64,000 nt of DNA from Escherichia coli. GTDB lineage: Bacteria > Pseudomonadota > Gammaproteobacteria > Enterobacterales > Enterobacteriaceae. Of the stretch, positions 1 through 64,000 are shown one piece after another. Each line of letters opens with the position of its first letter. Positions within the stretch are counted from its first letter, which is position 1. The position numbers and the translations under genes are program-made. Under the pieces are notes generated by a model. That model saw nothing but the letters and a program-made list of their open reading frames with translations, did not search any database and had not been told where the DNA came from. The DNA is taken from the NCBI RefSeq assembly GCF_044324875.1, contig NZ_CP172185.1, one strand, 5' to 3'.

Positions 1-99
1 CAGCTGTGCGACCCGGTGTTCATCAATTGTCGCCAACACAACATCAACACCATCAAGGCTGGTGCCTGACATAACGCCAATAAAGCGGCCCGATTTCAT
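1..99 (-). CDS. anmK: anhydro-N-acetylmuramic acid kinase, 5' end only (gene continues beyond window start)
   Basis: Reverse-strand translation from ATG at 97-99 gives [28 protein letters not shown]..., the recognised AnmK N-terminus; synteny next to slyB. Confidence 0.8.
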
Positions 100-232
100 A
101 GTTCATCCTTTTTCAATCTGACGTTTGCGCACCACTCAAACATAAACTTTTCGTGAATACCATGCGGAATGACCGATTTTTACCGTTGGTAGTAAAACAT
201 TATCTTCAAATCAATAATCATCATGAATGTTT

Positions 233-249
233 TGTTTATAATTGGTTGA
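233..249 (+). promoter_or_regulatory. PhoP-box-like direct repeat TGTTTA-N5-GGTTGA upstream of slyB
   Basis: Hexamer direct repeat with 5-nt spacer seen in sequence; slyB is a known PhoP-activated gene. Confidence 0.4.
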
Positions 250-372
250 TCCTACTTTCATTATGATTTGCTCATATTTGGTAGAACATGTAACCATGGA
301 TTCACATATGCCATATACTTTGACCATGAGGGATGCTTGCGTGGCGTTTCATGGTGAACAGGAGATTTTTCA

Positions 373-840
373 ATGATTAAACGCGTATTGGTTGTTTCAA
401 TGGTAGGTCTGTCTCTTGTCGGTTGTGTTAATAACGACACCCTGTCAGGGGATGTTTATACCGCTTCTGAAGCGAAACAAGTACAGAATGTCAGCTATGG
501 CACCATCGTTAACGTACGTCCGGTACAGATTCAGGGCGGTGATGATTCCAACGTTATCGGCGCAATTGGCGGTGCTGTTCTTGGTGGTTTCCTGGGGAAT
601 ACTGTTGGTGGCGGAACCGGGCGTTCTCTGGCTACTGCAGCAGGCGCTGTTGCAGGTGGCGTAGCCGGTCAGGGCGTACAGAGTGCAATGAACAAAACGC
701 AGGGTGTCGAGCTGGAAATTCGTAAAGACGATGGTAATACCATCATGGTGGTACAGAAACAAGGCAACACTCGTTTCTCTCCGGGCCAACGTGTCGTACT
801 GGCCAGCAATGGCAGTCAGGTGACCGTTTCTCCGCGCTAA
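373..840 (+). CDS. slyB: outer membrane lipoprotein SlyB
   Basis: 155-aa ORF with lipoprotein signal (LVGC) and Gly-rich region; recognised sequence and synteny. Confidence 0.92.
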   Translation: MIKRVLVVSMVGLSLVGCVNNDTLSGDVYTASEAKQVQNVSYGTIVNVRPVQIQGGDDSNVIGAIGGAVLGGFLGNTVGGGTGRSLATAAGAVAGGVAGQGVQSAMNKTQGVELEIRKDDGNTIMVVQKQGNTRFSPGQRVVLASNGSQVTVSPR

Positions 841-885
841 ATAGTTTGCGTGTGGTCAGGTTACTGACCACACGCCTCCTTCATT

Positions 886-1320
886 TCACCCTTTGGCCTG
901 TAACTCAATGATATTATGCTCAAGTTTTGCGATGAGCTTAATCAGTTGTTCCAGTTCCTCTGCGGAGATGCCATGTAAAATTTCCGCGCGGGTTTTGTTA
1001 ATAACAGCTTCCATTTCGCTGATCAGCGGCTCTGCCTTTTCCGTCAGTTTAATACGTTTAGCCCGACGATCGCTGGCACAAGTTTGACGCGAAATTAACC
1101 CTTTTTCTTCCAGTTGGTCCAGAGTACGGACCAGTGATGGCTGCTCGATGCCAATCGCTTTTGCCAGTTGAATTTGCGACTGGTCTGGAGGTAACTGATG
1201 GATATTGTGTAACGTAACCCAATGGGTTTGTGTTAACTCCAGCGGTTTCAGGCGATGGTCTATCAGAGCACGCCATATGCGCACCAACCGTGCCAGATCA
1301 GAACCTAGTGGCGATTCCAA
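886..1320 (-). CDS. slyA: MarR-family transcriptional regulator SlyA (TTG start at 1318-1320 preferred; ATG at 1324-1326 lies too close to the SD)
   Basis: [29 protein letters not shown]...; winged-helix MarR family; synteny. Confidence 0.9.
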
Positions 1321-1520
1321 TTTCATCTCCTTATAATTAGCTTGCTAAGATATTATGCGGCTTTTAGAATAGTGTGCAGCAATTGTATTGCTAAAACAAA
1401 TGTATTGCTGCATTTGGTTACCGTCAGACATATTTTTCAGAAATTGCGCGTAAATTTTTCGCACTTAAAGAATATTTATTAATCTAACGCAATATATTCG
1501 GTCGTAAAGGAATCTACTTT

Positions 1521-1757
1521 GTGAAGTTTATGCTCAATGCAACAGGATTGCCCTTACAAGATCTGGTGTTCGGTGCGTCCGTCTACTTTCCTCCGTTTTT
1601 CAAAGCCTTCGCGTTTGGATTCGTCATCTGGCTTGTCGTACACCGCCTGCTTCGTGGCTGGATCTACGCCGGTGACATCTGGCATCCCTTGTTAATGGAT
1701 TTATCGCTGTTTGCGATTTGCGTTTGCCTTGCCCTGGCAATACTGATTGCGTGGTAA
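1521..1757 (+). CDS. ydhI: small inner-membrane protein (DUF1656-type)
   Basis: 78-aa hydrophobic ORF immediately upstream of ydhJ; synteny. Confidence 0.8.
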
Positions 1758-1759
1758 CT

Positions 1760-2617
1760 ATGTCAATTAAAACAATTAAGTATTTCTCAACAATCATTGT
1801 AGCGGTAGTTGCGGTTCTTGCCGGATGGTGGCTGTGGAATTATTACATGCAATCTCCGTGGACACGCGACGGGAAAATACGCGCAGAACAGGTTTCTATC
1901 ACCCCTCAGGTGTCGGGACGTATTGTTGAGCTGAATATAAAAGACAACCAACTGGTTAACGCGGGGGATCTTCTGCTCACGATCGATAAAACGCCCTTTC
2001 AGATCGCCGAGCTGAACGCACAGGCTCAGCTGGCGAAAGCGCAATCTGACCTCGCAAAAGCCAATAACGAAGCGAATCGTCGTCGTCATCTCTCACAAAA
2101 TTTTATTTCTGCCGAAGAACTCGATACCGCTAACCTCAATGTTAAAGCGATGCAGGCCAGTGTTGATGCCGCACAGGCGACGCTGAAACAGGCACAATGG
2201 CAACTGGCGCAAACGGAAATTCGCGCCCCGGTGAGTGGATGGGTGACTAACCTCACTACCCGCATCGGCGATTACGCTGACACCGGGAAACCGCTGTTTG
2301 CCCTTGTCGACAGCCACTCGTTTTACGTCATTGGTTATTTTGAAGAAACCAAGTTGCGCCATATCCGCGAAGGTGCACCAGCACAAATTACCCTCTATAG
2401 TGATAACAAAACGTTACAGGGTCACGTTTCCAGTATCGGTCGGGCGATTTATGATCAGAGCGTTGAAAGTGACTCAAGCCTTATTCCGGATGTGAAACCT
2501 AACGTCCCCTGGGTTCGACTTGCCCAACGCGTTCCCGTCCGCTTTGCGCTGGATAAAGTCCCAGGCGATGTCACGCTGGTGTCGGGCACCACCTGTAGCA
2601 TTGCCGTAGGTCAATAA
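1760..2617 (+). CDS. ydhJ: HlyD-family membrane fusion protein
   Basis: ATG at 1760 in the frame of ORF 1718..2617; N-terminal TM segment plus coiled-coil; 285 aa. Confidence 0.85.
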
Positions 2618-4629
2618 TGAACGCATCGTCATGGTCCTTGCGCAATTTGCCCTGGTTCAGGGCCACGCTGGCGCAATGGCGTTATGCGTTACGCAATACC
2701 ATTGCCATGTGTCTGGCGCTGACGGTTGCCTATTATTTAAATCTGGATGAACCCTATTGGGCGATGACCTCGGCTGCCGTGGTTAGCTTTCCCACCGTTG
2801 GCGGTGTCATCAGCAAAAGCCTCGGACGCATCGCTGGCAGTTTGCTCGGAGCCATTGCGGCACTGCTTCTTGCCGGACATACGCTCAATGAGCCGTGGTT
2901 TTTTCTTTTGAGCATGGCGGCGTGGCTTGGCTTTTGTACCTGGGCCTGTGCGCACTTCACGAATAATGTCGCGTATGCATTTCAACTGGCGGGCTACACG
3001 GCTGCCATCATCGCCTTTCCGATGGTTAATATTACTGAGGCCAGCCAGCTGTGGGATATCGCTCAGGCGCGCGTTTGCGAGGTGATTGTCGGTATTTTGT
3101 GCGGCGGCATGATGATGATGATCCTGCCGAGCAGTTCCGATGCTACTGCCCTTTTAACCGCATTGAAAAACATGCACGCCCGATTACTGGAACATGCCAG
3201 TTTACTCTGGCAGCCTGAAACAACCGATGCCATTCGTGCAGCACATGAGGGGGTGATTGGACAGATACTGACCATGAATTTGCTCCGTATCCAGGCTTTC
3301 TGGAGCCACTATCGTTTTCGCCAGCAAAACGCACGCCTTAATGCGCTGCTCCACCAGCAATTACGTATGACCAGTGTCATCTCCAGCCTGCGACGTATGT
3401 TGCTCAACTGGCCCTCACCGCCATGTGCCACACGAGAAATTCTCGAACAGCTGCTGACGGCGCTCGCCAGTTCGCAAACAGATGTTTACACCGTCGCACG
3501 TATTATCGCCCCGCTACGCCCGACCAACGTCGCCGACTACCGGCACGTCGCCTTCTGGCAGCGACTACGTTATTTTTGCCGCCTTTATCTGCAAAGTAGT
3601 CAGGAATTACATCGTCTGCAAAGCGGTGTGGATGATCATACCAGACTCCCACGGACATCCGGCCTGGCTCGTCATACCGATAACGCCGAAGCTATGTGGA
3701 GCGGACTGCGTACATTTTGTACGTTGATGATGATTGGCGCATGGAGTATTGCTTCGCAATGGGATGCCGGTGCCAATGCATTAACGCTGGCAGCAATTAG
3801 CTGCGTACTCTACTCCGCCGTCGCAGCACCGTTTAAGTCGTTGTCACTGCTGATGCGCACGCTGGTGTTACTTTCGCTATTCAGCTTTGTGGTCAAATTT
3901 GGCCTGATGGTCCAGATTAGCGATCTGTGGCAATTTTTACTGTTTCTCTTTCCACTGCTGGCGACGATGCAGCTTCTTAAATTGCAGATGCCCAAATTTG
4001 CCGCACTGTGGGGGCAACTGATTGTTTTTATGGGTTCGTTTATCGCTGTCACTAATCCCCCGGTGTATGATTTTGCTGATTTTCTTAACGATAATTTGGC
4101 AAAAATCGTTGGCGTCGCGTTGGCGTGGTTAGCGTTCGCCATTTTGCGTCCAGGGTCGGATGCTCGTAAAAGCCGTCGTCATATTCGCGCGCTGCGCCGG
4201 GATTTTGTCGATCAACTAAGCCGCCATCCAACACTGAGTGAAAGCGAATTTGAATCGCTCACTTATCATCACGTCAGTCAGTTGAGTAACAGCCAGGATG
4301 CGCTGGCTCGCCGTTGGTTATTACGCTGGGGTGTAGTGCTGCTGAACTGTTCTCATGTTGTCTGGCAATTACGCGACTGGGAATCGCGTTCCGATCCGTT
4401 ATCGCGAGTACGGGATAACTGTATTTCACTGTTGCGGGGAGTGATGAGTGAGCGTGGCGTTCAGCAAAAATCACTGGCGACCACACTTGAAGAATTACAG
4501 CGGATTTGTGACAGCCTTGCCCGTCATCATCAACCTGCTGCCCGTGAGCTGGCGGCAATTGTCTGGCGGCTGTACTGCTCGCTTTCGCAACTTGAGCAAG
4601 CACCGCCACAAGGTACGCTGGCCTCTTAA
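2617..4629 (+). CDS. ydhK: FUSC-family inner membrane efflux protein
   Basis: 670-aa polytopic membrane ORF whose start overlaps the ydhJ stop; synteny. Confidence 0.85.
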
Positions 4630-5151
4630 TTACTTAATTACACCACAGGCATAGCGTTCACCGCCACCGCCCAGCGGTTTAGGTTGATCGGACATATTAT
4701 CGCCGCCAACGTGGACCATCAGTGCTTTGTCTTTGACTTCATCCAGTGATTTCAGACGAGGTGCGATGACGGCATCGGTAGCTTTGCCGTCATTATTGAC
4801 GACCAGTGCAGGCAGATCGCCTAAATGCCCGGCACCTTCTGGCCCTTCATGTTTACCGGTATTTTGTGGATCAAGATGCCCGCCTGCGGATTCCGCGGCG
4901 CTGGCTTTGCCATCTTTGGTGGCTGGCTGGCAGCTTCCTTTGGCATGAATATGGAAGCCATGTTCACCGGGGGGTAATGCTTTCAGATCGGGCGAAAACT
5001 CCAGACCTTTATCGGTTTCAGTAATGGTGACGCTACCAATTGACTGCCCAACCCCTTGCGACGTGACGAGGTTCATCTCGACTTTTTCACTGGCAGCTTG
5101 TGCGCCGGTCGCAACAACCAGCGCCAGAATGGCCAGACTAAAACGTTTCAT
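4630..5151 (-). CDS. sodC: periplasmic Cu/Zn superoxide dismutase
   Basis: Start at internal MKRFSLAILALVVATGAQA signal peptide; His-rich Cu/Zn SOD motifs (GFHIHAKGSC, GGGGERYACGVI). Confidence 0.92.
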   Translation of the reverse strand: MKRFSLAILALVVATGAQAASEKVEMNLVTSQGVGQSIGSVTITETDKGLEFSPDLKALPPGEHGFHIHAKGSCQPATKDGKASAAESAGGHLDPQNTGKHEGPEGAGHLGDLPALVVNNDGKATDAVIAPRLKSLDEVKDKALMVHVGGDNMSDQPKPLGGGGERYACGVIK

Positions 5152-5231
5152 AGGACCTCCGTTCATTGTGCATTCCTGAATAAGTGTAAACCAGTGACAC
5201 ATTTTTGAACGGCGGCTATTCCTAAAAGTGC

Positions 5232-6128
5232 TTACGGTACGTCGTAACCCAGTGCCGCTTTACGGATACGGAACCATTGTTGACGGGTCATTTTCAGTGT
5301 TTCTGCTTCGACAGCTGCCCGTACGCGCTCAATTTTACCTGAGCCGATAATTGGCAGCGGCTGCGACGGTAAACGTAATACCCAGGCGTAAACCACCTGT
5401 TCAATCGAGCCCGCGTTTAACTCCTCCGCCACCACAGCCAGTTCATCACGCAGCGGCTGGAAATAATCATCATTAAACAGACGACCACCACCAAGGCAGG
5501 ACCACGCCATCGGACGAACACGCAGTTGTTGCAGTTGGTCGAGCGTGCCATCCAGCAGTAACGGCTGATGCACCGGGGATATTTCCACCTGATTAGTGGC
5601 AAGGGTAAACGGCAGACGTGATTGCAACAGGGCAAATTGCGCAGGCGTAAAGTTCGATACGCCAAAATGGCGCACTTTGCCGCTCTGATGCAGATGTTTA
5701 AACGCGTCCGCCACTTCATCGGCATCCATTAACGGGTCTGGTCGGTGGATTAACAGCAGATCCAGATGATCGGTCGCGAGATTAATTAGCGACTGTTCGG
5801 CGCTCTTAATGATGTGATCGCGGTCAGTGATGTAATGACCAATGACGTTTTCTTCACGCGCGGTCGTCGCGATACCGCATTTACTGACGATTTCCATCCG
5901 TTCACGCAGATGAGGTGCAAGTTTCAGCGCCTCGCCAAACGCCGCTTCGCACTGATAGCCACCATAAATATCAGCATGGTCCACGGTGGTCACGCCGAGA
6001 TCCAGATGCTCTTCAATAAAACTGACCAGCTGGCGGGCGGACATATTCCAGTCCATCAATCGCCAGTAGCCCATCACAAAACGGGAAAACTCCGGGCCTT
6101 GCGGCGCAATAGTAATACGCTGAACCAT
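5232..6128 (-). CDS. ydhF: aldo/keto reductase family oxidoreductase
   Basis: 298-aa ORF; recognised sequence and synteny. Confidence 0.85.
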   Translation of the reverse strand: MVQRITIAPQGPEFSRFVMGYWRLMDWNMSARQLVSFIEEHLDLGVTTVDHADIYGGYQCEAAFGEALKLAPHLRERMEIVSKCGIATTAREENVIGHYITDRDHIIKSAEQSLINLATDHLDLLLIHRPDPLMDADEVADAFKHLHQSGKVRHFGVSNFTPAQFALLQSRLPFTLATNQVEISPVHQPLLLDGTLDQLQQLRVRPMAWSCLGGGRLFNDDYFQPLRDELAVVAEELNAGSIEQVVYAWVLRLPSQPLPIIGSGKIERVRAAVEAETLKMTRQQWFRIRKAALGYDVP

Positions 6129-6176
6129 AATCGCTTCCTCTTATCAGATATGAGAGGAGTATACGCAAGATTAGAC

Positions 6177-6416
6177 TCAAAAGAGTGATGGTTGCTCCGG
6201 TTCGTCTGATGACGCTGGCTTATTTGCGCGTAATTTGCGCATTAATCGCTGCCGACAAAGGCGCAGCACCTCTTGTTTTTCGCCATCGCTCATTTTATTC
6301 CAGTTAAAACGCTCATCCCGACTACGAAAACAGCCGCGACAAAACCCGCGTTCGTCAGACTGGCAAATTCCCCGGCACGGGCTCTGTACGGGAAAGAACT
6401 CTAATTGCTCCGCCAC
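6177..6416 (-). CDS. ydhL: Cys-rich DUF1289 protein
   Basis: 79-aa ORF with CxxC...CxxC motifs; synteny. Confidence 0.75.
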   Translation of the reverse strand: MAEQLEFFPVQSPCRGICQSDERGFCRGCFRSRDERFNWNKMSDGEKQEVLRLCRQRLMRKLRANKPASSDEPEQPSLF

Positions 6417-6489
6417 TTCGCCCTCCTCAAAATAAGATTATTACCATTATTGAAGCTGTTAATGCCCAAAGTAGCAACTTTGCTTGCAC

Positions 6490-6505
6490 TAGACCGACTG
6501 GTCTA
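6490..6505. promoter_or_regulatory. palindrome TAGACC-N4-GGTCTA in nemR promoter region (candidate NemR operator)
   Basis: Perfect 6-bp inverted repeat with 4-bp spacer about 15 bp upstream of nemR start. Confidence 0.45.
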
Positions 6506-6519
6506 CTACACTCCAACGC

Positions 6520-7119
6520 ATGAACAAACACACCGAACATGATACTCGCGAACATCTCCTGGCAACGGGCGAGCAACTTTGCCTGCAACGTGGATTCACC
6601 GGGATGGGGCTAAGCGAATTACTAAAAACCGCTGAAGTGCCGAAAGGGTCCTTCTATCACTACTTTCGCTCTAAAGAAGCGTTTGGCGTTGCCATGCTTG
6701 AGCGCCATTACGCCGCATATCACCAGCGACTGACTGAGTTGCTGCAATCCGGCGAAGGTAACTACCGCGACCGCATACTGGCTTATTACCAGCAAACACT
6801 GAACCAGTTTTGCCAACATGGAACCATCAGTGGTTGCCTGACAGTAAAACTCTCTGCCGAAGTGTGCGATCTGTCAGAAGATATGCGTAGCGCGATGGAT
6901 AAAGGCGCTCGCGGCGTGATCGTTCTGCTCTCGCAGGCGCTGGAAAATGGCCGTGATAGCCATTGTTTAACCTTTTGTGGCGAACCGCTGCAACAGGCAC
7001 AAGTGCTTTACGCACTATGGCTGGGTGCGAATCTGCAGGCCAAAATTTCGCGCAATTCCGAGCCACTGGAAAACGCGCTGGCACATGTAAAAACCATTAT
7101 TGCGACGCCTGCCGTTTAG
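6520..7119 (+). CDS. nemR: TetR-family repressor NemR
   Basis: 199-aa ORF with N-terminal TetR HTH; directly upstream of nemA. Confidence 0.9.
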   Translation: MNKHTEHDTREHLLATGEQLCLQRGFTGMGLSELLKTAEVPKGSFYHYFRSKEAFGVAMLERHYAAYHQRLTELLQSGEGNYRDRILAYYQQTLNQFCQHGTISGCLTVKLSAEVCDLSEDMRSAMDKGARGVIVLLSQALENGRDSHCLTFCGEPLQQAQVLYALWLGANLQAKISRNSEPLENALAHVKTIIATPAV

Positions 7120-7155
7120 CAGGCATTTTTTATCACCAGACGACCGGGAGCCTTT

Positions 7156-8253
7156 ATGTCATCTGAAAAACTGTATTCCCCACTGAAAGTGGGCGCGATC
7201 ACGGCGGCAAACCGTATTTTTATGGCACCGCTGACGCGTCTGCGCAGTATTGAACCGGGTGACATCCCTACCCCGTTGATGGCGGAATACTATCGCCAAC
7301 GTGCCAGTGCCGGTTTGATTATTAGCGAAGCCACGCAAATTTCTGCCCAGGCAAAAGGGTATGCTGGTGCACCTGGCATCCATAGTCCGGAACAAATTGC
7401 CGCATGGAAAAAAATTACCGCTGGCGTTCATGCTGAAAATGGTCATATGGCCGTACAGCTGTGGCACACCGGACGCATTTCTCACGCCAGCCTGCAACCT
7501 GGCGGTCAGGCACCGGTAGCGCCTTCCGCACTTAGCGCGGGAACACGTACTTCTCTGCGCGATGAAAATGGTCAGGCGATCCGTGTTGAAACATCCATGC
7601 CGCGTGCGCTTGAACTGGAAGAGATTCCGGGTATCGTCAATGATTTCCGTCAGGCCATTGCTAACGCGCGTGAAGCCGGTTTTGATCTGGTAGAGCTCCA
7701 CTCTGCTCATGGTTATTTGCTGCATCAGTTCCTTTCTCCTTCTTCAAACCATCGTACCGATCAGTACGGCGGCAGCGTGGAAAATCGCGCACGTCTGGTG
7801 CTGGAAGTGGTCGATGCAGGGATTGAAGAATGGGGGGCCGATCGCATTGGCATTCGCGTTTCGCCAATCGGTACTTTCCAGAACACGGATAACGGCCCGA
7901 ATGAAGAAGCCGATGCACTGTATCTGATTGAACAACTGGGTAAACGCGGCATTGCTTATCTGCATATGTCAGAACCAGATTGGGCGGGAGGTGAACCGTA
8001 TACTGATGCGTTCCGCGAAAAAGTACGCGCCCGTTTCCACGGTCCGATTATCGGCGCAGGTGCATACACGGTAGAAAAAGCCGAAACGCTGATTGGCAAA
8101 GGGTTAATTGATGCGGTGGCATTTGGTCGTGACTGGATTGCGAACCCGGATCTGGTCGCCCGCTTGCAGCGCAAAGCTGAGCTTAACCCACAGCGTGCCG
8201 AAAGTTTTTACGGTGGCGGCGCGGAAGGCTACACTGATTACCCGACGCTATAA
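7156..8253 (+). CDS. nemA: N-ethylmaleimide reductase (Old Yellow Enzyme family)
   Basis: 365-aa OYE-family ORF; recognised sequence. Confidence 0.92.
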
Positions 8254-8333
8254 TCCAACATTGCGAGCGGCGCAAAGCCGCCGCTATACTAAAACAACAT
8301 TTTGAATCTGTTAGCCATTTTGAGGATATAAAG

Positions 8334-8741
8334 ATGCGTCTTCTTCATACCATGCTGCGCGTTGGCGATCTGCAACGCTCCATCGATTTTTATACCAAAG
8401 TACTGGGCATGAAACTGCTGCGTACCAGCGAAAACCCGGAATACAAATACTCACTGGCGTTTGTTGGCTACGGCCCGGAAACCGAAGAAGCGGTGATTGA
8501 ACTGACCTACAACTGGGGCGTGGATAAATACGAACTCGGCACTGCTTATGGTCACATCGCGCTTAGCGTTGATAACGCCGCTGAAGCGTGCGAAAAAATC
8601 CGTCAAAACGGGGGTAACGTCACCCGTGAAGCGGGTCCGGTAAAAGGCGGTACTACGGTTATCGCGTTTGTGGAAGATCCGGACGGTTACAAAATTGAGT
8701 TAATCGAAGAGAAAGACGCCGGTCGCGGTCTGGGCAACTAA
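8334..8741 (+). CDS. gloA: glyoxalase I (lactoylglutathione lyase)
   Basis: 135-aa [29 protein letters not shown]...; recognised. Confidence 0.93.
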
Positions 8742-8843
8742 TCTCCTGCCGGGCGTGAACTCATCGCGCCCGCATCTTTACTGCATCGACAAGTAATATT
8801 TGTCATAATGCGCGCTGCAATTTATCCGTATTAAGAGAATCAG

Positions 8844-9491
8844 ATGTCCGATAACGCTCAACTTACCGGTCTGTGCGACCGTTTTCGTGGTTTTTATCCT
8901 GTTGTGATCGATGTTGAAACAGCCGGATTTAACGCCAAAACCGATGCGCTGCTTGAGATTGCCGCCATCACCCTGAAAATGGATGAACAAGGCTGGCTGA
9001 TGCCGGACACCACATTACATTTCCACGTCGAACCATTTGTCGGCGCAAATTTGCAGCCAGAGGCCCTCGCCTTCAACGGCATTGACCCGAACGATCCCGA
9101 TCGCGGCGCGGTCAGCGAATACGAGGCGCTGCACGAAATTTTTAAAGCTGTACGTAAAGGCATTAAAGCGAGCGGCTGTAACCGCGCCATTATAGTGGCG
9201 CACAACGCCAATTTCGATCACAGCTTTATGATGGCCGCCGCAGAACGCGCCTCACTGAAACGTAACCCGTTCCACCCTTTCGCCACTTTTGACACTGCTG
9301 CACTTGCCGGGCTGGCACTCGGACAAACCGTATTGTCAAAGGCTTGCCAGACCGCTGGCATGGACTTCGACAGCACCCAGGCGCACTCCGCGCTGTACGA
9401 CACCGAACGCACTGCTGTGCTGTTTTGTGAAATCGTCAACCGCTGGAAACGTCTGGGAGGCTGGCCGCTACCTGCCGCCGAAGAGGTGTAA
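8844..9491 (+). CDS. rnt: ribonuclease T
   Basis: 215-aa DEDDh exonuclease ORF ([11 protein letters not shown] motif); recognised. Confidence 0.93.
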
Positions 9492-9583
9492 TCGAGTCGA
9501 TGCCTGATGACATGCAATGATTCAGGCATCTATAGTGAGGCTATTCCACGCATCATGCATGATATTCACGGGGAATAGCGTTA

Positions 9584-12500
9584 ATGGCAGATAATCCAAA
9601 CCTTTCATCGCCCCTGCCGGACGTGTTTTCACCGGCAACCCGCGACTGGTTTCTTCGCGCCTTTAAACAGCCGACCGCTGTCCAGTCGCAAACCTGGCAT
9701 GTGGCGGCGCGAGGCGAACATGCGCTGGTGATTGCACCGACTGGCTCCGGGAAAACGCTGGCAGCATTTCTCTACGCCCTCGATCAGCTCTTCCGCGAAG
9801 GCGGCGAAGATACCCGCGAGGCGCATAAACGTAAAACCTCACGCATCCTCTATATTTCACCGATCAAAGCTCTGGGCACCGACGTTCAGCGCAACTTGCA
9901 GATCCCGTTACAGGGTATTGCCGATGAACGGCGGCGGCGCGGCGAAACGGAAGTCAATCTTCGCGTGGGGATCCGTACTGGCGATACGCCTGCACAGGAA
10001 CGCAGCAAACTCACCCGTAATCCGCCGGATATTCTGATCACCACACCCGAATCACTCTATCTGATGCTGACCTCCCGCGCGCGCGAAACGCTACGCGGCG
10101 TCGAAACGGTAATTATTGATGAAGTCCACGCGGTAGCGGGCAGTAAACGTGGTGCGCATCTGGCGTTAAGTCTGGAGCGGCTCGATGCGCTGCTCCACAC
10201 CTCAGCACAGCGAATTGGCCTTTCTGCCACTGTACGCTCAGCCAGCGATGTTGCAGCATTTCTTGGTGGCGATCGCCCGGTTACGGTAGTAAACCCGCCC
10301 GCAATGCGCCATCCGCAGATACGGATTGTCGTACCGGTCGCCAATATGGATGATGTCTCATCGGTCGCCAGCGGCACCGGCGAAGACAGCCATGCCGGCC
10401 GAGAAGGCTCCATCTGGCCATATATTGAAACGGGTATCCTTGATGAAGTTTTGCGCCATCGCTCGACCATTGTCTTTACTAATTCACGCGGGCTGGCGGA
10501 AAAACTGACGGCACGATTGAATGAACTTTACGCCGCACGCTTACAGCGTTCCCCGTCTATCGCCGTTGATGCGGTCCATTTCGAGTCGACCTCCGGCGCA
10601 ACCTCTAACCGTGTACAAAATAGCGACATTTTTATTGCCCGCTCACACCACGGCTCCGTCTCTAAAGAACAACGAGCAATCACCGAACAGGCGCTGAAAT
10701 CGGGTGAATTACGCTGCGTGGTCGCAACCTCCAGTCTCGAACTGGGGATTGATATGGGCGCGGTGGATCTGGTGATTCAGGTGGCAACGCCGCTTTCTGT
10801 TGCCAGTGGGTTACAACGCATTGGACGTGCCGGACACCAGGTAGGTGGTATCTCCAAAGGGCTTTTTTTCCCCCGAACCAGGCGTGACTTAGTCGATTCC
10901 GCAGTCATTGTAGAGTGTATGTTCGCAGGCAGGCTGGAAAACCTGACACCGCCGCATAATCCACTCGACGTCCTTGCGCAGCAAACCGTTGCCGCCGCGG
11001 CGATGGATGCATTACAGGTAGACGAATGGTAATCCCGCGTACGCCGTGCCGCACCGTGGAAAGATCTGCCAAGACGTGTTTTTGACGCCACGCTGGATAT
11101 GCTTTCCGGGCGCTATCCCTCTGGCGATTTTTCTGCTTTTCGCCCCAAACTGGTCTGGAACCGGGAGACCGGGATATTGACCGCCCGACCTGGCGCTCAA
11201 TTGTTGGCGGTTACCAGCGGCGGCACCATTCCGGATCGTGGCATGTATAGCGTGTTATTACCCGAAGGTGAAGAACAGGCCGGTTCGCGGCGGGTGGGTG
11301 AACTGGATGAGGAGATGGTATATGAGTCGCGGGTGAACGACATTATCACTCTCGGCGCTACCTCATGGCGGATCCAGCAAATCACCCGCGATCAGGTGAT
11401 TGTGACTCCTGCTCCAGGTCGTTCTGCCCGCCTTCCCTTCTGGCGTGGTGAAGGTAACGGACGTCCGGCAGAATTAGGCGAGATGATCGGCGATTTTCTC
11501 CATTTACTGGCGGATGGCGCGTTCTTTTCCGGGACTATTCCCCCGTGGTTGGCAGAAGAAAATACGATCGCCAATATTCAGGGGTTGATTGACGAGCAGC
11601 GCAACGCGACGGGCATCGTTCCAGGTAGTCGTCATCTGGTCCTCGAACGGTGCCGTGATGAAATTGGTGACTGGCGTATTATTTTGCACTCTCCCTATGG
11701 AAGACGGGTGCATGAACCCTGGGCGCTGGCGATTGCCGGGCGAATACATGCACTATGGGGCGCTGACGCGTCTGTGGTTGCCAGTGATGACGGCATTGTT
11801 GCGCGCATTCCTGACACCGATGGTAAATTGCCTGATGCCGCGATTTTTTTGTTTGAACCAGAAAAGTTGCTGCAAATTGTCCGCGAGGCGGTAGGCAGCT
11901 CGGCACTTTTCGCCGCCCGTTTTCGCGAATGCTCCGCGCGGGCATTATTAATGCCGGGCCGCACGCCGGGCCATCGCACCCCGCTCTGGCAACAACGGCT
12001 GCGCGCCAGTCAGTTGCTGGAAATCGCTCAGGGATATCCGGATTTTCCGGTCATTCTCGAAACACTACGCGAATGTCTGCAAGATGTTTATGATCTTCCC
12101 GCGCTGGAACGTTTGATGCGTCGCCTGAACGGTGGCGAAATTCAAATATCCGATGTAACGACCACTACGCCTTCGCCTTTCGCCGCCAGTTTATTGTTCG
12201 GCTATGTCGCGGAATTTATGTACCAGAGCGACGCCCCGCTGGCAGAGCGCCGGGCATCCGTACTGTCGCTGGACAGCGAGTTACTGCGCAATCTACTCGG
12301 ACAGGTCGATCCGGGGGAATTACTCGACCCGCAGGTCATTCGCCAGGTGGAAGAAGAGTTGCAACGACTGGCTCCTGGCAGAAGAGCGAAAGGTGAAGAA
12401 GGATTGTTCGACCTGCTGCGCGAACTGGGGCCAATGACCGTTGAAGACCTGGCGCAACGACATACAGGCAGCAGTGAAGAGATTGCGTCGTATCTGGAAA

Positions 12501-13284
12501 ATCTTCTTGCAGTAAAACGAATCTTCCCGACCATGATTAGCGGGCAGGAGCGTCTTGCCTGTATGGATGATGCCGCCAGGCTGCGCGATGCTCTCGGCGT
12601 ACGACTACCAGAGTCACTGCCAGAGATTTATTTGCACCGAGTCAGTTACCCGCTTCGCGACCTCTTTCTGCGCTATCTCCGGGCTCATGCTCTGGTCACG
12701 TCTGAACAACTGGCTCATGAGTTTAGTCTCGGTACTGCCATTGTCGAAGAGCAACTTCAGCAACTGCGCGAACAGGGGCTGGTGATGAATCTGCAACAAG
12801 ACATCTGGGTGAGCGATGAAGTATTTCGTCGTCTGCGTTTGCGCTCGCTGCAAGCCGCCAGAGAAGCGACACGTCCCGTTGCGGCCACGACCTATGCGCG
12901 ATTGCTGCTGGAACGTCAGGGCGTATTACCCGCCACCGATGGTAGCCCGGCACTCTTTGCCTCAACATCGCCAGGCGTTTATGAGGGCGTGGATGGCGTG
13001 ATGCGGGTGATCGAACAGCTTGCTGGCGTTGGTTTACCCGCCTCACTCTGGGAAAGCCAGATCCTGCCTGCCCGCGTACGCGACTATTCGCCAGAAATGC
13101 TCGATGAATTACTGGCAACCGGTGCGGTTATCTGGTCGGGGCAAAAAAAGCTGGGTGAAGATGACGGTCTGGTGGCACTGCATCTACAGGAATATGCCGC
13201 AGAATCGTTCACTCCCGCCGAAGCAGATCAGGCGAATCGTTCGGCGCTGCAGCAAGCGATAATCGCTGTTCTGGCTGACGGAGG
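9584..13284 (+). pseudogene. lhr: lhr (large ATP-dependent helicase) 5' portion: in-frame TAA at 11030-11032, then truncated by prophage insertion
   Basis: ORFs 9584..11032 and 11099..13297 are in the same frame, separated by a single TAA; Walker A GSGKT and DEVH helicase motifs; frame runs into the prophage left end and stops at 13295-13297. Confidence 0.85.
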
Positions 13285-13297
13285 TGATCAGACATGA

Positions 13298-13327
13298 GAT
13301 AAATGAAGGGGGATCCGTGAGATAAAT
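13298..13327. repeat. left-end terminal repeats (GAGATAAAT x2), putative transposase binding sites
   Basis: GATAAAT at 13298-13304 and 13321-13327, mirrored at the right end. Confidence 0.4.
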
Positions 13328-13480
13328 AACGAATTGGAGTGGGTTAACATGGGTTCTGGTGAACAGAACTGAAATTCTTTTCCGCTATACGATAGATAAG
13401 TCGGGCATTGAAATCATCCTTCCTGGCAACTTAGAATCGAGTTTGCTGAAACATGACCCGCAACAAAAAGGATGATTCCA

Positions 13481-13642
13481 ATGACTACTCAAAACAATAA
13501 GCATGATAGCCTGGATTACTCAGAAAAGCCCAAAAGCAAGCACATCGTGACGTTCGAGCGCGATTCCGGTAGAAAAGGAGAATCGTCTTCCTCTGCCAAT
13601 AAAACCACTATGCCGGCAGCCCCTGCCCCAGGGAAAAAATAA
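13481..13642 (+). CDS. hypothetical small hydrophilic protein (53 aa); may be spurious
   Basis: ATG with AAGGA 9 bp upstream; low-complexity Ser/Lys-rich product; convergent with the membrane-protein gene (3-bp gap). Confidence 0.25.
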   Translation: MTTQNNKHDSLDYSEKPKSKHIVTFERDSGRKGESSSSANKTTMPAAPAPGKK

Positions 13643-13645
13643 ACA

Positions 13646-14278
13646 TCATTCATCGTTCGTTGCACGAACGCGCCTGATCTCCACTCTGGCAATCTGATCT
13701 GCTGGAATATAGGTTGCCAGAGCTCCCCAGTACTTATCAACCACGCCTTTATACTCTTCCCATTCGTTACTGCCTGAAGGGCTGCTGTGCGTGACGTAAA
13801 GAACCATATCGCCTTTATTCCCCAGGGTAAACGGACCGTTAGGCCACTCTTCAAAGTTCCCTGGCAGCCGTGACATCATACCGGAACCATCGCGAAGAAT
13901 CACTCTGACCTCGGTAACGCTGAAGCCTGTTTGATCAAACATTGCCTGCCATGCTGAGCTGGTATCGTCAGACCATGAAATATCATTATTCCACAGTAAT
14001 CTGTACATCCATTTGCGACCGTACCTGCGCCACCACGCACCGCATGTAACGGCACACAGAAGTGCTGGTGGTGTTGCCAGCCAGGCATTCAGACCTGCCC
14101 ACATAACAGCCTGGTAAGCCATCATTGCTGTCAGGCCAAAAATCAGCGAAGAAAAAGTCACCTCAATGGGCTTGTGGTGATCCTTCAGTCCCACATTCGC
14201 AATAAAATACCCAATATAGCCACTGGTCAGGGTCACCAGTGTTGCCCATGGCAGATTTAACAACGAAACGTCAAACAT
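13646..14278 (-). CDS. prophage accessory membrane protein (about 3 TM helices plus ~120-aa soluble C-terminal domain), function unknown
   Basis: Start at MFDVSLLNL with GGGAGA SD 7 nt upstream; the longer ORF to 14356 would begin inside the terminator hairpin. Confidence 0.6.
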   Translation of the reverse strand: MFDVSLLNLPWATLVTLTSGYIGYFIANVGLKDHHKPIEVTFSSLIFGLTAMMAYQAVMWAGLNAWLATPPALLCAVTCGAWWRRYGRKWMYRLLWNNDISWSDDTSSAWQAMFDQTGFSVTEVRVILRDGSGMMSRLPGNFEEWPNGPFTLGNKGDMVLYVTHSSPSGSNEWEEYKGVVDKYWGALATYIPADQIARVEIRRVRATNDE

Positions 14279-14315
14279 ATTTTCTCCCTGCATCCTGAAT
14301 ACTAAAGAGAGAGCA

Positions 14316-14351
14316 TAAAAAAAGCACGGTAAGGGGTCTACCGTGCTTTTA
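14316..14351. terminator. bidirectional rho-independent terminator between early operon (mor) and left-end accessory gene
   Basis: A-run, 9-bp stem AGCACGGTA / TACCGTGCT with 7-nt loop, T-run. Confidence 0.55.
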
Positions 14352-14392
14352 TACAATAAGGAGATTTTTGAAAGGACTTTAACAAGCAGGAA

Positions 14393-14791
14393 TTATCTGG
14401 ATTTGTTAACGTCTTTCGTCTCCTCTGGCAGATCTTCATCAAACAACCTGCCCTGCATCCGATCCAGTTCTTCTTTTCTGACCCGCTTAACCACGCTGTA
14501 GACCCACTGAAGCGAAACACCAAACTTGCGGGCCAGTTCGTGGTGGTTGCGTCCGTTAAACTCCCTGAAGATTTCCCGGTCGCGCTGACTGACCTTCCAT
14601 ACCATGCCCATCGGGAAATAAACGTTTTGCCCGCCCCAGACCTGCATCATTCGGTTCGCGACGGCCTGACCAATCTGGTCGGCAATTGCGGGCTCAATAT
14701 CAATAATCTCGCGAACGGTCTCAGAGGTATGCTGTGCCAGCTCCACCAGGAGTTCCGGCCCTTTACTTCGAAACTGATTCAGGTCGCTCAT
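14393..14791 (-). CDS. mor: Mor-family middle/late transcription activator
   Basis: 132-aa ORF with the C-terminal segment FREFNGRNHHELARKFGVSLQWVYSVVKRVRK matching Mu Mor. Confidence 0.8.
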   Translation of the reverse strand: MSDLNQFRSKGPELLVELAQHTSETVREIIDIEPAIADQIGQAVANRMMQVWGGQNVYFPMGMVWKVSQRDREIFREFNGRNHHELARKFGVSLQWVYSVVKRVRKEELDRMQGRLFDEDLPEETKDVNKSR

Positions 14792-15254
14792 GTTTTACTC
14801 CCGCAGCTCTGTGCTGCCACTTCTTCAGTTTCTCAATAACACTGCTTGCCTGTTCAGTATTGAGCCAGCGCAGGGCGCTGATGCCCGTTTCCCGCTTGAT
14901 CCACCGCGCTAATGCATTTTCTGAACGGTCACGAACAATGCCGGCAGCAGCCATTTCAAGCCATAGCGCACGGATTTTCCTGGACTGCGGATGGTTATCC
15001 AGCGGTAAACCGGAGCTGGCTTTTCCGGCAGGCTTAACGCGAAAGCCTTTCCTTTTCATGGATTCCAGCACGCAGTTTAGTTGTGTGGTATCCATTCCTT
15101 TGGTTGAGGCTTTACCGGTCAGCCCCTGTAACATCTGGCGATAGGTGTCTTCATCCATACCCAGTTCATTACGGGCAATATGAATGAGCTGGATAAGACG
15201 TTGTTTAGTCATCATCGTTGCTCCTTTTACCTGCGCCACCGATATAATCGACAT
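14763..15254 (-). CDS. GemA/gp16-like protein (DUF1018)
   Basis: 163-aa ORF immediately upstream of mor as in Mu; family recognised from memory. Confidence 0.6.
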   Translation of the reverse strand: MSIISVAQVKGATMMTKQRLIQLIHIARNELGMDEDTYRQMLQGLTGKASTKGMDTTQLNCVLESMKRKGFRVKPAGKASSGLPLDNHPQSRKIRALWLEMAAAGIVRDRSENALARWIKRETGISALRWLNTEQASSVIEKLKKWQHRAAGVKHERPESVSK

Positions 15255-15420
15255 ATAAAGGAAGCGCCACAGGCCAGCACAGGAACATCACCGACCAGCT
15301 AATCCAGTAGCCGGCACCACTGTAACGTGAATAAAACCCTGAACGGCGGTGCAGTTCAGCAGTACACCAACCGACAAAACAATACCAGAACAGGGCACAT
15401 ACAACAGATTCAGCCGTCAT
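15205..15420 (-). CDS. small membrane protein (about 72 aa)
   Basis: ATG overlaps upstream stop (ATGACGGCTGA); G-rich SD; hydrophobic product. Confidence 0.4.
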   Translation of the reverse strand: MTAESVVCALFWYCFVGWCTAELHRRSGFYSRYSGAGYWISWSVMFLCWPVALPLYVDYIGGAGKRSNDDD

Positions 15421-15640
15421 TCTGAATATCCCCCCAACTGATATGAATATTACGGGCAGCAATGACAGGGTCGTTATTCCACCATGCACCTGACATGTAT
15501 TTTTCAACCTGTTCGCGTCCGGCAATAACACCAATTGTGATCCCCGGCCTGACGTTCTTAAAAAAGGCGCGGGCAAAAAGGTATCTGGCAGATATTCGGC
15601 AGGCTTTTAATTTCCGGCTGTTACCTGATAGCGTAATCAT
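15410..15640 (-). CDS. hypothetical early protein (76 aa)
   Basis: ATG with TGGAGG SD; start overlaps stop of upstream gene. Confidence 0.4.
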   Translation of the reverse strand: MITLSGNSRKLKACRISARYLFARAFFKNVRPGITIGVIAGREQVEKYMSGAWWNNDPVIAARNIHISWGDIQNDG

Positions 15641-16320
15641 CTGGCCTCCAGTTTCTGTTGTTCCTGCCCACTGACCGGGCGGTGCAGTCTGACGTTCTGC
15701 CCTTCACGAAACCCCGCATAGCGCGAGGCGTCGCCATTGCGGCTTCTTCCCGGTTTACGCGCCCTGGTGGTTTGCGTCTGCGGGTATTTATGTTCCAGCC
15801 ACTGCTGCATCAGTTCACGCTCATCATCGGTCAGGGCAAAGGACTGTATTTCACTGATAACGGCCAGCACCCAGCCTTCGGCAAACTGGTCTCCACGGCT
15901 GGTGCGGGTGGCGGTTTTTATTCTTTTGTTCTGTGCACTGATATACTGCTGACGCGCCTTTTTCAGCTGACGGGCCAGCACTTCCCAGGTGTATGCAGCC
16001 AGTGCCGCACGTTCCCGGTTGCCGTAGAACCCCACAGACGGATGCGTGCCGGGGTGAATGATGGAGTTAACACCAAATACCTCGCGGATGATGTTCATCA
16101 GGCCTGGCATGTAGCGCGGTGGACGGAGACTGCCTGTCGGCCAGTAGTGACTGATGGTTTCATCAATATCACTCATAGCAATGTCGGAATGTGTGATGCC
16201 GTGAACATCCATCAGTTTACGGGCTCGGCGCAGTGCCAGAGCGGCCTCGTGCGGGTTGCCGGATGCGGCCAGCGCCAGCAACTTTTTCAGTTTCTCAATG
16301 TGTTTATTCTGGTCTGTCAT
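15637..16320 (-). CDS. early protein with DUF2786-like N-terminus (IEKLKKLLALAASGNPHEAALALRRARKLM)
   Basis: Start at MTDQNK with GGAG upstream, overlapping upstream stop (ATGA); family assignment tentative. Confidence 0.5.
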   Translation of the reverse strand: MTDQNKHIEKLKKLLALAASGNPHEAALALRRARKLMDVHGITHSDIAMSDIDETISHYWPTGSLRPPRYMPGLMNIIREVFGVNSIIHPGTHPSVGFYGNRERAALAAYTWEVLARQLKKARQQYISAQNKRIKTATRTSRGDQFAEGWVLAVISEIQSFALTDDERELMQQWLEHKYPQTQTTRARKPGRSRNGDASRYAGFREGQNVRLHRPVSGQEQQKLEAR

Positions 16321-16532
16321 TGTTCTGTATCTCCGGTATTTTTCTGCCGTTTCCATGCCCGGACAGCGTCGGACAGCTCTTTCAGGCTGTATGCTGCTTT
16401 AAGCTTTTCCCATAACCACTGTGTTGTTATGTGCATCAGCAGGGCAGCCAGGGCTGCCCCCGCACTGAGGCATGTCGCCAGGCCAGTAAGAATCAGTATC
16501 CATGCGGTGATTTCCCTGAGTATGTCAGCCAT
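16317..16532 (-). CDS. small membrane protein (71 aa)
   Basis: Hydrophobic core ILILTGLATCLSAGAALAALL; translationally coupled to downstream gene. Confidence 0.45.
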   Translation of the reverse strand: MADILREITAWILILTGLATCLSAGAALAALLMHITTQWLWEKLKAAYSLKELSDAVRAWKRQKNTGDTEQ

Positions 16533-16546
16533 TGAATGCCTCCCGG

Positions 16547-16843
16547 TTACTCGTTCGTGTAAATCACGCCCAGTCGTGCAGCCAGACGTTCCAGTTTTTT
16601 CTGTTTGTGGAAGTCAATCAGCCGGTCCATCCCCTGAAGGCGCAATTGCTCTGTCATGATTTCCACGTCTGCCAGCTCTGCCGCGAGGTCGCTTTCGCTG
16701 CCCTGTCCGTTCAGATTGCGGGCAGCACTGGCCGCCAGTTCAGCGGCCTCTTCTGTCAGTTTCAGGGCCTGTGCGTCCGGCCCGAAACGCTGCAGGGCCA
16801 GACGGTAGAGGGCGGTGCGGGTGAGTATGGTGTTCCGTGTCAT
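16547..16843 (-). CDS. hypothetical early protein (98 aa)
   Basis: ORF in co-directional tight array of early genes. Confidence 0.45.
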   Translation of the reverse strand: MTRNTILTRTALYRLALQRFGPDAQALKLTEEAAELAASAARNLNGQGSESDLAAELADVEIMTEQLRLQGMDRLIDFHKQKKLERLAARLGVIYTNE

Positions 16844-16852
16844 GCCGCGCCC

Positions 16853-17125
16853 TCAGTGCTTCCGGCTGACGGTGATGTGCAGGCCGCCTTCTGCAGTGGT
16901 TTCCATCCGGTACGGCACCTCATGCTCTGCCGTGTGGGTGAGTGTGTTCATCAGTACCTGCAGGGCAGCCGCCTTTCCGTTGGTTGCCACAATGGCCTGT
17001 GTGGTCATGCTGATTAGCGCCGTCAGGACGTGCTTCACATCGGTGAGGTCGCGGCATTCACACTCGTTGACATAGTGTTCAACAAGGGTTCGGGTGCGCT
17101 GTCGTGCTTCCTGTGGGGTAATCAT
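16853..17125 (-). CDS. hypothetical early protein (90 aa)
   Basis: ORF in early gene array; stop overlaps next start. Confidence 0.45.
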   Translation of the reverse strand: MITPQEARQRTRTLVEHYVNECECRDLTDVKHVLTALISMTTQAIVATNGKAAALQVLMNTLTHTAEHEVPYRMETTAEGGLHITVSRKH

Positions 17126-17316
17126 TGCGAGTCCTCCCTGTCAGGGCGGGAGAATTCCATGACGGGCACGTCTGCCGAAAAATGCTGGCTGCAGTACGGG
17201 CAGACCAGGGTGACGCGTACCGCAGGGATGTGGTATTTACCGGACATCACGGCGATGGCGCTGTGAAAACGCAGGGCTGTTATATCCCTCTCGCACTGAA
17301 TACATTTAAATATCAT
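17122..17316 (-). CDS. small zinc-ribbon protein (CxxC...CxxC)
   Basis: 64-aa ORF with CIQC and CPYC pairs. Confidence 0.45.
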   Translation of the reverse strand: MIFKCIQCERDITALRFHSAIAVMSGKYHIPAVRVTLVCPYCSQHFSADVPVMEFSRPDREDSQ

Positions 17317-17413
17317 GATTTAATTCTCCTCTGTTTCCGGCGTGCAGAAGCCCGCGGCGCTGACGCCGGAATAAAAAAGAAAATGTTTTTATTAAATAAT
17401 TAACGTGGTGTGT

Positions 17414-17944
17414 TTACTGCACATCCTGCTCAAAAGGAATTATTGAAAAATCCTCAATGTCGCTTTTAATGGAAATACCGGGAATATTTTTCACGGCCTC
17501 TTTTTCATTCAGGATAGCGTCTTTATTTATTTCCTCTTTTACACGAATAAAGCGCTCAAGCCCCAGACGTCTCAGTAATTCAATAACATTATCCGCCCCA
17601 CGGATACTGACTGATGGCGGACGGTTTCGCCACTGCACCTCGCCGGTGGTAAGGTTAGCGAACTTCACCTTCCCGTTGCCGGTCAGTTCATCACGGTGCG
17701 CCTCACACCATGTCTGGATACCGGACTGCAGTTCGGCCATGCGTTTTTTCAGGCTCTCGGTGAGCGGGGCATAACGTGCGGTGATATCGCCAATGGCGTC
17801 ATTCATTTCTGTTTCAGCCCTGACCAGTTCACGTTGTGCGTCACCGAGTAGTCTGATTCCCTCAATGACCTCTTCGCGTGTCCCTGGTACCCAGAGTGCC
17901 GCTGCGGCCTTGATACGTTTTGCCCCTTTTGTACTTTTTGCCAT
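17414..17944 (-). CDS. gam: Gam-like host-nuclease inhibitor (Mu Gam family)
   Basis: 176-aa ORF aligns along its length with recalled Mu Gam (TEMNDAI, WCEA.RDELT, RPPSVSIRG, GLERFIR, EDFSIIPFEQ). Confidence 0.85.
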   Translation of the reverse strand: MAKSTKGAKRIKAAAALWVPGTREEVIEGIRLLGDAQRELVRAETEMNDAIGDITARYAPLTESLKKRMAELQSGIQTWCEAHRDELTGNGKVKFANLTTGEVQWRNRPPSVSIRGADNVIELLRRLGLERFIRVKEEINKDAILNEKEAVKNIPGISIKSDIEDFSIIPFEQDVQ

Positions 17945-17971
17945 ATTTTATGATTTCTCCGGTTGTGCTGA

Positions 17972-18241
17972 TTACCACAAAGATTCCGGCCACACGACGC
18001 GACAGCCGTGCAGTTCGAAAACGCCCTGACGGAAATATCCCCTGTGGTCATGTCCGGTATACAGATAACAGGCCTTTCCCTGCTCAAGCATGCGCATGCA
18101 ATGCGCACTCCGGGAAACGCGGATGACAGGTTTGTTACCCCTGATGGTGATGCTTTGTACATCCGTGTTCGTCGCCTTAAGCGCCATAATGGCTGACTGC
18201 ACTTTGCTGATTTGCTGGTTGATACCTGTGGTGGATTTCAT
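17972..18241 (-). CDS. hypothetical early protein at the kil position (89 aa)
   Basis: Sits between MuB-like and gam-like genes, where kil lies in Mu; no sequence assignment. Confidence 0.4.
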   Translation of the reverse strand: MKSTTGINQQISKVQSAIMALKATNTDVQSITIRGNKPVIRVSRSAHCMRMLEQGKACYLYTGHDHRGYFRQGVFELHGCRVVWPESLW

Positions 18242-18243
18242 TA

Positions 18244-19410
18244 TTAAACTCCTTTGACAACGTCAGCGTTGACCTGTGGAACCCCGATTTCAGCGGCCAG
18301 ATTCATGGCGGCTATTACCAGGTTACTGACGGCCAGCGGATACAGCAGGCTGACCATATTTTTACGATGACTTCCCGGATTGCTCAGGCGGGCACGTATG
18401 GCATCCACTGCGCTGGCGTCCATAATGTCCGTCAGTTGTTTACCGGCCCGTTGCAGTTTGAACGTCAGAAATTCTTCAAGGTTATTGTCCAGAGGCAGAA
18501 GTTCGACCACCTCACAGCGCTGAACGACTTCACGGACTTCCATATTGCGTTCAGACAGTTTTGTCGCCAGTTCCGGCTGGCCAATCAGCACGATGGACAG
18601 CAGTTTTTTGAAACCGGACTCCAGCTCAAAAAAGCGTTTGAGGTGTTTCAGTGTCGGAATGGGCAGACTGTGGGCCTCCTCAATCACCAGAACGTGGCTG
18701 AACCCCGCCTGGCTGCTGTCTTTCAGGACGCGATGCAACTGGCGAAAGCGGGCGTCCTGACTGCGTCTGATGCTTTCCAGTGGTGCGATGGTACTGATAA
18801 TGGCTTCGGCAATAGCTGCTGCCTTCAGGGTTTTCCCTTTCACATCGTTGTCTTCCATAGCGATGATGTATGGCTCGATAACAATTACCGGCGCATTCTC
18901 GCGGTTAATACGTTCAGTCAGGTCGCGGCGCAGCGTGGATTTACCCGCACCGGACTCACCGATGACGGCCATAAACCCACCATGACGGGCTGTCTGGTAC
19001 AGCGCCTCACGCACGTAGCGAATGTCCGGGGTGGTGAACACATCATCAGAACCCTGCATGGCTTCATCGGCGAACGGGTCACGGAAAAGACCAAACGCTT
19101 TTTTGGTTGCTGGAAATAACACCTGTTTTTTGAGTAACATATTCTCTTCCTCACTGAGGCTCGTTTTATCTGTGGTACCCGCTGTACGGGGCGTGGCCGC
19201 GCCCTGTACAGCATCAAAACTCTTCGTTGTATCAATCCCCTGACTTTCCAGCCAGGACGCAAGACGCCGGCGCACTTCTCCGGGGCTGGTGCGGGGCCAC
19301 GCGTTATGATTCACAATCTGGGCCAGCGTGGCCTCAGAAACATCGACAGCTCTCGCCGCCACCGCCTGTGGAATACGGGCCTCTTTCAGTTGCTGCTTCA
19401 GTACCAGCAT
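18244..19410 (-). CDS. MuB-like transposition ATPase (AAA+)
   Basis: Walker A GESGAGKST; ATG at 19408-19410 preceded by GAGGAGGG SD; directly downstream of transposase. Confidence 0.75.
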   Translation of the reverse strand: MLVLKQQLKEARIPQAVAARAVDVSEATLAQIVNHNAWPRTSPGEVRRRLASWLESQGIDTTKSFDAVQGAATPRTAGTTDKTSLSEEENMLLKKQVLFPATKKAFGLFRDPFADEAMQGSDDVFTTPDIRYVREALYQTARHGGFMAVIGESGAGKSTLRRDLTERINRENAPVIVIEPYIIAMEDNDVKGKTLKAAAIAEAIISTIAPLESIRRSQDARFRQLHRVLKDSSQAGFSHVLVIEEAHSLPIPTLKHLKRFFELESGFKKLLSIVLIGQPELATKLSERNMEVREVVQRCEVVELLPLDNNLEEFLTFKLQRAGKQLTDIMDASAVDAIRARLSNPGSHRKNMVSLLYPLAVSNLVIAAMNLAAEIGVPQVNADVVKGV

Positions 19411-19420
19411 GTTTCCCTCC

Positions 19421-21190
19421 TCAGTTGCCGTTAACAATGCTGATAACGCTGCTGCGGGCCGGCGTGGTCAGCGTGGCCATGACTTCATCCAGTGCGGCTT
19501 CCGGTACGCCGTCCGGGTACTGTGCTGTTAACTGGCGGTAATGTTCCGGCGTCCAGGTCAGGCCGTCGGCGCTGAACTTATCGCGCAGGGCTTTCGCGGC
19601 CTCCACATGAGTCATGGGACGCTGTTCAGTGCGCGGTCCGCGTACGTCAGAGGCCTGACCACGCTTCGGTATACAGGCCGGAAGTGTGGCGTCATCAATA
19701 TGTTTATACGGGTCAAGCCGCCCGCCGAACGGCAGCGCCTTCGCCTTGCGTGCGGCAGCTGCATCTGCGGCGTTGTCTGTACCGGTGACCAGCGCTTCGG
19801 TTTCTTTTGCCGCCATCTGCGCCGGGGTTTCCGGCAGGGCTTTGTAACTTTCGCCAAATACCGCCGCGCCTTCAGCAAAGCCAAACTCGTTCTTTCTGAC
19901 CTCTTCGACCAGGAAGAACGTCTCGTGGCCGTCCTCACCGGTCAGAACCACCTGTGCCACATCGCTGCGCCACGGGTTACGGGTAATCATCAGTTTTTCA
20001 CCGACCAGTACGCCCGGTACCGTTGATACGTCAAATTCAGTGCCCCGGAACGAGACACGAAGTTTTGGCGTGACTTTGCGGAGTTCTGGTGCCGCCACAG
20101 CCAGTTCACGACATACCTCAACGGAAGGCGCTTTTTTCAGCTGCTCAGCAGTAATCTTCAGCCAGATATCCGTGCGGGTTTTACCGTGGCGGCTGTGAAC
20201 AGCCGTGGCGTTAAAGTGGCTGCGCCATTTCGCGGCCAGCGCGTTGAGTTCTTCCAGACTGTGAACCGGCCGGAACTTCAGACCCGGCTCCAGCTTGCGT
20301 TCGATAATGTCACGCGCCTTTTCCACCTGTCCGGTGGCGCGGGCGTTATGCGGCTTGTGCGCTATCAGGTCGATGCCCAGTGAGCGGCACATGTTTTTCG
20401 TCATACCCGCGGTGTTTGCCGAGCCGGGGTCGAGATAGAGTATTTTTGGCACGCCGTGCAGCACGTCTGCGCCGCCACGCTCCTGCATGGCGTTGATAAG
20501 CACAGAACACAGGTTCTCACCGGATTCCGCACCCGTCACATACTCAACGTAAATCCAGCCGCTGGCATGGTCGGTAATCTCGTAACTCCACACGCGGTCA
20601 CTGGCGATACGGGCAAGGTTAGCGGGCTTGTTTTTGTAGAATTTCGCGCTGTCCATCACCTGCAGCCCTTTATGTCCATTGCTCAGGTAGTAAAGCGTGC
20701 AGAGTGAGGCGTCAATCTGCCAGACATGATTGGGGTGCAGACTGGCCACTTCGGTATGCGGTGCAGGGGCATCCAGTTGTTCCGGGTGCAGGCCATAGTT
20801 ACGCAGGGCACGACTGATGGCATCTTCGGACAACGGGAAAAACTCACCGGTGGTTTCATCTGTTCTGCCTGCGGAGATAAAGCCGTTAGCCCGCAGGGTT
20901 TCCACTGCATCCGCGATGGAATAGAGACGCTTACCGTTCTTGCGGGTGGCCTCACGTAGTGTGGCAGATATCAGCGCGGCTTCGTCGCGGGTCAGGGTGC
21001 TGCGTCCGGCATCGGCGCGTTTTTTGCGTTTATCAGTCACAGAGACCTCCTTCAGCCTGCGCAGCAGAGTGGCGCGGGACATGCCAAGTTCAGCACAGGC
21101 AGCGTCGTATATTGCACCGCGTTTACCATGCCCCGCATTACGTGCCGCGCGGGCTGTTTCAACAAGTTTTTCAGTCAGTGCCGGGGTCAT
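19421..21190 (-). CDS. DDE transposase (Mu A-like function, rve-type catalytic core with N-terminal HTH)
   Basis: 589-aa ORF; HTH RATLLRRLKEV; HVWQIDASLC core; position upstream of MuB-like gene. Confidence 0.8.
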   Translation of the reverse strand: MTPALTEKLVETARAARNAGHGKRGAIYDAACAELGMSRATLLRRLKEVSVTDKRKKRADAGRSTLTRDEAALISATLREATRKNGKRLYSIADAVETLRANGFISAGRTDETTGEFFPLSEDAISRALRNYGLHPEQLDAPAPHTEVASLHPNHVWQIDASLCTLYYLSNGHKGLQVMDSAKFYKNKPANLARIASDRVWSYEITDHASGWIYVEYVTGAESGENLCSVLINAMQERGGADVLHGVPKILYLDPGSANTAGMTKNMCRSLGIDLIAHKPHNARATGQVEKARDIIERKLEPGLKFRPVHSLEELNALAAKWRSHFNATAVHSRHGKTRTDIWLKITAEQLKKAPSVEVCRELAVAAPELRKVTPKLRVSFRGTEFDVSTVPGVLVGEKLMITRNPWRSDVAQVVLTGEDGHETFFLVEEVRKNEFGFAEGAAVFGESYKALPETPAQMAAKETEALVTGTDNAADAAAARKAKALPFGGRLDPYKHIDDATLPACIPKRGQASDVRGPRTEQRPMTHVEAAKALRDKFSADGLTWTPEHYRQLTAQYPDGVPEAALDEVMATLTTPARSSVISIVNGN

Positions 21191-21205
21191 AGCTTGTCTT
21201 CCCTG

Positions 21206-21523
21206 TTATCCGATTCTGGCGGCAATTTTTCTGGCACGGTCGCGCAGGGTTTCGCCATCGCAGGTTTTCACCACGTTATTTACCGGTTGCGGCGCAACTG
21301 CCGGGCGCAATGCTGACTGATGCTGCAGACGTCTTATCTGCTGCATCAGCATCACTTCCATCGTCAGTACAAACGGATGCGCCTCCTGTGCGGGTACGCA
21401 GATTTCACCGGAAGGTGTCACCACGCGGAAACCCTGCACCATCTCCGGCAGCAGATTACACAGTGCGTGCCCCAGTGCCTCCGGGCTGTCCATCAGGATA
21501 TTTTGTGTGTTATCCGTGTTCAT
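21206..21523 (-). CDS. hypothetical early protein (105 aa)
   Basis: ORF between ner-like and transposase genes. Confidence 0.4.
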   Translation of the reverse strand: MNTDNTQNILMDSPEALGHALCNLLPEMVQGFRVVTPSGEICVPAQEAHPFVLTMEVMLMQQIRRLQHQSALRPAVAPQPVNNVVKTCDGETLRDRARKIAARIG

Positions 21524-22440
21524 TACTGCATGCCCTCCGGTCGGTTGATTTCAGGCTCCGGTTCGGTCAGCCATGCGGGGACATCGTTACCCGATGGTGC
21601 GGCATCAAGGTCGAACGTCTCACGCAATGCATGAACACTGCGTTCAATCTGGCAGACCAGACCGGCCATGAAATCTCTGGGGGTATCAATCATGTTTTTA
21701 CTGCAGTATTCACACAGGGTTTCAAAGGCACCGGAGAGCCGGACGGCGATGGCAGATTCCGCCTCAACCGCTAATGCGGTCACTTCCGCCCGCAGCTTCT
21801 TCACCTCTTCATCAGGCTCAGGCGGTTGAATACGGGATTTCTTCTCCAGTTTTGTGGCCAGTTCGTTGATTTTTTCGTCCTTTCCGGCAAGCACCTGTTG
21901 CTGAGCTGCGTTAGTTTCGCGCGCTTCACGCAGGGCCTGGCGAAGTTCACGTACTGACATGCGATCAACATCATCAAGCGTCAGGCCGGCAACTGTGCCG
22001 CCGTCGGCCAGTTCGGCAAGGTCTTCATCGTCTTCAGCAACAAGTTCAAATAATTTTGCCTTACCCAAAAGCGACAACGTTGTCGCTTTTGGCTCTAGTT
22101 TTGGTGAAAGGTATTTCAAAGATGCTTTCATCATTCGTTGTGCTGCGCGCACGTGCAAACCAAGTTGTTCTTCTACAATTCCAACAAAGTCCCCGTGTGG
22201 CTCATTTTCTTTTAAGATGATCAGCCGTTTACCCGCTTCCAGCATAGATTCAGCACTCTGCGCCATATAAAAACGTGCTTCGTGAACGATGCGATCACGT
22301 TCATAAGGCAGTCCATCACCAAACTGCTGCATGATCTCCATGCGATGCTGTGTCATGGCATTCAGGCTGACGTTGAGATCATCCGACAGCGGTACCTCGG
22401 CGTTCAGTTCAGTGTTAACCGGTGATTTGGTGCGTCCCAT
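21523..22440 (-). CDS. hypothetical early protein (305 aa, acidic coiled-coil region)
   Basis: ORF between ner-like and transposase genes; no confident family assignment. Confidence 0.45.
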   Translation of the reverse strand: MGRTKSPVNTELNAEVPLSDDLNVSLNAMTQHRMEIMQQFGDGLPYERDRIVHEARFYMAQSAESMLEAGKRLIILKENEPHGDFVGIVEEQLGLHVRAAQRMMKASLKYLSPKLEPKATTLSLLGKAKLFELVAEDDEDLAELADGGTVAGLTLDDVDRMSVRELRQALREARETNAAQQQVLAGKDEKINELATKLEKKSRIQPPEPDEEVKKLRAEVTALAVEAESAIAVRLSGAFETLCEYCSKNMIDTPRDFMAGLVCQIERSVHALRETFDLDAAPSGNDVPAWLTEPEPEINRPEGMQ

Positions 22441-22450
22441 TGATTACTCC

Positions 22451-22759
22451 TTACAAACGACTACCTGAAATGACACGTTGGTTGATTTCGTTAATGCGAT
22501 CCTGTGCACGTGCCATCTCGTTACTGTGGGCCATGGCGATCTGCAGCAACTGGATGCCCGGTGCGAAACGCCCGTTTTCCAGTTTCAGGGCCAGTCCTTC
22601 TTCAATGAGGGTGTTGAGTGCCCGGTTGATGTTTGCCGGTGACTCGTGCAGTGCTGCCGCCAGTTCACCATTGGAAATACCGTTCAGGGCATGACCGCGC
22701 AGCGCTTTGAGTACCCGGAGGATGCGACTGCCGGAGCTTGAAACATTCGTCTTACTCAT
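22451..22759 (-). CDS. winged-helix DNA-binding protein (about 102 aa)
   Basis: HTH-like segment ILRVLKALRGHALNGISNGELAAAL; start at MSKT has the better SD spacing. Confidence 0.45.
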   Translation of the reverse strand: MSKTNVSSSGSRILRVLKALRGHALNGISNGELAAALHESPANINRALNTLIEEGLALKLENGRFAPGIQLLQIAMAHSNEMARAQDRINEINQRVISGSRL

Positions 22760-22811
22760 CTGCATACCTCTTTTGCGATATGTGATAACCTTTTACAAAG
22801 AATCAAAATAT

Positions 22812-23000
22812 TCAGGCTGCCTGAGCTGTTGATTTCAGCCCCAGTTTCACGGCGATTTCATGGGATTTACCGTAACGTGCTTTGCTCTGCCCATTGAGAA
22901 CGCGGTATACCTCATTGCGGTTGTAGCCGTTTTCTTCTGCCCAGCGGGTGAAAGTGATCCCGCGCTGGCGGAAGAGAGCTTTGACTTGTTCTGCAGTCAT
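22812..23000 (-). CDS. ner: Ner-like small DNA-binding protein (Cro-equivalent)
   Basis: 62-aa ORF with AAGGAGA SD, divergent from the repressor; Ner-like HTH pattern. Confidence 0.55.
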   Translation of the reverse strand: MTAEQVKALFRQRGITFTRWAEENGYNRNEVYRVLNGQSKARYGKSHEIAVKLGLKSTAQAA

Positions 23001-23100
23001 CGTTGTCTCCTTTGTTGATGCAATGATGTTTGCCTTATGTGTGATAGATTATGGTGCAGATTATCTCACCAGTCAACTTAAAGAGTGCAGAAAAACTCAC
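23001..23100. promoter_or_regulatory. divergent early control region between ner and repressor (candidate operators)
   Basis: 100-bp AT-rich spacer containing the direct repeat AGATTAT twice (GATAGATTATGGTGCAGATTATCTC). Confidence 0.35.
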
Positions 23101-23439
23101 ATGATCGGGTTACGTATTAAAGAAGAAAGAGAGCGTCTATCTCTTACACAGCAAGGGTTGGCTGATGCTATCGGTGTGGCAAAGAGAACTTTTATTGATT
23201 GGGAAAAAGATCGCACTTCTCCTACTGCAGTGCAGTTATCTGCACTATCAGAAATCGGTGTAGATGTTTTGTATGTAGTTACTGGGGTGCGGAGTCAGCC
23301 TGTTGTTGCACCTTATATGTCACAAGAAAAGAAAGAGTTAATGGATGCATTCGACGAGATGAGCCCCGAACAACGGAGGGCAATTCTTGAGGTCGGCAAA
23401 GTCTTCATTCAACCCAAACCAAGCAAACTCGCAGGCTGA
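23101..23439 (+). CDS. XRE-family HTH repressor (c-like)
   Basis: Internal start MIGLRIKEERERLSLTQQGLADAIGVAKRTFIDWEKDRTSP, a classic XRE HTH; divergent from ner. Confidence 0.6.
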   Translation: MIGLRIKEERERLSLTQQGLADAIGVAKRTFIDWEKDRTSPTAVQLSALSEIGVDVLYVVTGVRSQPVVAPYMSQEKKELMDAFDEMSPEQRRAILEVGKVFIQPKPSKLAG

Positions 23440-23525
23440 TTCTGACCTGGACAGAAAGGACAGGTGGTTGATCTGGATGCTTTCAGAAAACGCCGTCAGT
23501 AGCATGGCAGAAATCGGCGGGCTTA

Positions 23526-23548
23526 CCGGAAAGCACTGTACTTTCCGG
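23526..23548. terminator. bidirectional terminator between convergent repressor and dam genes
   Basis: Stem CCGGAAA / TTTCCGG with 9-nt loop followed by T-rich tract. Confidence 0.5.
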
Positions 23549-23557
23549 TTATGGCTT

Positions 23558-24322
23558 TTAGAAATTGCAGATCACCAGCTCACGGCGTGGAGTTGATTTG
23601 CCTGCCAGACTGTAGTTGATGTTCACTGTCTGTATGTTCAGTCCAGTGAACACCTCGCGCATCTGCGGGATGTCGTTCACCGAAATTATCATCTTTCCTC
23701 TGATGCACCGGGCCAGCTCTGCCAGCCGCGAGTAGTTCCCTTCAGGAAAATCCACACCATAGCCTTCTGTACCCAGATACGGCGGGTCACAGTAGAACAG
23801 CGTGTGCGGACGGTCATAGCGCTCAATGCACTGTTGCCAGTCCATGTGTTCTATCACCGTTCTGGAAAGCCGCAGGTGTGCCGCTGACAGTTCTTCCTCG
23901 ATACGCAGCAGGTTGAAGCGTGGCGGGGATGTGGTGGAGGTGCCGAAGCTGTGCTCTGCCACCTTGCCGCCAAACGCCTGCTTCTGGAGGTAGTAGAACC
24001 GTGCTGCACGCTGGATATCCGTCAGTGTTTCTGTCGGGGTGATCTGCAGCCATTTGTAGATCTGCCGGCTGACCAGCGCCCATTTGAACTGGCGGACAAA
24101 TTCTTCCAGATGATGTTTTACCACCCGATACAGATTTACCAGTTCACCATTGATATCGTTAATGACTTCGAGCTTACCAGGTGTCTTAAGAAAATAGAGC
24201 GCTGCTGCGCCGCAGAACGGCTCCACGTAACATTCATGCGCCGGAAACAGCGGCAGGATGTGTTTTGCCAGGCGACGTTTGCCACCAATCCATGGAACGA
24301 TGGGTAATGTCTGCATTTTCAT
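23558..24322 (-). CDS. Dam-type N6-adenine DNA methyltransferase (D12 class)
   Basis: 254-aa ORF with DPPY catalytic motif and N-terminal FCGAAALYF SAM-binding motif. Confidence 0.8.
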   Translation of the reverse strand: MKMQTLPIVPWIGGKRRLAKHILPLFPAHECYVEPFCGAAALYFLKTPGKLEVINDINGELVNLYRVVKHHLEEFVRQFKWALVSRQIYKWLQITPTETLTDIQRAARFYYLQKQAFGGKVAEHSFGTSTTSPPRFNLLRIEEELSAAHLRLSRTVIEHMDWQQCIERYDRPHTLFYCDPPYLGTEGYGVDFPEGNYSRLAELARCIRGKMIISVNDIPQMREVFTGLNIQTVNINYSLAGKSTPRRELVICNF

Positions 24323-24514
24323 AATCTGTAAGCCTTTTACAATTATTAAAAATATGGCAGGCTAGTCTGGTCTCGCGAGACTGACTGAACCCCGGTCGGC
24401 TCACAGCGCATTCCTGTGGGACGATGGCCAGCCCGGTGGGTCCGAAGCACCGGGCTGGTCGTTCTTTCATGATGCGGCAGGGATGAAGTGATTTCTGTTA
24501 ATGTGGTTTAGGGA

Positions 24515-24730
24515 TTATCCGGGGCGATTTTCTGACCTTATCTGGTCCAGGGCATAAGTGATCCCTTCTGCAAAAACAGAAGTATCAAACTGCTTTTGTA
24601 TTTCCTGAAAATGAACAGTGGCACGACAGACACTCAGTTCTCCGCGATGTAACCGGATAATATCTTCCAGAACATTGTTCACTGCTTCGGCACGGCGCTG
24701 ATGTTCTGTTAACGTTAATCGGGGATTCAT
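24515..24730 (-). CDS. hypothetical 71-aa protein upstream of dam
   Basis: ATG with AAGGAG SD 8 nt upstream; no recognisable motif. Confidence 0.5.
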   Translation of the reverse strand: MNPRLTLTEHQRRAEAVNNVLEDIIRLHRGELSVCRATVHFQEIQKQFDTSVFAEGITYALDQIRSENRPG

Positions 24731-25107
24731 GATGCACTCCTTAAATGATGATTTTTATGTACTCACCGGCAAAATATTCTGCCGATTACTGAACACGCAT
24801 CCGGCTCCTCAGGTTTTGATTTATTCTGGTTTTTTCGATATCCCGGACCAGGTTGATCACGACAGAAAAAGTGCCGGTATTTTATTGATACGCTGATATG
24901 GCTTCGGGATAACAGCTATATTCGTTACTCTCAGTTGCTGGCTGTGGGAGCGGCTGATGTCGTCCTCACGGAAAAAACGCTCTGTCTGCTCAATGCCATG
25001 CCGACCTTTCTGCAGCCCCGGCCCGTACCATTTAAAGAGTCACTTCTGGATGCAGTAAAAACCGGTGAAAATGCAGTCATCGCTGAATGCGTATCCCGGA
25101 TTATGCG

Positions 25108-25656
25108 TTACGTGTTTAATGAACGTAAGTGAGGTTTATCCGCTGTCTGCATAATCCCGATAGCCAGTGCGAGGGGAAGCAATTCCGGGGAAACTCTTTC
25201 AAACAGCGATTCCCATTCTCCTCTCGCCATCACTCTGTCCAGCCCGCCCTCCAGCTGCATTTCAGCAATCTTCCTGATTTCCCGGAACAACGCCGCTTTG
25301 ATCTCTTCATGCTCAGCTTTATTTTCCGGTGTCAGAATGTATTCGTCGAAGAACCGGGGAGGCTGGTTAACGGGGGGCATGTTCACCGGGATGTGTTCCT
25401 GTATCCCGTACTCCGGGGCTGAAAAACATTTTGTTGTCTGACCGGTGAGTTTGCGTAACACCTTCATGAGTTGCTCCTGAAGCAGCTCATTCGTCCGACA
25501 GATACGCTCGTCGTCCACAACTGCGGCATCGACAATGACGCTTTTTCCAAATTCCTTTTTCACCATCTCTTTTATACGCGTCAGAACGTAACTTTTACCG
25601 CTGCCTACAGGCCCGGACACTCTGACGGTGATGGTCGGCTTCGGTGTGACTGTCAT
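25108..25656 (-). CDS. small P-loop NTPase (about 182 aa), function unknown
   Basis: Start MTVTPKPT with AAGGAG SD; Walker A GPVGSGKS and hhhhDD Walker B-like VIVDAAVVDDE. Confidence 0.6.
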   Translation of the reverse strand: MTVTPKPTITVRVSGPVGSGKSYVLTRIKEMVKKEFGKSVIVDAAVVDDERICRTNELLQEQLMKVLRKLTGQTTKCFSAPEYGIQEHIPVNMPPVNQPPRFFDEYILTPENKAEHEEIKAALFREIRKIAEMQLEGGLDRVMARGEWESLFERVSPELLPLALAIGIMQTADKPHLRSLNT

Positions 25657-25725
25657 TCTGTATCTCCTTTGTGAGTGATCCAGCGTGTATTCTGCATACC
25701 CCGAACACGCCTCTCTCTTAACGCG

Positions 25726-25736
25726 CTTTAAAATCC
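25726..25736 (+). promoter_or_regulatory. late-promoter-like motif GCTTTAAAATC about 60 bp upstream of first late gene
   Basis: One of four related motifs at matching distances from late-operon starts. Confidence 0.35.
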
Positions 25737-25787
25737 TCCGCGCCACGCTTTTGCCATGCTGTCTCCACACAACAAGGAGACATTTTC

Positions 25788-26138
25788 ATGAAACCATTCA
25801 CTTCCCTTATCGTTGACGTACAAAAAACCCGCCTGCGTGGATGGCTTGTTGCGGCCGTGCTGCTGCTCCTCATCATCGCGCTGGTCTCACCCCAGCAGTT
25901 GCCGGTGGTGGTGTACAAGCTCTCTCTCATCTCCCTCGCCGCCGTGCTCGGCTACTGGCTGGACCGCTCACTCTTCCCGAAGGCCCGTCCGGGGCAGTAC
26001 CTGAAGCATGACGAGCGCCTCATGGCTGAGGGGCGCTGGCCCGTACAGACCGGCCTTCACCTGGTGTTTTCTGCTGCGTTAATCCGCCGTGCACTGATTG
26101 TTGCAGCTGTCTGTCTGGCTGTTGCGATGGGGCTTTAA
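25788..26138 (+). CDS. putative holin / lysis membrane protein
   Basis: 116-aa ORF with two or three TM segments immediately upstream of the endolysin. Confidence 0.5.
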   Translation: MKPFTSLIVDVQKTRLRGWLVAAVLLLLIIALVSPQQLPVVVYKLSLISLAAVLGYWLDRSLFPKARPGQYLKHDERLMAEGRWPVQTGLHLVFSAALIRRALIVAAVCLAVAMGL

Positions 26139-26140
26139 TC

Positions 26141-26875
26141 ATGAACTGGCCACAGAGCACCTGGATTGTATGCATGTCCCTGAAACTGGCTTTCGAAGCC
26201 TTTCTGGTCTTCATCAGAACCGAACGCCTGTCAGTCCGTGTCGGGACCTTTCTGGTTCATATGGCATGGGTATTCTTTGTCGCAATGTTGCTCTGGTGTG
26301 GCGGCTTCTTCAGTCAGGCCCGCGCAGCGCAGCCTCCGCAGGCTGCGCTGCAGTATCGCGATGATGTGATCCGTAATGCCCGGCTTGAATGGGGGCTGTC
26401 TGCGCCGGTGGCCGATTTCGCCGCGCAACTGCATCAGGAAAGCGGCTGGCGGACTGATGCGGTCTCGCCGGTGGGCGCTCAGGGGCTGGCGCAGTTTATG
26501 CCCGCCACCGCTGACTGGATAAGCCAGTTGATGCCGGCGTTGAGCAGTCGTGAGCCGTTTAATCCGGCATGGGCCATCCGGGCGCTGGTCAGCTATGACC
26601 GCTGGCTGTGGCAGCGCATCAGCGCCGCCAGTGACTGCGAGCGTATGGCCATGACACTGTCGGGCTATAACGGTGGTCTGGGTTGGGTACAACGGGACAG
26701 GCGGCTCGCATCACAGAAAGGTCTGGACAGCACCCGCTGGTTCGGACATGTCGCCACGGTGAATGCCGGACGCAATGCTGCCAGCTGGCGGGAGAACCGC
26801 CATTATCCGCAGCGCATCCTGCACGAACTGGCCCCCCGTTATCTGACATGGGGGGGCGGCAGCTGTGTGGACTAA
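26141..26875 (+). CDS. lytic transglycosylase endolysin (SLT domain), probable signal-anchor (SAR) type
   Basis: SLT catalytic region HQESGWR...GAQGLAQFMPATA; hydrophobic N-terminal segment. Confidence 0.75.
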   Translation: MNWPQSTWIVCMSLKLAFEAFLVFIRTERLSVRVGTFLVHMAWVFFVAMLLWCGGFFSQARAAQPPQAALQYRDDVIRNARLEWGLSAPVADFAAQLHQESGWRTDAVSPVGAQGLAQFMPATADWISQLMPALSSREPFNPAWAIRALVSYDRWLWQRISAASDCERMAMTLSGYNGGLGWVQRDRRLASQKGLDSTRWFGHVATVNAGRNAASWRENRHYPQRILHELAPRYLTWGGGSCVD

Positions 26876-27167
26876 CCTGCTAAAAAATCTGCCGTGGCGC
26901 AGTCTGCTGCTGGCAGTGCTCATAAATGCTTTTCTGATTGGACTTTATTACCTGGGCTACAAAAGTGCAAAATGGCATCTGAATCGATCGCAGTTTGGCA
27001 TTCGAATCGATCATGATTTGGCATCCATCTCCGATCACAGTTTGGCATCACAATCGATCACGATTTGGCATGCTTCCGATCATTGATTGGCATCCTGCCA
27101 GTCACTCCGGGAATTAACTCTTTTCACCACAGTCTCCATTGCCGTGTTTAAACCAGTGGAGACGTCA

Positions 27168-28733
27168 ATGTCCAGAAAGAGAAAATCCAGGAGCACTATG
27201 GAAACCTGTTTTAAGATCCTTCAGCTCAAGTTCGACAAGAAGCTGACTAACCGTTGTATCGGACTGACGTTACACATCAGCGCCTCAACCGTTTTTGAGG
27301 TTCTTGCCCGCTTCAAAGCCTCTTCTCTGTCATGGCCATTACCTGCTGATATATCCCATGACACGCTGGAGAAACTCATTTTTCCGCCCAAAGACACCTT
27401 TGCATCAGAGCTTGTAATGCCTGACATGTTGTACTTCGATACGGAAATGAGAAAACCAGGTGTGACGCGGCAACTGTTGTGGATGGAATACAAGGCACAG
27501 GCGGGTAACAAAGCGATGGGATACTCGCACTTCTGCCGTTGCTACCGGGAGTGGAAAAAAACGCGACGTCTCTCCATGCGCCAGGAGCATCGTGCCGGCG
27601 AAAAGCTTTTTATCGACTTCTGTGGTCCTACGGTTCCTGTTATTAATCCGGACACCGGTGAGATACGCCGCGTGGCAATCTTCGTGGCCGTAATGGGGGC
27701 GTCCAACTATACCTACGTTGAAGCGTGCGAAGGTCAGGACATGATGTCATGGTTAAATGCCCACAGCCGTTGCCTGACCTTCCTGGGCGGCGTACCGAAG
27801 CTGCTCATCCCCGATAACCTCAGAAGCGCAGTGAAAAAGGCCGATCGATATGAGCCTGTCATCAACGACAGTTATCAGGCACTGGCTGAGCACTATGGCA
27901 CGGTTATCATCCCGGCCCGACCACGCAAACCTAAAGATAAACCAAAAGCAGAAAACGGCGTCCTCATCGTTGAACGATGGCTTCTTGCCCGCATCCGTAA
28001 TGAAACCTTCCACACGCTCAGGGCGCTGAATGCGCGCCTTAGGGAGTTACTGACAGACATGAATAACCGGCCAATGAAGGGGTACGGCAATCAAACCCGT
28101 GCAGAACGCTTCCGCATACTGGATGCGCCAGCACTCTCTCCGCTGCCTCTGGCACCTTATGAATACACGGAATACAAAGCTGTGAAGGTTGGCCCTGACT
28201 ACCACGTTGAATATGCCCGTCACTGGTACTCCGTTCCACACGAACTGGTCGGTCAGCGTCTGTCACTGAAGGCGGGGCAGTCGGTGGTACAGCTCTGGCA
28301 CAAGGGGCAGTGTGTGGCGCAACATCCGCGCAGCACACATGAATATAAACACACAACCAATCCGCTTCACATGCCAGAGCGCCACCGGCAGCACGGGACA
28401 TGGACACCGGAACGCCTGATCGAGCAGGGAAAACGTACGGGCCCGTCCACAGGCCGGGTGGTTGAATCCATGCTGAAGGCAAAACCCCATCCGGAACTGG
28501 CTTATCGTGCAGTTCTGGGGCTGCTGGCACTTCAGAAAAAATACGGCCCGGAACGGCTGGAAAAGGCCTGTTACGTTGCCCTGCACTATAACGCCCCTGA
28601 CAGACGCTTTATCGACAATCTGCTGCGTCACCATCGGGAGAACCTGGAGCTTCCATTATCCCGCCAGGGCGAACAACATCCGGCATATGCTTCAGAGCAT
28701 GAAAACCTGCGTGGTCCGGGCTACTACCACTGA
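27168..28733 (+). CDS. istA: IS21-family transposase IstA
   Basis: N-terminal HTH plus DDE core (FIDFCGP ... IPDNLRS ... VERW); start uncertain (27087 TTG to 27198 ATG). Confidence 0.8.
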   Translation: MSRKRKSRSTMETCFKILQLKFDKKLTNRCIGLTLHISASTVFEVLARFKASSLSWPLPADISHDTLEKLIFPPKDTFASELVMPDMLYFDTEMRKPGVTRQLLWMEYKAQAGNKAMGYSHFCRCYREWKKTRRLSMRQEHRAGEKLFIDFCGPTVPVINPDTGEIRRVAIFVAVMGASNYTYVEACEGQDMMSWLNAHSRCLTFLGGVPKLLIPDNLRSAVKKADRYEPVINDSYQALAEHYGTVIIPARPRKPKDKPKAENGVLIVERWLLARIRNETFHTLRALNARLRELLTDMNNRPMKGYGNQTRAERFRILDAPALSPLPLAPYEYTEYKAVKVGPDYHVEYARHWYSVPHELVGQRLSLKAGQSVVQLWHKGQCVAQHPRSTHEYKHTTNPLHMPERHRQHGTWTPERLIEQGKRTGPSTGRVVESMLKAKPHPELAYRAVLGLLALQKKYGPERLEKACYVALHYNAPDRRFIDNLLRHHRENLELPLSRQGEQHPAYASEHENLRGPGYYH

Positions 28734-28749
28734 CAGAAGGAACAACAGT

Positions 28750-29505
28750 ATGAGTGATAACCTGTTAAACAAACTGACCCAACTGAAACTCCCGGCGATG
28801 GCCGGGAGCCTGATACGGCAGCGGGAAACGCCTCAGACCTACGACGAACTGTCGTTCGAGGAAAGGCTGACGCTGCTGGTTGATGACGAGCTTCTGAGCA
28901 GGGAAAACAGCCGTGTGGCACGGTTGAGAAAAAATGCCGGCCTGAAATACCAGGCAACACCGGAAGGGCTGCGCTATCCGGCCTCAAGAGGTCTGCGGGC
29001 TGAACAGATGAGAGAACTGCTGAACGGCCACTACATAACCCACAGGAAAAACCTGCTGATAACCGGTCCGACAGGATGTGGCAAGAGCTGGATAGCCAAT
29101 GCGCTGGGCGAACAGGCATGTCGACAGAAACACAGCGTCCGGTACTGTAGAACCGGGCGATTACTGGAACAACTGGCTCAGGGACGTGTTGATGGCAGCT
29201 GGCTGAAATATCTGAAACAGTTGCAAAAAATACAGGTTCTAATCCTGGACGATCTGGGGCTGGAACAGTTAAGTAACGCCCAGTGTAATGACCTTCTGGA
29301 GCTCATAGAGGATCGTTACGGACAAAGCAGCACGATAGTGGTAAGCCAGTTCCCGGTAGATAAATGGCATGGTCTGATGGAGAACCCAACAACAGCAGAT
29401 GCCATCCTGGACAGACTGGTACATAACTCACACCGAGTGGTCCTTCAGGGAGAGTCACTGAGGAAAAATCCCCCGGTAGTGGAAAGCAGCGAAAAAACGC
29501 GTTAA
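28750..29505 (+). CDS. istB: IS21-family helper ATPase IstB
   Basis: 251-aa ORF with Walker A GPTGCGKSWIA; ATG at 28750 a few bp after istA stop. Confidence 0.85.
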   Translation: MSDNLLNKLTQLKLPAMAGSLIRQRETPQTYDELSFEERLTLLVDDELLSRENSRVARLRKNAGLKYQATPEGLRYPASRGLRAEQMRELLNGHYITHRKNLLITGPTGCGKSWIANALGEQACRQKHSVRYCRTGRLLEQLAQGRVDGSWLKYLKQLQKIQVLILDDLGLEQLSNAQCNDLLELIEDRYGQSSTIVVSQFPVDKWHGLMENPTTADAILDRLVHNSHRVVLQGESLRKNPPVVESSEKTR

Positions 29506-29856
29506 AAAGCGGTAGAAAAAGTTAAGTTCCCGGTTGATCGAATGGATGCGAATCGCTGATCGGACTTCGATGCCAATCCGTGATCGAATAGAGCGGAATA
29601 CGCAAAAGCGGGCATGAAAACGCCACGCGCGACGGCGATAAGGCGATCAGTGAGTTGCAGTCAGCATTCGACACATACAAAACGGAGCAGGCAATGCTTG
29701 AGAACGCTGCATTGCGAGCATGGGCAAAACGGTATCAGGAGCAGGTGGCCGCTGGGCAGCAGGCTGAGGCCGGTTATCTTGAGCAGATTGCTCAACTGGA
29801 GAGTCAGAACAAACAACTACAGGGGCAAATTAACGATGTCACACAGCGCTGGATTG

Positions 29857-30123
29857 ATGAAAAAGGTAAGAGCCATCCCATTGAGTGCGTGTTTACTCGC
29901 GGTTTCGTGCGCCAGTACAACGCCGCACTCGGGTATGACAACGCATCCGTCGACACCGGTCATTCAGACTCAGTTGCCGCCACTGGCACCCGCTCTGGCA
30001 CAGCGACCGGGCAACCTGAAACCACTGACACCCGGTTACGCGATTCGGGTGTCTCCCAGCGTGACGTTCTCGCCAACATCATCGACAACGCAGGACAATG
30101 TCGTCGCTGGCGGAACCAGATAA
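29857..30123 (+). CDS. Rz1-like o-spanin lipoprotein embedded in the Rz frame
   Basis: MKKVRAIPLSACLLAVSCAST lipobox followed by Pro-rich mature region, wholly inside the Rz C-terminal coding region in another frame. Confidence 0.5.
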   Translation: MKKVRAIPLSACLLAVSCASTTPHSGMTTHPSTPVIQTQLPPLAPALAQRPGNLKPLTPGYAIRVSPSVTFSPTSSTTQDNVVAGGTR

Positions 30124-30157
30124 ACGCGTTGCTGGATGAACGGGAAGGATTACAGAA

Positions 30158-30484
30158 ATGACACTGCAGGTTGAATTCTGGACGGTGGTGGGCTTTCTCA
30201 TCACCTTCATGAGCTTTGTTGGCGGTATGGCCAAATGGCTGTTCAGTAAAGCGGAGGAACGTCAGGCTGCACGTTTTGCCTCTCTTGAGCAGTCACTGCA
30301 GCAGTCCGCCTCCAGTTGGGGCGAGCTGGAAAAAGAATTGATGCGATTTAAAGCGGATTTACCGCTGAATTATGTCCGTCGCGAGGATTATATCCGTGGC
30401 CAGACAGTCATCGAGGCCAAACTGGACGCGCTTTACAACAAACTGGAAGTGGTACAGCAGTACCGCAATACCGGAGGTCAATAA
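30158..30484 (+). CDS. hypothetical late protein with N-terminal TM (108 aa)
   Basis: ORF overlapping Rz stop. Confidence 0.45.
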   Translation: MTLQVEFWTVVGFLITFMSFVGGMAKWLFSKAEERQAARFASLEQSLQQSASSWGELEKELMRFKADLPLNYVRREDYIRGQTVIEAKLDALYNKLEVVQQYRNTGGQ

Positions 30485-30795
30485 TGGTCGATATTACCCG
30501 GGTACGCCGTGAATCCCTGCGCTGGAGTCTGCTGGTTGCCCTTAACAAAACCCGCCCTTACACCGCCAGCGAGACGCTGCTGCTGGAAGTGTCCCGCGCC
30601 ATCTACCCGGACACCACGCAACTGGAACTGCGCCGTGAGCTTGATTACCTGGCAGATCGCAAAATGGTGGAACTGGAGAGGAGACCGTCCGGTGACTGGT
30701 TTGCCGATCTGAGTCGCCTTGGTGTGGATATTGTGGAATACACCGTGGAATGCGGCCCCGGTATTGCCCGCCCGGAAAAATACTGGAGTGAGTGA
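30484..30795 (+). CDS. hypothetical late protein (103 aa)
   Basis: ORF; start overlaps upstream stop. Confidence 0.45.
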   Translation: MVDITRVRRESLRWSLLVALNKTRPYTASETLLLEVSRAIYPDTTQLELRRELDYLADRKMVELERRPSGDWFADLSRLGVDIVEYTVECGPGIARPEKYWSE

Positions 30796-31340
30796 TTATG
30801 GGACGTCGCAGCAGCATTGATTCTCTGCCGAAGGAGGTCCGTCGCTGGCTTGAGCGGGCACTGACGGAGAATAATTTCACCGGCTATGCAGAGCTTGAAA
30901 GTCTGTTGAAGGAAAAGGGGTACAGCATCACCCGCTCTTCCCTGCAGCGGTTTGGCTACAAAATGGAGCAGCAACTGGCCCGTGTGCGGGCGGCAACCGA
31001 GGCAGCGCGTCTGCTTGCCCGGGAGGCCGGAGACGATCCTGATGACCGTTCAGCCGGACTGATAACCCTCGTCCAGACCGAAATGACGGATATCCTGATG
31101 CGCCTGCAGGAGTCGCGGGAAAACGACGATCCCTTCGCCCGGGCAAAACTGCTGGCAACGGCTTCAAAAAATATCGCCACACTGACCCGCGCCTCGGTCA
31201 ACCTCAAGCGCTATCAGGCAGAAGTCAGAGAGAGGGTTGAACGTGCTGCCGCTGCCGCCGAGAAAATTGCCCGTAAGGGCGGGCTCTCTGCGGAAGCCGT
31301 ACAGGCACTGCGCCGGGAAATTCTGGGGGTGGCGTCATGA
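30792..31340 (+). CDS. DUF3486-type protein (Mu gp27-like, putative small terminase)
   Basis: 182-aa ORF immediately upstream of large terminase; family recalled from memory. Confidence 0.55.
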   Translation: MIMGRRSSIDSLPKEVRRWLERALTENNFTGYAELESLLKEKGYSITRSSLQRFGYKMEQQLARVRAATEAARLLAREAGDDPDDRSAGLITLVQTEMTDILMRLQESRENDDPFARAKLLATASKNIATLTRASVNLKRYQAEVRERVERAAAAAEKIARKGGLSAEAVQALRREILGVAS

Positions 31341-32860
31341 CGGAGCTGCCGCCGCACATTCCTGACACCGCGAGTTATGAGACACCGCCGGTTCTGTTGC
31401 CTTACCAGCAGCGCTGGGTGGCAGATACCTCTCCGCTTAAGGTGATGGAAAAGAGCCGTCGTACCGGTATTACATGGGCTGAGGCATCCGATAACGTACT
31501 GACCGCAGCCTCTTCTGCGCCTGCAGGCGGGATGAATGTGTATTACATCGCCTATAACCAGGATATGACCGTCGAATACATTCAGGCGTGTGCGATGTGG
31601 GCGCGGGCATTCAACTATGCGGCCAGTGAAATTGAAGAAGGATTCTGGGAGGAGGACGACGACGATAAACACATCAGGACTTACACCATCAAATTTCCTG
31701 ACTCCGGCTTTCGCATTGTCGCGCTCTCCAGCCGCCCGTCTAACCTGCGTGGCCGTCAGGGTATTATTGTTATCGACGAAGCGGCGTTCCATGAGCAACT
31801 GGACGAACTGCTGAAAGCGGCGCTGGCGATGCTTATCTGGGGGGGCAAGGTACGCGTTATCTCCACCCATGACGGTGACGACAATCCATTCAGTACGCTT
31901 ATCGGAGATATCCGTGCCGGACGTCAGGGAGGCAGCGTACATCGCATCACTTTCCGGGAAGCCGTATCTGAGGGGCTGTTCCAGCGCGTTTGTCTGCGCA
32001 CCGGGAAGGAATGGTCGGAGGCATCCGAGCTGGCCTGGATGGCGTCGGTGTACAAATTCTACGGTGCCGGCGCATCCGAAGAGCTTGACTGTATTCCGGC
32101 CAACGGTGGCGGTGCCTGGCTGTCCCGTGCCCTGATAGAGTCCCGAATGTCCGCTGATACGCCAGTATTGCGTCTGACCTGCAAGGAAGGTTATGAACTG
32201 CTGTCTGATGAGGTTCGCTTCCACGAGACACAGGACTGGCTTGATGAGCATCTGAAACCCTTGCTGGAGGCACTCCCCACTGATGCCCGCTCTTTCCTGG
32301 GGCGCGACTTTGGTCGCAGCGGTGATTTGTCGGTGGACTATCCCCTGCTGCAGGAGAAGAACCTGGTACGACGCGTGCCATTCGTACTGGAGCTGCGTAA
32401 CGTGCCGTTCAGACAGCAGGAGCAAATCACCTGGTATCTGATGGATGGCCTGCCCGGTCTGCTGGGTGCAGCATTTGATGCCCGTGGTAATGGTGCCTAT
32501 CTGGCTGAATACGCCATGCAGCGCTACGGCTCCAGCCGGGTTCAGCAGGTGATGCCAACCGAAGGCTGGTACCGGGAGCATATGCCTCCGGTCAAAGCTG
32601 CACTGGAAGACGGTAACCTGCTGGACTTACCAAAAGATGAAGACACACTGGATGACCTGCGGGCCGTTCAGGTGGTGAACGGTGTCCCCCGCGTGCCGGA
32701 ACAACGCTCAAAAGCAAAGGCTGATGGTGGTAAACGCCACGGGGATTCAGCCATCGCACTGGCGCTGGCGTATTTCGCCAGCCGTGAAATTAACAAAGGG
32801 CCGGTGAAGGCAAGCTCACGACGTCGTCGTCAGGCGGCCCGTATGCTGGAGGGATTCTGA
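31337..32860 (+). CDS. terminase large subunit (Mu gp28-like)
   Basis: 507-aa ORF with IIVIDEAAF Walker B-like motif; precedes portal. Confidence 0.7.
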   Translation: MTELPPHIPDTASYETPPVLLPYQQRWVADTSPLKVMEKSRRTGITWAEASDNVLTAASSAPAGGMNVYYIAYNQDMTVEYIQACAMWARAFNYAASEIEEGFWEEDDDDKHIRTYTIKFPDSGFRIVALSSRPSNLRGRQGIIVIDEAAFHEQLDELLKAALAMLIWGGKVRVISTHDGDDNPFSTLIGDIRAGRQGGSVHRITFREAVSEGLFQRVCLRTGKEWSEASELAWMASVYKFYGAGASEELDCIPANGGGAWLSRALIESRMSADTPVLRLTCKEGYELLSDEVRFHETQDWLDEHLKPLLEALPTDARSFLGRDFGRSGDLSVDYPLLQEKNLVRRVPFVLELRNVPFRQQEQITWYLMDGLPGLLGAAFDARGNGAYLAEYAMQRYGSSRVQQVMPTEGWYREHMPPVKAALEDGNLLDLPKDEDTLDDLRAVQVVNGVPRVPEQRSKAKADGGKRHGDSAIALALAYFASREINKGPVKASSRRRRQAARMLEGF

Positions 32861-34356
32861 TGGCAAAAGGTATCTGGGTTTCACCCGATGAGTTCGTGGC
32901 GTTTGCCGAACCCAAAAAGTCACTGACCGCGCAGATTGCCTCCCGCAGCCGCGCCATCGACTTTTACGCTCTGGGAATGTACCTGCCCAACCCTGATCCC
33001 ATTCTCAAGGCTCAGGGACGGGATATCCGTATCTACCGCGAACTGCGCACCGACCCGCTGGTCGGGGGCTGTATCCGCAGACGTAAAGCAGCGGTCAAAT
33101 CGCTGGAACGTGGACTGGAGCGCGGTCACGCTTCTGCCCGGGTCTTCCGTTTCATCCGCGACATGCTCGACGATCTGGATCTGTCCCGCATCATCGGTGA
33201 GATGAGCGATGCCGTGCTCTACGGGTATCAGCCCTGTGAAATCATGTGGGGCCGTTCGGTCAGGGCGTGGGCGGTGACGGATATTGTCGGCAAACCGCCT
33301 GAGTGGTTTCAGTTTGATACGGACAACTGCCTGCGCTTCCGGGCTCGTGATGCGGGTGTGGAGGGTGAGCTGCTGTCACCGTCAAAATTCGTGGTGCCGG
33401 CACAGGATGCCTCGTATGACAATCCTTACGGTTTCCCGGACCTGTCCATGTGCTTCTGGCCGGTCGCCTTCAAGAAAGGCGGGATGAAATTCTGGCTCCG
33501 CTTTGCCGAAAAGTTTGGCTCCCCCTGGGTCATCGGTAAGCACCCGAGGGGTGCAAATGATGCAGAGATTGAAAAACTGCTGGACTCCATGGAGCAGATG
33601 GTGGAGGACGCGGTGGCCGCCATCCCTGATGACAGCAGCATCGAACTCAAAGCAGCGGATGGCAAGGCGGACAGCAGCGAGGTATTCCGCGAGCTGATCA
33701 CACTGTCACGCAGTGAGATCTCCATTGCATTACTCGGTCAGAATCAGACCACGGAAGCGAACAGTAACAAGGCCTCTGCACAGGCCGGGCTGGAGGTGAC
33801 GGCTGATATCCGCGATGCGGATGCGGACATCATTCAGGCGGCAGTGAATCAGGTCATAAGAACGGTGGTCACCCTGAACTTCGGCGATGTGCCGTGTCCG
33901 GTCTGGGCCATGTGGGAACAGGAGGCCATTGATGACACCCGTGCCACCCGCGATGAAAAACTCACCCGGGCGGGTCTGCGTCTGACCCCGCAATACTTCA
34001 AGCGTGAGTACCAGCTGCAGGACGGCGATATTGACGAGACACCACCGTCAGAATGCGAGAAGAACATGCTGCCGCTGTCATTTGCCGAGGCGATTGATGC
34101 CGATATTCAGGCTCAGCAGCAGCTTGACGACGCGCTGGACATTCTGATGAACGGAGGTGTGTTAAATGGCACGCTGGAACCCGTCCTGGCACCTCTGTTC
34201 AGACGGGTCGAAAACGGGGTTAACCCGACTGAGCTGCTGGGCGAACTGGCGGAGCTCTACCCTCAGATGAACACGGACGATCTGCAGGAGCGGCTGGCCC
34301 GTATTCTCTTTGTGGCAAATATCTGGGGGCATCTGCATGAGCGTGACAACGGCTGA
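32860..34356 (+). CDS. portal protein (DUF935, Mu gp29-like)
   Basis: 498-aa ORF after terminase; gene order. Confidence 0.7.
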   Translation: MAKGIWVSPDEFVAFAEPKKSLTAQIASRSRAIDFYALGMYLPNPDPILKAQGRDIRIYRELRTDPLVGGCIRRRKAAVKSLERGLERGHASARVFRFIRDMLDDLDLSRIIGEMSDAVLYGYQPCEIMWGRSVRAWAVTDIVGKPPEWFQFDTDNCLRFRARDAGVEGELLSPSKFVVPAQDASYDNPYGFPDLSMCFWPVAFKKGGMKFWLRFAEKFGSPWVIGKHPRGANDAEIEKLLDSMEQMVEDAVAAIPDDSSIELKAADGKADSSEVFRELITLSRSEISIALLGQNQTTEANSNKASAQAGLEVTADIRDADADIIQAAVNQVIRTVVTLNFGDVPCPVWAMWEQEAIDDTRATRDEKLTRAGLRLTPQYFKREYQLQDGDIDETPPSECEKNMLPLSFAEAIDADIQAQQQLDDALDILMNGGVLNGTLEPVLAPLFRRVENGVNPTELLGELAELYPQMNTDDLQERLARILFVANIWGHLHERDNG

Positions 34357-35158
34357 ACTGGCGTACTGCATGACGCTTCCCCCGAAGCGGGCAGTCAGCT
34401 ACCTGAAGTCCAAAGGGTATCAGATTACCTGGGACCAGGAAGAAATGTGGCAGGACGCCCATGCCCGCGCCTTTACCGTCGCTAAAGTGACCCGCCTGGA
34501 TATTCTGGAAGATATTCGCGGGACACTGCAGCAGGCTGTTGATGAAGGAAAAACCGATCGCTGGTTCCGGCAGGAGCTGGAGCCGGCGCTGAAGCGCAGG
34601 GGATGGTGGGGACCGCGTGACACGACTGACCCGGTAACGGGTGAGCCGGTCACCATTCAGCAGGGCAGTCCGTGGCGGCTCGATACCATCTTTCGCACCA
34701 ATATGTCCGTACTCTACAGCGCCGGTCGTTGGGCGGAGCAGATGGAAAACGTCGACGACAGGCCGTACTGGATGTATACCGGCATCAACGACAGCCATAC
34801 CCGCAGGAGCCATCTGGCGCTGCATGGTCTGGTGCTGCGCTGGGATGACCCGTTCTGGCAGGCATTTTACCCGCCGAACGGCTGGCGCTGCCGCTGTAGT
34901 GTGATTGCCCTGAGTGCGGCGGATGTACGTGCCCGTGGCCTGAAGGTTATCAGCTCCGGCTCTGCCATGGGCCAGGAACTGAAACTGGTCTCAGAGAAAA
35001 CCGGCGAAATGTGGAACGTGGCCACCTTTAATACCGGCACCACGAAGGTGACCACCGACGTCGGCTGGTCTTATGCACCGGGGGCAGCATACCGTCCCGA
35101 CCTGGCCCGCTATCAGGGTACGCTTCAGCCACTGGCACAACAGGAACTGAGAGGATAA
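34337..35158 (+). CDS. head morphogenesis protein (Mu F-like)
   Basis: ATG at 34337 overlapping portal 3' end; about 273 aa. Confidence 0.6.
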   Translation: MSVTTAELAYCMTLPPKRAVSYLKSKGYQITWDQEEMWQDAHARAFTVAKVTRLDILEDIRGTLQQAVDEGKTDRWFRQELEPALKRRGWWGPRDTTDPVTGEPVTIQQGSPWRLDTIFRTNMSVLYSAGRWAEQMENVDDRPYWMYTGINDSHTRRSHLALHGLVLRWDDPFWQAFYPPNGWRCRCSVIALSAADVRARGLKVISSGSAMGQELKLVSEKTGEMWNVATFNTGTTKVTTDVGWSYAPGAAYRPDLARYQGTLQPLAQQELRG

Positions 35159-35160
35159 CA

Positions 35161-35619
35161 ATGGCTTCCGATAACCTGGTCAGTGTCACCATTAATGATA
35201 AATCCCTGCGCCGGAGCCTCCGTGCGCTGGATCTGGCTGCCACAGACATGGAGCCTGCGATGCGCAAAATCGCCGGAACCCTGCTGGCGGAAACACAGTT
35301 TAACTTTCTTGATGAGGGGCGTCCGGGGTGGATGCCCTCGCTGGCAGCGGAAGAACGTAACGGACAGACACTGCAGGATACCGGGCGTCTGATGGGGTCA
35401 GTATCAACCGAGCATGACGACCGGCAGGCTGTTGTGGGGACCAACGTTGTTTACGGTGCCATTCACCAGTTCGGGGGTAAAACGGGGCGTAATGAGTCTG
35501 TTGAACTTCCGGCCCGCCCGTTCCTGCCGGTGACGGAGGATGGAGAGCTACAGCCTGAAGTGGTAGTCCCCATCCTCGATACCATTGTCCGCCATCTTGA
35601 AGCAGCGGCCCGTCGCTGA
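35161..35619 (+). CDS. virion morphogenesis protein (Mu G-like)
   Basis: 152-aa ORF; position and size. Confidence 0.55.
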   Translation: MASDNLVSVTINDKSLRRSLRALDLAATDMEPAMRKIAGTLLAETQFNFLDEGRPGWMPSLAAEERNGQTLQDTGRLMGSVSTEHDDRQAVVGTNVVYGAIHQFGGKTGRNESVELPARPFLPVTEDGELQPEVVVPILDTIVRHLEAAARR

Positions 35620-35769
35620 GTTTTCTCTCTTCAGGCGGGTGATTTATCATTGCCAGCGAATGAGGGGCTGTATTACCTTTATAAAGGCTTTACAGCCTCT
35701 GTTTTATAACTGCCTCCGGTTCACCACATTGCTTTCCCTGTCCTTCTCCCCTGATGTTTTCTAAAGCAG

Positions 35770-35781
35770 ATTAAAATCGCC
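35770..35781 (+). promoter_or_regulatory. late-promoter-like motif GATTAAAATCGCC upstream of protease/scaffold gene
   Basis: Second instance of the shared motif, about 60 bp upstream of ATG 35834 in a 214-bp noncoding gap. Confidence 0.35.
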
Positions 35782-35833
35782 GGGCCCGCATTTCTCACAA
35801 ACTGTCTCCGACAACATAACGCGGGACAGCAAA

Positions 35834-36949
35834 ATGTCAGCCATTCACATTTTTAAAGCCGGTACTCATACCGATATGCACGGCAAAAAACTGCCGTTCA
35901 CGCCAGACGATCTTGCCGCCTGCGTGAAAGCCTATGACCCGTCCGTCCATGAAGCACCACTCGTGATTGGTCATCCCAGAACGGAAGACCCGGCGTGGGG
36001 CTGGGTGAAAGCCCTGTCGCTCAGCGGCGTCGATCTGATGGCAGAGCCTGCCCAGCTGGACCCGCAGTTTGCTGAGATGGTCACCGACGGACGATTCAAA
36101 AAAGTGTCTGCCTCTTTCTACCTCCCGGATTCACCGTCCAATCCGAAGCCCGGCGTGCTCTACCTGCGCCATGTGGGCTTTCTTGGGGCACAGCCACCTT
36201 CCGTCAAAGGACTGAAACAGGTGTCCTTCAGTGAGCAGGAAGAAGGTGTGGTGGAGTTCGCCGACTGGCAGGCCATCACGAATGCCTCACTGTGGGGAAA
36301 GCTGCGCGATTTTCTGATCGCCCGCTTCAGTCTGGACGAAGCAGAAAAAGTTCTGCCGGAATGGCAGCTCAACAGTCTGCGCGAAGAGGCGTACCGCGAC
36401 ACACCGTCGCAGGATGCAGCAGGTGCGCAATTCAGTGAGACAGGCCAGGTGCCGTCTTCCGCAAGTAACGAGGAATCATCGATGACAAAAGAAGAGATTG
36501 AAGCCCTTCAGGCGGAGAACCGCCGCCTGAAGCAGCAGGCTGCTGATCGCGATGCGCGTGATGCACAGGTCAGACAGGAGCAACTGCATAAGGACAATGT
36601 GGCCTTTGCAGAAAAACTGGTCGCAGAGGGCCGTCTGGCTCCCCGCGCCTCCTCCGTGGTGGTTGCCCTGCTGGATTCCGTCGCCGGTGGCGACAAGCCG
36701 GTGGAGTTTGCTGAGGGGGAAAGCCGCACACCGCTGGCCACCGCCTTCCGTTCGCTGCTCTCCGACGGGGAGCCGGTGATGAACTTCGCCGAACAGGCCA
36801 CGAAGGAGCGTGTCGGCGACACGGTGAAAGTGGATGTGACGGAGTTTGCAGAAGCCGACCCTGACCGTCTGGCACTGCACCAGAAGGCTGTGGAACTGTC
36901 GAAAAAAGAAGGCATCAGCTATGAGGCTGCTGTCACACGCTGCCTGTAA
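35834..36949 (+). CDS. head protease/scaffold protein (Mu I-like)
   Basis: 371-aa ORF with acidic coiled-coil C-terminus, directly before major capsid gene. Confidence 0.6.
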   Translation: MSAIHIFKAGTHTDMHGKKLPFTPDDLAACVKAYDPSVHEAPLVIGHPRTEDPAWGWVKALSLSGVDLMAEPAQLDPQFAEMVTDGRFKKVSASFYLPDSPSNPKPGVLYLRHVGFLGAQPPSVKGLKQVSFSEQEEGVVEFADWQAITNASLWGKLRDFLIARFSLDEAEKVLPEWQLNSLREEAYRDTPSQDAAGAQFSETGQVPSSASNEESSMTKEEIEALQAENRRLKQQAADRDARDAQVRQEQLHKDNVAFAEKLVAEGRLAPRASSVVVALLDSVAGGDKPVEFAEGESRTPLATAFRSLLSDGEPVMNFAEQATKERVGDTVKVDVTEFAEADPDRLALHQKAVELSKKEGISYEAAVTRCL

Positions 36950-36958
36950 GGAGAAAGC

Positions 36959-37912
36959 ATGTCTGATTACTTAAAAAATAAACGCGTTGTTGATCCTGTT
37001 ATGACCAGCATCGCGCGTGGCTACAGGAATGCAGCCTTCATCGGAGAACATATATTTCCGGTTGTGTATACGGACAGAGAAGCGGTAACGGTCCCCGTTT
37101 TCGGGAGATCAGCGTTTGTGGAAGTTGATACCGTCCGTGCTGTGGGGGCAGACAGTAATGTTCTGATCAGGGAAAAGAGCAGTACGCTGGATCTGGTGTT
37201 GCATGAGCACGATCTTGCTGCACCTGTGGACTACCGTGAACAGACGGAGTCAATGTTCAACGAAGAGGCCAAGGCAATCCGGCGGGTGACAAATGGCATT
37301 CATCTTCGCCGTGAGCTTATTGCTGCCCGTCTTGCGCAGGACAAAAAAGTGTACCCGGCATCTTCGGTAAAGACGATGACGTCTGTTGAACGCTGGGAAG
37401 GAGGCCATGGTGATCCTGTTGAGGTCATTGAGGGAGGCATTGAAGCTGTGCGAAGTAAGATCGGGGTCAGACCCAATCTGATGGTCATGGGAGCCAGTGT
37501 GATGCCCCTGCTGAGATATCATCCAGCCATCACCACTGCTCTGGGACTTAATGAGAGAAAACGGATCACCCCGCAAATCCTCAGGGAGCTTTTTGGTCTG
37601 GACAAGGTCATTGTGGGTGAGCCTGTTTCCATGGCATCCATGACTGATGCAGGCAACCGGAACAAATATCCGGTGGACATCTGGGGAGATAATCTCATGC
37701 TCTTCTATGTCACTCCACCGCGAGAAGGTGCCGAAAGTGCCGACGAAAATGAACCATCGTTCGGGTATACCCTGCGACGTAAGGGGATGCCGGTGGCAGA
37801 TAAATACGATGGAGTGGGCGGAAAGGTGAAGTACTGCCGTTATACCGACATCTATAAGGTGGCGGTCGTGGGCGGGGATGCCGGTTATCTCGTTACAAAT
37901 ATAGTGAAGTAA
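36959..37912 (+). CDS. major capsid protein (Mu T-like)
   Basis: 317-aa ORF after scaffold gene; strong SD AAGGAGAA. Confidence 0.65.
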   Translation: MSDYLKNKRVVDPVMTSIARGYRNAAFIGEHIFPVVYTDREAVTVPVFGRSAFVEVDTVRAVGADSNVLIREKSSTLDLVLHEHDLAAPVDYREQTESMFNEEAKAIRRVTNGIHLRRELIAARLAQDKKVYPASSVKTMTSVERWEGGHGDPVEVIEGGIEAVRSKIGVRPNLMVMGASVMPLLRYHPAITTALGLNERKRITPQILRELFGLDKVIVGEPVSMASMTDAGNRNKYPVDIWGDNLMLFYVTPPREGAESADENEPSFGYTLRRKGMPVADKYDGVGGKVKYCRYTDIYKVAVVGGDAGYLVTNIVK

Positions 37913-37922
37913 GGAGAAGTCT

Positions 37923-38258
37923 ATGACTACACAGCAGGTCACTCTGACCATGACAGTCACAGCCAGTACTGCACTTACTCAGCAGAGGTTTGTGGGAGCA
38001 GATAACGGCGCATGTAAGCAGGGTGCCGTTGCCGTCGGTGTCGCCCAGGTGGATGCCCGTGCAGGTGATCTGACCCCGGTGAGTGTGACCGGGATCCTTG
38101 CAGTTGAAACGGGAGCGGCAGTTTCCAGAGGGGCACTGGTACAGTCTGATGCCAAATCAAGGGCTGTTCCTCAGGCTGACAGTGGTAAATCCTGTGGCAT
38201 TGCACTGGATGAGGCAAAGGCCGAAGGCGACATCATCCGTATCCTGCGCGGGGTGTGA
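37923..38258 (+). CDS. hypothetical head-associated protein (111 aa)
   Basis: ORF in head module. Confidence 0.45.
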   Translation: MTTQQVTLTMTVTASTALTQQRFVGADNGACKQGAVAVGVAQVDARAGDLTPVSVTGILAVETGAAVSRGALVQSDAKSRAVPQADSGKSCGIALDEAKAEGDIIRILRGV

Positions 38259-38259
38259 G

Positions 38260-38706
38260 ATGTACTGCACCCTGGAGGATTTGCTTGCGCAGGTGCCGGA
38301 ACGAACGCTGATCGAGCTCACCAGTGAAGATATGGACTTCGACTCGCCTGCAACAGTGAATACCCGTGTGGTGGACAGCTGTATCCGCTATGCCGACGAG
38401 CTGATTGATGCCCATCTGCGCGGACGCTATATCCTGCCGCTGGCGGAGATACCGACCGTTCTGCGGGACATTGCCATCACGCTGGTCCGTTACCGGCTCT
38501 ACGCCCGCCGCCCGGAAGGTGACCTCCCGGATACGGTGAAGGATGACCACAAAGAAGCGCTGCGGCAACTCAGGGAGTTACGTGATAACAGGCTCACGCT
38601 GGGGCTGCCGTCCACTCAGAAAGATGTGCCTGAGCCAGGAGAGTTTCGTGTACGCAGTCGCCCGGCCACTTTCGGCGGTCGTGACGGTTTACTGGAGAAA
38701 TACTGA
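38260..38706 (+). CDS. head-tail connector-type protein (148 aa)
   Basis: Start at MYCTLEDLL directly after upstream stop. Confidence 0.5.
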   Translation: MYCTLEDLLAQVPERTLIELTSEDMDFDSPATVNTRVVDSCIRYADELIDAHLRGRYILPLAEIPTVLRDIAITLVRYRLYARRPEGDLPDTVKDDHKEALRQLRELRDNRLTLGLPSTQKDVPEPGEFRVRSRPATFGGRDGLLEKY

Positions 38707-39170
38707 TGAACGTTCTGCCCGTCCTTGATGCGGTACTGGCCCGGTTACGCGAGAACCTGCCGCAACTGCAGGTGGAGTACTTCCCGGAGAAACCGGCTGA
38801 ATATCGCCTGAACCATCCGGTTGGCGCGTTGCTGCTGAGCTATGCCGGTTCGCGCTTTGACAGGCCGGATGATACCGGTGCGGTGATCCAGCCTCAGACT
38901 ATCCAGCTCTGCGTCACGGTGGTCTTCCGCCAGCTCAACGGTAAAAAAGGGGCGATTAATGTCCTGGATGCTGTCCGCCGCATTCTCGGTGGCTACACCC
39001 CGCCCGGCTGCCGCCGTCGTATCTGGCTGACCCGCGAGGTGTTTATCGGTGAAGTCAGGGGGCTGTGGCAATACGCCCTCGACTTCGCGACTGAAAGCGT
39101 CTTTATCGAAGACAGCGATTTACCGTCCGGCCCGCTGTTAACCGAAGTGAACTATGAGGAAAGCGAGTGA
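38706..39170 (+). CDS. hypothetical head completion protein (154 aa)
   Basis: ORF; start overlaps upstream stop. Confidence 0.5.
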   Translation: MNVLPVLDAVLARLRENLPQLQVEYFPEKPAEYRLNHPVGALLLSYAGSRFDRPDDTGAVIQPQTIQLCVTVVFRQLNGKKGAINVLDAVRRILGGYTPPGCRRRIWLTREVFIGEVRGLWQYALDFATESVFIEDSDLPSGPLLTEVNYEESE

Positions 39171-39421
39171 TGAAAGCATACCGCTATTCCGGCCCGGCCA
39201 GCGGCGTCACGCTGTCGGACGGAACCGAAATCCTGCTCTGGCCGGGGAAGACGTTTTCCCTGCCGGAGGAGCATGACTACGTGAAGGTACTGGTGGCGCT
39301 GAAACATCTGACGCCGGTACCTGAAGAGACTAAACTCGCCGGCACACCGGCTGTGCAGTCACCAAAGCGCAGAAGCAGCAGTGACAGCGAAGTGAAAACG
39401 GAGGACACCCATGGCAGCTAA
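39167..39421 (+). CDS. hypothetical protein (84 aa)
   Basis: ORF with overlapping start/stop in late operon. Confidence 0.4.
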   Translation: MMKAYRYSGPASGVTLSDGTEILLWPGKTFSLPEEHDYVKVLVALKHLTPVPEETKLAGTPAVQSPKRRSSSDSEVKTEDTHGS

Positions 39422-40838
39422 CTATCTGCATGGTCCCGAAACCATTGAGGTGGAAAACGGTGCCCGCCCGGTTAAAACGGTGAAATCTGCCGTTATTGGC
39501 CTGATTGGTACCGCCCCGATGGGGGACGTCAATACGCTGGTACAGTGCCTGTCTGAGAAAGACGCAGCGGCATTTGGCAGCCAGTTCACCGGCTTTACCA
39601 TTCCGCAGGCGCTGGATGCGATTTATGACCATGGTGCAGGCACCGTTCTGGTCATTAACGTCCTCGACCCGGCGAAACATAAAACGGCGATCCAGGGTGA
39701 AGTGGTTACCTTTGACAAATCGACAGGGCAGGCCAGACTTGCGCATCCGGTTGTCGCTAATGTGGTGGTGAAAAACAGTGAAGGCAGCACCACCCACACG
39801 GCGAACACGGACTACCGTGTTGATGCGCAGGCGGGTGTGCTCACGAACCTGGGCAAGGCTATTGAGGCCGGTGGCAGCGTGAAGGTGAGCTATGAGTACG
39901 CGGACCCGTCGAAGGTGACTGCGGCGGACATCATCGGCGGGGTGAACAGCGCCGGAAACCGAACCGGCATGAAGCTGCTTAACGACAGCTTCAACCTGTA
40001 CGGCTATTTTGCCAAAATTCTGATTGCGCCGGTGTTCTGCACCCAGAAGAGTGTAGCAGTTGAGCTTATCGCCATGACAGAGAAGCTGGGCGCGGTAACC
40101 TACATTGATGCGCCTGTCGGTACCACCTTTGCACAGGCTCTGGCAGGTCGTGGCCCGGAAGGCACCATTAACTTCAATACCAGCTCCGACCGCGTCCGTC
40201 TGTGCTATCCGCATGTGAAGGTATATGACCCGGTGACAAACACGGAGCGTCTGGAGCCGCTCAGCCAGCGTGCAGCAGGTCTGCGTGCCAGAGTCGATCT
40301 GGACAAGGGCTACTGGTGGTCATCCTCCAATCAGGAGATTCTGGGGATCACCGGCGTGGAGCGCCAGCTGTCCGCGATGATTGATGACCCGCAGAGTGAG
40401 GTGAACCTGCTTAACGAACAGGGGATCACCACGGTATTCAGCAGTTACGGCAGCGGCCTTCGTCTGTGGGGTAACCGGACGGCAGCATGGCCAACGGTCA
40501 CCCATATGCGTAACTTTGAGAACGTTCGCCGCACCGGTGATGTGATCAACGAGTCCATTCGTTATTTCAGCCAGCAGTACATCGACATGCCGATTACTCA
40601 GGCGCTGATTGATGCACTGACGGAGTCGGTCAACGCCTACGGTCGCAAAATGACTGGTGATGGTGCGGTACTGGGCTTCCGTTGCTGGTTTGATCCGGCC
40701 CGCAATCCGGAGACGGAGCTGGCCGCCGGGCACCTGTTGCTGAGCTACAAATATACGCCACCACCGCCGCTGGAGCGACTGACGTTTGAGACTGAGATCA
40801 CCTCGGAATACCTGTTAACCCTGAAAGGGGGCAACTGA
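39411..40838 (+). CDS. contractile tail sheath protein
   Basis: 475-aa ORF immediately before tail tube gene. Confidence 0.75.
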   Translation: MAANYLHGPETIEVENGARPVKTVKSAVIGLIGTAPMGDVNTLVQCLSEKDAAAFGSQFTGFTIPQALDAIYDHGAGTVLVINVLDPAKHKTAIQGEVVTFDKSTGQARLAHPVVANVVVKNSEGSTTHTANTDYRVDAQAGVLTNLGKAIEAGGSVKVSYEYADPSKVTAADIIGGVNSAGNRTGMKLLNDSFNLYGYFAKILIAPVFCTQKSVAVELIAMTEKLGAVTYIDAPVGTTFAQALAGRGPEGTINFNTSSDRVRLCYPHVKVYDPVTNTERLEPLSQRAAGLRARVDLDKGYWWSSSNQEILGITGVERQLSAMIDDPQSEVNLLNEQGITTVFSSYGSGLRLWGNRTAAWPTVTHMRNFENVRRTGDVINESIRYFSQQYIDMPITQALIDALTESVNAYGRKMTGDGAVLGFRCWFDPARNPETELAAGHLLLSYKYTPPPPLERLTFETEITSEYLLTLKGGN

Positions 40839-41359
40839 TGTCAAAGATTGAGATAAACCGCATCACGAATGCCAACATCTATCTGGATGGTACTAACCTG
40901 CTGGGACGGGCTGAGGAAGTTAAACTCCCCGATGTCTCCATGATTATGCAGGAACACAAGGCGCTGGGGATGGTGGGTAAGGTGGAACTCCCGGCTGGTT
41001 TTGACAAACTGGAAGGCGAAATCAAATGGAACAGCTTTTACCGCGATGCGATGCTGTCTGCCGCGAACCCGTACAGGTCGCTGGCACTGCAGTGTCGTTC
41101 CAGCGTCCAGCGCTACAGCTCGCAGGGGCTGATTGACGAAATCCCGCTGGTCACCTTCCTGACGATTATGTTCAAGAAGAACCCGCTGGGGACGTTCAAA
41201 CAGCACGAGAACGCCGAGTTCTCCAGTAGCTTCACATGCACGTATATCAGACAGGTACTGGATGGTGAAGAGCTGCTGCAACTGGACTATCTGGCCAACA
41301 TCTTCCGGGTCGGCGGTGTTGATCAACTGACTGACTACCGTATCAATATCGGGGGCTGA
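40838..41359 (+). CDS. tail tube protein
   Basis: 173-aa ORF after sheath. Confidence 0.7.
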   Translation: MSKIEINRITNANIYLDGTNLLGRAEEVKLPDVSMIMQEHKALGMVGKVELPAGFDKLEGEIKWNSFYRDAMLSAANPYRSLALQCRSSVQRYSSQGLIDEIPLVTFLTIMFKKNPLGTFKQHENAEFSSSFTCTYIRQVLDGEELLQLDYLANIFRVGGVDQLTDYRINIGG

Positions 41360-41361
41360 CG

Positions 41362-41643
41362 GTGAGTGTTGAACTGACGGATAAAGGAGGACGATGTGCG
41401 GCACTGGGCATGTCAAATGGTACGTGGTTTACCCTCCTTGATATTCCGGGGGTGGAAACCCTTTTTAATACCCGTAAAACCAATGACCCGATTGACTGCA
41501 CACGTTCAAAGGCCCGCAGACTGGCGGATTTGATTGAAGCATGGGAGCCTCCCGACCACTGGTTCTCCGGCACCGGCAAATCTGAGGGAAAGACGCTTCT
41601 CATCGCTTTCCTGCGTAACTGCAAGGGGTTTCGCACTTGCTGA
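41362..41643 (+). CDS. hypothetical small protein (start uncertain)
   Basis: ORF with GTG start; weak translation signals. Confidence 0.3.
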   Translation: MSVELTDKGGRCAALGMSNGTWFTLLDIPGVETLFNTRKTNDPIDCTRSKARRLADLIEAWEPPDHWFSGTGKSEGKTLLIAFLRNCKGFRTC

Positions 41644-41677
41644 CATCACAGGGGCTCCGGCCCCTTCTTCTTAATCT

Positions 41678-41690
41678 CCTTTAATATCCG
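41678..41690 (+). promoter_or_regulatory. late-promoter-like motif CCTTTAATATCCG upstream of tail chaperone/tape-measure genes
   Basis: 11-mer CCTTTAATATC identical to the motif at 48029; preceded by GC hairpin plus T-tract at 41651-41672. Confidence 0.4.
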
Positions 41691-41740
41691 TCACGCGCTT
41701 CTCCCGACATACTGCCCTGAACTTACACAGGAGCACAATC

Positions 41741-42076
41741 ATGTCACAGACCCCATCCGATACTTTTAAATTGTCTTATCCCTTCACCACTGCTGCAGGC
41801 ACCAGAATTGAGCTGGTTGAACTGAAACGCCTGACGGTAAAAGACCTGAAGCAGGTGCGCAAAATCAGCAAAAACCCGGCAGACTGGGACGAACCGCTGA
41901 TTGCCCGCAGTACTGGTCTTCTCCCGGAAGATCTCGACAATATGGATCTGGCTGATTACCTGCAGTTACAGAAACGATTTCAGCTCATCACGGGGATGGG
42001 TGAGAGCGACAAAGGCGCTGACGCAGGCGCAGGGGCTGCTGGCGAGATGGTTCCGGTTTCAGCCGGGGGAGATTGA
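41741..42076 (+). CDS. tail assembly chaperone (gpE/gpG-like)
   Basis: 111-aa acidic ORF between tube and tape measure; overlapping ORF 41901..42158 in +1 frame. Confidence 0.5.
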   Translation: MSQTPSDTFKLSYPFTTAAGTRIELVELKRLTVKDLKQVRKISKNPADWDEPLIARSTGLLPEDLDNMDLADYLQLQKRFQLITGMGESDKGADAGAGAAGEMVPVSAGGD

Positions 42077-42233
42077 TGCCCTCGATACTGACGATCTGGA
42101 GATGTGGCTGGAGCAGGCTGAAGAGCAAATAAAAAGCGAGTACGGCGACAAATCATAGTACAGACAGCCGCCAGTAGCGGCTGTTCTGCGTTATCCCCTC
42201 ACGTCTTTTCACCTTCCCCGGAGGTTAACCACT

Positions 42234-45185
42234 ATGTCGGGACAGTTTTCAGTCGGCGTTGTTATCGGCGGGATGATTGGCAGCACATTCCGTTCTGCAA
42301 TGAGCGGTACCCGCCGTGCGCTTGATTCCCTGAGCGATACCTCACGCCGCCTGCAGGAACGTCAGAACGCTTTAACCCGTGCAACAGAACGTTATGGTCA
42401 ACTGGGCTCTTCCCGGATGCAGCATCTCAACAGCGAGCTGCTGCGGGTAAGCCGCACCATGGAGCAAATTGAGCGCCAGCAGCGCCGTCTGTCAGCGGCA
42501 TCAGCCACCAGTGATGCGCTGAAAGCTAACCGCATGGCGCTGTATGGTCAGGGGATTGAAGCGTATGGCATGGCACAGACTGTTTATCATACGGTTTCCC
42601 CTGCCGTTCAGCAGTCCATGTCTTTTCAGGACAAAATGATTGATATGTCGATCACCGCAAAATATGACAATAAAACGCGGGATGCACTTGCCGGACAGAT
42701 AAAAGGCTGGGCGCAAAAATACAATCAGTATCAGGATGAACTGCAGGAGGCGGTGGGTTCGCTCATCAGCGACAATATTGATAACTTGTCAGATATCGGT
42801 TTTCTGATGCCGGATATTGCCCGCGCGGCAACGGCAACACGCACGTCATCTCAGGACTGGGCAAAAGTGGCCGCAGTCTGGCAAAACTCCCTGAAAGGTG
42901 CGGCCAGAGATTTTAGTGCCGTCCAGAATATTATGGCTTATGCCGGTGACCAGGGGTCATTTGAAATCCCGGATCAGGTCAAGTGGATGCAGTCCCTGGC
43001 CCCAATGATGGCGGGTATTGCCAGTGGAAAAGAGGCTGTTGCTGAAATCGGGGCCAGTCTCCAGATAGCAAAAATCGGTGCGGGCTCCACCGACGAAGCA
43101 GCCAATAATTTTAAAAACTTTCTTACCAAAATTTTTGCCCGCGATACTCAGAAACAGTTTGCTGATCTGGGTATTGATTTGCAGGGTTCTGTTGCGAGTT
43201 ATAAGGCTGCGGGGATCTCTCCGATTGAAGGGATGTTGAGTGTTATAGAACGTTACCTCAATGCCAAAAGCCCCGAAGCGCTGGCCGGCTTCAAATCCGC
43301 CATGAAAATAAAGAATGATACGGCAAGAGATGAGGCACTTCAGGCTCTGGCGAAAAACTTTGGTCTGGGCGATATGTTCGCGGATATGCAGGTCATGGCA
43401 TTTATCCGCCCGATGCTGGCCAACATGGACAGATATCGCGAGATCCGTGCCGGTGCTCTCAGGGCTGCGGATAACGATTTGCTTGCCAGTGCTTACGATC
43501 AGCGGCTGAAATCTCCCCTTGAAGCCACTAAAGCGCTTATGGTCAGCAGTCGCGATCTGGCTATTACGCTGGGCGATCAGCTCGCCCCCTCTTTTATTTC
43601 TCTGACTCAGGAGCTGATCCCACTCATTCAGGGGGCAAAACACTGGGTGGCGACTCACCCGCAATTTGTCAGTGGGGCTTTTAAGCTCATCAGTGCGCTC
43701 CTTGCGATTAAGATAGCGACTGTTGGTCTCAAACTGGGGCTGAATCTCCTTATTTCCCCCTTTGTGAACGTCTGGAAAACTGCTGTTTTACTCCGGACCA
43801 ACTGGCATCGACTGACTACCGCACTAGGAGAAGGTGGCAAATTACGCTGGCTTGTCACTGGATTTAGCCGACTGACCAGCGGAGGACTGAAACTCAGCAA
43901 AGTTCTGGCGGGCAGCCTCGTTCGCGGTTTTATGAGCGCTGCACGTGCCGTTCTCTGGATTGGGCGAGCGCTGATGATGAATCCCATCGGTCTCGTTATC
44001 ACCGCTGTCGCGGCAGCAGCTTACCTTATCTACCGCAACTGGGGGACAGTCAGTGGCTGGTTTAAACAGCGCTGGGCTGACATTCAGGAAGCCTTTAACG
44101 GCGGTATCGCGGGAACTGGTAAGCTGCTGATTAACTGGTCGCCGGCAGGGCTGCTCTATAAAGCCTTTGCGGCTGCGCTGAAATATTTCGGCGTTGCTCT
44201 GCCGGCAAAGTTCACCGACTTCGGTGGCCATCTTGTCGACGGTCTGATTAACGGTATCAAAAACAAATGGGGGTCGCTCAAATCCAGTGTAACCGGAATG
44301 GGTGACAGCATCAGTAGCTGGTTTAAACAGTGCTGGTCTGACATTCAGGAGGCCTTTAACGGCGGTATCGCGGGAACTGGTAAGCTGCTGATTAACTGGT
44401 CGCCGGCAGGTCTGCTCTATAAAGCCTTTGCAGCTGCGCTGAAATATCTTGGTGTTGATCTGCCGGCAAAGTTCACCGACTTCGGTGGCCATCTTGTCGA
44501 CGGTCTGATTAACGGTATCAAAAACAAATGGGAGTCGCTCAAATCCAGTGTAACCGGAATGGGTGACAGCATCAGTGGCTGGTTCAGTGAAAAGCTGGGT
44601 ATTCATTCGCCGAGCCGCGTGTTTATGGGCTTTGGTGACAATATCGCGCAGGGGGCCGCCATTGGCCTGCAGCGGAGCACTCCGATTGCAGCTCTGGCCG
44701 GGCAGCGAATGGCCAGTGAACTGCTCCCCAGAATGCCCGTGAGCATTCAGGGGCCAGAAATACGGGATAACACTTCAGGTGTTCGCTTCAGTATGCCGTT
44801 GCCCGATATCAACGGGTTTATGTCGTCTGCTAAAAATGCGATCGGATCCGTAATCAATAGTTTGTCTTCCATGCCCGCTATTCCGATCTCCACCCGGGCA
44901 TCGACTTTACCAGGTCAACGTCTGGCAAATGAGATGACACCGGATGTTCCCCGTATCCCCTCGCCTGAAATCCTGGCTGCCGGATATTCAGGCCGTGGTG
45001 CAGCTGCAACCGGCGGTGGAACGTCTGGTGGTATCCAGGTCAGCTTTAATCCTCAGTTTTTCCTCAATGGCAGGGAAACCACAGCGCCTGCAGGACTGAC
45101 TGGTGCCCTGAATATGAGTCTGCATGAGCTGGAAAAAATGCTGGAGCGTCTGCTGGCTCAGAAACAACGTAAGGAGTACCGCTGA
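42234..45185 (+). CDS. tail tape measure protein
   Basis: 983-aa ORF with coiled-coil N-terminus, TM segments and internal tandem duplication. Confidence 0.8.
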   Translation: MSGQFSVGVVIGGMIGSTFRSAMSGTRRALDSLSDTSRRLQERQNALTRATERYGQLGSSRMQHLNSELLRVSRTMEQIERQQRRLSAASATSDALKANRMALYGQGIEAYGMAQTVYHTVSPAVQQSMSFQDKMIDMSITAKYDNKTRDALAGQIKGWAQKYNQYQDELQEAVGSLISDNIDNLSDIGFLMPDIARAATATRTSSQDWAKVAAVWQNSLKGAARDFSAVQNIMAYAGDQGSFEIPDQVKWMQSLAPMMAGIASGKEAVAEIGASLQIAKIGAGSTDEAANNFKNFLTKIFARDTQKQFADLGIDLQGSVASYKAAGISPIEGMLSVIERYLNAKSPEALAGFKSAMKIKNDTARDEALQALAKNFGLGDMFADMQVMAFIRPMLANMDRYREIRAGALRAADNDLLASAYDQRLKSPLEATKALMVSSRDLAITLGDQLAPSFISLTQELIPLIQGAKHWVATHPQFVSGAFKLISALLAIKIATVGLKLGLNLLISPFVNVWKTAVLLRTNWHRLTTALGEGGKLRWLVTGFSRLTSGGLKLSKVLAGSLVRGFMSAARAVLWIGRALMMNPIGLVITAVAAAAYLIYRNWGTVSGWFKQRWADIQEAFNGGIAGTGKLLINWSPAGLLYKAFAAALKYFGVALPAKFTDFGGHLVDGLINGIKNKWGSLKSSVTGMGDSISSWFKQCWSDIQEAFNGGIAGTGKLLINWSPAGLLYKAFAAALKYLGVDLPAKFTDFGGHLVDGLINGIKNKWESLKSSVTGMGDSISGWFSEKLGIHSPSRVFMGFGDNIAQGAAIGLQRSTPIAALAGQRMASELLPRMPVSIQGPEIRDNTSGVRFSMPLPDINGFMSSAKNAIGSVINSLSSMPAIPISTRASTLPGQRLANEMTPDVPRIPSPEILAAGYSGRGAAATGGGTSGGIQVSFNPQFFLNGRETTAPAGLTGALNMSLHELEKMLERLLAQKQRKEYR
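44058..44590 (+). repeat. 240-bp tandem duplication inside tape measure gene (two full units plus start of a third)
   Basis: Protein repeat WFKQ(R/C)W(A/S)DIQEAFNGGIAGTGKLLINWSPAGLLYKAFAAALKY... occurs twice 80 aa apart. Confidence 0.7.
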
Positions 45186-46069
45186 TGTTTGCCGTACTGG
45201 GTGATATTGAGTTTGATCTGATTACCTACTGGGACGGCTTCGAGGCCACGTTCGGCGTCGATTATGCGGAGCATGCCCGCATCGGGGGTAAGCCTGGCCT
45301 GCAGTTCGTCGGCGACAGGCTGGACGAAATCCAGATAAGTCTGGTCTTCCATCAGCATTATTGTGCACCCGATGTGGAGCTGGCGAGACTGCGAACAACC
45401 ATGAAAGCCCATCAGGCACTGGCGCTGGTCTTCGGCAACGGTGACTATCGTGGCTGGTTCGTGATTACCGATGTGACCGCAACCAGCGAGCAGACAGACA
45501 GCACCGGTAACGTGCTGGCTGTCAGTGCCACCGTGTCTCTCCGGGAATACACCGGTGATCCGAAAAATCCTCTGCAACCACCGGCAATACGCACGAAGCT
45601 CCCGGGTGTCGGGGCGGTCTCCGGTGCCATTCCTTCACCTTCAGGGGTGGCGCAGTTCATCCGCAACGGCGTCAACTATGCGAAACAGGCGCAGTCTGTA
45701 CTCCAGACCACTATCAGCGCCGTTCGGGTGACACAGAAAATGAAGGATAACCCCGTTGTCGCACTGACCCGTGTGCCGGGGCTGATGAGCGGACTGGGTA
45801 ATATCTCCGGGGCTCTGGGGAAAAGTGTTCCGGCGTTTAACGCACTCTCTGAATCCATGCCCGATGCCATCAGTCTGGCCAGAACAGCCAGCGAAGCAGC
45901 CACGTATGTACAGCAGGCACAGTCTGCGCTGAGTGGTGTGGACAAAAGAAATATTGCAGGTGCTCTGGATACCGTTTCCGGGCAGCTTAACGCCGCCAGC
46001 ACAGCATTCAACCGCATGTCTCCGGGATTAAGTGCAATGGCCGCCAGAATACTGACGAGGAGTGTGTGA
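45185..46069 (+). CDS. tail protein (Mu N / DNA-circularisation-like)
   Basis: 294-aa ORF directly after tape measure; assignment by order. Confidence 0.5.
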   Translation: MFAVLGDIEFDLITYWDGFEATFGVDYAEHARIGGKPGLQFVGDRLDEIQISLVFHQHYCAPDVELARLRTTMKAHQALALVFGNGDYRGWFVITDVTATSEQTDSTGNVLAVSATVSLREYTGDPKNPLQPPAIRTKLPGVGAVSGAIPSPSGVAQFIRNGVNYAKQAQSVLQTTISAVRVTQKMKDNPVVALTRVPGLMSGLGNISGALGKSVPAFNALSESMPDAISLARTASEAATYVQQAQSALSGVDKRNIAGALDTVSGQLNAASTAFNRMSPGLSAMAARILTRSV

Positions 46070-46281
46070 TGTTTCTTGAACATGTTACCCGTGACGGAGA
46101 GCGCTGGGATTCGCTGGCATGGCAGTACTACGGTGACCCGCTGGGCTATCCCCGGATTATTGCCGCCAATCCGCACGTGGCCATCACGCCGGTGCTGCCC
46201 TCCGGGCTGTTGTTACTGATCCCGGTGATTGAGGCTGAAGAAGCCCGTACAGAAGAGGATATTGCCCCATGGCTGAGATAA
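46066..46281 (+). CDS. small tail protein (P2 gpX-like)
   Basis: 71-aa ORF in P2/Mu-type tail gene order. Confidence 0.45.
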   Translation: MMFLEHVTRDGERWDSLAWQYYGDPLGYPRIIAANPHVAITPVLPSGLLLLIPVIEAEEARTEEDIAPWLR

Positions 46282-47423
46282 ACAGCACTGCGCAAGTCAC
46301 TTCAGCGTTAACCAGCGTCAGCGATGTGCTGACACCGGTGTTCACTCTGTGGTATCTGCAGAAAAACATCACCTCTGATATCGCGCCTTATGTCACCCGT
46401 GTGACCTGGAGCGATAACATCAAAAATGAGTCCGATACCATTGAGGTGGAGCTGGACGACACCGATGGCCGCTGGCTGGATAAGTGGTATCCGGGCAAGG
46501 GTGACACGCTGACGCTGAAAATGGGCTATCAGGGCGAGAAGCTGCTGTCCTGCGGTACGTTCTCTATAGACGAGATCGAAGTGAGTTCGCCCGCTTCCGT
46601 TGTTTCTATCCGTGGGGTGGCCACCTCGGTTAACAGTGCTCTGCGGACTAAAACCAGTCGTGGTTTTGAGAACACCACGCTGGCAGCTGTTGCGGGGCGG
46701 ATTGCCAGAAAGCACCGACTGAAACTGGTGGGCAGCATTGAGTCCATCAGAATCGACCGGGTGACCCAGTATGCTGAAACCGACGTGGGTTTTCTGCGCC
46801 GGCTGGCCAGCGAGTATGGTTATGCAGTGAAAGTGGTCAGTGACCAGCTGATTTTTTCTCATCTGGCCACACTGCGCAGTCAGGAGCCGGTCAGGCAGTT
46901 AAAACCGCAGGATGTGGCCCGCTTTTCCCTGCGTGACACCATCAACCGGGTCTATAAATCTGCAAAGGTAAAACACCAGAAAAGCAGCAGTAAAAAACTG
47001 ATCGTCTACGAAGCTGATGGTGGTACCCGTGAAAGCGACAAAAAGCTCAAAGGTGGTAAGGTTACCAGCGCTGACTCACTTAAAGTTAACAGCCGCGTCA
47101 GCGACCCGGACAGTGCCCGGATTAAAGCGGATTCAGCACTGGCCAGACATAACGAATACCAGCAGAACGGCTCCCTGACGCTGACGGGAACACCTCAACT
47201 GACAGCAGGCAACAAAATTGAACTGGTGGGTTTTGGGCAGTTATCCGGGCCATGGCTCATAACCACTGCCCGCCATGCGTTTGACCGTAACAGCGGCTAC
47301 ACCACAGAGCTGGAAGTGGCACGGGGGCCAGTCACAAGAGGGAAAAAACAAAAAACTCAGAAACTCACGGTTTATCACCCGGATGGCAGTACATCGACGG
47401 TGATTAAGGAGAAGAAAAAATGA
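46269..47423 (+). CDS. tail protein (P2 gpD / Mu P-like)
   Basis: 384-aa ORF; size and order. Confidence 0.55.
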   Translation: MAEINSTAQVTSALTSVSDVLTPVFTLWYLQKNITSDIAPYVTRVTWSDNIKNESDTIEVELDDTDGRWLDKWYPGKGDTLTLKMGYQGEKLLSCGTFSIDEIEVSSPASVVSIRGVATSVNSALRTKTSRGFENTTLAAVAGRIARKHRLKLVGSIESIRIDRVTQYAETDVGFLRRLASEYGYAVKVVSDQLIFSHLATLRSQEPVRQLKPQDVARFSLRDTINRVYKSAKVKHQKSSSKKLIVYEADGGTRESDKKLKGGKVTSADSLKVNSRVSDPDSARIKADSALARHNEYQQNGSLTLTGTPQLTAGNKIELVGFGQLSGPWLITTARHAFDRNSGYTTELEVARGPVTRGKKQKTQKLTVYHPDGSTSTVIKEKKK

Positions 47424-48016
47424 CTGGTGTCACTCGTCAGGTCGGTACGGTCAGTGCCGTTGATGCCGACAGGGTTCAGGCCCGCGTTCGTCTGCCTGAA
47501 TGCGATAACCTGCGCACAAACTGGCTTAACGTGCTGCAGCGCAATACCCAGGATAACAAAGATTACTGGCTCCCTGACGTGGGGGAGCAGGTTGAGGTGC
47601 TGCTCGATGCCAACGGCGAGGATGGTGTTATTCTGGGCGCGGTGTATTCAGACGTCGATAAACCACCGTTCAGTGACAAAAATATCCGGGGAACCCGGTT
47701 TGCTGATGGTGCAGAGTACAGCTACAACCGGAAGACGCACACTCTGACCATCCGGGGCGGCATTGAGCATATTGTCATTGAGTGTGGTGCTGATGTGGTA
47801 TTGAAAACACAGAAAGCCACGATTGACGCACCGGAAACCGAACTTACCGGAGATCTGCGTGTCAGGGGAAAGCTGATTTACGAAGGAGGCATGGCGGGTT
47901 CTGGTGGTAAAGGTGTTACCGCGACCATCCATGGCAATATCGAGATTAAAGGGAATGCCCATGCCACGGGCAGTATGCTGTCTGATGGCGAAAACTCCAG
48001 CCACCACTCCCACTGA
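47420..48016 (+). CDS. baseplate spike protein (gpV-like)
   Basis: 198-aa ORF with Gly-rich, His-rich C-terminus. Confidence 0.6.
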   Translation: MTGVTRQVGTVSAVDADRVQARVRLPECDNLRTNWLNVLQRNTQDNKDYWLPDVGEQVEVLLDANGEDGVILGAVYSDVDKPPFSDKNIRGTRFADGAEYSYNRKTHTLTIRGGIEHIVIECGADVVLKTQKATIDAPETELTGDLRVRGKLIYEGGMAGSGGKGVTATIHGNIEIKGNAHATGSMLSDGENSSHHSH

Positions 48017-48028
48017 GCTTCTTAAACG

Positions 48029-48040
48029 CCTTTAATATCA
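48029..48040 (+). promoter_or_regulatory. late-promoter-like motif CCTTTAATATCA upstream of baseplate genes
   Basis: Shared 11-mer; followed by hairpin GGGGGCA-ATAC-TGCCCCC at 48053-48070 abutting the ATG. Confidence 0.4.
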
Positions 48041-48070
48041 GCGTTCCCGCACGGGGGCAATACTGCCCCC

Positions 48071-48418
48071 ATGAAAACGACCTCAGTATTCTGGCAACCA
48101 GCCCTGCAGGCTCCCGGCGAAATTGTCCGGGGGCTGGATGATATCCGGCAGGCGATTCAAATTATCCTGCGGACTCCCCGCGGCAGCGACCCGCATCGCC
48201 CGGAGTTCGGCAGCAATCTGCATCTTTATATCGACTGGCCTGTAGACCGGGCCATTCCGCATGTGGTGCGCGAATCCGTCGATGCCATCCGGCGCTGGGA
48301 GCCCCGCTGCCAGCTTATGTCAGTTAAACCCGCCGTCGACGGCGAACATCTTACGCTCCGGGTGAGCTGGAAAGGCTCAGACGGACAGACCCGGACTCAG
48401 GAGCTGCTATGGCGCTGA
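48071..48418 (+). CDS. baseplate protein (gpW / gp25-like)
   Basis: 115-aa ORF; size and order. Confidence 0.6.
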   Translation: MKTTSVFWQPALQAPGEIVRGLDDIRQAIQIILRTPRGSDPHRPEFGSNLHLYIDWPVDRAIPHVVRESVDAIRRWEPRCQLMSVKPAVDGEHLTLRVSWKGSDGQTRTQELLWR

Positions 48419-49512
48419 CAGAACCCGATTTTATTGAACGCGATGCCGACAAAATCACGGCAGAAATGATTGCGAAGTATGAAGCGGATACCGGCAAAAC
48501 GCTGTACCCGGCACAGGCAGAACGTCTGCTGATTGATCTGTGGGCCTATCGCGAAATGCTGGTCAGGGTTGCGGTACAGGAGGCAGCAAAGCAGAATCTG
48601 GTCGCCTTTGCCCGTGAGCCGATGATTGATTACCTCGGTGAACTGGTCGGTGTATACCGTCTTGCCGCGCAGCCTGCCACCACCACGCTCCAGTTCTCCG
48701 TAGATGAGGCACTGGCCATTGATGTGCTGATCCCGGCAGGCACCCGCGTCAGCGCTTCCGACAGCGTTATTTTTGCCACCGATACAGATGTGGTACTGAA
48801 GCCCGGATTGCTGCTGGTCAATGTCACGTCCACCTGTACCGAACCCGGTACCGCTGGTAACGGCTGGCAACCTGCGCAGGTCAGTCAGTTACTCGATGAG
48901 ATTGATAACGTCGACCTGCTGGTGAGCAATCTGACGGCCAGTTCCGGCGGTTCAGAACAGGAAGACGATGACAGGCTCCGGGAGCGTATCAGGCTGGCCC
49001 CGGAGTCATTCACCAATGCCGGAAGCCGTGGCGCATACCGCTTTCATGCCATGCAGGCCCATCCCAACATTGTCGATGTTGCTGTGCTTTCCCCGGTTCC
49101 CGGGACCGTAGATCTGTATCCGCTGCTCAGTACCGGTCTGCCGGACGGCGGTGTTCTCACGCTGGTAGAGAGTTTCTGCTCTGATGAGAAAGTCAGGCCA
49201 CTCACTGATACAGTGCGGGCTAAAACACCAGTGAAGGTGGATTACACCATTGAAGCCAGGATTACGATCTATCGTGATCAGGATGCCAGGTCTGTAAAAG
49301 ATGCCGCTAACAGCGCCATACAGAACTGGGTGGCATCACGTGCCGCCACGCTGGGGCGTGATATTGTCCCCAGCCAGATTATCAGTGCATTGTCCGTTTC
49401 CGGGGTGTACCAGGTTGAACTGGTGACACCGGCACTGCGGGTGGTGGCAGAAAACGAATGGGCAAACTGTACGGCAATCACTCTTAACATGAGTGGAGTG
49501 TCTGATGACTGA
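48409..49512 (+). CDS. baseplate protein J-like
   Basis: 367-aa ORF; order. Confidence 0.65.
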   Translation: MALTEPDFIERDADKITAEMIAKYEADTGKTLYPAQAERLLIDLWAYREMLVRVAVQEAAKQNLVAFAREPMIDYLGELVGVYRLAAQPATTTLQFSVDEALAIDVLIPAGTRVSASDSVIFATDTDVVLKPGLLLVNVTSTCTEPGTAGNGWQPAQVSQLLDEIDNVDLLVSNLTASSGGSEQEDDDRLRERIRLAPESFTNAGSRGAYRFHAMQAHPNIVDVAVLSPVPGTVDLYPLLSTGLPDGGVLTLVESFCSDEKVRPLTDTVRAKTPVKVDYTIEARITIYRDQDARSVKDAANSAIQNWVASRAATLGRDIVPSQIISALSVSGVYQVELVTPALRVVAENEWANCTAITLNMSGVSDD

Positions 49513-50083
49513 GCCATTACAACTCCCGCCACCGCTTGAGGGTGATATCAGTCTCAGGACGCTGGGAAGACTGGCAGGACGGCTGGATAACATCGACCTG
49601 AGCGTACTGATGGTCTTTCTCGTCGATATCGTCGACAGTTCCGCGCTGCCATGGCTGGGCGAGCAGTTCTCACTGTCTGGCGATGGCTGGGAGCTGGCGG
49701 AATCGGACGATGTTCGCCGCATGCTTATAAAAGCAGCCATCGAACTGCACCGGTATAAAGGGACGCCGTGGTCAATCCGGGAAGTTATCCGCCGTTTTGG
49801 CTTTGGTGAAGTGGATCTGATTGAAGGCACAGGTCGTCTCAGTTACGACGGCAATCGCAGCTATAACGGACTGTTTGTTCATGGAGATGCAGCCGCCTGG
49901 GCAGTTTATCGCGTTATTCTGAAACAGCCCATTACTAACGATCAGGCCGCGATGCTGCGTCAGACGCTGGCTGCATTTGCACCGGCCCGCTGCCATCTGG
50001 CCAGCCTGGAGTATCAGTCTGTGGCCATTCGCTATAACAATACCGCCATCCATGATGGCAGTTATAACCACGGGAGCAGTTGA
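49493..50083 (+). CDS. tail protein (gpI-like)
   Basis: 196-aa ORF before tail fibre. Confidence 0.55.
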   Translation: MECLMTEPLQLPPPLEGDISLRTLGRLAGRLDNIDLSVLMVFLVDIVDSSALPWLGEQFSLSGDGWELAESDDVRRMLIKAAIELHRYKGTPWSIREVIRRFGFGEVDLIEGTGRLSYDGNRSYNGLFVHGDAAAWAVYRVILKQPITNDQAAMLRQTLAAFAPARCHLASLEYQSVAIRYNNTAIHDGSYNHGSS

Positions 50084-51798
50084 TTATGGGAAACCTGAAT
50101 GAAACAGAAAAGTGGGAAGAAAATATCTATCAACTGGAGACATCAGATCCGGTTCTGGGTGGTGCAGACGGGATATCAAATCGAGCCCCCCGGCAACTGG
50201 CAAACAGGACGAAATGGCTGAAGAAGAAAACGGAGGAAGCCGCACAGTCACTGGCTGAACACGTACGTTCCCGTAACCACCCGGACGCGACACTGACAGC
50301 TAAGGGGTTCACCCAACTGAGCAGTGCCACCAACAGCACCTCTGAAACGCTGGCCGCCACACCAAAAGCGGTCAAGGCTGCATACGACCTGGCAGCCGGC
50401 AAGGCGCCTGCCAGCCACACTCACCCGTGGAGTCAGATAACGGGAGTGCCTGCGGCTTCACTGACGGCAAAAGGCACCGTACAACTGAGCAGCGCCACGG
50501 ACAGTCAATCAGAAACTGAGGCTGCCACGCCGAAGGCTGTGAAAATCGCGTATGATCTGGCCCGGGGAAAATACACAGCCCAGGATGCAACAACGACCCG
50601 TAAAGGGATCGTACAACTGAGCAGTGCCATCAACAGCACGTCTGAAACGCTGGCCGCCACACCGAAAGCGGTCAAGGCTGCATACGACCTGGCAGCCGGC
50701 AAGGCGCCTGCCAGCCACACTCACCCGTGGAGTCAGATAACGGGAGTGCCTGCGGCTTCACTGACGGCAAAAGGCACCGTACAACTGAGCAGCGCCACGG
50801 ACAGTCAATCAGAAACTGAGGCTGCCACGCCGAAGGCTGTGAAAATCGCGTATGATCTGGCCCGGGGAAAATACACAGCCCAGGATGCAACAACGACCCG
50901 TAAAGGGATCGTACAACTGAGCAGTGCCATCAACAGCACGTCTGAAACGCTGGCCGCCACACCGAAAGCGGTCAAGGCTGCATACGACCTGGCAGCCGGC
51001 AAGGCGCCTGCCAGCCACACTCACCCGTGGAGTCAGATAACGGGAGTGCCTGCGGCCTCGCTGACGGCAAAAGGCACCGTACAACTGAGCAGTGCCATCA
51101 ACAGCACGTCTGAAATACTGGCCGCCACACCGAAAGCGGTCAAGGCTGCATACGATCTGGCAAACGGAAAACAACCGGCAGATGCCACGCTCACTGCTCT
51201 GGCAGGACTTGCCACTGCAGCAGATCGGTTGCCTTATTTTACCGGAGCAGACCGCGCAGCGCTGGCAACCCTTACAGCTATTGGTCGCGCTATTATCGCT
51301 AAGGGCAGTATAAAAGATGTCCTCAATTACCTTGGTTTGGGGGAAGGCTCTGCATTGCCTGTTGGTGTACCGGTTCCATGGCCCACCGCCACACCGCCAG
51401 CAGGCTGGTTACAGTGCAACGGAGCTACGTTCACCAAAGAACAATATCCTGTTCTGGCCAGAGTCTACCCGACCCTCCGTCTTCCCGATTTGCGCGGTGA
51501 GTTTATCCGTGGATGGGACGGTGGTCGCAAGGTTGATACCGGGCGTGCGCTACTTTCATTTCAGGAAGGGACTATCGTATCCGGTTTTGATGATAATGAT
51601 ACCGGAGATATCAGTTCGCTCGGCTCTACACAATACGGATTTGGTGACGCTTTAACCTCTAATCAACTGGGGGTCATAAATGGCAAAAAGTGGATATTTG
51701 ATGCATCCTCTAAAGGTGCACAAAGATATGACTGGTGGGCTTATGTATCAGCTCGCCCCCGCAATATCGCATTTAACTATATCGTGAGGGCGGCGTGA
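50080..51798 (+). CDS. side tail fibre protein (Stf-like) with invertible variable C-terminus
   Basis: 572-aa ORF with repeated TAKGxVQLSSAxNSTSETLAATPKAVK motifs, PWP region and C-terminal NIAFNYIVRAA as in lambda Stf. Confidence 0.8.
   Translation: MIMGNLNETEKWEENIYQLETSDPVLGGADGISNRAPRQLANRTKWLKKKTEEAAQSLAEHVRSRNHPDATLTAKGFTQLSSATNSTSETLAATPKAVKAAYDLAAGKAPASHTHPWSQITGVPAASLTAKGTVQLSSATDSQSETEAATPKAVKIAYDLARGKYTAQDATTTRKGIVQLSSAINSTSETLAATPKAVKAAYDLAAGKAPASHTHPWSQITGVPAASLTAKGTVQLSSATDSQSETEAATPKAVKIAYDLARGKYTAQDATTTRKGIVQLSSAINSTSETLAATPKAVKAAYDLAAGKAPASHTHPWSQITGVPAASLTAKGTVQLSSAINSTSEILAATPKAVKAAYDLANGKQPADATLTALAGLATAADRLPYFTGADRAALATLTAIGRAIIAKGSIKDVLNYLGLGEGSALPVGVPVPWPTATPPAGWLQCNGATFTKEQYPVLARVYPTLRLPDLRGEFIRGWDGGRKVDTGRALLSFQEGTIVSGFDDNDTGDISSLGSTQYGFGDALTSNQLGVINGKKWIFDASSKGAQRYDWWAYVSARPRNIAFNYIVRAA
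50287..51178 (+). repeat. tandem repeats in tail fibre gene (300-bp units, near-identical, with ~100-bp sub-repeats)
   Basis: Identical reverse-frame ORFs 50372..50593 and 50672..50893 show an exact 300-bp period; protein repeat of about 100 aa x3. Confidence 0.75.
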
Positions 51799-51804
51799 TA
51801 CCGT

Positions 51805-52419
51805 TCAGCCGGCAAGCGCCAGTGGCGCTTCCGGCCAGCTGATTTCAGGTGCCTTGCTGATATCCAGTGCGTTCAGCTCGTCGATATAATCCAGCACGGC
51901 GTTCAGTTTTGCCGTTTCTTCTGGTTTCAGACTGCGACCTGCCCGCAGTTTGAGGTTGATGAGGTCGATGGACTTCATCGCCTGATCCACCCGTTCCTGG
52001 CGTTGCAGTCTGGCAACCTCCAGCTCTGCGGCTCGCTGCCGTTCAGTATCGGTTACCCACGCCTCACCGTTCCAGGTATCCCATGGCGTGGCCGGCTGTT
52101 TTGTGGTGGTGTCCGCCGGGTAATCACCCGGCTGGGTAATCTGAACGGGAGTACCGTTCTCCGTGCTGTATACCGTCTCGCCGCGGTGATCAGGCACATG
52201 TTCCCACCCGTTCAGCGTGGCAGTCCGGCAAACCACGTAACCCGAAATTGCCTCCGGCGGTGCATCGGCGCACGAATGTGCCGGAGTACCCACCCCAAGG
52301 GCGAGATACTCCACAGAGGATGAGGTGTATTCCCGGGTTTCCTCGTCATAGTGATATACAGTGATATCGCCCGCTACAGTGGCGATACCGTTTTCATCCA
52401 GAACTGCAGTGTTACTCAT
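51805..52419 (-). CDS. tail fibre assembly protein (Tfa/U-like), cognate to the alternative fibre tip
   Basis: 204-aa ORF of Tfa type downstream of the alternative fibre C-terminus on the minus strand. Confidence 0.7.
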   Translation of the reverse strand: MSNTAVLDENGIATVAGDITVYHYDEETREYTSSSVEYLALGVGTPAHSCADAPPEAISGYVVCRTATLNGWEHVPDHRGETVYSTENGTPVQITQPGDYPADTTTKQPATPWDTWNGEAWVTDTERQRAAELEVARLQRQERVDQAMKSIDLINLKLRAGRSLKPEETAKLNAVLDYIDELNALDISKAPEISWPEAPLALAG

Positions 52420-52901
52420 TAAACTGCCCTCACAATGTAATTAAGTGCAATGCTACGGGGTCTGACAGTGATACCCTTCGCATACCCGCTTCTGATAGAG
52501 GTCAGAATAGTAGCCTGCATACCATTGTCTGACATTGCCACGACAGGATCGCTGAATGTTGTCCCGTCCGGCATTTTAAAGCTGCCCTCACGAAGGTCTG
52601 TAATGGAATCTTCATTGTTGAATCCCATGCCGACTATCCCCGAGGTTCCCGTAGTGTCCTGGTTATAATAATCCAGCATTGCTGTTCTTAACAGCGTTGC
52701 CCCTTGTGCGGACAGCAACTTACGTCCTGTATCAACTTTGCGCCCGTCGTCCCATCCACGGATAAACTCACCGCGCAAATCGGGAAGACGGAGGGTCGGG
52801 TAGGCTCTGGCCAGAACAGGATATTGTTCTTTTGTAAAGGCGCGCCCGTCGCACTTTAACCAGCCTGCTGGCGGTGTGGCGGTGGGCCACGGAACAGGCA
52901 C
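52419..52901 (-). CDS. alternative tail fibre C-terminal cassette (promoterless in current orientation)
   Basis: Begins PVPWPTATPPAGWL..., paralogous to the plus-strand fibre tip, ends NYIVRAV; lies inside the invertible segment. Confidence 0.7.
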   Translation of the reverse strand: MPVPWPTATPPAGWLKCDGRAFTKEQYPVLARAYPTLRLPDLRGEFIRGWDDGRKVDTGRKLLSAQGATLLRTAMLDYYNQDTTGTSGIVGMGFNNEDSITDLREGSFKMPDGTTFSDPVVAMSDNGMQATILTSIRSGYAKGITVRPRSIALNYIVRAV

Positions 52902-53002
52902 ACCAACGGGTAGCGCCGAGCCTTCTCCTAAACCAACGTTTATCTCTCAAATCCTCCTCACATTATCTCAGTACTTTAACCACTCAAAAGGGAGTATTTT
53001 TA

Positions 53003-53575
53003 ATGCTGATTGGCTACATACGTGTGTCAACAAATGACCAAAACACAGATTTGCAACGCAATGCATTAATGTGCGCAGGATGTGAACAGATTTTTGAGGA
53101 CAAAATGAGCGGAACCAAGTCGGAACGACCAGGCCTGAAACGCGCTTTAAAGTGCCTTAAAAGAGGGGATACATTGGTGGTCTGGAAGCTGGATCGGTTG
53201 GGTAGAAGAATGAAACACCTCATTGCTCTCACAGAAGAGCTACGCGCAAAAGGTGTCAATTTTCGCAGTCTGACGGATTCAATCGATACCAGCACTCCGA
53301 TGGGAAGGTTCTTTTTTCATATGATGGGTGCACTGGCAGAAATGGAGCGTGAACTGATAGTTGAGCGCACGCTGGCAGGACTGGCTGCTGCGCGAGCACA
53401 AGGGAGAGTTGGAGGACGTCGCCCGAAACTGACGAAGGAGCAGCATGAGCAGATCGCAAGATTGCTCCAGAAAGGGTATGACAGAAAGCGGCTGGCAATT
53501 ATCTATGATATTGGACTGTCAACGATCTACCGCTATCACCCTGTTGGGACTGTCATAACGGAACCTGAAATGTAA
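53003..53575 (+). CDS. gin: Gin/Hin/Cin-family serine DNA invertase
   Basis: MLIGYIRVSTNDQNTDLQRNAL... closely matches Mu Gin; ATG at 53003 with AAAGGGAG SD. Confidence 0.9.
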   Translation: MLIGYIRVSTNDQNTDLQRNALMCAGCEQIFEDKMSGTKSERPGLKRALKCLKRGDTLVVWKLDRLGRRMKHLIALTEELRAKGVNFRSLTDSIDTSTPMGRFFFHMMGALAEMERELIVERTLAGLAAARAQGRVGGRRPKLTKEQHEQIARLLQKGYDRKRLAIIYDIGLSTIYRYHPVGTVITEPEM

Positions 53576-53610
53576 TTCTTTTTCAAATAATGAAACGCCG
53601 CGTGGATGCC

Positions 53611-53640
53611 ATTTATCGCACAAGATAGAGCGCATTTATC
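53611..53640. repeat. right-end terminal repeats (ATTTATC x2), putative transposase binding sites
   Basis: CATTTATC at 53611-53617 and 53634-53640, inverted relative to left-end GATAAAT motifs. Confidence 0.4.
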
Positions 53641-53659
53641 GCGCGGCGCATCACGGAGG

Positions 53660-54575
53660 AGCCTGGTTTGCACAACAAATCAGCCAACGGATACGCGATA
53701 AAATCGGCGAATCGGTTGATCCCTCAGCCATGCAAGAGGCGTTATGGGCGCTGGTCTGGCAAGGCGTCATCACCAGCGACATTTGGGCACCGTTACGCGC
53801 CCTCACCCGCAGCAGTTCCAACGCACGCACCTCGACTCGCCGCAGTCACCGGGCTCGTCGTGGGCGTCCTGTCTATGCACAACCCGTCTCGCCACGGGTA
53901 TCTTACAACACACCAAATCTTGCTGGACGCTGGTCGTTATTGCAGGTGGAGCCACTAAACGATACCGAAAGGATGCTGGCGCTGGCGGAAAATATGCTCG
54001 ACCGCTACGGCATCATCAGTCGTCAGGCGGTGATAGCCGAAAATATCCCTGGCGGGTTTCCATCGATGCAAACGCTTTGTCGAAGTATGGAAGACTCCGG
54101 GCGAATTATGCGAGGTCGTTTTGTAGAAGGTCTGGGGGGTGCGCAATTCGCTGAACGTCTGACTATTGACCGATTGCGCGATCTGGCGACACAAGCCACG
54201 CAAACGCGCCACTATACACCAGTGGCGCTCTCCGCCAACGATCCGGCTAATGTGTGGGGAAATCTTCTGCCCTGGCCTGCACATCCGGCAACGCTGGTTC
54301 CAACGCGTCGGGCGGGTGCGCTGGTGGTCGTTTCTGGCGGCAAATTGTTACTCTATCTGGCGCAAGGCGGCAAAAAAATGCTGGTCTGGCAGGAAAAAGA
54401 TGAATTACTCGCCCCAGAGATTTTCCAGGCGCTGACCACCGCACTGCGTCGCGAACCACGGCTGCGCTTTACGCTAACAGAAGTGAATGATCTACCGGTC
54501 CGGCAAACGCCGATGTTTACGCTGCTGCGTGAGGCGGGATTTTCAAGTTCGCCACAAGGGCTGGATTGGGGATAG
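53660..54575 (+). pseudogene. lhr: lhr 3' portion downstream of prophage
   Basis: Frame continues from the junction through ORF 53730..54575; 5' plus 3' parts total 4617 nt. Confidence 0.85.
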
Positions 54576-54592
54576 ATAAAGAACTGACGGAT

Positions 54593-54616
54593 GCCCGTTC
54601 GCATCCGTCAGTACTG
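54593..54616. terminator. hairpin between convergent lhr and grxD
   Basis: Stem GACGGATGC / GCATCCGTC. Confidence 0.4.
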
Positions 54617-54625
54617 CAGGACGGA

Positions 54626-54973
54626 TTATTCCGCGTCCGGCTCTTCAGACTTGTATTTAGCGGCAGTTTCTTTGATCAGCTGCTGCAGTTCGCCACGCTG
54701 ATACATTTCGATCACGATATCACAACCGCCGACCAGCTCGCCGTCAACCCACAGTTGCGGGAAAGTCGGCCAGTTAGCATATTTCGGCAGTTCCGCACGA
54801 ATGTCCGGATTCTGCAGAATATCAACATAGGCAAAACGTTCGCCACATGCGGCAAGCGCCTGGACTGCCTGGGCAGAGAAACCGCAGCTCGGCAGTTTCG
54901 GTGAACCTTTCATGTACAGCAGGATCGGGTTTTCAGCAATCTGGCGTTGGATTTTTTCGATAGTGGTGCTCAT
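54626..54973 (-). CDS. grxD: monothiol glutaredoxin Grx4
   Basis: 115-aa ORF with CGFS active site (PSCGFS); recognised. Confidence 0.93.
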   Translation of the reverse strand: MSTTIEKIQRQIAENPILLYMKGSPKLPSCGFSAQAVQALAACGERFAYVDILQNPDIRAELPKYANWPTFPQLWVDGELVGGCDIVIEMYQRGELQQLIKETAAKYKSEEPDAE

Positions 54974-55307
54974 TGTCTTGCTTCCTCAAACTTCTTTACG
55001 GCAGTAATCTGACATTGTAGCGGGTCAGTGCGGCATCGGAAAATAACATTTTCATCACGCTTTTGCTATTTTATCCCTTTGCTCTATTTGTTGCATTTCA
55101 AATATTCGTTTCTTCCCTGACGCAAGGCAAACTGGCGTATTTATGACCATTTTTAGCTTTCACTGCTGCATTTTTTTGCGCTCGCCGACGAAACGTATTT
55201 TTTAACAATAAAAGCTATTAACTTTCTCTTCTTCTATGCATTAGAATCATCAAGTTTTGTAAATCAGACGCAGGCATGATAGACCTGCCTTAACAGAGGG
55301 ACGCTCA

Positions 55308-56135
55308 GTGGCGCGGATAAACCGTATTTCGATCACGCTCTGTGCTTTACTTTTTACCACCCTGCCTTTAACGCCTATGGCCCATGCTTCAAAGCAAGCC
55401 AGGGAGAGTTCTGCTACTACTCATATCACCAAAAAAGCAGATAAAAAGAAAAGCACGGCAACCACCAAAAAGACCCAGAAAGCCAGCCAGAAAACAGCGA
55501 AAAAAGCCGCCAGTAAAAGTACGATCAAAAGCAAAACCGCTTCTTCCGTTAAAAAATCTTCCATTACCGCTTCTAAAAACGCCAAAACTCGCAGCAAACA
55601 CGCCGTCAATAAAACGGCCTCAGCCAGCTTTACCGAAAAGTGTACCAAACGTAAGGGCTATAAATCGCATTGTGTGAAAGTCAAAAATGCCGCGTCAGGA
55701 ACTCTTGCCGACGCGCACAAAGCGAAGGTGCAAAAAGCCACGAAAGTGGCAATGAATAAACTGATGCAGCAAATTGGTAAGCCATATCGTTGGGGTGGCA
55801 GCTCACCGCGTACCGGTTTTGATTGCAGCGGCCTGGTTTATTACGCTTATAAAGATTTGGTGAAAATTCGTATTCCGCGTACAGCGAATGAAATGTATCA
55901 CCTGCGTGATGCAGCACCTATCGAACGTAGTGAGCTGAAAAACGGCGACCTGGTCTTTTTCCGTACTCAGGGACGCGGTACAGCCGATCATGTCGGCGTG
56001 TATGTCGGCAACGGCAAATTTATTCAGTCACCGCGTACGGGTCAGGAAATTCAAATCACTTCTCTCAGTGAAGACTACTGGCAGCGCCACTATGTTGGCG
56101 CTCGCCGGGTAATGACCCCAAAAACACTTCGCTAA
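55308..56135 (+). CDS. mepH: NlpC/P60-family peptidoglycan endopeptidase
   Basis: Signal peptide, Lys/Thr-rich linker, NlpC/P60 domain with catalytic Cys (DCSGLV). Confidence 0.85.
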   Translation: MARINRISITLCALLFTTLPLTPMAHASKQARESSATTHITKKADKKKSTATTKKTQKASQKTAKKAASKSTIKSKTASSVKKSSITASKNAKTRSKHAVNKTASASFTEKCTKRKGYKSHCVKVKNAASGTLADAHKAKVQKATKVAMNKLMQQIGKPYRWGGSSPRTGFDCSGLVYYAYKDLVKIRIPRTANEMYHLRDAAPIERSELKNGDLVFFRTQGRGTADHVGVYVGNGKFIQSPRTGQEIQITSLSEDYWQRHYVGARRVMTPKTLR

Positions 56136-56262
56136 AACTTTACCCTGTTGTTACGGCAACAGGGTAAGTTCATCTTTTGTCTCACCTTTTAATTTGCTAC
56201 CCTATCCATACGCACAATAAGGCTATTGTACGTATGCAAATTAATAATAAAGGAGAGTAGCA

Positions 56263-56844
56263 ATGTCATTCGAATTACCTGCACTACCATATGCTAAAGA
56301 TGCTCTGGCACCGCACATTTCTGCGGAAACCATCGAGTATCACTACGGCAAGCATCATCAGACTTATGTCACTAACCTGAACAACCTGATTAAAGGTACC
56401 GCGTTTGAAGGTAAATCACTGGAAGAGATTATTCGCAGCTCTGAAGGTGGCGTATTCAACAACGCAGCTCAGGTCTGGAACCATACTTTCTACTGGAACT
56501 GCCTGGCACCGAACGCGGGTGGCGAACCGACTGGAAAAGTCGCTGAAGCTATCGCCGCATCTTTTGGCAGCTTTGCCGATTTCAAAGCACAGTTTACTGA
56601 TGCAGCAATCAAAAACTTTGGTTCTGGCTGGACCTGGCTGGTGAAAAACAGCGATGGCAAACTGGCTATCGTTTCAACCTCTAACGCGGGTACTCCGCTG
56701 ACCACCGATGCAACTCCGCTGCTGACCGTTGATGTCTGGGAACACGCTTATTACATCGACTATCGCAATGCACGTCCTGGCTATCTGGAGCACTTCTGGG
56801 CGCTGGTGAACTGGGAATTCGTAGCAAAAAATCTCGCTGCATAA
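56263..56844 (+). CDS. sodB: Fe superoxide dismutase
   Basis: 193-aa [35 protein letters not shown]...; recognised. Confidence 0.95.
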
Positions 56845-56867
56845 TAACTGATGGCAAATGCAACATT

Positions 56868-56927
56868 GCCTGATGCGCTTCGCTTACCATGCCAACTCGG
56901 ATGAAGCGTTAACACCGCATCCGGCAA
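56868..56927. repeat. REP-like palindromic element downstream of sodB
   Basis: GCCTGATGCG... and ...CGCATCCGGCA imperfect palindromic units. Confidence 0.4.
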
Positions 56928-56955
56928 GATAAATCGCACGTTGCCAGCAACTGTA

Positions 56956-56986
56956 ACGCAGAAGGTTATCCTTCTGCGTTTTTGTT
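56956..56986. terminator. rho-independent terminator between convergent sodB and ydhP
   Basis: Stem ACGCAGAAGG / CCTTCTGCGT, loop TTAT, then TTTTTGTTT. Confidence 0.6.
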
Positions 56987-56989
56987 TAA

Positions 56990-58159
56990 TTAGCTGTTGG
57001 CAACGCAAACTGCTTCAGGTTGTTTTCTGGCTGACATAAACACCAGCAATAATGCCAGTCCCGCGACAATCGCCCCCATCACCGGCACAAAACTGTATCC
57101 CAGCCCAGCGGAAATTACCGCACCACCAGCAGCTGCTCCCAGCGCATTTCCAAGATTAAAGGCACCAATATTGACTGATGAAGACAGACCTGGCGCTTCA
57201 CTGGCGACACGCATCACGCGCATCTGTAACGGCGGTACGACCGCAAAGGTTGCAGCTCCCCACACCACCATGCTAATAGCTGCGCCGAACTCATTGCGGG
57301 CCAGGAACGGGATTGCCAGCATAATCACCATCAGCAACAACAAAAAGCCTTTCAACGTGCTGTTAACTGAACGATCTGCCAGTTTGCCGCCGAGATAGTT
57401 ACCGATAGAGAATCCGACACCAATCAGCACCAGCATTGCCGTAACGAACACCGGTGTTGCGTGGGTAATACTTTGCAGTACCGGAGAGATATAGGTGTAG
57501 AGGGTAAACATTGCACCAGCTCCCAGTACCGTCGTCAGCAATGCAGACAGCACCTGCGGACGCATTAATACCGCCAGCTCTTTTTTCACTTCAGGTCGCG
57601 CCCCTGCGCCACCTTTAGGTAATGAGAAGAACAGACTTACCATTGAAATCACTCCCAGCCCCGCCGTTGCCAGAAATGACATCCGCCAGCCGATGGTTTC
57701 ACCCAACCAAGTCGCCGCCGGTACGCCACCGATATTTGCCAGGGTTAACCCCATAAACATAGTGGCAACTGCGCTGGCCTGTTTATGTTTTGGCACCACG
57801 CTTGCGGCCACAACTGAACCCAAACCAAAAAATGCTCCGTGATTCAGGCTGGTCAAAATGCGTGAAAGCATGAGAGTCATATAATCCGGCGCGATGGCGG
57901 AAAGTACGTTGCCGAGCGTGAAAATCGCCATCAGGAAAATCAACGCACTGCGGCGAGCACGATGAGAAAGTAGAAGCGTCATCAGCGGCGCGCCAACCAT
58001 TACGCCAACTGCATAGGCACTGATTAACATTCCGGCAGCGGGAATCGAGACATCCACACCGCGCGCAATGACGGGCAATAAGCCCATTGGCGAGAACTCC
58101 GTTGTCCCAATACCAAACGCACCAATCGCCAGCGCCAGCAACGGATAGTTAATTTTCAT
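56990..58159 (-). CDS. ydhP: MFS transporter
   Basis: 389-aa 12-TM ORF; synteny. Confidence 0.85.
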   Translation of the reverse strand: MKINYPLLALAIGAFGIGTTEFSPMGLLPVIARGVDVSIPAAGMLISAYAVGVMVGAPLMTLLLSHRARRSALIFLMAIFTLGNVLSAIAPDYMTLMLSRILTSLNHGAFFGLGSVVAASVVPKHKQASAVATMFMGLTLANIGGVPAATWLGETIGWRMSFLATAGLGVISMVSLFFSLPKGGAGARPEVKKELAVLMRPQVLSALLTTVLGAGAMFTLYTYISPVLQSITHATPVFVTAMLVLIGVGFSIGNYLGGKLADRSVNSTLKGFLLLLMVIMLAIPFLARNEFGAAISMVVWGAATFAVVPPLQMRVMRVASEAPGLSSSVNIGAFNLGNALGAAAGGAVISAGLGYSFVPVMGAIVAGLALLLVFMSARKQPEAVCVANS

Positions 58160-58324
58160 GCCTTATCTCCACCTCTTCGCGTCATTACGCGATATTCATT
58201 AAAGTGGCGAAAGCATGACAGCAATCACAAAAAAATGAAAATAACAAAAAGAGAAAACACTTTTGCCATTTTGCTAACAAACAGGAAGGAGATGCGAGGG
58301 AGAACGCGCTCCCTCGAGAGGAAA

Positions 58325-58414
58325 TCAGTGCAGCGCGGCAGTCAAACCCACGGCCACGATCAAACCGAGGACGATAATCGTTGTTACCAGTGAAAATTTA
58401 AGGTCGGTGCTCAT
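58325..58414 (-). CDS. ynhF: 29-aa small membrane protein
   Basis: Reverse-strand ORF MSTDLKFSLVTTIIVLGLIVAVGLTAALH between ydhP and purR. Confidence 0.65.
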   Translation of the reverse strand: MSTDLKFSLVTTIIVLGLIVAVGLTAALH

Positions 58415-58653
58415 CAAGTTTTCTCCTTTTTTATTACCACACAAAAAGTGATATTACGCATTTTTACACACTGTGATGAAAAAATCTCCCGTCATTTATA
58501 ATGATAAGTGTTTTTACCACTTCCCCTTTTCGTCAAGATCGGCCAAAATTCCACGCTTACACTATTTGCGTACTGGCCATTGACCCCTTCCTGACGCTCC
58601 GTGTCGTTTTTCCGGCGTACCGCAACACTTTTGTTGTGCGTAAGGTGTGTAAA

Positions 58654-58667
58654 GGCAAACGTTTACC
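58654..58667. promoter_or_regulatory. PUR box (PurR operator) in purR leader
   Basis: GGCAAACGTTTACC palindrome upstream of purR ATG. Confidence 0.5.
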
Positions 58668-58712
58668 TTGCGATTTTGCAGGAGCTGAAGTTAGGGTCTG
58701 GAGTGAAATGGA

Positions 58713-59738
58713 ATGGCAACAATAAAAGATGTAGCGAAACGAGCAAACGTTTCCACTACAACTGTGTCACACGTGATCAACAAAACACGTTTCGTCGCTG
58801 AAGAAACGCGCAACGCCGTGTGGGCAGCGATTAAAGAATTACACTACTCCCCTAGCGCGGTGGCGCGTAGTCTGAAGGTTAACCACACCAAGTCTATCGG
58901 TTTGCTGGCGACCAGCAGCGAAGCGGCCTATTTTGCCGAGATCATTGAAGCGGTTGAAAAAAATTGCTTCCAGAAAGGTTACACCCTGATTCTGGGCAAT
59001 GCGTGGAACAATCTTGAGAAACAGCGGGCTTATCTGTCGATGATGGCGCAAAAACGCGTCGATGGTCTGCTGGTGATGTGTTCTGAGTACCCAGAGCCGT
59101 TGCTGGCGATGCTGGAAGAGTATCGCCATATCCCAATGGTGGTGATGGACTGGGGTGAAGCAAAAGCTGACTTCACCGATGCGGTCATTGATAACGCGTT
59201 CGAAGGCGGCTACATGGCCGGGCGTTATCTGATTGAACGCGGTCACCGCGAAATCGGCGTCATCCCCGGCCCGCTGGAACGTAACACCGGCGCAGGCCGC
59301 CTTGCCGGTTTTATGAAGGCGATGGAAGAAGCGATGATCAAGGTGCCGGAAAGCTGGATTGTGCAGGGTGACTTTGAACCCGAATCTGGTTATCGCGCCA
59401 TGCAGCAAATCCTGTCGCAGCCGCATCGCCCTACTGCCGTCTTCTGTGGTGGCGATATCATGGCAATGGGCGCACTTTGTGCTGCTGATGAAATGGGCCT
59501 GCGCGTCCCGCAGGATGTTTCGCTGATTGGTTATGATAACGTGCGCAACGCCCGCTATTTTACGCCGGCGCTGACCACGATCCATCAGCCAAAAGATTCG
59601 CTGGGCGAAACGGCGTTCAATATGCTGTTGGATCGTATCGTCAATAAACGCGAAGAACCGCAATCCATTGAAGTGCATCCGCGGTTGATTGAACGCCGCT
59701 CCGTGGCTGACGGCCCGTTCCGCGACTATCGTCGTTAA
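58713..59738 (+). CDS. purR: purine repressor PurR (LacI family)
   Basis: 341-aa [30 protein letters not shown]...; recognised. Confidence 0.95.
58742..58755. promoter_or_regulatory. second PUR-box-like site inside purR 5' coding region
   Basis: AGCAAACGTTTCCA. Confidence 0.4.
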
Positions 59739-60667
59739 TCACCCGTTGCGGGAGTCTCTTCCGGCTCCCGCAGCCACTCCTTATTCAGCGTCTCACTATC
59801 GCCGAGATACTCAAGCAACCAGGTTAACGCAGGCGACATATCATTTTGCTGCCATGTCAGACAGCATGCCGAATCCGGGAAGGGGTTTTCCAGTTCTAGT
59901 GCTACCCACTTACCCTCATTAAGCCACGGTTTGGCGAAATGTGTTGGCACCATCCCTATGCATAATCCTGCCGAGATACAGGTTGCCGATGATTCCCAGT
60001 CAGGCACGACAAGTCTTTTTTGGTTATCCAGCAACCAGGTAATACGTTTAGGTAGCGTTCGCGAGGTGTCTTCGCGCACCAACGACGGCCAGTTGCGCAA
60101 CGTATCATCGCTGAACGGGCCATCCATCAACGCCAGCGGGTGGTGACTGGCAACAACGCAACTCCAGCTTAGCATCCCCATATCCCGGAAGGCATAACGA
60201 CCGCCTACCGGAATCGCGCGTGTTGCGCCAATCGCCAGTTCCACGCGCCCGTCGGAAAGCGCATCCCAGACACCGTTGAACACTTCCTGAAAGACAAGAA
60301 GTTCGACATCATCAAAATGGCGATAAAAATCAACGATCATCTGCCGTGTACGTTCTGGCCTGACAATATTATCCACTGCGATAGCTAACTGACCGCGCCA
60401 GCCGTTCGCTATCTGCTGACATTGCTGCCGGGTGATCTGCATTTTTTTGACAACAGAGCGCCCTTCTTTGAGAAACCACGCCCCGGCAGCGGTCAGTTCC
60501 ACATCACGGTGACGTCGTTCAAACAGCGGCACCGCCAGCCACTCTTCCAGCTGACGCACGGTATAGCTGACCGCAGAAGGAACGCGATGCAACTCCTGTG
60601 CCGCAGCGCTAAAACTACCATTACGCGCTACCGCATCAACAACTTCGAGTGAATATTCTGACCACAT
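59735..60667 (-). CDS. punR: LysR-family transcriptional regulator
   Basis: 310-aa LysR-type ORF divergent from punC; synteny (ydhB). Confidence 0.85.
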
Positions 60668-60779
60668 AGTCTGCCTGCAAAATTTTTGAAACCAGTCATC
60701 AAATATTACCGTTTCACAACACTAATTTCACTCCCTACACTTTGCGGCGGTGTTTAATTGAGAGATTTAGAGAATATAC

Positions 60780-61991
60780 ATGCAACCTGGGAAAAGATTT
60801 TTAGTCTGGCTGGCGGGTTTGAGCGTACTCGGTTTTCTGGCAACCGATATGTATCTGCCTGCTTTCGCCGCCATACAGGCCGACCTGCAAACGCCTGCGT
60901 CTGCTGTCAGTGCCAGCCTTAGTCTGTTCCTTGCCGGTTTTGCCGCAGCCCAGCTTCTGTGGGGGCCGCTCTCCGACCGTTATGGTCGTAAACCGGTATT
61001 ATTAATCGGCCTGACAATTTTTGCGTTAGGTAGTCTGGGGATGCTGTGGGTAGAAAACGCCGCTACGCTGCTGGTATTGCGTTTTGTACAGGCTGTGGGT
61101 GTCTGCGCCGCGGCGGTTATCTGGCAAGCGTTAGTGACGGATTATTATCCTTCACAGAAAGTTAACCGTATTTTTGCGACCATCATGCCGCTGGTGGGTC
61201 TATCTCCGGCACTGGCTCCTCTGTTAGGAAGCTGGCTGCTGGTCCATTTTTCCTGGCAGGCGATTTTCGCCACCCTGTTTGCCATTACCGTGGTGCTGAT
61301 TCTGCCTATTTTCTGGCTCAAACCCACGACGAAGGCCCGTAACAATAGTCAGGATGGTCTGACCTTTACCGACCTGCTACGTTCTAAAACCTATCGCGGC
61401 AACGTGCTGATATATGCAGCCTGTTCAGCCAGTTTTTTTGCATGGCTGACCGGCTCACCGTTCATCCTTAGTGAAATGGGCTACAGCCCGGCAGTTATTG
61501 GTTTAAGTTATGTCCCGCAAACTATCGCGTTTCTGATTGGTGGTTATGGCTGTCGCGCCGCACTGCAGAAATGGCAAGGCAAGCAGTTATTACCGTGGTT
61601 GCTGGTACTGTTTGCTGTCAGCGTCATTGCGACCTGGGCTGCGGGCTTCATTAGCCATGTGTCGCTAGTCGAAATCCTGATCCCATTCTGTGTGATGGCG
61701 ATTGCCAACGGCGCAATCTACCCGATTGTTGTCGCCCAAGCGCTGCGTCCCTTCCCACATGCAACTGGTCGCGCCGCAGCGTTGCAGAACACTCTACAAC
61801 TGGGTCTGTGCTTCCTCGCAAGTCTGGTAGTTTCCTGGCTTATCAGTATCAGCACGCCATTGCTCACCACCACCAGCGTGATGTTATCAACAGTAGTGCT
61901 GGTCGCTCTGGGTTACATGATGCAACGTTGTGAAGAAGTAGACTGCCAGAATCATGGCAATGCCGAAGTCGCTCATAGCGAATCACACTGA
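60780..61991 (+). CDS. punC: MFS transporter (purine nucleoside)
   Basis: 403-aa 12-TM ORF; synteny (ydhC). Confidence 0.85.
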
Positions 61992-62281
61992 TCTATATCG
62001 ATATACTTATACTTAGGCTGCTAACAAAATTTTGTTGTATGATTGAAATTAGCGGCCTATACTAATTTCGAGTTGTTAAAGCTACGATAAATATTATGTT
62101 TTTACGGGGACAGGATCGTTCCCGACTCACTATGGATGGTCATTTCGGCAAGGGTTCCTCCTTTCCCTCTGTTCTACGTCGGATTATAGACTCGCGGTTT
62201 TTTCTGCGAGATTTCTCACAAAGCCCAAAAAGCGTCTACGCTGTTTTAAGGTTCTGATCACCGACCAGTGATGGAGAAACT

Positions 62282-63430
62282 ATGAGTTCATCGTGTATAG
62301 AAGAAGTCAGTGTACCGGATGACAACTGGTACCGTATCGCCAACGAATTACTTAGCCGTGCCGGTATAGCCATTAACGGTTCTGCCCCGGCGGATATTCG
62401 TGTGAAAAACCCCGATTTTTTTAAACGCGTTCTGCAGGAAGGATCGTTGGGGTTAGGCGAAAGTTATATGGATGGCTGGTGGGAATGTGACCGACTGGAT
62501 ATGTTTTTTAGCAAAGTCTTACGCGCAGGTCTCGAGAACCAACTCCCCCATCATTTCAAAGACACGCTGCGTATTGCCGGCGCTCGTCTCTTCAATCTGC
62601 AGAGTAAAAAACGTGCCTGGATAGTCGGCAAAGAGCATTACGATTTGGGTAATGACTTGTTCAGCCGCATGCTTGATCCCTTCATGCAATATTCCTGCGC
62701 TTACTGGAAAGATGCCGATAATCTGGAATCTGCCCAGCAGGCGAAGCTCAAAATGATTTGTGAAAAATTGCAGTTAAAACCAGGGATGCGCGTACTGGAT
62801 ATTGGCTGCGGCTGGGGCGGACTGGCGCACTACATGGCATCTAATTATGACGTAAGCGTGGTTGGCGTCACCATTTCTGCCGAACAGCAAAAAATGGCTC
62901 AGGAACGCTGTGAAGGCCTGGATGTCGCCATTTTGCTGCAAGATTATCGTGACCTGAACGACCAGTTTGATCGTATTGTTTCTGTGGGGATGTTCGAGCA
63001 CGTCGGACCGAAAAATTACGATACCTATTTTGCGGTGGTGGATCGTAATTTGAAACCGGAAGGCATATTCCTGCTCCATACTATCGGTTCGAAAAAAACC
63101 GATCTGAATGTTGATCCCTGGATTAATAAATATATTTTTCCGAACGGTTGCCTGCCCTCTGTACGCCAGATTGCTCAGTCCAGCGAACCCCACTTTGTGA
63201 TGGAAGACTGGCATAACTTCGGTGCTGATTACGATACTACGTTGATGGCGTGGTATGAACGATTCCTCGCCGCATGGCCAGAAATTGCGGATAACTACAG
63301 TGAACGCTTTAAACGAATGTTTACCTATTATCTGAATGCCTGTGCAGGTGCTTTCCGCGCCCGTGATATTCAGCTCTGGCAGGTGGTGTTCTCTCGCGGA
63401 GTCGAAAACGGCCTTCGAGTCGCTCGCTAG
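62282..63430 (+). CDS. cfa: cyclopropane-fatty-acyl-phospholipid synthase
   Basis: 382-aa SAM-dependent methyltransferase (VLDIGCGWGG); recognised. Confidence 0.93.
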   Translation: MSSSCIEEVSVPDDNWYRIANELLSRAGIAINGSAPADIRVKNPDFFKRVLQEGSLGLGESYMDGWWECDRLDMFFSKVLRAGLENQLPHHFKDTLRIAGARLFNLQSKKRAWIVGKEHYDLGNDLFSRMLDPFMQYSCAYWKDADNLESAQQAKLKMICEKLQLKPGMRVLDIGCGWGGLAHYMASNYDVSVVGVTISAEQQKMAQERCEGLDVAILLQDYRDLNDQFDRIVSVGMFEHVGPKNYDTYFAVVDRNLKPEGIFLLHTIGSKKTDLNVDPWINKYIFPNGCLPSVRQIAQSSEPHFVMEDWHNFGADYDTTLMAWYERFLAAWPEIADNYSERFKRMFTYYLNACAGAFRARDIQLWQVVFSRGVENGLRVAR

Positions 63431-63440
63431 AGGCTATTCT

Positions 63441-63463
63441 ATCGCCCCCGCTCCGGGGGCGAT
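63441..63463. terminator. bidirectional terminator between convergent cfa and ribC
   Basis: Stem TCGCCCCC / GGGGGCGA with short loop and flanking T. Confidence 0.55.
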
Positions 63464-63469
63464 TTCAGA

Positions 63470-64000
63470 TCAGGCTTCTGTACCTGGTTGATTCATGGCA
63501 TTTTCTCGTGCCGCCAGCACTCGTTCTACCGTATCTACCACTGCCTGAGTTTGTGGATCGATTTCAATGTTGACGCGTGCGCCAAGTTTTTTCTTCCCAA
63601 GAGTCGTGCGTTCCAGGGTTTCCGGAATTAAATGGACGCAAAAACGCGTTGGCGTGACTTCGCCGACGGTCAGGCTAATACCGTCGATGCCAATAAATCC
63701 TTTGTACAGAATATATTTCATCAACTGACTATCCTGGACTTTAAACCAGATCTGGCGATTATTTTCCGAGGTTAATATTTTCGCCACTTCAGCGGTGGTC
63801 ATAATATGACCTGACATTAAGTGTCCGCCAATTTCATCACTGAATTTCGCCGCACGCTCAACGTTTACCCAATCCCCCACTTTTAAATCGCCAAGATTGG
63901 TAATGCGTAACGTTTCTTTCATGAGGTCAAAACTGACATGGTTGCCGTTAATTTCCGTTACGGTCAGGCAGCAACCGTTATGCGCCACGGACGCACCGGT
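63470..64000 (-). CDS. ribC: riboflavin synthase, 3' portion (gene start lies beyond window end)
   Basis: Reverse-strand frame open to the window edge (...[20 protein letters not shown]...); lumazine-binding repeat. Confidence 0.85.

Follow-up and report, generated by a model that had tools for sequence, protein, structure and literature searches.

What switches on the late genes of the prophage in this 64-kb window (the whole stretch of Escherichia coli DNA that was analysed)? The prophage, at positions 13282-53653, is Mu-like and transposable, of the BcepMu type, and four copies of a shared motif had been noted upstream of its late gene blocks and compared with the four late promoters of Mu. 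All four motifs were found in the window. The coordinates of the last two (41678-41690 and 48029-48040) were exact, while the starts of the first two were one base off, GCTTTAAAATCC occupying positions 25725-25736 and GATTAAAATCGCC positions 35769-35781. The start codons behind them are the ATGs at 25788, 35834, 41741, and 48071, and they lie 62, 64, 63, and 42 bp from the first base of the motif, compared with the approximately 60, 63, 61, and 40 bp originally given. The core TTAAWATC was present in exactly four copies on both strands of the window, all of them at these sites, on the late-gene strand, where they occupy the four longest gaps between genes of the late region. The bare number of copies was not above chance (4 vs 2.5 expected); what is above chance is the placement and the extended architecture of the sites.

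The motif is half of a 17-19 bp dyad that is accompanied by a -10 hexamer. The complete unit comprises the dyad (C)TTAA-N6-TTAAWATC, exactly 19 nt, and a weak -10 hexamer, the sequence MAWRCTG following the 19 nt at 4/4 sites. Each promoter contains 5-bp inverted repeats, (C)TTAA and TTAA(W), around a mostly G/C-rich hexanucleotide. The -10 hexamers of the four promoters, designated P1 to P4, are CATGCT, CAAACT, CATACT, and AATACT; they share A2, T6, and an identical register and match 3-4 of the 6 consensus positions. No usable -35 was found at P1-P4 (best match 2-3/6 at spacings 15-19), and a consensus sigma-70 scan of the late strand detected no -35/-10 promoter at the four sites. A promoter of the sigma-28 type (TAAA-N15-GCCGATAA) was ruled out on reading the sequences. 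The activator gene described below, a -10 without a -35, and a dyad with a 6-bp spacer, which characterize the Mor/C-dependent promoter class, were all present.

P1, ahead of the lysis/packaging genes, has the box CTTAA-CGCGCT-TTAAAATC at 25717-25735 (+), with the dyad centre at 25724.5, and the -10-like hexamer CATGCT at 25755-25760, preceded by TGc; its predicted +1 is at about 25767-25768, and the ATG at 25788 is that of the holin gene. P2, serving the head protease, capsid, and sheath genes, has the box TCTAA-AGCAGA-TTAAAATC at 35760-35778 (+) and CAAACT at 35798-35803, followed by the ATG at 35834; it lies between G-like and I-like genes, as P_I does in Mu. The third box, CTTAA-TCTCCT-TTAATATC at 41670-41688 (+), precedes the unit running from the tail chaperone and tape measure to gpV, with CATACT at 41708-41713 and the ATG at 41741. 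The fourth, CTTAA-ACGCCT-TTAATATC at 48021-48039 (+), leads to the baseplate (W-J-I) and tail fibre genes, and its hexamer AATACT at 48059-48064 is located within an inverted repeat, GGGGGCA/TGCCCCC (48053-59/48064-70; feature 48053-48073). Two further sites were identified on the opposite strand. P-left (25689-25732, -) is the mirror image of the P1 dyad, TTTAA-AGCGCG-TTAAGAGA, with CAGAAT (25694-25689) after 19 nt, and leads to the gene 25656-25108 (-). P-dam (24469-24512, -) has the box CCTAA-ACCACA-TTAACAGA, 19 nt, and CATCAT (24474-24469), and precedes the Dam methylase gene 24322-23558 (-). The distance from the dyad centre down to the hexamer is 30.5 bp at each of the six sites, and the centre would fall at about -43.5, provided that the start-site spacing equals that mapped at Mu Pm. 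Besides the P1 start given above, the predicted starts are at about 35810/1 (P2), 41720/1 (P3), 48071 (P4), 25682/1 (P-left, -), and 24462/1 (P-dam, -). The four sites that had been proposed to head late units were found, but the number of promoters is probably six rather than four: P1 for lysis/packaging, P2 for the head, P3 for the tail from tube to V, P4 for the baseplate, P-left, and P-dam.

The pattern TAA-N6-TTAAWATC occurred four times exactly in the window and six times with at most one mismatch, vs 0.98 expected. Thirteen sites, taken only from phages of Burkholderia, Pseudomonas, Pasteurella, and Ralstonia, were used for a position weight matrix. It scored the four sites of the window at 17.8-34.3, the maximum and mean for 200 shuffled windows being 17.1 and 8.3. 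P2 (34.3, the top score), P-dam (28.0), P1, P-left (21.4), P4, and P3 were all among the top seven matches in 128 kb of strand and all exceeded the shuffle maximum. Since P3 (17.8) barely passes the best shuffle, and a host site at 3154, outside the prophage, scores 18.1, close to P3, single sites near such scores may be due to chance. A degenerate box at 14381, behind the stop codon of mor, was left out of the count, since shuffled windows reach its score (10.3) and it shares sequence with the early terminator.

In related prophages and phages, the search for the motif, which had been proposed as a check, revealed the box, spacing, and hexamer again at orthologous gaps. The shorter pattern TAA-N6-TTAAWA is present on the late strand in the four orthologous gaps of KP12, Phi06_2974B, and PhiKM, and exactly four times in the 40 kb of Komp_PAO1_1, at 63% GC. 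Four matches were found in Pasteurella AFS-2018a, three in Ralstonia YO107_2, and two exact plus two degenerate ones in BcepMu. Relatives that share box, spacing, and hexamer come from Klebsiella, Burkholderia (BcepMu), Pseudomonas, Ralstonia, and Pasteurella. When 24 sites were aligned, neither the box nor positions 2 and 6 of the hexamer varied, while the sequence of the 19-nt spacer was not conserved. Among 53 IMG/VR relatives, 97/103 late-strand matches were followed by xAxxxT at the fixed spacing, compared with 1/28 on the opposite strand, although many of these loci are close kin and not independent. P1 is kept in PhiKM, KP12, Phi06_2974B, and the IMG/VR relatives, and the P4 layout is the same in KP12, BcepMu, Komp_PAO1_1, Pasteurella, and Ralstonia. 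The P-left hexamer is retained as CAGGAT in PhiKM and CAGAAT in KP12, with a diverged spacer. Equivalents of P-dam, with the hexamer 19-20 nt away, are present in KP12 (24960, +), Phi06, and the IMG/VR loci L037-L043, and in Phi06_2974B, L038-L040, and L043 the mirrored dyad directly faces the Dam leader. In the more distant IMG/VR relatives L048-L058, the protease gene is not preceded by the strict box, and the box consensus is therefore clade-specific; these loci instead contain other dyads, such as GGAAC-N4-GTTCC and CAAAGTGCTTTG. Because of their common strand, their location in the largest late gaps, the fixed distance to a -10-like hexamer, the lack of a -35, and conservation in orthologous gaps, the four sites have the properties of late-unit heads, and the analogy to the activator-dependent late regulon of Mu holds.

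The original prediction also stated that Mor is present and that no C homolog was identified, in agreement with our results. The only Mor/C-family activator gene, supported by its RefSeq annotation, is at 14393-14791 (-), where it closes the series of regulatory genes in the early operon, and tblastn with Mu Mor and C revealed no second copy in the window. Its product matches Pfam Mor (PF08765, E=1.3e-43) over the full length and PHROG 532, "late transcriptional activator". It is 31% identical to Mu Mor and 35% to MuC; since the protein is equidistant from the two, the label "Mor-type" is taken from the DNA site and not from the protein. Alignment with both Mu proteins showed G53, G54, Y58, P60, F78, G80, N82, E85, L86, Y98, and Q113 to be invariant, and the family traits, namely the GG..Y.P core, a C-terminal helix-turn-helix, and a C-terminal QxxLF motif resembling clamp-binding motifs, were all found. 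The putative clamp-binding motif is QGRLF (residues 113-117), the published consensus being QPDLF (PMC12867686). The recognition helix ELARKFGVSLQWVY is nearly invariant in Mor-like proteins of phages that share the box, despite an overall identity of only 43-52%, and differs in Mu Mor and MuC. This protein is the probable activator and is proposed to bind the boxes.

The sites closely resemble Mu Pm, in which 5-bp inverted repeats and a G/C-rich hexanucleotide form a 16-bp element centred at -43.5 (PMC4390567; PMC4287176). Pm reads AGTAA-AGCCGG-TTAAT with the hexamer at -13 to -8; in the same 17-nt box frame, which includes the next three bases CCG, it has 19 nt followed by TATCCT. Our mapping of Pm agrees with the published -57G, -56T, and -55 to -53 AAA (PMC4390567; PMC4287176). 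Like the window sites, Pm has xxTAA and TTAxx around the hexanucleotide, a centre 30.5 bp before the hexamer, no -35, a PF08765 activator encoded at the end of the early operon, and a hairpin with a T-run adjoining the operator (after mor in Mu, at P3 here). The differences are that Mor in Mu drives one promoter, producing C, whereas here all late units have this type of site in front of them (four to six promoters) and there is no C; that the recognition helices differ (VSLQWVY vs VTFNTVY); and that the box is extended here as TTAAWATC. An operator of the MuC type was ruled out, since the window sites are TTAA-N6-TTAA and not the bipartite TTAT-N5-6-ATAA of MuC sites (PMC12867686); Pmom in the Mu sequence reads TTATgccccaATAA. 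The general layout of Mu Plys, PI, PP, and Pmom is nevertheless shared, with four late promoters, a -10 without a -35, and a dyad centred near -43.5, and the map positions of P1 and P2 correspond to Plys and PI. As with mom in Mu, a DNA-modification gene, here dam, appears to be part of the late regulon. In the tail region, the late units are delimited differently from those of Mu, since this prophage has P2-like tail genes and promoters that precede gpE-like and gpW-like genes. Late promoters of P2 and 186, controlled by Ogr, B, or Delta, likewise distribute P2-like tail and baseplate genes over several activator-dependent operons without a -35. In promoters of the P2 type, a zinc-finger protein binds TGT-N12-ACA, centred near -55. 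Reading the sequences by eye revealed neither such an element nor a gene resembling ogr, and an Ogr-type element was rejected.

We consider it likely that the motifs are operators of the single Mor-family activator and that, together with the weak -10, they form activator-dependent sigma-70 late promoters; binding, activation, and start sites are what we infer from the observed architecture, its conservation, and the single Mor/C-family gene. By analogy with Mu Mor at Pm, the end of the early operon would supply the activator. Its dimer (a tetramer according to a recent preprint) would bind the dyad and touch region 4 of sigma-70 and the alpha C-terminal domain, replacing the -35 contact and recruiting RNA polymerase. 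The cascade would have two tiers, early and late, with the middle step of Mu (Mor to C) missing. Given the Pm-like format and position of the operator and the single Mor/C-family gene, such a one-step cascade from early to late genes, with no separate C, fits best.

The boxes could also be true late-promoter sites bound by another protein, with the Mor-like protein acting elsewhere. They are A/T-rich, and the prophage encodes several further helix-turn-helix proteins; candidates are the regulators at 22451-22765 and 22812-23000, GemA, and host IHF or Fis. This is unlikely, since the half-sites, spacer length, and -10 distance are those of the footprinted Mor operator of Mu Pm, and the recognition helix of the Mor-like protein is co-conserved with the box over five host genera. 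Moreover, the box stays the same in Pasteurella, Pseudomonas, Burkholderia, and E. coli, whose host factors differ.

Ordinary sigma-70 promoters, constitutive or assisted by an UP element and independent of any phage activator, would have to operate without a -35 and with hexamers matching 3-4/6, and always-active promoters of holin and other late genes would be lethal to the lysogen. The TTAA repeats would then be an A/T-rich UP element, and the box does lie where a proximal UP subsite could sit, with a TGn extended -10 at P1. However, the dyad is conserved base for base, beyond mere A/T-richness, which makes this explanation very improbable. That the repeats are not promoters at all, but structural, packaging, nucleoid- or gyrase-binding sites, a transposition enhancer, or a chance A/T coincidence, is hardly credible: the count of the bare 8-mer (4 vs 2.5 expected) would allow it, but the strand bias is strict, every site is intergenic and directly 5' of a gene block, A2 and T6 of the hexamer are invariant at a fixed spacing in 24 sites and kept in 97/103 metagenomic matches, and the scores of an independent matrix exceed those of all shuffles.

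Regulation of this kind by a Mor-family activator is expected and is newly spelled out for this phage group; the KS10 paper and the paper on Mu-like Pseudomonas phages do not describe such promoters, and other literature may mention the motif. The results suggest that late genes in this branch are generally switched on through a Pm-like operator of the Mor type, the Mor-to-C relay of Mu being an elaboration. They provide a testable operator consensus, (C)TTAA-N6-TTAAWAKC + 19 nt + xAxxxT, and a promoter map for BcepMu-type prophages, make the expression timing of lysis, virion, and Dam-methylase genes predictable, and offer compact activator-dependent promoters for synthetic use. Such prophages are common in E. 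coli, at least 80% of the late region being present in 242/5,426 complete genomes. The copy analysed here has an IS21-family insertion in late unit 1 and may therefore be non-inducible; copies free of the IS are present in E. coli PKF4 (NZ_CP156662) and MS1494.

Terminator-like hairpins had been reported before two of the sites. The one at 41650-41665 (+), AGGGGCTCCGGCCCCT followed by TCTTCTT, is good; it ends unit 2, directly adjoins the P3 box, and has an equivalent in BcepMu, while those before P2, at 35685-35698 and 35603-35618, are weak. The search of Rfam found no known RNA family within the prophage. An unplanned observation was that the -10/discriminator segment, predicted to be untranscribed, always forms one arm of a hairpin. 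The 6 nt that separate the -10 hexamer from the predicted start make up this arm, often together with some bases of the hexamer itself. In the first type, the partner arm is the Shine-Dalgarno sequence of the first gene, as at P1-P3 of the window and, with unrelated sequences, at P1-P3 of the Pasteurella phage. At P1 (25761-25781, +), GTCTCC (25761-66), located between the hexamer and the predicted +1, pairs with the Shine-Dalgarno GGAGAC (25776-81); the equivalent repeats are at 35802-35810/35822-35829 for P2 and 41713-41719/41728-41735 for P3 (both +). In the second type, the partner is the segment just 5' of the hexamer, so that the hexamer is in the loop and the stem adjoins a putative leaderless ATG. 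It occurs at P4 in all lineages, at several promoters of Burkholderia, Ralstonia, and Pseudomonas phages, and also in metagenomic relatives whose activator boxes are different.

The ATG at 48071 is the seventh nucleotide past the P4 hexamer and has no Shine-Dalgarno, and a leaderless gpW mRNA is predicted. The lambda cI transcript from PRM is a leaderless phage mRNA. The predicted P4 start likewise coincides with the A of the ATG, but P4 would head a late structural operon and not a repressor gene, and its leaderless start is a prediction. Tentatively, the hairpins may provide a translational gate built into the late promoters. Transcripts reading through from upstream would keep the hairpin and be poorly translated, while those started by the activator would lose one arm and be open or leaderless. 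If so, expression of holin and of each unit's first gene would depend on the activator at two levels, and lethal late genes would be insulated from read-through transcription in the lysogen.

The prophage in the window is a transposable element of the BcepMu type (Bcepmuvirus-like), spans 13282-53653 within the E. coli chromosome and shares 99.98% identity with a prophage of E. coli PKF4 that occupies a different chromosomal site. The early genes are read leftward on the minus strand and encode a Ner-like regulator, a DDE transposase (19421-21190), a B-like ATPase, Gam, GemA and, at the end, a Mor-family protein (14393-14791). The late genes point rightward, starting with the holin gene at 25788, and are densely packed apart from four gaps, located upstream of the genes for the holin, an I-like protease/scaffold (35834), a gpE-like tail chaperone (41741) and a gpW-like baseplate protein (48071). 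All four shared motifs of the original prediction were present, with two coordinates off by one base, and all fall in these gaps.

The predicted late promoters P1, P2, P3 and P4, preceding the lysis/packaging, head, tail chaperone/tape-measure and baseplate units, have a common organization: the box (C)TTAA-N6-TTAAWATC, exactly 19 nt, and a -10-like hexamer (CATGCT, CAAACT, CATACT and AATACT, respectively) followed by G. A mostly G/C-rich hexanucleotide separates the two TTAA elements, which make up 5-bp inverted repeats; the hexamer lies 30.5 bp downstream of the dyad centre at all window sites, and A2 and T6, the critical -10 positions, are kept in all four hexamers. No -35 element above 3/6 was found at P1-P4 with spacings of 15 to 19, and a consensus -35/-10 scan detected no late-strand promoter at these sites. 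A search of both strands of the 64 kb found TTAAWATC exactly four times, always at these sites and on the late strand, although 2.5 occurrences are expected and the number by itself is unremarkable. Terminator-like hairpins had been proposed before two sites; a good one (41650-41665) adjoins the P3 box, while the P2 candidates were only weak. Hairpin and operator are similarly close in Pm, the Mor-activated middle promoter of Mu, where a hairpin with a T-run overlaps the operator.

The reading of the motifs as heads of four late units was supported and sharpened by this box-19 nt-hexamer unit, by the orthologous gaps of relatives and by a matrix scan. Relatives were gathered via the major capsid protein, and the records compared were PhiKM, Klebsiella KP12, Phi06_2974B, Burkholderia BcepMu, Pseudomonas Komp_PAO1_1, Pasteurella AFS-2018a, Ralstonia YO107_2 and Mu. 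In the relatives, matches to TAA-N6-TTAAWA are confined almost entirely to the late strand of the four orthologous gaps: exactly four, one per gap, in the 40-kb Komp_PAO1_1 (63% GC), four and three on the late strand in the Pasteurella and Ralstonia phages, and two exact plus two degenerate ones in BcepMu. An alignment of 24 sites shows no variation in the box or at hexamer positions 2 and 6, and no conservation of the 19-nt spacer. Among 53 IMG/VR metagenomic relatives, many of whose loci are closely related, xAxxxT stands at the fixed spacing in 97 of 103 late-strand matches versus 1 of 28 on the opposite strand; in the 73%-identity clade the box and hexamer persist and the spacers are rewritten. 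A weight matrix built from the 13 non-enterobacterial sites only scored P2 at 34.3, P1 at 24.2, P4 at 19.1 and P3 at 17.8, compared with a maximum of 17.1 and a mean of 8.3 in 200 shuffled windows. Scores near 18, such as those of P3 and of a host match outside the prophage (18.1; TTAACCGCATTGAAAAA ... GAACAT, 3154-3199, plus strand), are attainable by chance; the host match slightly exceeds the best shuffle and is most likely fortuitous.

In Mu, gp18 is preceded by the sequence ...GTAAAC AGTAA AGCCGG TTAAT CCGgctttttttacgtcctcaa TATCCT.... In published data, the Mor operator is a 16-bp element (-51 to -36, centre at -43.5) in which a G/C-rich hexanucleotide separates a pair of 5-bp inverted repeats; Pm also has G at -57, T at -56 and A at each position from -55 to -53 (PMC4390567; PMC4287176). 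Mapping AGTAA-AGCCGG-TTAAT onto Pm agrees with all published positions and places TATCCT at -13 to -8. Like the window sites, Mu Pm has half-sites xxTAA and TTAAx, a 6-bp spacer and 30.5 bp to the hexamer, and the BcepMu box TAAAGCCGATTAA differs from the Mu Pm box TAAAGCCGGTTAA by one base. Sites of MuC (C), the activator of Mu late promoters, follow the pattern TTAT-N5-6-ATAA (PMC12867686), and the Pmom site in the Mu sequence is TTATgccccaATAA; this pattern is unlike the TTAA-N6-TTAA of the window sites. The matching half-sites, spacer and hexamer distance, together with the differing MuC pattern, identify the window sites as predicted Pm-type operators. Judged by sequence, the set adds a new and clearly bounded member to the Mor/C-dependent promoter class, and Pm-type sites are the predicted general late switch of BcepMu-type prophages. 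The literature searched contains no description of these late promoters.

Searches by tblastn with Mu Mor and C found only one homologue in the window. The Mor-family gene product has a full-length Pfam Mor domain and the PHROG annotation 'late transcriptional activator', and it is about equally far from Mu Mor (31% identity) and C (35%), so the protein alone leaves its type undecided. Its helix-turn-helix ELARKFGVSLQWVY is nearly invariant in the Mor-like proteins of box-sharing phages, whose overall identity is only 43-52%, and differs from the recognition helices of Mu Mor (VTFNTVY) and C (LSQPQIY). The C-terminal QxxLF, a reported beta-clamp-binding motif of the Mor/C family (PMC12867686), is retained. 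On the most economical model the cascade has two tiers, and the activator, made from the last gene of the early operon, would directly turn on every late unit. Like Mor at Pm, it would contact region 4 of sigma-70 and the alpha-CTD (PMC4287176); a 2025 preprint proposes that a tetramer binds A and B sites (10.1101/2025.05.02.651988).

Two predicted promoters, P-left and P-dam, are added to the four. The P1 dyad is near-symmetrical, and its minus-strand reading, P-left (matrix score 21.4), comprises TTTAA-AGCGCG-TTAAGAGA, 19 nt and CAGAAT, followed by a 32-nt leader with a Shine-Dalgarno sequence and the ATG of the gene 25656..25108 (minus). PhiKM (CAGGAT) and KP12 (CAGAAT) retain the hexamer despite a diverged 19-nt spacer; in Phi06_2974B, L038-L040 and L043 two intervening genes are absent and the mirrored dyad faces the Dam-methylase leader directly. 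P-dam, a minus-strand site at 24510 (score 28.0), lies upstream of the Dam gene, with its box at 24512-24494, directly after the stop of the gene 24730..24515, and its hexamer CATCAT at 24474-24469. Predicted late-activator control of the Dam gene recalls the DNA-modification gene mom of Mu. The predicted leader of about 140 nt, up to the Dam ATG at 24322, contains a perfect 11-bp stem, CCAGCCCGGTG / CACCGGGCTGG (24428-24458, minus), conserved except for one mismatch in KP12 and Phi06_2974B. This stem may be a regulatory RNA structure, for which the mom/Com leader is a loose analogue.

Two further sites were noted. On the antisense strand, a complete box-19 nt-hexamer unit (TAAGACAATTTAAAAGT, 19 nt, CATGAT; 41764-41778 to ~41731, minus) lies where the gpE-like gene has its 5' end and is directed back into P3; it is kept in PhiKM, KP12 and Phi06, but as coding sequence, is absent in BcepMu, Komp and Pasteurella, and is probably either chance or a clade-specific antisense start. 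Immediately after the mor stop, within 14312-14381 (minus), a degenerate box TTAAAGTCCTTTCAAAAATC with a non-significant matrix score of 10.3 is followed by a strong terminator (GCACGGT...ACCGTGC + T7) and a left-end gene of unknown function (14278-13646, PHROG 12870); its placement recalls Mu Pm, located right after mor.

Folding the region around each hexamer as a read-through transcript gave the 6 nt that separate the hexamer from the predicted start a mean pairing probability of ~0.92 over 17 promoters of five lineages, with every site at least 0.56, versus 0.46 +/- 0.25 for shuffles; the same comparison revealed no enrichment at the hexamer or farther positions. At every predicted late promoter the untranscribed -10/discriminator segment is one arm of a hairpin (25761-25781 at P1, 35802-35829 at P2, 41713-41735 at P3 and 48053-48070 at P4, plus strand), and equivalents occur in L004, L005, L006 and L008. 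In one form the partner arm is the Shine-Dalgarno sequence, as at P1-P3 of the window and, with unrelated sequences, of the Pasteurella phage; the P1 arms GTCTCC/GGAGAC are invariant in 13 sequence variants with varying loops and flanks, and pairing in P2 and P3 variants is preserved by wobble changes or a shifted register. In the other form, found at P4 in all lineages and at several promoters of phages of GC-rich hosts, a GC-rich stem has the hexamer as its loop (GGGGGCA-ATAC-TGCCCCC-ATG at window P4), and an ATG 6-8 nt past the hexamer, lacking a Shine-Dalgarno sequence, predicts leaderless mRNA. RNA beginning at the predicted +1 loses the structure (from -12 to -37 to about 0 to -14 kcal/mol), and a plausible reading of these folds is that only activator-initiated transcripts would be translatable; RNA processing or stability, or DNA-level melting effects, are other roles that the hairpins could serve. 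The combination of hairpin and leaderless start merits experiment. Distant IMG/VR relatives (L048, L049/L051 and L052-L056; 35-50% protease identity) have other dyads before the head-protease gene, namely GGAA(C)-N4-(G)TTCC, CAAAGTGCTTTG and TTCCGTTTT...AAAACGGAA, and keep the arrangement of hexamer in hairpin loop and ATG, which suggests that activator/operator pairs co-evolve on a fixed promoter scaffold.

The G-to-I intergenic region contains, ~85 bp upstream of the P2 box and near the prophage midpoint, the palindrome CTTTATAAAG (35677-35686, inside CCTTTATAAAGG, 35676-35687), the sole copy in the window (0.05 expected), present at the equivalent place in all enterobacterial relatives and Komp_PAO1_1. 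The strong gyrase site of Mu, annotated at 17879 in the Mu record, is also central and in the G-I gap, and by this analogy the palindrome is a possible equivalent. A 2,637-bp insertion at 26966-29602, missing from the otherwise 99.98%-identical PKF4 prophage and accompanied by a 6-bp duplication at the junction, carries an IS21-family IstA transposase (27087-28733) and the IstB helper ATPase (28507-29505). Since it splits the gene that follows the endolysin gene in late unit 1 and precedes the terminase genes, the prophage in the window is probably defective or polar for packaging. The tail-fibre gene 50080-51798 has ~300-bp internal tandem repeats (50314-51162). Inverted copies (51332-51546 and 52722-52939) bracket oppositely oriented tail-fibre/chaperone genes beside a Gin-like invertase (52874-53575). 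This arrangement (51332-52939) resembles the G segment of Mu and appears to be an invertible host-range segment. In host DNA right of the prophage, Rfam matched the enterobacterial sRNA STnc550 at 58322-58712 (minus, 396 bits).

Follow-up and report, generated by a model that had tools for sequence, protein, structure and literature searches.

This locus, in a 64,000-nucleotide stretch of Escherichia coli DNA (hereafter the window), raises the question of whether two reading frames that flank a mobile element at the end of a phage lysis cassette were once a single gene, and what the interruption would mean for the prophage that carries them. We find that an IS21-family insertion sequence (IS) has split an Rz-like i-spanin gene, as the initial annotation had proposed; relatives hold the exact empty site, as one 654-nt coding sequence. 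Taken as a whole, the explanation developed here, of a known IS lodged at codon 34 of the i-spanin gene in a prophage that is intact in other respects, with a probable defect in lysis, is one that we regard as close to certain. The cassette and the interrupted gene are arranged as follows.

25788..26138, plus strand: holin, the first gene of the lysis cassette (phrog_1528 holin, E 1.2e-50)
26141..26875, plus strand: endolysin, an SLT-domain lytic transglycosylase (phrog_669 endolysin, E 4.9e-67; RefSeq annotation in relatives)
26865..26965, plus strand: 5′ fragment of the i-spanin (Rz-like) gene, codons 1–33 plus 2 nt, with the predicted N-terminal transmembrane segment
26865..27086, plus strand: truncated fusion ORF in the present state, 73 aa, of which 33 are spanin residues and about 40 come from the IS left arm
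26966..29604, plus strand: complete insertion sequence of the IS21 family, 2,639 bp, labelled ISSso4 family in RefSeq
29609..30161, plus strand: 3′ fragment of the i-spanin gene, running from the third base of codon 34 through codon 217 and the stop

The spanin gene lies directly 3′ of the holin, which RefSeq names ‘putative holin’ in relatives, and the endolysin, whose last 11 nt overlap the start of the spanin gene, with overlapping stop and start codons. The IS entered the gene at codon 34, just past the only hydrophobic segment (residues ~13–31), which bears out the earlier placement beyond the transmembrane domain. The 3′ fragment comprises the whole periplasmic domain, now without a membrane anchor, and is 100% identical to residues 33–217 of the protein in the prophage of E. 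coli B771. With 26966..29608 (2,643 bp, the element plus one AAAG) deleted, 26865..26965 joins 29609..30161 in a 654-nt ORF that runs for 217 aa without an internal stop, just as first predicted; removal of the 2,639-bp element by itself does not mend the frame.

Both fragments stand as ORFs in the window, of 73 and 168 aa, and could be taken for a native pair of genes, one for a short membrane protein and the other for a periplasmic protein, between which a mobile element happens to lie. The 168-aa ORF, however, would begin at TTG and would have neither a signal sequence nor a transmembrane segment, and the frame is reconstituted only if one AAAG is removed with the element. Eleven complete E. 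coli genomes contain the predicted empty site, identical at 100% along 1,200 bp, and relatives have it annotated as a single CDS, WP_021537377.1. All 61 relatives compared have one continuous ORF of 216 or 217 aa; residues 1–217 are matched in one stretch in 57 IMG/VR loci and in phages KP12, PhiKM and Phi06_2974 B, and the gene is contiguous in 634 of the 636 E. coli genomes matched. The comparison with related prophages that had been suggested at the outset thus finds the spanin uninterrupted there, and no native two-gene split. On the empty site, the continuous ORF in relatives and the restoration of the frame, we reject the native two-gene arrangement, which retains a negligible probability.

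The element itself accounts for everything between the two fragments except one copy of its target-site duplication.

26962..26965, no strand: target-site duplication AAAG, left copy, present as a single AAAG in the empty site
26966..27093, plus strand: IS left arm, with terminal TGCAAAATGGCAT and five 17-mers CGATCN5TTNGCAT at a spacing of 22–24 bp
27198..28733, plus strand: istA, DDE transposase, 511 aa from the RefSeq start (NF033546 transpos_IS21)
28750..29505, plus strand: istB, AAA+ helper ATPase, 251 aa (NF038214 IS21_help_AAA)
29546..29604, minus strand: IS right arm, with two inverted 17-mers and terminal ...GAATACGCA
29605..29608, no strand: target-site duplication AAAG, right copy

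Calls for istA and istB were made against curated NCBIfam cut-offs, which both exceed (istA, E 9.2e-85 and 284.7 bits against a cut-off of 160; istB, 257.8 bits against 200), and both genes are intact, in keeping with the 2.64-kb istA–istB element first described. The istA product in identical IS copies is RefSeq WP_045147483.1, with an alternative in-frame ATG upstream at 27168; istB is co-oriented, starts 17 nt past the istA stop and corresponds to WP_001282653.1, ‘IS21-like element ISSso4 family helper ATPase IstB’. The termini, imperfect inverted repeats, are TG...CA, with the left end reading TGCAAAATGG..., and the arms form the inverted pairs I1, I2 and I5–I8. The multiple arm repeats reported initially resolve into a 17-mer, CGATCN5TTNGCAT, found five times on the plus strand at 26985–27093 and twice on the minus strand at 29546–29586, with no further copy across the whole 64 kb; the count of 7 compares with 0.03 expected by chance, and is reached in 0 of 100 shuffles. 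These repeats are presumed to be transposase-binding sites.

The flanking duplication had been read as (C)AAAAG. A duplication is present, but the true one is AAAG, of 4 bp; the longer reading arises because the terminal CA of the IS precedes the right-hand AAAG. Duplications in the IS21 family measure 4–8 bp in ISfinder descriptions. Identical IS copies elsewhere start and end at the same bases, and four of them are flanked by duplications of 5, 6, 7 and 4 bp (CCCGG, GTCAAT, CGCAGAC and AGGA). By its istA and istB, TG...CA ends, arm repeats, duplication and mobility, the element belongs to the IS21 family. It is 100% identical over the full 2,639 bp to many copies on E. coli chromosomes and plasmids; matches that cover at least 80% of it occur in 232 plasmid and 297 E. 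coli records, many at 100% identity. The copy is complete and presumably active. With IS21 of plasmid R68.45 and ISSso4 of Shigella sonnei it shares co-oriented istA then istB, TG...CA termini, short repeats inside both arms, variable duplications of 4–7 bp and identical copies at many loci; in these features there is no difference of substance from either, and the RefSeq label of IstB, the one source of the name, suggests that it may be ISSso4 itself or an isoform.

The abundance of the element also bears on whether it is really here. It is multicopy in many E. coli strains, at up to 23 places per genome, and the occupied IS/spanin junction is found in none of 5,426 complete E. coli genomes and nowhere in IMG/VR, the window being a single assembly; a repeat-induced mis-join could produce such a picture. 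A mis-join makes no target-site duplication, though, and here a perfect 4-bp direct repeat flanks the IS, both junctions fall at exact IS termini, and the flanks are 100% identical to the empty site on both sides with restoration in frame. We therefore judge an assembly artefact extremely improbable. The insertion is a recent private event, given the absence of the junction from the complete E. coli genomes.

The surrounding prophage provides the context in which this insertion has to be weighed.

13285..53653, plus strand: BcepMu-like transposable prophage, 40,369 bp (IS included), in host lhr

Its ends read TGATCAGAC... and ...GGCGCATCA (TG...CA), flanked by a 6-bp target duplication, CGGAGG, inside lhr, fragments of which lie on both sides. 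By gene content, compared with enterobacterial relatives, the prophage is of the BcepMu-like transposable type: it encodes a DDE transposase, a B-type ATPase, a Mor-family activator, Gam and the Mu-like head genes DUF3486 and DUF935 portal, and its relative PhiKM is classified as Bcepmuvirus. It is collinear with, and 99.85% identical to, the B771 prophage, which is located in flgJ. Elsewhere the same prophage left end adjoins a variety of genes, among them gcl, flgJ, flgA and clbG, in accord with integration by transposition at essentially random sites. The gene set was defined by the RefSeq annotation of the IS-free B771 prophage and one-to-one full-length counterparts in the window. On this basis 54/54 other prophage CDSs are full length and 97.5–100% identical to their counterparts, with transposase, B protein, Mor, terminase, portal, capsid and tail genes all intact. 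The host lhr also carries a private nonsense codon.

The initial annotation had taken the insertion, together with the broken lhr, as a sign of decay or domestication still under way. In such a progressive process the host would be disarming the prophage. A lysis gene is indeed struck, lhr beside the prophage is broken and has its nonsense codon, and the same IS interrupts prophage genes elsewhere, splitting the terminase gene in E. coli strain E2. But lhr is split because the transposable prophage itself inserted there; every other prophage CDS is full length, and both prophage ends and their target duplication are preserved. Spanin disruption is not recurrent among the E. coli genomes with the gene, and one recent strike is indistinguishable from a neutral accident. 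Decay is thus an unlikely reading, and the claim is not supported in the form in which it was made. The lhr break is better read as a phage integration scar than as host genome decay. What we see is an insertion in one gene of an otherwise intact prophage, alike in kind to IS insertions in prophage genes generally, in which a mobile element knocks out one prophage gene; in other genomes the same IS adjoins capsid, bor and replication genes.

That the interrupted gene encodes a spanin is indicated by its PHROG family name, its position and its architecture. Against PHROG 1403 (‘Rz-like spanin’) the restored protein aligns end to end, residues 1–217 on positions 1–212 of the 212-position profile (E 1.5e-89), and four other Rz-like PHROGs give weaker matches; in Pfam no family is significant for the 217-aa protein, and Phage_lysis, the lambda Rz family, is thus not matched either. 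One N-terminal transmembrane segment is predicted, as for an i-spanin of type II (N-in/C-out), with one hydrophobic 19-aa window at residues 13–31 (KD 2.03; next best 0.25). An AlphaFold2 model built on a 19-sequence alignment has a helix at 11–119, a disordered stretch at 142–180 and a helix at 184–216, with pLDDT of 75–88 over residues 11–100, low confidence in the 142–180 linker and a mean of 64.5, and so indicates with moderate confidence a periplasmic domain of α-helices parted by a linker. Two Cys residues, C127 and C198, are invariant.

The second member of the pair would be the Rz1-like lipoprotein that had been noticed in another frame downstream of the IS, and the prediction stands.

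29857..30123, plus strand: embedded o-spanin (Rz1-like lipoprotein), +1 frame, 88 aa, intact

An alternative ATG lies at 29836. The predicted signal sequence, MKKVRAIPLSACLLAVS followed by C, fits a PROSITE-type lipoprotein pattern with Cys18 as the predicted lipidated residue, and the mature protein of 71 aa has 11 Pro and 20 Ser/Thr, with no Cys in its sequence apart from the predicted lipidated one. The o-spanin has no match in PHROG. It occupies positions 350–616 of the 654 in the restored gene (0.54–0.94 L), wholly inside it; embedded o-spanins typically extend from 0.4–0.5 L to 0.9–1 L, and BcepMu is among the spanin families of embedded architecture (PMC6139136). The embedded ORF is kept in 43/43 distinct relatives, in each of which 80 residues separate the first match to the lipobox pattern (LSAC, just 5′ of the AVSC lipobox) from the stop, and the Rz segment that overlaps the o-spanin signal peptide is invariant.

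The pair resembles lambda Rz/Rz1 in closing a holin–endolysin–spanin cassette, in the N-terminal transmembrane segment and helix–linker–helix periplasmic domain predicted for the i-spanin, and in the small Pro/Ser/Thr-rich o-spanin lipoprotein, encoded entirely within the i-spanin gene in its +1 frame. It differs in size, with an i-spanin of 217 aa against 153 aa in lambda and a mature o-spanin of 71 aa against 40 aa, in its Cys content (C127 and C198 in the i-spanin, none in the mature o-spanin besides the predicted lipidated one), in its lack of a match to the lambda Rz Pfam family, and in that the i-spanin is broken here. Also among the closest known systems are the BcepMu/phiE255 spanin pair and, with it, Escherichia phage PhiKM (Bcepmuvirus) and Klebsiella phage KP12. 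PhiKM and KP12 are of the same phage type, 89–92% identical in the 217-aa protein, and their genes follow in the same succession: holin, SLT endolysin, 217-aa gene, small membrane protein, DUF3486, terminase and DUF935 portal. In both, unlike here, the 217-aa gene is uninterrupted, and it is mis-annotated as ‘putative lipoprotein’ or ‘hypothetical protein’.

We conclude that a complete IS21-family copy transposed into codon 34 of the i-spanin gene, duplicating AAAG. The membrane anchor (residues 1–33) is thereby parted from the periplasmic helical domain and fused to about 40 IS-encoded residues, and the periplasmic domain loses export and anchoring; the o-spanin ORF, though intact, lies 3′ of 2.6 kb of foreign DNA and has lost its partner. 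Upon induction, holin and endolysin should still act and outer-membrane disruption should fail, leaving cells as fragile spheres that would need shear or a low level of divalent cations in order to lyse, as lambda Rz/Rz1 genetics would lead one to expect. Polar effects on the genes that follow in close succession (small and large terminase, portal) are also possible. The insertion thus probably cripples the last step of phage-induced lysis, and the impaired outer-membrane disruption put forward in the initial annotation is a reasonable expectation. Shaken cultures of spanin-null lambda without added divalent cations still lyse (PMC6139136), and the phenotype here may therefore be mild in practice.

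A more elaborate proposal would make the insertion a selected disarming step, in which loss of the i-spanin, and perhaps polarity on the packaging genes, turn an inducible transposable phage into an element that no longer releases phage and still kills or reprograms the cell. Alternatively, the right end of the IS might drive constitutive expression of Rz1 and the late genes that follow. We consider such readings very improbable. The simpler event, transposition of a known IS into one gene, is real but ordinary, and its biology is already known. Its significance beyond correct annotation is small. The two spanin fragments are best annotated as one IS-interrupted pseudogene, and the prophage scored as otherwise intact and probably lysis-impaired. 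Annotations of the 217-aa gene as ‘hypothetical protein’ or ‘lipoprotein’ recur across hundreds of E. coli genomes and in KP12 and PhiKM; by its features it is the i-spanin of an embedded Rz/Rz1-type pair, the inner, putative o-spanin of which is wholly unannotated in those genomes.

An IS21-family element has inserted by transposition within codon 34 of the i-spanin (Rz) gene of a BcepMu-like prophage, with a 4-bp target duplication. The left junction (26946-27000) reads tattacctgggctacaaaag up to the boundary and TGCAAAATGGCATCTGAATCGATCG... beyond it, and the right junction (29570-29630) reads ...GATCGAATAGAGCGGAATACGCA followed by aaagcgggcatgaaaacgcc. Excising 26966..29608 (2,643 bp) fuses 26865..26965 to 29609..30161 and reconstitutes a 654-nt open reading frame of 217 aa with zero internal stops, which, together with the junction sequences, confirms the insertion described in the initial annotation. 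The spanin frame stays broken when the 2,639-bp element alone is excised. The element therefore spans 26966..29604, has TG...CA ends and is bordered by direct repeats of 4 bp, AAAG. Four further identical copies of the element share the same first and last bases and are flanked by duplications of CCCGG, GTCAAT, CGCAGAC and AGGA. These copies fix the right terminus as ...ACGCA, ruling out a longer CAAAAG duplication; the ‘(C)AAAAG’ repeat previously proposed is apparent only, because the terminal CA of the element precedes the right-hand AAAG, and its extra bases belong to the insertion sequence. The element had also been placed between the transmembrane and periplasmic parts of the protein, and codon 34 indeed lies exactly at that boundary.

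The uninterrupted form of the gene is found in the relatives. A predicted empty site, made by joining 600 bp from each side with a single AAAG, was searched in complete E. coli genomes, and occurs ungapped at 100% identity in 11 of them; among the 636 genomes having the region, 634 have it contiguous. RefSeq annotates a single 654-nt coding sequence in those genomes (WP_021537377.1, ‘hypothetical protein’), with an SLT-domain transglycosylase on one side and a small hypothetical protein on the other. Residues 1-217 are likewise matched unbroken in three deposited phages (Klebsiella phage KP12 and Escherichia phages PhiKM and Phi06_2974 B) and in a single stretch, at 70-96% identity, in 57 IMG/VR contigs. 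A native two-gene arrangement was seen in none of the relatives examined, and the open reading frame is reconstituted; these comparisons support the core interpretation, that an IS21-family element interrupts one Rz-like i-spanin gene. The sole other damaged copy among 61 relatives is that of IMGVR_UViG_2898975184_000011 (2501-3154), in which a Trp-to-stop change at codon 201 removes the last 17 residues.

The occupied junction was sought in 5,426 complete E. coli genomes and in IMG/VR and found in neither, which makes the insertion a recent, private event. Spanin disruption does not recur in this phage family; 634 of 636 genomes have the gene contiguous and one IMG/VR relative carries a premature stop. 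Hence nothing points to selection. Insertion sequence, phage type and spanin architecture are all already known, as is the disruption of genes by insertion sequences, and only the insertion site is particular to the window, in what is otherwise ordinary biology.

Architecture, gene position and PHROG family together identify the restored 217-aa protein as a predicted i-spanin. Its residues 1-217 align to positions 1-212 of the 212-position profile PHROG 1403, ‘Rz-like spanin’ (E 1.5e-89), with weaker matches to four further Rz-like PHROGs, and the gene lies directly 3′ of holin (phrog_1528) and endolysin (phrog_669) genes, with stops and starts that overlap. The protein has a single hydrophobic segment (residues 13-31), and an AlphaFold2 model built with 19 relatives, of moderate confidence (mean pLDDT 64.5), predicts two helices, a long one at 11-119 and a C-terminal one at 184-216, with a linker of low confidence at 142-180. 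The order of helix, linker and helix matches the description of lambda Rz (PMC6139136). The protein nevertheless falls outside the Pfam family of lambda Rz; a Pfam scan of the restored spanin gave no significant family, and sub-threshold matches to OmpH, Filament and others were rejected as coiled-coil noise. The product of the gene after the spanin (30158..30484, 108 aa) has a hydrophobic N-terminal segment and otherwise looks helical; it is labelled phrog_462 ‘lipoprotein’, and KP12 and PhiKM annotate it as ‘putative membrane protein’. We considered it as a second i-spanin and rejected it, as phrog_462 is not a spanin family.

Downstream of the insertion, the i-spanin gene contains an embedded o-spanin (Rz1) candidate. 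The interval 29857..30123, in the +1 frame, encodes MKKVRAIPLSACLLAVS followed by CASTTPHSG..., with an alternative ATG at 29836. The product fits a PROSITE-type lipoprotein signal with Cys18 and has a mature part of 71 aa, including 11 Pro and 20 Ser/Thr. It spans 0.54-0.94 of the restored gene, a typical position for embedded o-spanins, and BcepMu is among the families with the embedded architecture (PMC6139136). A PHROG scan of the candidate gave no match, and conservation is instead the basis for regarding it as real. In 43/43 distinct relatives, counting from the first match to the lipobox pattern (LSAC, which shortly precedes the AVSC lipobox), its frame stays open for 80 residues exactly before the stop; stops 5′ of the frame vary among relatives, the nearest lying right up to the MMSHSAG start. 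Residues 110-143 of Rz, which overlap the Rz1 signal peptide, are invariant even where relatives are only 70% identical overall, as expected of dual coding. Conservation thus supports a real gene, and the Rz1-like lipoprotein noted earlier in another frame downstream of the element holds up. The embedded o-spanin is annotated in none of the RefSeq/GenBank records examined (relatives L001 and L003-L063), where the i-spanin itself is labelled ‘hypothetical protein’, ‘lipoprotein’ or ‘putative lipoprotein’.

The insertion sequence carries two genes recognized by IS21 models:
27198..28733, istA, NCBIfam IS21 transposase model, 284.7 bits against a cut-off of 160
28750..29505, istB, IS21 helper-ATPase model, 257.8 bits against a cut-off of 200

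The repeats reported in both arms are real and far from random: the left arm has five copies of CGATCN5TTNGCAT at 22-24 bp spacing and the right arm two inverted copies, with no other copy in the 64-kb window (7 copies against a chance expectation of 0.03). Copies 100% identical over the full 2,639 bp occur in many plasmids and chromosomes of E. coli and E. fergusonii, and near-complete copies are present in 232 records of plasmids and 297 of E. coli, at up to 23 places per genome. In identical copies, RefSeq labels istA ‘IS21 family transposase’ and istB ‘IS21-like element ISSso4 family helper ATPase IstB’; the exact name ISSso4 is that of the RefSeq label. The insertion sequence is thus already known and intact, and has evidently been active recently. 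A literature search turned up ISSso4 in passing mentions only. An identical copy at NZ_CP104509.1 2011010-2013648 (E. coli strain E2) interrupts the large-subunit gene of a phage terminase, and in other genomes the element adjoins capsid, bor, replication-endonuclease and dynamin-family genes. Chicken or poultry isolates are the source of many of the 100%-identical copies and of several of the 100% empty-site genomes, a hint as to the ecological origin of the strain in the window.

The disrupted gene would give three products: a 73-aa fusion of the anchor with IS-encoded residues; a periplasmic domain without its anchor, made only if translation starts internally and then stuck in the cytoplasm; and an intact Rz1 lacking its partner. 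By analogy with lambda Rz/Rz1 genetics, holin and endolysin would still work after induction but the outer membrane would not be disrupted; spanin loss would be expected to yield fragile spheres bounded by the outer membrane, which would lyse only through shear or low divalent cations. From the holin (25788) to approximately 35619, genes are packed with overlapping stops and starts, the first real gap being 35619-35834; the element may thus have polar effects on the portal gene and on both terminase genes, small and large. A simple scan of 25600-30600, the element included, predicted no sigma-70-like site, and its + strand terminator-like sites lie only within the holin and endolysin genes, the total being no higher than in shuffled sequences. 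The scan lends no support to an outward promoter or an intrinsic terminator in the element, so polarity stays a possibility only. A promoter for the lysis/packaging operon now cut by the element has only one obvious place, the 131 bp at 25657..25787 that separate the holin from a divergent, leftward 182-aa gene; this intergenic region has no predicted sigma-70-like site, consistent with an activator-dependent (Mor/C-type) late promoter.

The prophage itself lies within the host lhr gene:
9584-11032, lhr fragment 1, NCBIfam Lhr helicase model residues 1-482
11099-13297, lhr fragment 2, Lhr model residues 506-1234
13285..53653, prophage, 40,369 bp, between the second and third lhr fragments
53730-54575, lhr fragment 3, Lhr model residues 1258-1538

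Its ends, TGATCAGAC... and ...GGCGCATCA, are of the TG...CA type and are flanked by a 6-bp target duplication, CGGAGG, at 13279-13284 and 53654-53659. In no complete E. coli genome does this prophage lie within lhr; in other genomes, the left end adjoins gcl, flgJ, flgA, clbG and other host genes. Insertion at random sites of this kind is how a Mu-type transposable phage behaves, and the relative PhiKM is classified in Bcepmuvirus. A separate lhr lesion is a nonsense change, TAC to TAA at 11030-11032 (C to A at 11032, Lhr codon 483). None of the 4,381 E. coli genomes having this stretch matches it at 100%; the best matches are one base off and, for strain E2863 (99.5%), the mismatch is the nonsense base. 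The nonsense codon is private to the window's strain.

The initial annotation linked the split spanin to ongoing decay or domestication alongside the broken lhr, and this reading is not borne out. The large lhr break is the prophage's own integration scar, and by comparison with E. coli strain B771, which has a near-identical prophage in flgJ without the element, the prophage is not visibly decaying: 54/54 other B771 prophage coding sequences have full-length counterparts at 97.5-100% identity. The two prophages are collinear at 99.85-99.88% identity with three exceptions, namely the insertion sequence, the copy number of a 300-bp repeat and an inverted segment. The tail-fibre gene (50314..51546) has fewer of the 300-bp repeats than in B771 (572 vs 687 aa). 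The inverted segment of approximately 1.6 kb (51332-52939) holds an alternative fibre C-terminus and assembly genes and adjoins a serine recombinase (53003..53575), an arrangement that resembles the Mu G-segment/Gin-type host-range switch.

What the first reader, a model, noticed from the sequence alone, without database searches (positions are those of the whole stretch)
26141..26875. Endolysin is a lytic transglycosylase with a hydrophobic N-terminus
The SLT-domain protein carries an N-terminal hydrophobic stretch before the catalytic region, consistent with a signal-anchor-release endolysin. That would make lysis timing holin-independent in part and matches the holin-like gene immediately upstream.
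Basis: inference. Interest (0 to 1): 0.25.

Follow-up and report, generated by a model that had tools for sequence, protein, structure and literature searches.

The report
Exported prophage endolysin with fused membrane hairpin
This is the cell-wall-cutting lysis enzyme of a Mu-like prophage of E. coli; it is an ordinary exported lytic transglycosylase, except that its export signal is a two-helix membrane hairpin that other phages carry as a separate small gene of unknown function.

Summary
ORF 26141-26875 (+, 244 aa) has an SLT lytic-transglycosylase domain with an intact catalytic Glu (E100). It sits between a Holin_2-3 holin and Rz-like spanin genes in a BcepMu-like transposable prophage. 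Its N-terminus is hydrophobic, and the start codon lies upstream of that stretch and is conserved.

The SAR reading is only partly supported. Export without the holin is very likely: nearly all of 132 diverse homologues carry a signal peptide or a lipobox. But the N-terminus is not SAR-like:
- It has two helices (about 5-27 and 34-57), an uncharged N-tail and a basic loop between the helices.
- Helix 2 is strongly hydrophobic (12% Gly/Ala/Ser/Thr, against 47-59% in P1 Lyz, R21 and Mu gp22).
- It is followed by a conserved A-x-A motif (A60-R-A62|A63), in register with the signal-peptide cleavage sites of homologues.

The hairpin belongs to PHROG 5479, a free-standing ~54-aa phage membrane protein family of unknown function. 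In Pseudomonas phage CF78a it is a separate gene between the holin and a lipoprotein version of the endolysin.

Most likely mechanism, inferred and not shown: Sec export via helix 2, leader-peptidase cleavage, and holin-triggered lysis. An IS21-family element has broken the adjacent i-spanin gene. Modest interest.

The parts
25788..26138 (+). Holin gene (116 aa; hydrophobic stretches at about residues 15-55 and 91-116), 2 nt upstream of the endolysin ATG
   Evidence: Pfam Holin_2-3 PF13272 E=1.7e-41; PHROG 1528 holin; 59% identical to BcepMu gp21; hydropathy
26141..26875 (+). Endolysin ORF (244 aa): membrane hairpin + A-x-A linker + SLT catalytic domain
   Evidence: 100% identical DNA annotated 'transglycosylase SLT domain-containing protein' in E. 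coli genomes; 62% identical to BcepMu gp22 from residue 69
26153..26221 (+). Hairpin helix 1 (residues 5-27), preceded by the conserved uncharged N-tail MNWPQ; predicted N-terminus in the periplasm
   Evidence: AlphaFold helix 5-27; KD segment 8-25; conserved M-x-W-P-Q-I motif; positive-inside rule from the charge distribution
26216..26239 (+). Basic inter-helix loop (R26-T-E-R-L-S-V-R33), predicted cytoplasmic; it serves as the n-region of the export signal
   Evidence: charge counts across the family: 2-4 K+R in the loop, none in the N-tail
26240..26311 (+). Hairpin helix 2 (residues 34-57), ending in the family motif LLWCGGFF (26288-26311); strongly hydrophobic, not SAR-like
   Evidence: KD and composition against validated SAR domains; motif entropy 0.46 bits against 0.62 for the catalytic domain; PHROG 5479 match to residues 42-58; full-length alignment with free-standing members
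26318..26326 (+). A60-R61-A62: predicted leader-peptidase (SPase I) site, cutting between A62 and A63 (nt 26326|26327)
   Evidence: In 101 homologues (97 hairpin-bearing, 4 Brenneria/Pectobacterium with a classical signal peptide): -3 Ala 91, -2 variable (2.34 bits), -1 Ala 99, +1 Ala 98. In register with (-3,-1) sites of 97 of 132 diverse homologues and with the published SignalP site of KS10 gp9 (PMC2628397)
26327..26872 (+). Predicted mature periplasmic lytic transglycosylase (residues 63-244). Pfam SLT core is residues 97-193 (nt 26429-26719). Catalytic Glu100 codon is GAA at 26438-26440. Cysteines C166 and C242 are conserved in most of the family.
26865..26965 (+). 5' fragment (about 34 codons, including the N-terminal TM segment) of the Rz-like i-spanin gene, cut by the IS insertion
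   Evidence: PHROG 1403 Rz-like spanin E=2.8e-4; intact 654-nt gene in E. coli Ec1117; break point from blastn
26966..29604 (+). IS21-family insertion sequence (istA, istB), ends TG...CA, flanked by AAAG (4-6 bp duplication)
   Evidence: NCBIfam IS21 transposase 284.6 bits and IstB 257.8 bits; junctions
29603..30161 (+). 3' remainder of the i-spanin gene, separated from its start
29857..30123 (+). Embedded o-spanin (Rz1-like) ORF in another frame: signal MKKVRAIPLSACLLAVSC with a lipobox, followed by a proline-rich region
   Evidence: translation; BcepMu has the same embedded Rz/Rz1 arrangement

Best explanation
The gene encodes the endolysin of a BcepMu-like transposable prophage of E. coli. 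It is a family-1 lytic transglycosylase that the host Sec machinery places in the periplasm without help from the holin.

Its N-terminus is a two-helix membrane hairpin: N-terminus out, basic loop in the cytoplasm, C-terminus out. The hairpin is homologous to a free-standing ~54-aa phage membrane protein family (PHROG 5479). It has been fused in front of the c-region of the enzyme's former signal peptide.

Proposed steps:
1. Helix 2 acts as the hydrophobic core of the export signal.
2. Leader peptidase cuts after A60-R-A62. This releases a soluble 182-aa enzyme into the periplasm and leaves a 62-aa hairpin peptide in the membrane.
3. The enzyme accumulates without lysing the cell until the upstream holin collapses the membrane potential.
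4. The spanins then open the outer membrane. In this copy the i-spanin is inactivated by an IS element.

Shown here: domain identity, catalytic residues, the two helices, the start codon, homology of the hairpin to free-standing proteins, conservation and register of the A-x-A motif, and the cassette context. Inferred: topology, Sec export, cleavage, and holin/PMF control.
For: Enzyme and cassette:
- SLT domain, catalytic E100-S101, fold and cassette context.
- Mu-like prophage: rve transposase, Portal_Mu, Mu_F, Mu_Gp27, tail sheath. The close relative PhiKM is classified in Bcepmuvirus.

The family is exported:
- 118 of 132 diverse representatives have one N-terminal hydrophobic segment.
- 97 of 132 have a (-3,-1) small-residue site just after a hydrophobic core, 1-6 residues before the conserved P66 column. 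11 of the other 35 have lipoboxes.
- BcepMu gp22 starts MRVLIAFVVALLGAAAPVAA|QVP.
- KS10 gp9 has a published SignalP cleavage site at 44/45, AHA|QVP (PMC2628397).

Cleavage motif: in 101 homologues (97 hairpin-bearing) -3 is Ala in 91, -2 is variable, -1 is Ala in 99 and +1 is Ala in 98.

The hairpin is an independent module:
- The profile search gave 421 hits; apart from a few truncated endolysin fragments, the 120 listed are free-standing proteins of about 52-60 aa, which match PHROG 5479.
- In Pseudomonas phage CF78a it is a separate 52-aa gene between the holin and an endolysin with the lipobox LLTAC.
- Free-standing members end at GGFFG. The SQAxA linker is seen only in the fusions.

Topology: no charge in the N-tail and 2-4 K/R in the loop. 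A Gly54-Gly55 helix break precedes the linker.

Precedent for holin/PMF control of exported endolysins: PMC6116005.
Against: - No validated predictor (SignalP, DeepTMHMM) could be run.
- The hydrophobic stretch before the site is about 20-24 residues. That is longer than a typical signal-peptide core and close to signal-anchor length, so it may stay uncleaved.
- The LLWCGGFFS motif is more conserved than expected for a disposable signal peptide. This may mean the hairpin stays attached or has a role of its own.
- How a freely soluble periplasmic transglycosylase is kept harmless in a Gram-negative host before holin triggering is not established. The PMF-control precedents are from Gram-positive hosts.
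- Nothing was tested experimentally.
Confidence: 0.55

Rival explanations
1. Uncleaved, stably anchored endolysin. The two-helix hairpin is a permanent membrane anchor. The periplasmic SLT domain stays tethered, out of reach of the cell wall, until it is freed by holin-induced membrane damage or by a regulated protease.
For: - Helix 2 plus flanks is about 20-24 hydrophobic residues, which is signal-anchor length.
- The hairpin motifs are as conserved as the catalytic domain.
- Other family members are lipid-tethered: the CF78a lipobox and 11 or more lipobox representatives.
Against: - The A-x-A|A motif has a variable -2 position and is in register with the signal-peptide cleavage sites of homologues.
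- The linker between the membrane and the catalytic domain is only about 10 residues, so a tethered enzyme would need a release step for which no component is evident.
- No DUF2730 releasin was found downstream.
Confidence: 0.25
2. True SAR (signal-anchor-release) endolysin. The N-terminal hydrophobic domain inserts via Sec, is not cleaved, and leaves the bilayer when a pinholin depolarises the membrane, which activates the enzyme.
For: - There is an N-terminal hydrophobic domain before a muralytic domain, and a holin next door.
- SAR transglycosylases are reported in Pseudomonas Mu-like siphophages, and Mu itself has a SAR endolysin (PMC9239132).
- A Gly-Gly pair and a Cys lie in helix 2.
Against: - There are two helices rather than one.
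- Helix 2 is 12% Gly/Ala/Ser/Thr against 47-59% in P1 Lyz, R21 and Mu gp22.
- The N-tail is uncharged and the basic residues sit in the inter-helix loop, so release would drag a charged loop across the membrane.
- A conserved SPase-type A-x-A motif follows.
- Homologues with Leu-rich classical signal peptides, such as Brenneria P0109, cannot be SAR.
- C53 is Trp in free-standing hairpins and Ala in B3, so a P1-like thiol switch is unlikely.
Confidence: 0.12
3. Canonical cytoplasmic endolysin. Translation really starts downstream of the hydrophobic region and the enzyme waits in the cytoplasm for holin holes.
For: Some metagenomic gene calls start at M12 (P0002, P0018).
Against: - The N-terminal motif and the holin-stop/ATG junction are conserved across genera.
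- There is no ATG between residue 50 and M120, which lies beyond the catalytic E100. The only GTGs (residues 76 and 90) lack a Shine-Dalgarno sequence and would truncate conserved sequence.
- M12 still lies upstream of both the helix-1 core and helix 2.
- The whole family carries export signals.
Confidence: 0.03

Closest known systems
BcepMu gp22 / KS10 gp9 (SLT endolysins of BcepMu-like transposable phages)
   Same: - The catalytic domain is 62% identical to BcepMu gp22.
- The cassette is the same: Holin_2-3 holin, a 2-nt gap, the endolysin, then embedded Rz/Rz1 spanins.
- Both carry an N-terminal export signal ending in A-x-A just before the conserved mature N-terminus. A signal peptide was predicted in print for KS10 (PMC2628397).
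   Different: BcepMu and KS10 have a single hydrophobic segment. The window protein has a two-helix hairpin about 40 residues longer, which is homologous to an independent protein family.
Pseudomonas phage B3 ORF25 and B3-like phage CF78a gp24+gp25
   Same: B3 ORF25 has the same fused architecture: MGIPQ..., two helices, GGFFSSAKA|DEIP, at 53.5% identity over the full length. CF78a has the same three elements in the same order after the holin.
   Different: In CF78a the hairpin is a separate 52-aa gene ending at GGFFG. The endolysin there has its own lipoprotein signal, MKRLLTLGLLGLLTAC.
SAR endolysins (P1 Lyz, phage 21 R21, Mu gp22)
   Same: An N-terminal hydrophobic domain delivers a muralytic domain to the periplasm by Sec without the holin, and a holin or pinholin sets the timing.
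   Different: They belong to a different catalytic family (T4-lysozyme-like). Their domain is a single, weakly hydrophobic, Gly/Ala-rich helix with a basic N-tail and no cleavage motif (PMC9239132).
Signal-peptide ('e-') endolysins such as Lys44 of Oenococcus phage fOg44
   Same: Proposed Sec export with signal-peptide removal, accumulation of mature enzyme outside the membrane, and activation when the holin dissipates the membrane potential (PMC6116005).
   Different: Those are from a Gram-positive host, use a different enzyme, and have a simple signal peptide rather than a hairpin with an N-terminal extension.
PHROG 5479 small phage membrane proteins (e.g. FoX2 gp47, Mica gp37, BcepB1A gp72)
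   Same: They share the motifs M-x-x-P-Q-I-I-W ... basic loop ... LLWWGGFF, two helices, and a length of about 54 aa.
   Different: They are free-standing. In Mica, BcepB1A, a Rhizobium phage and Xanthomonas prophages they lie among replication or early genes, not in the lysis cassette. Their function is unknown. The core of the window's own hairpin (residues 9-48) is a divergent allele that matches the PHROG only at residues 42-58.
Host membrane-bound and soluble lytic transglycosylases (MltF, MltE, MltC, Slt70)
   Same: Same fold and catalytic motifs. All are periplasmic.
   Different: About 17-23% identity. The window protein scores far below the NCBIfam cut-offs for these equivalogs. It is prophage-encoded inside a lysis cassette.

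Membership tests
Family-1 lytic transglycosylase (Pfam SLT PF01464, GH23) | Profile match above the curated threshold | tested here: met
   50.7 bits against a cut-off of 21.3, residues 97-193
Family-1 lytic transglycosylase (Pfam SLT PF01464, GH23) | Catalytic Glu in an E-S motif, plus the G-L-x-Q and A/G-Y-N-x-G motifs | tested here: met
   E100-S101 aligns with the Slt70 catalytic E-S. E100, S101, G115 and Q118 are invariant, and Y176, N177 and G179 are at least 90% conserved, in 132 homologues.
Family-1 lytic transglycosylase (Pfam SLT PF01464, GH23) | Goose-lysozyme-like alpha-helical fold | tested here: met
   AlphaFold model (pLDDT 75.7; 80-96 in the core). Foldseek probability 1.0 to MltF, MltE, MltC and Slt70.
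Family-1 lytic transglycosylase (Pfam SLT PF01464, GH23) | Forms 1,6-anhydro-MurNAc products | not testable with these tools
   Needs an enzymatic assay.
Phage endolysin of a BcepMu-type lysis cassette | Located between the holin and the spanins in a (pro)phage, and homologous to an annotated endolysin | tested here: met
   Holin upstream; spanin fragments downstream; PHROG 669 endolysin E=4.9e-67; 62% identical to BcepMu gp22; Mu-like prophage genes.
SAR (signal-anchor-release) endolysin | A single N-terminal TM domain behind a short basic cytoplasmic tail | tested here: not met
   Two helices. The N-tail MNWPQS has no charge and the basic residues lie in the inter-helix loop.
SAR (signal-anchor-release) endolysin | TM domain made mainly of weakly hydrophobic residues (Gly, Ala, Ser, Thr) | tested here: not met
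   Helix 2 is 12% G/A/S/T and 76% L/I/V/F/M/W. P1 Lyz is 47%, R21 59% and Mu gp22 59% G/A/S/T. Criterion as stated in PMC9239132.
SAR (signal-anchor-release) endolysin | Not processed by signal peptidase | tested here: inconclusive
   A conserved A-x-A|A motif argues for processing. No predictor or experiment was available.
SAR (signal-anchor-release) endolysin | Released from the membrane on depolarisation, with activation | not testable with these tools
   Needs fractionation with and without an uncoupler.
Sec signal-peptide (SPase I-processed) exported endolysin | Basic n-region, hydrophobic h-region, and c-region with small residues at -3 and -1, with no Pro at +1 | tested here: met
   R26/R29/R33; residues 34-57; S-Q-A60-R-A62|A63-Q-P.
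Sec signal-peptide (SPase I-processed) exported endolysin | Site in register with the signal-peptide cleavage sites of homologues | tested here: met
   97 of 132 representatives have a (-3,-1) site 1-6 residues before the P66 column; the window has 3. The published KS10 SignalP site AHA|QVP aligns with it. The scan is my own heuristic, not a validated predictor.
Sec signal-peptide (SPase I-processed) exported endolysin | h-region of typical signal-peptide length (roughly 7-15 residues) | tested here: not met
   About 20-24 hydrophobic residues. A Gly54-Gly55 break may shorten the effective core, but the length is atypical.
Sec signal-peptide (SPase I-processed) exported endolysin | Processing demonstrated | not testable with these tools
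   Needs a Western blot or N-terminal sequencing.
PHROG 5479 small membrane protein family (N-terminal module only) | Profile match and the family motifs M-x-x-P-Q ... LLW[WC]GGFF over about 54 residues with two helices | tested here: met
   The window's module aligns full-length with 11 members; M1, Q5, G48, G49, F50 and F51 of the reference are invariant. Free-standing members score E=1e-17 to 1e-30 against PHROG 5479. The window's divergent allele scores only E=7.6e-4 over residues 42-58. Its flanks are identical in DNA to the KP12 allele.
Mu-type releasin partnership (DUF2730, Mu gp25) | [quoted passage not shown] | tested here: not met
   No PF10805 hit in the ORFs at 29614-31340. They match PHROG 462 'lipoprotein' and PHROG 436 'unknown function'.

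The most novel reading that the evidence does not exclude
The gene makes two products from one reading frame. Leader-peptidase cleavage yields the soluble endolysin plus a 62-aa two-helix membrane peptide, a PHROG 5479 protein that other phages encode separately. That peptide has its own function.

One possibility is that it modulates the neighbouring holin, or sets a delay through slow processing of an over-long signal. This would be a way of regulating an exported endolysin that is distinct from both SAR domains and releasins.

The conservation of LLW[WC]GGFF, which is tighter than that of the catalytic domain, and the alternation between fused and split arrangements right after the holin are what make this reading possible.
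Probability: 0.2. Interest if true: 0.55.

Novelty: new variant of a known kind. Interest (0 to 1): 0.3.

Why it matters
Exported endolysins raise the question of how a phage keeps a wall-degrading enzyme harmless once it is already outside the membrane. The only well-worked answers are SAR domains (with pinholins or the Mu releasin) and PMF-restrained secreted enzymes in Gram-positive hosts.

This family uses at least four interchangeable delivery devices on one catalytic domain:
- a plain signal peptide;
- a lipoprotein signal;
- a fused two-helix hairpin;
- possibly a holin fusion.

That makes it a natural set of comparisons for testing what the delivery mode contributes to lysis timing in Gram-negative hosts.

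It also gives a first functional handle on PHROG 5479, a widespread small phage membrane protein with no known role.

Practically, annotators should not label such proteins 'SAR endolysin' on hydrophobicity alone. For this particular prophage, the IS21-family insertion in the i-spanin gene means the lysis cassette is no longer intact.

Tried and rejected
- **Frameshift origin of the odd hairpin core (residues 9-48).** DNA alignment with KP12 and PhiKM shows a replaced cassette of about 125 nt with identical flanks, not indels. The other two frames do not encode the common allele.
- **Lipoprotein.** L-L-W-C53 has Trp at -1, so it is not a lipobox. Rejected by inspection.
- **P1-like disulfide or thiol switch using C53.** C53 is Trp in free-standing hairpins, Ala in B3 and Ser in some enteric homologues. 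C166 and C242 are conserved in most of the family and more likely form a structural periplasmic disulfide.
- **Mu-type releasin (DUF2730) downstream.** None found.
- **A known family for the hairpin.** No significant hit in Pfam, NCBIfam or PADLOC. No paper contains the motif strings.
- **A lysis role for the hairpin inferred from context.** In Mica, BcepB1A, a Rhizobium phage, Xanthomonas prophages and gut-metagenome phages it sits among early or replication genes. Its neighbours are not lysis proteins. Context therefore does not support a dedicated lysis role.
- **Primary BcepMu paper (Summer et al. 2004).** Not held in the library, so I could not check what it says about the gp22 signal.
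- **Counting fused versus free-standing hairpins.** The hairpin profile search listed only its top 120 hits. Apart from a few truncated endolysin fragments, these are short free-standing proteins, so the relative numbers could not be counted from it.
Full report
**1. What is there**

The window carries a Mu-like transposable prophage. It has an rve-type transposase, a MuB-like AAA protein, Portal_Mu, Mu_F, Mu_Gp27 and a contractile sheath. The DNA is 100% identical to prophages in many E. coli chromosomes. It is closely related to Escherichia phage PhiKM, which is classified in Bcepmuvirus.

ORF 26141-26875 (+, 244 aa) follows a Holin_2-3 holin at 25788-26138, with the holin stop codon 2 nt before the ATG. 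It overlaps the start of an Rz-like i-spanin gene.

Evidence that the ORF is an SLT lytic transglycosylase:
- It matches Pfam SLT well above threshold and PHROG 669 'endolysin' at E=4.9e-67.
- Its E100-S101 aligns with the catalytic Glu-Ser of Slt70.
- E100, S101, G115 and Q118 are invariant in 132 representatives of a family with more than 3,000 detectable members.
- An AlphaFold model (pLDDT 75.7) matches MltF, MltE, MltC and Slt70.
- From residue 69 it is 62% identical to BcepMu endolysin gp22.

**2. The N-terminus and the start codon**

Hydropathy gives two hydrophobic segments, at residues 8-25 and 34-58. AlphaFold gives two helices, 5-27 and 30-53, with a break at Gly54-Gly55.

It fails for three reasons:
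- The N-terminal motif M-x-W-P-Q-I-T-W is conserved in about 100 enterobacterial homologues and in Pseudomonas phage B3.
- The holin-stop/2-nt/ATG junction is the same in BcepMu, KP12, PhiKM, B3 and CF78a.
- No credible start codon lies between the hydrophobic region and the catalytic Glu.

**3. It is not SAR-like**

I checked the sequences of three experimentally validated SAR endolysins against the PDB and GenBank. Their SAR helices are 47-59% Gly/Ala/Ser/Thr. Helix 2 here is 12% Gly/Ala/Ser/Thr and 76% Leu/Ile/Val/Phe/Met/Trp.

[quoted passage not shown] In this protein the N-tail is uncharged. The basic residues (R26, R29, R33) lie between the helices. By the positive-inside rule this gives an N-out / loop-in / C-out hairpin. 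Escape of such a hairpin into the periplasm would require a charged loop to cross the bilayer (inference).

**4. It is an exported enzyme with a signal-peptidase-type junction**

I classified the N-termini of 132 diverse representatives:
- 118 have a single hydrophobic segment, mostly textbook signal peptides or lipoboxes.
- 97 have a (-3,-1) small-residue site directly after a hydrophobic core, 1-6 residues before the conserved P66 column. This scan is my own heuristic, not a validated predictor.
- BcepMu gp22 begins MRVLIAFVVALLGAAAPVAA|QVP.
- For KS10 gp9 a SignalP cleavage site at 44/45 (AHA|QVP) was published (PMC2628397).

The window protein has S-Q-A60-R-A62|A63-Q-P-P in the same register. 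Across 101 homologues (97 of them hairpin-bearing), -3 is Ala in 91, -2 is highly variable (2.34 bits), -1 is Ala in 99 and +1 is Ala in 98. This is the classic A-x-A signature.

I therefore think leader-peptidase cleavage is the most likely fate. The main caveat is that the hydrophobic stretch is about 20-24 residues, which is close to signal-anchor length.

**5. The hairpin is a separate module**

In Pseudomonas phage CF78a (Beetrevirus) the gene after the holin is a 52-aa ORF, MGVPQIIWIV...VWWGGFFG. It is followed by an overlapping endolysin gene that starts with a lipoprotein signal, MKRLLTLGLLGLLTAC. In phage B3 the same two parts are fused.

A profile of the hairpin found 421 proteins. 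Apart from a few truncated endolysin fragments, the 120 listed are free-standing proteins of about 52-60 aa from Xanthomonas, Pseudomonas, metagenomes and phages. They match PHROG 5479 'unknown function'. They have no Pfam, NCBIfam or PADLOC family, and I found no literature on them.

Free-standing members end at GGFFG. The SQAxA linker occurs only in the fusions.

In phages Mica, BcepB1A, a Rhizobium phage, Xanthomonas prophages and gut-metagenome phages, the gene lies among replication or early genes rather than lysis genes. Its native function is therefore probably not lysis-specific.

In the fusions the motif LLWCGGFFS is more conserved (0.46 bits entropy) than the catalytic domain (0.62). 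This hints that the hairpin keeps a function.

The window's own hairpin core (codons about 8-49) is a divergent allele. It is bounded by DNA identical to the common allele, so it is a mosaic replacement and not a frameshift.

**6. Mechanism**

The best-supported model, with confidence about 0.55:
1. The hairpin inserts into the inner membrane.
2. Helix 2 drives Sec translocation of the SLT domain.
3. Leader peptidase cuts at 62|63.
4. Mature enzyme accumulates in the periplasm.
5. The holin triggers lysis by collapsing the membrane potential, as described for exported endolysins (PMC6116005).
6. The spanins finish the job.

Rivals:
- An uncleaved two-helix anchor needing a further release step (0.25).
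- True SAR behaviour (0.12).
- A cytoplasmic enzyme from a downstream start (0.03).

Only the anatomy and the comparative patterns are shown. Topology, export, cleavage and control are inferred.

**7. State of this copy**

An IS21-family element (26966-29604; IstA and IstB) interrupts the i-spanin gene after about 34 codons. Intact relatives have a 654-nt gene. The embedded o-spanin (29857-30123) is intact. The endolysin and holin genes themselves are intact.

**8. Novelty and score**

The enzyme family, its cassette and the idea that its members carry export signals are all known (BcepMu annotation, KS10 paper, Mu releasin paper). As far as I could find, the following have not been described:
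- that the hydrophobic N-terminus of this enterobacterial/B3 subgroup is a fused copy of an independent small-membrane-protein family;
- that the family switches between signal peptide, lipobox and hairpin.

That makes it a new variant of a known kind. It is of modest interest (0.3), mainly to people working on phage lysis.

Noticed in passing
window 26966-29604: A 2.6-kb IS21-family element (istA about 27168-28733, istB about 28747-29505) with multiple TTGGCATC-type terminal repeats and TG...CA ends. It is inserted in the i-spanin gene and flanked by AAAG (the blast overlap is 6 bp, CAAAAG). Relatives such as E. coli Ec1117 lack it.
   Followed up: partly
window 29857-30123: An embedded o-spanin (Rz1-like) ORF in a second frame of the i-spanin gene. 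It has the lipoprotein signal MKKVRAIPLSACLLAVSC and a proline-rich body. It is intact although its i-spanin partner is broken.
   Followed up: partly
window 26165-26285 vs L011 (Klebsiella phage KP12) 1525-1640: The core of the hairpin (codons about 8-49) is a non-homologous or highly diverged cassette. The DNA on both sides is identical. This suggests two hairpin alleles exchanged by recombination at the conserved MNWPQ and LLWCGGFF ends.
   Followed up: partly
L005 (Pseudomonas phage vB_Pae_CF78a) 2253-3037: The hairpin is a separate 52-aa gene (gp24). The SLT endolysin (gp25) starts with a lipobox (LLTAC), so it is a predicted lipoprotein endolysin. The two genes overlap by ATGA.
   Followed up: partly
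protein P0223 (303 aa, metagenome/genome representative): An apparent single-chain holin-endolysin fusion. A Holin_2-3-like N-terminal part (LGYWIDRTIFPYSRP) has a last helix ending in a lipobox (LSGC) and runs straight into the SLT domain. It could be real or a stop-codon or gene-calling artefact.
   Followed up: no
L003 (phage B3, NC_006548) 2438-3232: The annotated B3 ORF25 start (record position 11918, TTG's translation, overlapping the holin) is probably 63 nt too far upstream. The conserved ATG (MGIPQ...) is at record position 11981, 2 nt after the holin stop.
   Followed up: partly
proteins P0271, P0302, P0321 (E. coli, 71-74 aa): Several E. coli assemblies carry versions of this gene that are frameshifted just after GGFF. 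These would encode only the hairpin plus a short out-of-frame tail. They may be pseudogenes, sequencing errors or natural 'split' forms.
   Followed up: no
L007 (Xanthomonas phage FoX2) 2168-2263: A 31-aa ORF just after the free-standing hairpin gene is annotated 'putative lytic murein transglycosylase'. It has no resemblance to the enzyme, so the name is probably an annotation carry-over.
   Followed up: partly
window 25108-25770 (-) and 24515-24730 (-): Two conserved prophage genes of unknown function lie upstream of the holin on the opposite strand: a P-loop/AAA-like protein (PHROG 3787; RefSeq annotates a shorter 549-nt version) and a 71-aa protein (PHROG 4490). Beyond them is a D12-class Dam methylase at 23558-24322.
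   Followed up: no
window 30158-30795: The two genes after the spanins (108 aa, PHROG 462 'lipoprotein'; 103 aa, PHROG 436 unknown) occupy the position where Mu has gp25/gp26. They are not DUF2730 releasin homologues.
   Followed up: partly

Follow-up and report, generated by a model that had tools for sequence, protein, structure and literature searches.

The ORF-free gap between the G-like and I-like head genes of a BcepMu-like Escherichia coli prophage as a probable Mu-type control region

We identified the 214-bp gap between the G-like and I-like head genes (35620-35833) of a Mu-like prophage in Escherichia coli as a probable cis-acting control region (probability about 0.7), located in the middle of the prophage and representing the positional counterpart of the G-I region of phage Mu. 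The prophage is a BcepMu-like (Bcepmuvirus) transposable element lying within the 64,000-nucleotide stretch of DNA analyzed here, hereafter the window. In Mu, the annotation of the 196-bp G-I gap (GenBank AF083977) places a gyrase cut site at 20 bp from the end of G and lists a terminator and the late promoter P_I. The original prediction had seen only a weak hairpin and a promoter-like motif in the gap of the window and had considered neither a strong gyrase site (SGS) nor homology to P_I. Instead, the gap has a conserved length and 3 elements, namely a central palindrome (motif 1), the activator box of a late promoter (motif 2), and an inverted repeat before the start codon, all of which are kept across gamma- and betaproteobacterial relatives down to approximately 45-50% identity of the I protein.

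The window has its match in the E. coli AR_0085 chromosome, with 100% identity for a 1-kb query around the gap, and its head genes follow the order portal (PF06074), F (PF04233), G (PF05069), gap, I-like gene, capsid gene, and cement protein. The upstream border is formed by the G-like virion morphogenesis gene (35161-35619, plus strand; PF05069, E 5e-23; also RefSeq), which corresponds to Mup31/G in phage PhiKM. The downstream border is formed by the I-like protease/scaffold gene (35834-36949, plus strand; 371 aa), the "Mu I equivalent" of BcepMu, whose 3750 homologues carry the database names of a peptidase or a GPO-family scaffolding protein. The ORF-free interval had been delimited exactly, with the G-like ORF stopping at 35619 and the I-like ORF starting at 35834. 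PhiKM is 98.4% identical over the G-I junction, the G-I gap of the S. Typhi CT18 prophage is 98% identical to that of the window, and a second gap allele, approximately 88% identical, was found in Klebsiella phage KP12, Phi06_2974 B, and some E. coli. The prophage family is a common one: the junction was identified in 637 of 5426 complete E. coli genomes, including an O25b:H4-ST131 strain, and it was in one piece in 629 of these.

The Mu-like prophage itself sits within a P2-like prophage, between lysB/lysC and the tail genes R/S, with lysB annotated as a pseudogene. Its approximate ends lie at ~13,270 and ~53,660 of the window (946 and 38,560 of the AR_0085 locus, L001), where the repeated words GAGATAAAT and GCGATAAAT are likely transposase-binding sites. 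An IS21-family element at ~26,900-29,600 (ORFs 27087-28733 and 28507-29505) lies in the lysis region directly after the SLT transglycosylase gene and encodes an IstA-like transposase, with rve and Mu-transposase C-terminal domains, and an IstB ATPase. The AR_0085 prophage is without this element, as seen from a jump of 2646 bp in the coordinate offset, and otherwise the 2 prophages match. The insertion probably breaks a lysis or spanin-region gene, and it shifts the G-I gap from ~52% to ~55% of the prophage length.

To compare the junction among relatives, 25 I-like proteins were aligned, and the alignment was used to collect 80 loci from different species, 66 of which had a G homologue upstream of I. 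The distance from G to I was ~190-260 bp in most relatives, spanning Enterobacterales, Pseudomonas, Burkholderia, Rhodocyclales, and some delta-proteobacterial MAGs. Between clades, the gap sequence was mostly unrelated, with motif 1, motif 2, and the inverted repeat before the start codon persisting. A variable, pyrimidine-rich spacer (35698-35754) separates motif 1 from motif 2; it is poorly conserved, shows 1-bp indels between the 2 E. coli alleles, and is the slot used for cargo in relatives. A short terminator-like hairpin with a T-run (CAGCG/CGCTG, 35603-35629, plus strand) was found at the end of G by a pattern scan; it is weak, folds no better than shuffles (z 0.09), and was not relied on.

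Two readings of the gap as a whole were weighed against a control region, the first being that a small protein or small RNA encoded there has been missed. No gene is annotated in the gap in RefSeq for the 100%-identical copy of E. coli AR_0085, and the longest ORF within the gap is a 41-aa GTG frame (35639-35764), which is without a ribosome-binding site and of a length expected in shuffled sequences (p 0.32). Among 55 related gaps, there was no excess of ORF length over chance (mean longest ORF of 35.1 aa vs. 37.9 aa in shuffles) and no conserved ORF strand or frame, and a search for a small conserved ORF with a ribosome-binding site, the one finding that was to overturn the original prediction, returned none. 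Further, the gap lengths of close relatives differ by non-multiples of 3 (214/215/205/211 and 203/201/204), and an Rfam scan of the gap and its flanks gave chance-level matches only. With ORFs no longer than chance, no shared frame, and no Rfam match, the negative observation is confirmed. A missed gene product would find some support in the 41- to 42-aa ORFs annotated in the G-I gaps of KP12 (L002 3540-3665) and D108 (gene 31.5, L090 66-194), the former, a "hypothetical" ORF, being the same frame as the 41-aa GTG frame of the window, as well as in the fact that this frame is open in both E. coli alleles and in a minus-strand sigma-70-like site at 35840-35813. However, 1-bp indels between the 2 alleles break and then restore the reading of the frame and scramble its second half, whereas its first (N-terminal) half has zero substitutions and hence no synonymous change, and the frame is missing in Photorhabdus, Pseudomonas, and Burkholderia. 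The small-ORF reading was ruled out by the shuffles, the frame breaks, and the missing conservation, and we consider a missed small protein or RNA hardly credible. Given these ORF tests and the annotated gyrase site, terminator, and promoter of Mu, the ORFs of KP12 and D108 are most likely over-annotations.

The other reading takes the gap as an empty cargo site, composed of leftover spacer, a promoter-like word, and a chance hairpin, whose only significance lies in the insertions of other phages. The view that this junction is a known cargo hotspot in Pseudomonas Mu-like phages agrees with the literature, where anti-CRISPR operons lie between 2 conserved head genes, upstream of the protease-scaffold gene (PMC3993853; RGP G in PMC4378225). 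The comparison of the junction in relatives, as had been suggested, revealed insertions in 11 of the 66 loci with G upstream, where the gaps extend to 0.45-2.3 kb, and the hotspot idea therefore holds within the BcepMu-like family too. The cargo types included an HNH endonuclease, a RES-domain protein with a HEPN/RES N-terminal domain, an EEP-nuclease-like protein, Bro-N, DUF2513, and several unknowns, and most of the cargo lies between motif 1 and motif 2 (L025, L038, L041, L047, and L060). No anti-CRISPR was recognized among the cargo of the relatives. As in the Pseudomonas D3112/JBD-type phages, BcepMu-like relatives use the same junction to carry variable, often low-GC, defence-like genes, whereas the phage in the window is without an insertion, in line with the earlier claim that it holds no cargo at this site: there is no ORF beyond chance, and the junction is intact in nearly all E. 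coli genomes that carry it. This absence, the cargo of the relatives, and the poor conservation of the middle of the gap (35698-35754) fit an empty site. In contrast, the gap length and the 3 elements are kept to ~45% I-protein identity, 38 of 39 sequences share the spacing of box and -10 described below, the palindrome is unique and near-invariant, and the equivalent gap of Mu has 3 annotated functions; a mere empty site is accordingly very improbable.

Within the control region, the layout of 35760-35811 very probably marks a late promoter that depends on a Mor-family protein and corresponds to Mu P_I. Our assignment of this interval follows from the binding of Mor and C to an imperfect dyad located immediately upstream of a poor -35 (bioRxiv 10.1101/2025.05.02.651988; PMC4461284); the P_I promoter of Mu depends on C (Margolin et al. 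1989, PMID 2522923, as cited in AF083977; PMC4461284). Motif 2, the activator box TCTAAAGCAGATTAAAAT (35760-35777, plus strand), is kept in nearly all relatives and is the predicted Mor-family binding site. In the window, it reads CTAA (35761-35764), N6, and TTAA (35771-35774), with yTAAA-N5-TTAAAA as the family form, and its center lies at -42.5 from the predicted start, upstream of a non-consensus -35 and at the position of the Mu C boxes. The -10 hexamer CAAACT (35798-35803, plus strand) follows the box by 23 nt and is identical to the -10 of Mu P_I, and transcription of the head (I) operon is predicted to start at the 7th-8th nt after it (35810-35811, plus strand). Of 39 distinct sequences, 38 have a hexamer NANNNT at a distance of exactly 23 nt downstream of the second TTAA; no other offset has it in more than 5 of the 39, except offset 25 (14/39). 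The -10 variants of the relatives include CAGACT, GAAACT, CAGGCT, GATCAT, and TATGAT. An alternative assignment of TAAAAT within motif 2 as the -10, leaving a 50-nt leader, was rejected, with the fixed element being the hexamer 23 nt downstream (38/39 sequences), as in the geometry of Mu.

The late-promoter-like motif reported for the gap is real, and it recurs elsewhere, with 8 matches to the motif 2 box in the window vs. 0.8 expected. Sister late promoters were identified upstream of the holin gene (25717-25787, plus strand; box 25717-25733, -10 CATGCT at 25755-25760, inverted repeat TGTCTCC/GGAGACA) and in the V-W baseplate gap (48021-48070, plus strand; box 48021-48037, -10 AATACT at 48059-48064, inverted repeat GGGGGCA/TGCCCCC abutting the ATG). 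BcepMu repeats this box, spacing, and hexamer ahead of holin, I, and W, so that copies of the late promoter head several late operons (lysis, head, and tail/baseplate) in both the window and BcepMu. The presumed trans factor is encoded by the Mor-family activator gene (14393-14791, minus strand; 132-aa ORF), annotated in RefSeq as "Mor transcription activator family protein" (WP_001281696.1) in the identical AR_0085 prophage (L001 2068-2466). No other Mor/C-family gene is annotated in the prophage, and gp01 is the Mor/C-family activator of BcepMu. A motif-2-like box lies directly downstream of this gene (14366-14382, minus strand). In the same stretch (14300-14392, minus strand), 23 nt separate the box from the downstream hexamer CACGGT, which is part of the 5' arm of a strong terminator (GCACGGTA..TACCGTGC followed by T7), and RNA started from this putative promoter would be without the 5' arm of the terminator; the layout recalls the Mu middle promoter Pm, which overlaps the terminator after mor. 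Another palindromic motif-2-like word, TTTAAAGTGCCTTAAAA (53146-53162), lies within a Gin-like recombinase gene and probably arose by chance.

The likeness to Mu P_I comprises the location directly upstream of gene I in the G-I gap, a box before a poor -35, the 23-nt spacing, the -10 CAAACT, and an inverted repeat between the -10 and the Shine-Dalgarno sequence. The 4 annotated late promoters of Mu (Plys, PI, PP, and Pmom; AF083977) are also built of a C box, 23 nt, and a -10, with sister promoters for lysis and tail/baseplate genes as in the window. The systems differ in the box, which is of the TTAA-N6-TTAA type in the window vs. ..ATAACCCC.. / TTAT-N6-ATAA in Mu, and in the single Mor-family gene here vs. 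the 2-step Mor-then-C cascade of Mu. Further, the I-like protein here is of the GPO/peptidase type, without a Pfam match to Mu I.

The promoter is combined with an inverted repeat, CTGTCTC (35802-35808) and GGGACAG (35823-35829), spanning 35802-35829 on the plus strand (z -4.5), with its 5' arm on the -10 and discriminator and its 3' arm over the GGGA Shine-Dalgarno region. Across 36 non-redundant loci, the mean z was -2.55, with 21 loci individually significant against shuffles, and the arms covary, with 28 distinct 5' arms for which pairing is kept. RNAalifold on a MAFFT alignment of the hairpin region identified no structure because the arms are misaligned between clades, and per-sequence stem tests were used instead. 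Analogous inverted repeats were identified at the holin and W promoters of the window, in BcepMu, and at Mu P_I. In the enteric and Pseudomonas clades, the 5' arm starts within the -10 and extends over the discriminator, upstream of the predicted start, and the 3' arm lies over the Shine-Dalgarno region. At loci of the Burkholderia type, the -10 lies between the arms and the stem adjoins the ATG, so RNA started at the promoter would be leaderless.

With its 5' arm on the -10 and discriminator, the hairpin would form only in read-through RNA and not in promoter-started RNA, a trait common to the layouts of the different clades, and we hypothesize that it serves the selective translation of promoter-started RNA. 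Davis, Simons, and Kleckner reportedly described in 1985 a fold-back inhibition of read-through transcripts in IS10/Tn10. The layout is alike in having a promoter inside the 5' arm and a 3' arm over the translation start region, such that only externally started RNA folds; it differs in being a functional analogy only, one that misfits some promoters of the BcepMu-like family. At the BcepMu holin promoter, for instance, the -10 lies between the arms and the repeat does not reach the Shine-Dalgarno sequence, a layout that the hairpin model does not fit. At the promoter of W (gp25-like; 48059-48073), the predicted start, 7 nt after the -10, coincides with the first nucleotide of the ATG, and the stem leaves no Shine-Dalgarno sequence outside it; this suggests that the W mRNA of the window is leaderless, as those of W and I in BcepMu would likewise be (L089 30800-30826 and 18849-18864). 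The annotation of BcepMu gp32 may be 12 nt too long.

Motif 1 is a 38-bp imperfect palindrome (35663-35700) with the 10-bp units CTGTATTAC, CTTTATAAAG, and GCTTTACAG (35668-35695). Its general form is the perfect palindrome CTTTATAAAG with 10-bp units CTGTAAAS or STTTACAG on one or both sides, and CTTTATAAAG was present with 0-1 mismatch in ~45 loci of Enterobacterales, Pseudomonas, Burkholderia, and Neisseriales relatives. It is the sole TTTATAAA and the sole cluster of at least 3 half-sites in the 64 kb, and TTTATAAA is unique in the BcepMu genome too. Measured along the genome, the site lies at 50.7-51.3% in BcepMu and at ~52% in the AR_0085 prophage, with the Mu SGS at 48.7%. The AGGCT-TTAC-AGCCT hairpin that had been called weak is the tip of this palindrome; with a folding energy of -20 kcal/mol for the palindrome as RNA (z -3.9) and GUUUUAU behind it, it is not weak. 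In Burkholderia, the fold reaches -17.3 kcal/mol and is followed by UUUGGUU; in Photorhabdus, where the sequence is kept, it is missing (0 kcal/mol), and in Pseudomonas, only a 4-bp stem is left. A fold that is strong here and absent in Photorhabdus indicates that the sequence is conserved and not the structure. Motif 1 stays beside G where relatives carry cargo in the gap and is therefore not an upstream part of the promoter. As a sigma-70 promoter in its own right, TTTACA-N17-TCTAAT fits Photorhabdus alone and fails in E. coli, as judged by eye.

Upstream of motif 1, we identified a core-like element, GGCGGGTGATTTATCATTGCC (35634-35654), a candidate gyrase cleavage core that does not vary among the E. 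coli, Klebsiella, and Pantoea copies and hardly varies in Photorhabdus and Xenorhabdus; the word reads GGGTGATTTATC in enterics and CGGTTCATC in Pseudomonas. It precedes the palindrome by 29-30, 38-39, or 47 nt, with unrelated sequence between, and the steps in distance correspond to whole extra 9- to 10-bp units. Phased 10-bp CTTTAY/RTAAAG units begin ~27-30 bp after the core-like element, where the cleavage center is only guessed. The element lies 17 bp after the G stop, with the Mu cut site 20 bp after G. It matches the reverse complement of the Mu cut site GC|GGCT|GATTTTAT at 10 of 11 positions, and the Mu SGS fragment given in the PMC6379681 supplement at 11 of 11, a similarity that is not significant by itself. 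That "Mu SGS" fragment reads GCGGGTGAT at the cut site (AF083977 17879-17884), whereas the cut site reads GCGGCTGAT in Mu, D108, and SfMu and GTGGCTGAT in Yersinia Muvirus. The GGGT version of the listed fragment is also that of the core-like element of the window, and the GGGT/GGCT difference could originate from a nuB-type allele or an error. The G-I gaps of the distant relatives L039, L061, L066, L070, and L076 are without CTTTATAAAG, show TTTAACG-N4-TTTAACG pairs similar to the right arm of the Mu SGS (TTTTTAAACCGGTATTTAACGG) in its place, and break the 23-nt promoter rule.

We tentatively read motif 1, by analogy and at somewhat less than even odds, as the analogue of the Mu strong gyrase site. 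The reference is the central SGS of Mu (Pato, Howe and Higgins 1990; Oram and Pato 2004; PMC10052514, PMC3820752, PMC6463007), and its essential right arm consists of phased bending signals from +26 toward I (PMC6463007). Both sites lie ~17-20 bp after the G stop in the G-I gap, mid-genome and in one copy per genome, and they share the short core similarity GC|GG(C/G)T|GATTT. The core of the Mu site, its I-proximal arm of ~10-bp-phased AT patches from about +26, and its overlap with a terminator may be mirrored in the window by the candidate core, the phased units, and the possible terminator stem. They differ in that the core similarity of the window is on the opposite strand and not statistically significant, and in that the arm here is a near-invariant palindrome vs. 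the degenerate T(n)A(n) tracts of Mu. The BcepMu-type transposase is Tn552-like and not MuA-like, and a need for an SGS in these phages is thus not established. Oram and Pato are said to have tested Mu-like prophage fragments in 2004, S. Typhi CT18 included. Local alignment of the Mu gap against the gap of the window was not significant (p 0.04 and 0.28). A W/S scan, a crude surrogate built from the published 133-bp gyrase consensus, gave z 2.6 and rank 267 of 64,000 near 35642; since the Mu SGS control itself reached only z 3.2 and rank 28, the scores of the window gap and its relatives are uninformative. It also counts against the gyrase reading that only the E. coli Sakai prophage site could replace the Mu SGS (PMC10052514).

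The near-invariance of CTTTATAAAG across beta- and gammaproteobacteria is stricter than the degenerate, shape-based recognition by gyrase and better fits a sequence-specific protein. Motif 1 could then be the site of a DNA-binding or -bending protein, either a host protein (IHF-/HU-like) or one encoded by the phage, acting for example as an architectural element, an operon boundary, or a regulator of inserted cargo, which we regard as possible but rather doubtful. The IHF consensus is WATCAANNNNTTR, and one motif 1 unit with half of the center loosely agrees with it, at 7 of 9 positions by eye. The palindromic layout with alternating CTTTAY half-sites on both sides, the retention of the sequence where the RNA fold is lost, the HU-like protein gp04 of BcepMu, and the plus-strand cargo ORFs that begin 35-65 nt downstream of motif 1 (L025, L038, L041, and L043) all point the same way. 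Yet no candidate protein was identified, the annotation of the E. coli prophage contains no HU-like gene although motif 1 is kept there, a regulator would not usually have just 1 site per genome, and the fixed relation to the upstream core-like element suggests a complex beyond one dimer site. A plain intrinsic terminator of the upstream late operon, conserved for that role, is improbable. The stable stems and U-rich tails in the window and Burkholderia suit it, as does the predicted terminator of Mu at the equivalent place (AF083977), but the stem is lost in Photorhabdus and reduced to 4 bp in Pseudomonas, the substitutions in motif 1 are non-compensatory with the sequence itself fixed, and many relatives have a separate GC-rich hairpin upstream of motif 1.

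Under the reading of the gap as a control region with a gyrase-type site, the portal-F-G transcription unit would end in the gap, where the 38-bp palindrome and its U-run could act as a terminator in this phage. The core-like element (35634-35654) and the phased motif 1 (35663-35700) would form a unique, promoter-independent site; gyrase would wrap the phased arm and hold the midpoint of the prophage at the tip of a supercoiled loop, helping the ends to meet for transposition. The variable spacer would tolerate insertions, allowing relatives to acquire cargo genes there. A Mor-family dimer or tetramer on the box, upstream of the missing -35, would recruit sigma-70 RNA polymerase to CAAACT, and transcription of the head operon would begin near 35810. 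Read-through RNA alone would fold the hairpin over the Shine-Dalgarno region, which promoter-started RNA could not do.

A broader, joint reading, which we consider unlikely, is that BcepMu-like phages share a family-wide midpoint "center site" together with late promoters built inside hairpins. The former may consist of the 30-bp palindrome CTGTAAAS-CTTTATAAAG-STTTACAG at a fixed distance from the core element and may bind gyrase with unusual sequence specificity, or a bending protein, and so pin the apex of the supercoiled prophage loop. As for the hairpin promoters, it may be that only promoter-started mRNAs escape the fold and are translated, some of them leaderless (W in the window; I and W in BcepMu). 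Taken for itself, the gap is probably an ordinary, well-built Mu-type control region whose strongly conserved central palindrome stands out as its one unexplained part.

The absence of ORFs from a gap that is a known cargo hotspot does not make it a vacancy, and the tempting reading of it as such is corrected here. The 3 Mor-type promoters with their fixed geometry provide a testable late-control map for the BcepMu-like family. The interval from the central element to the promoter gives the exact slot for accessory and defence-like genes, which helps cargo mining in Mu-like prophages. If the central palindrome is a gyrase or bending site, the SGS principle would extend beyond Mu to phages with an unrelated transposase.
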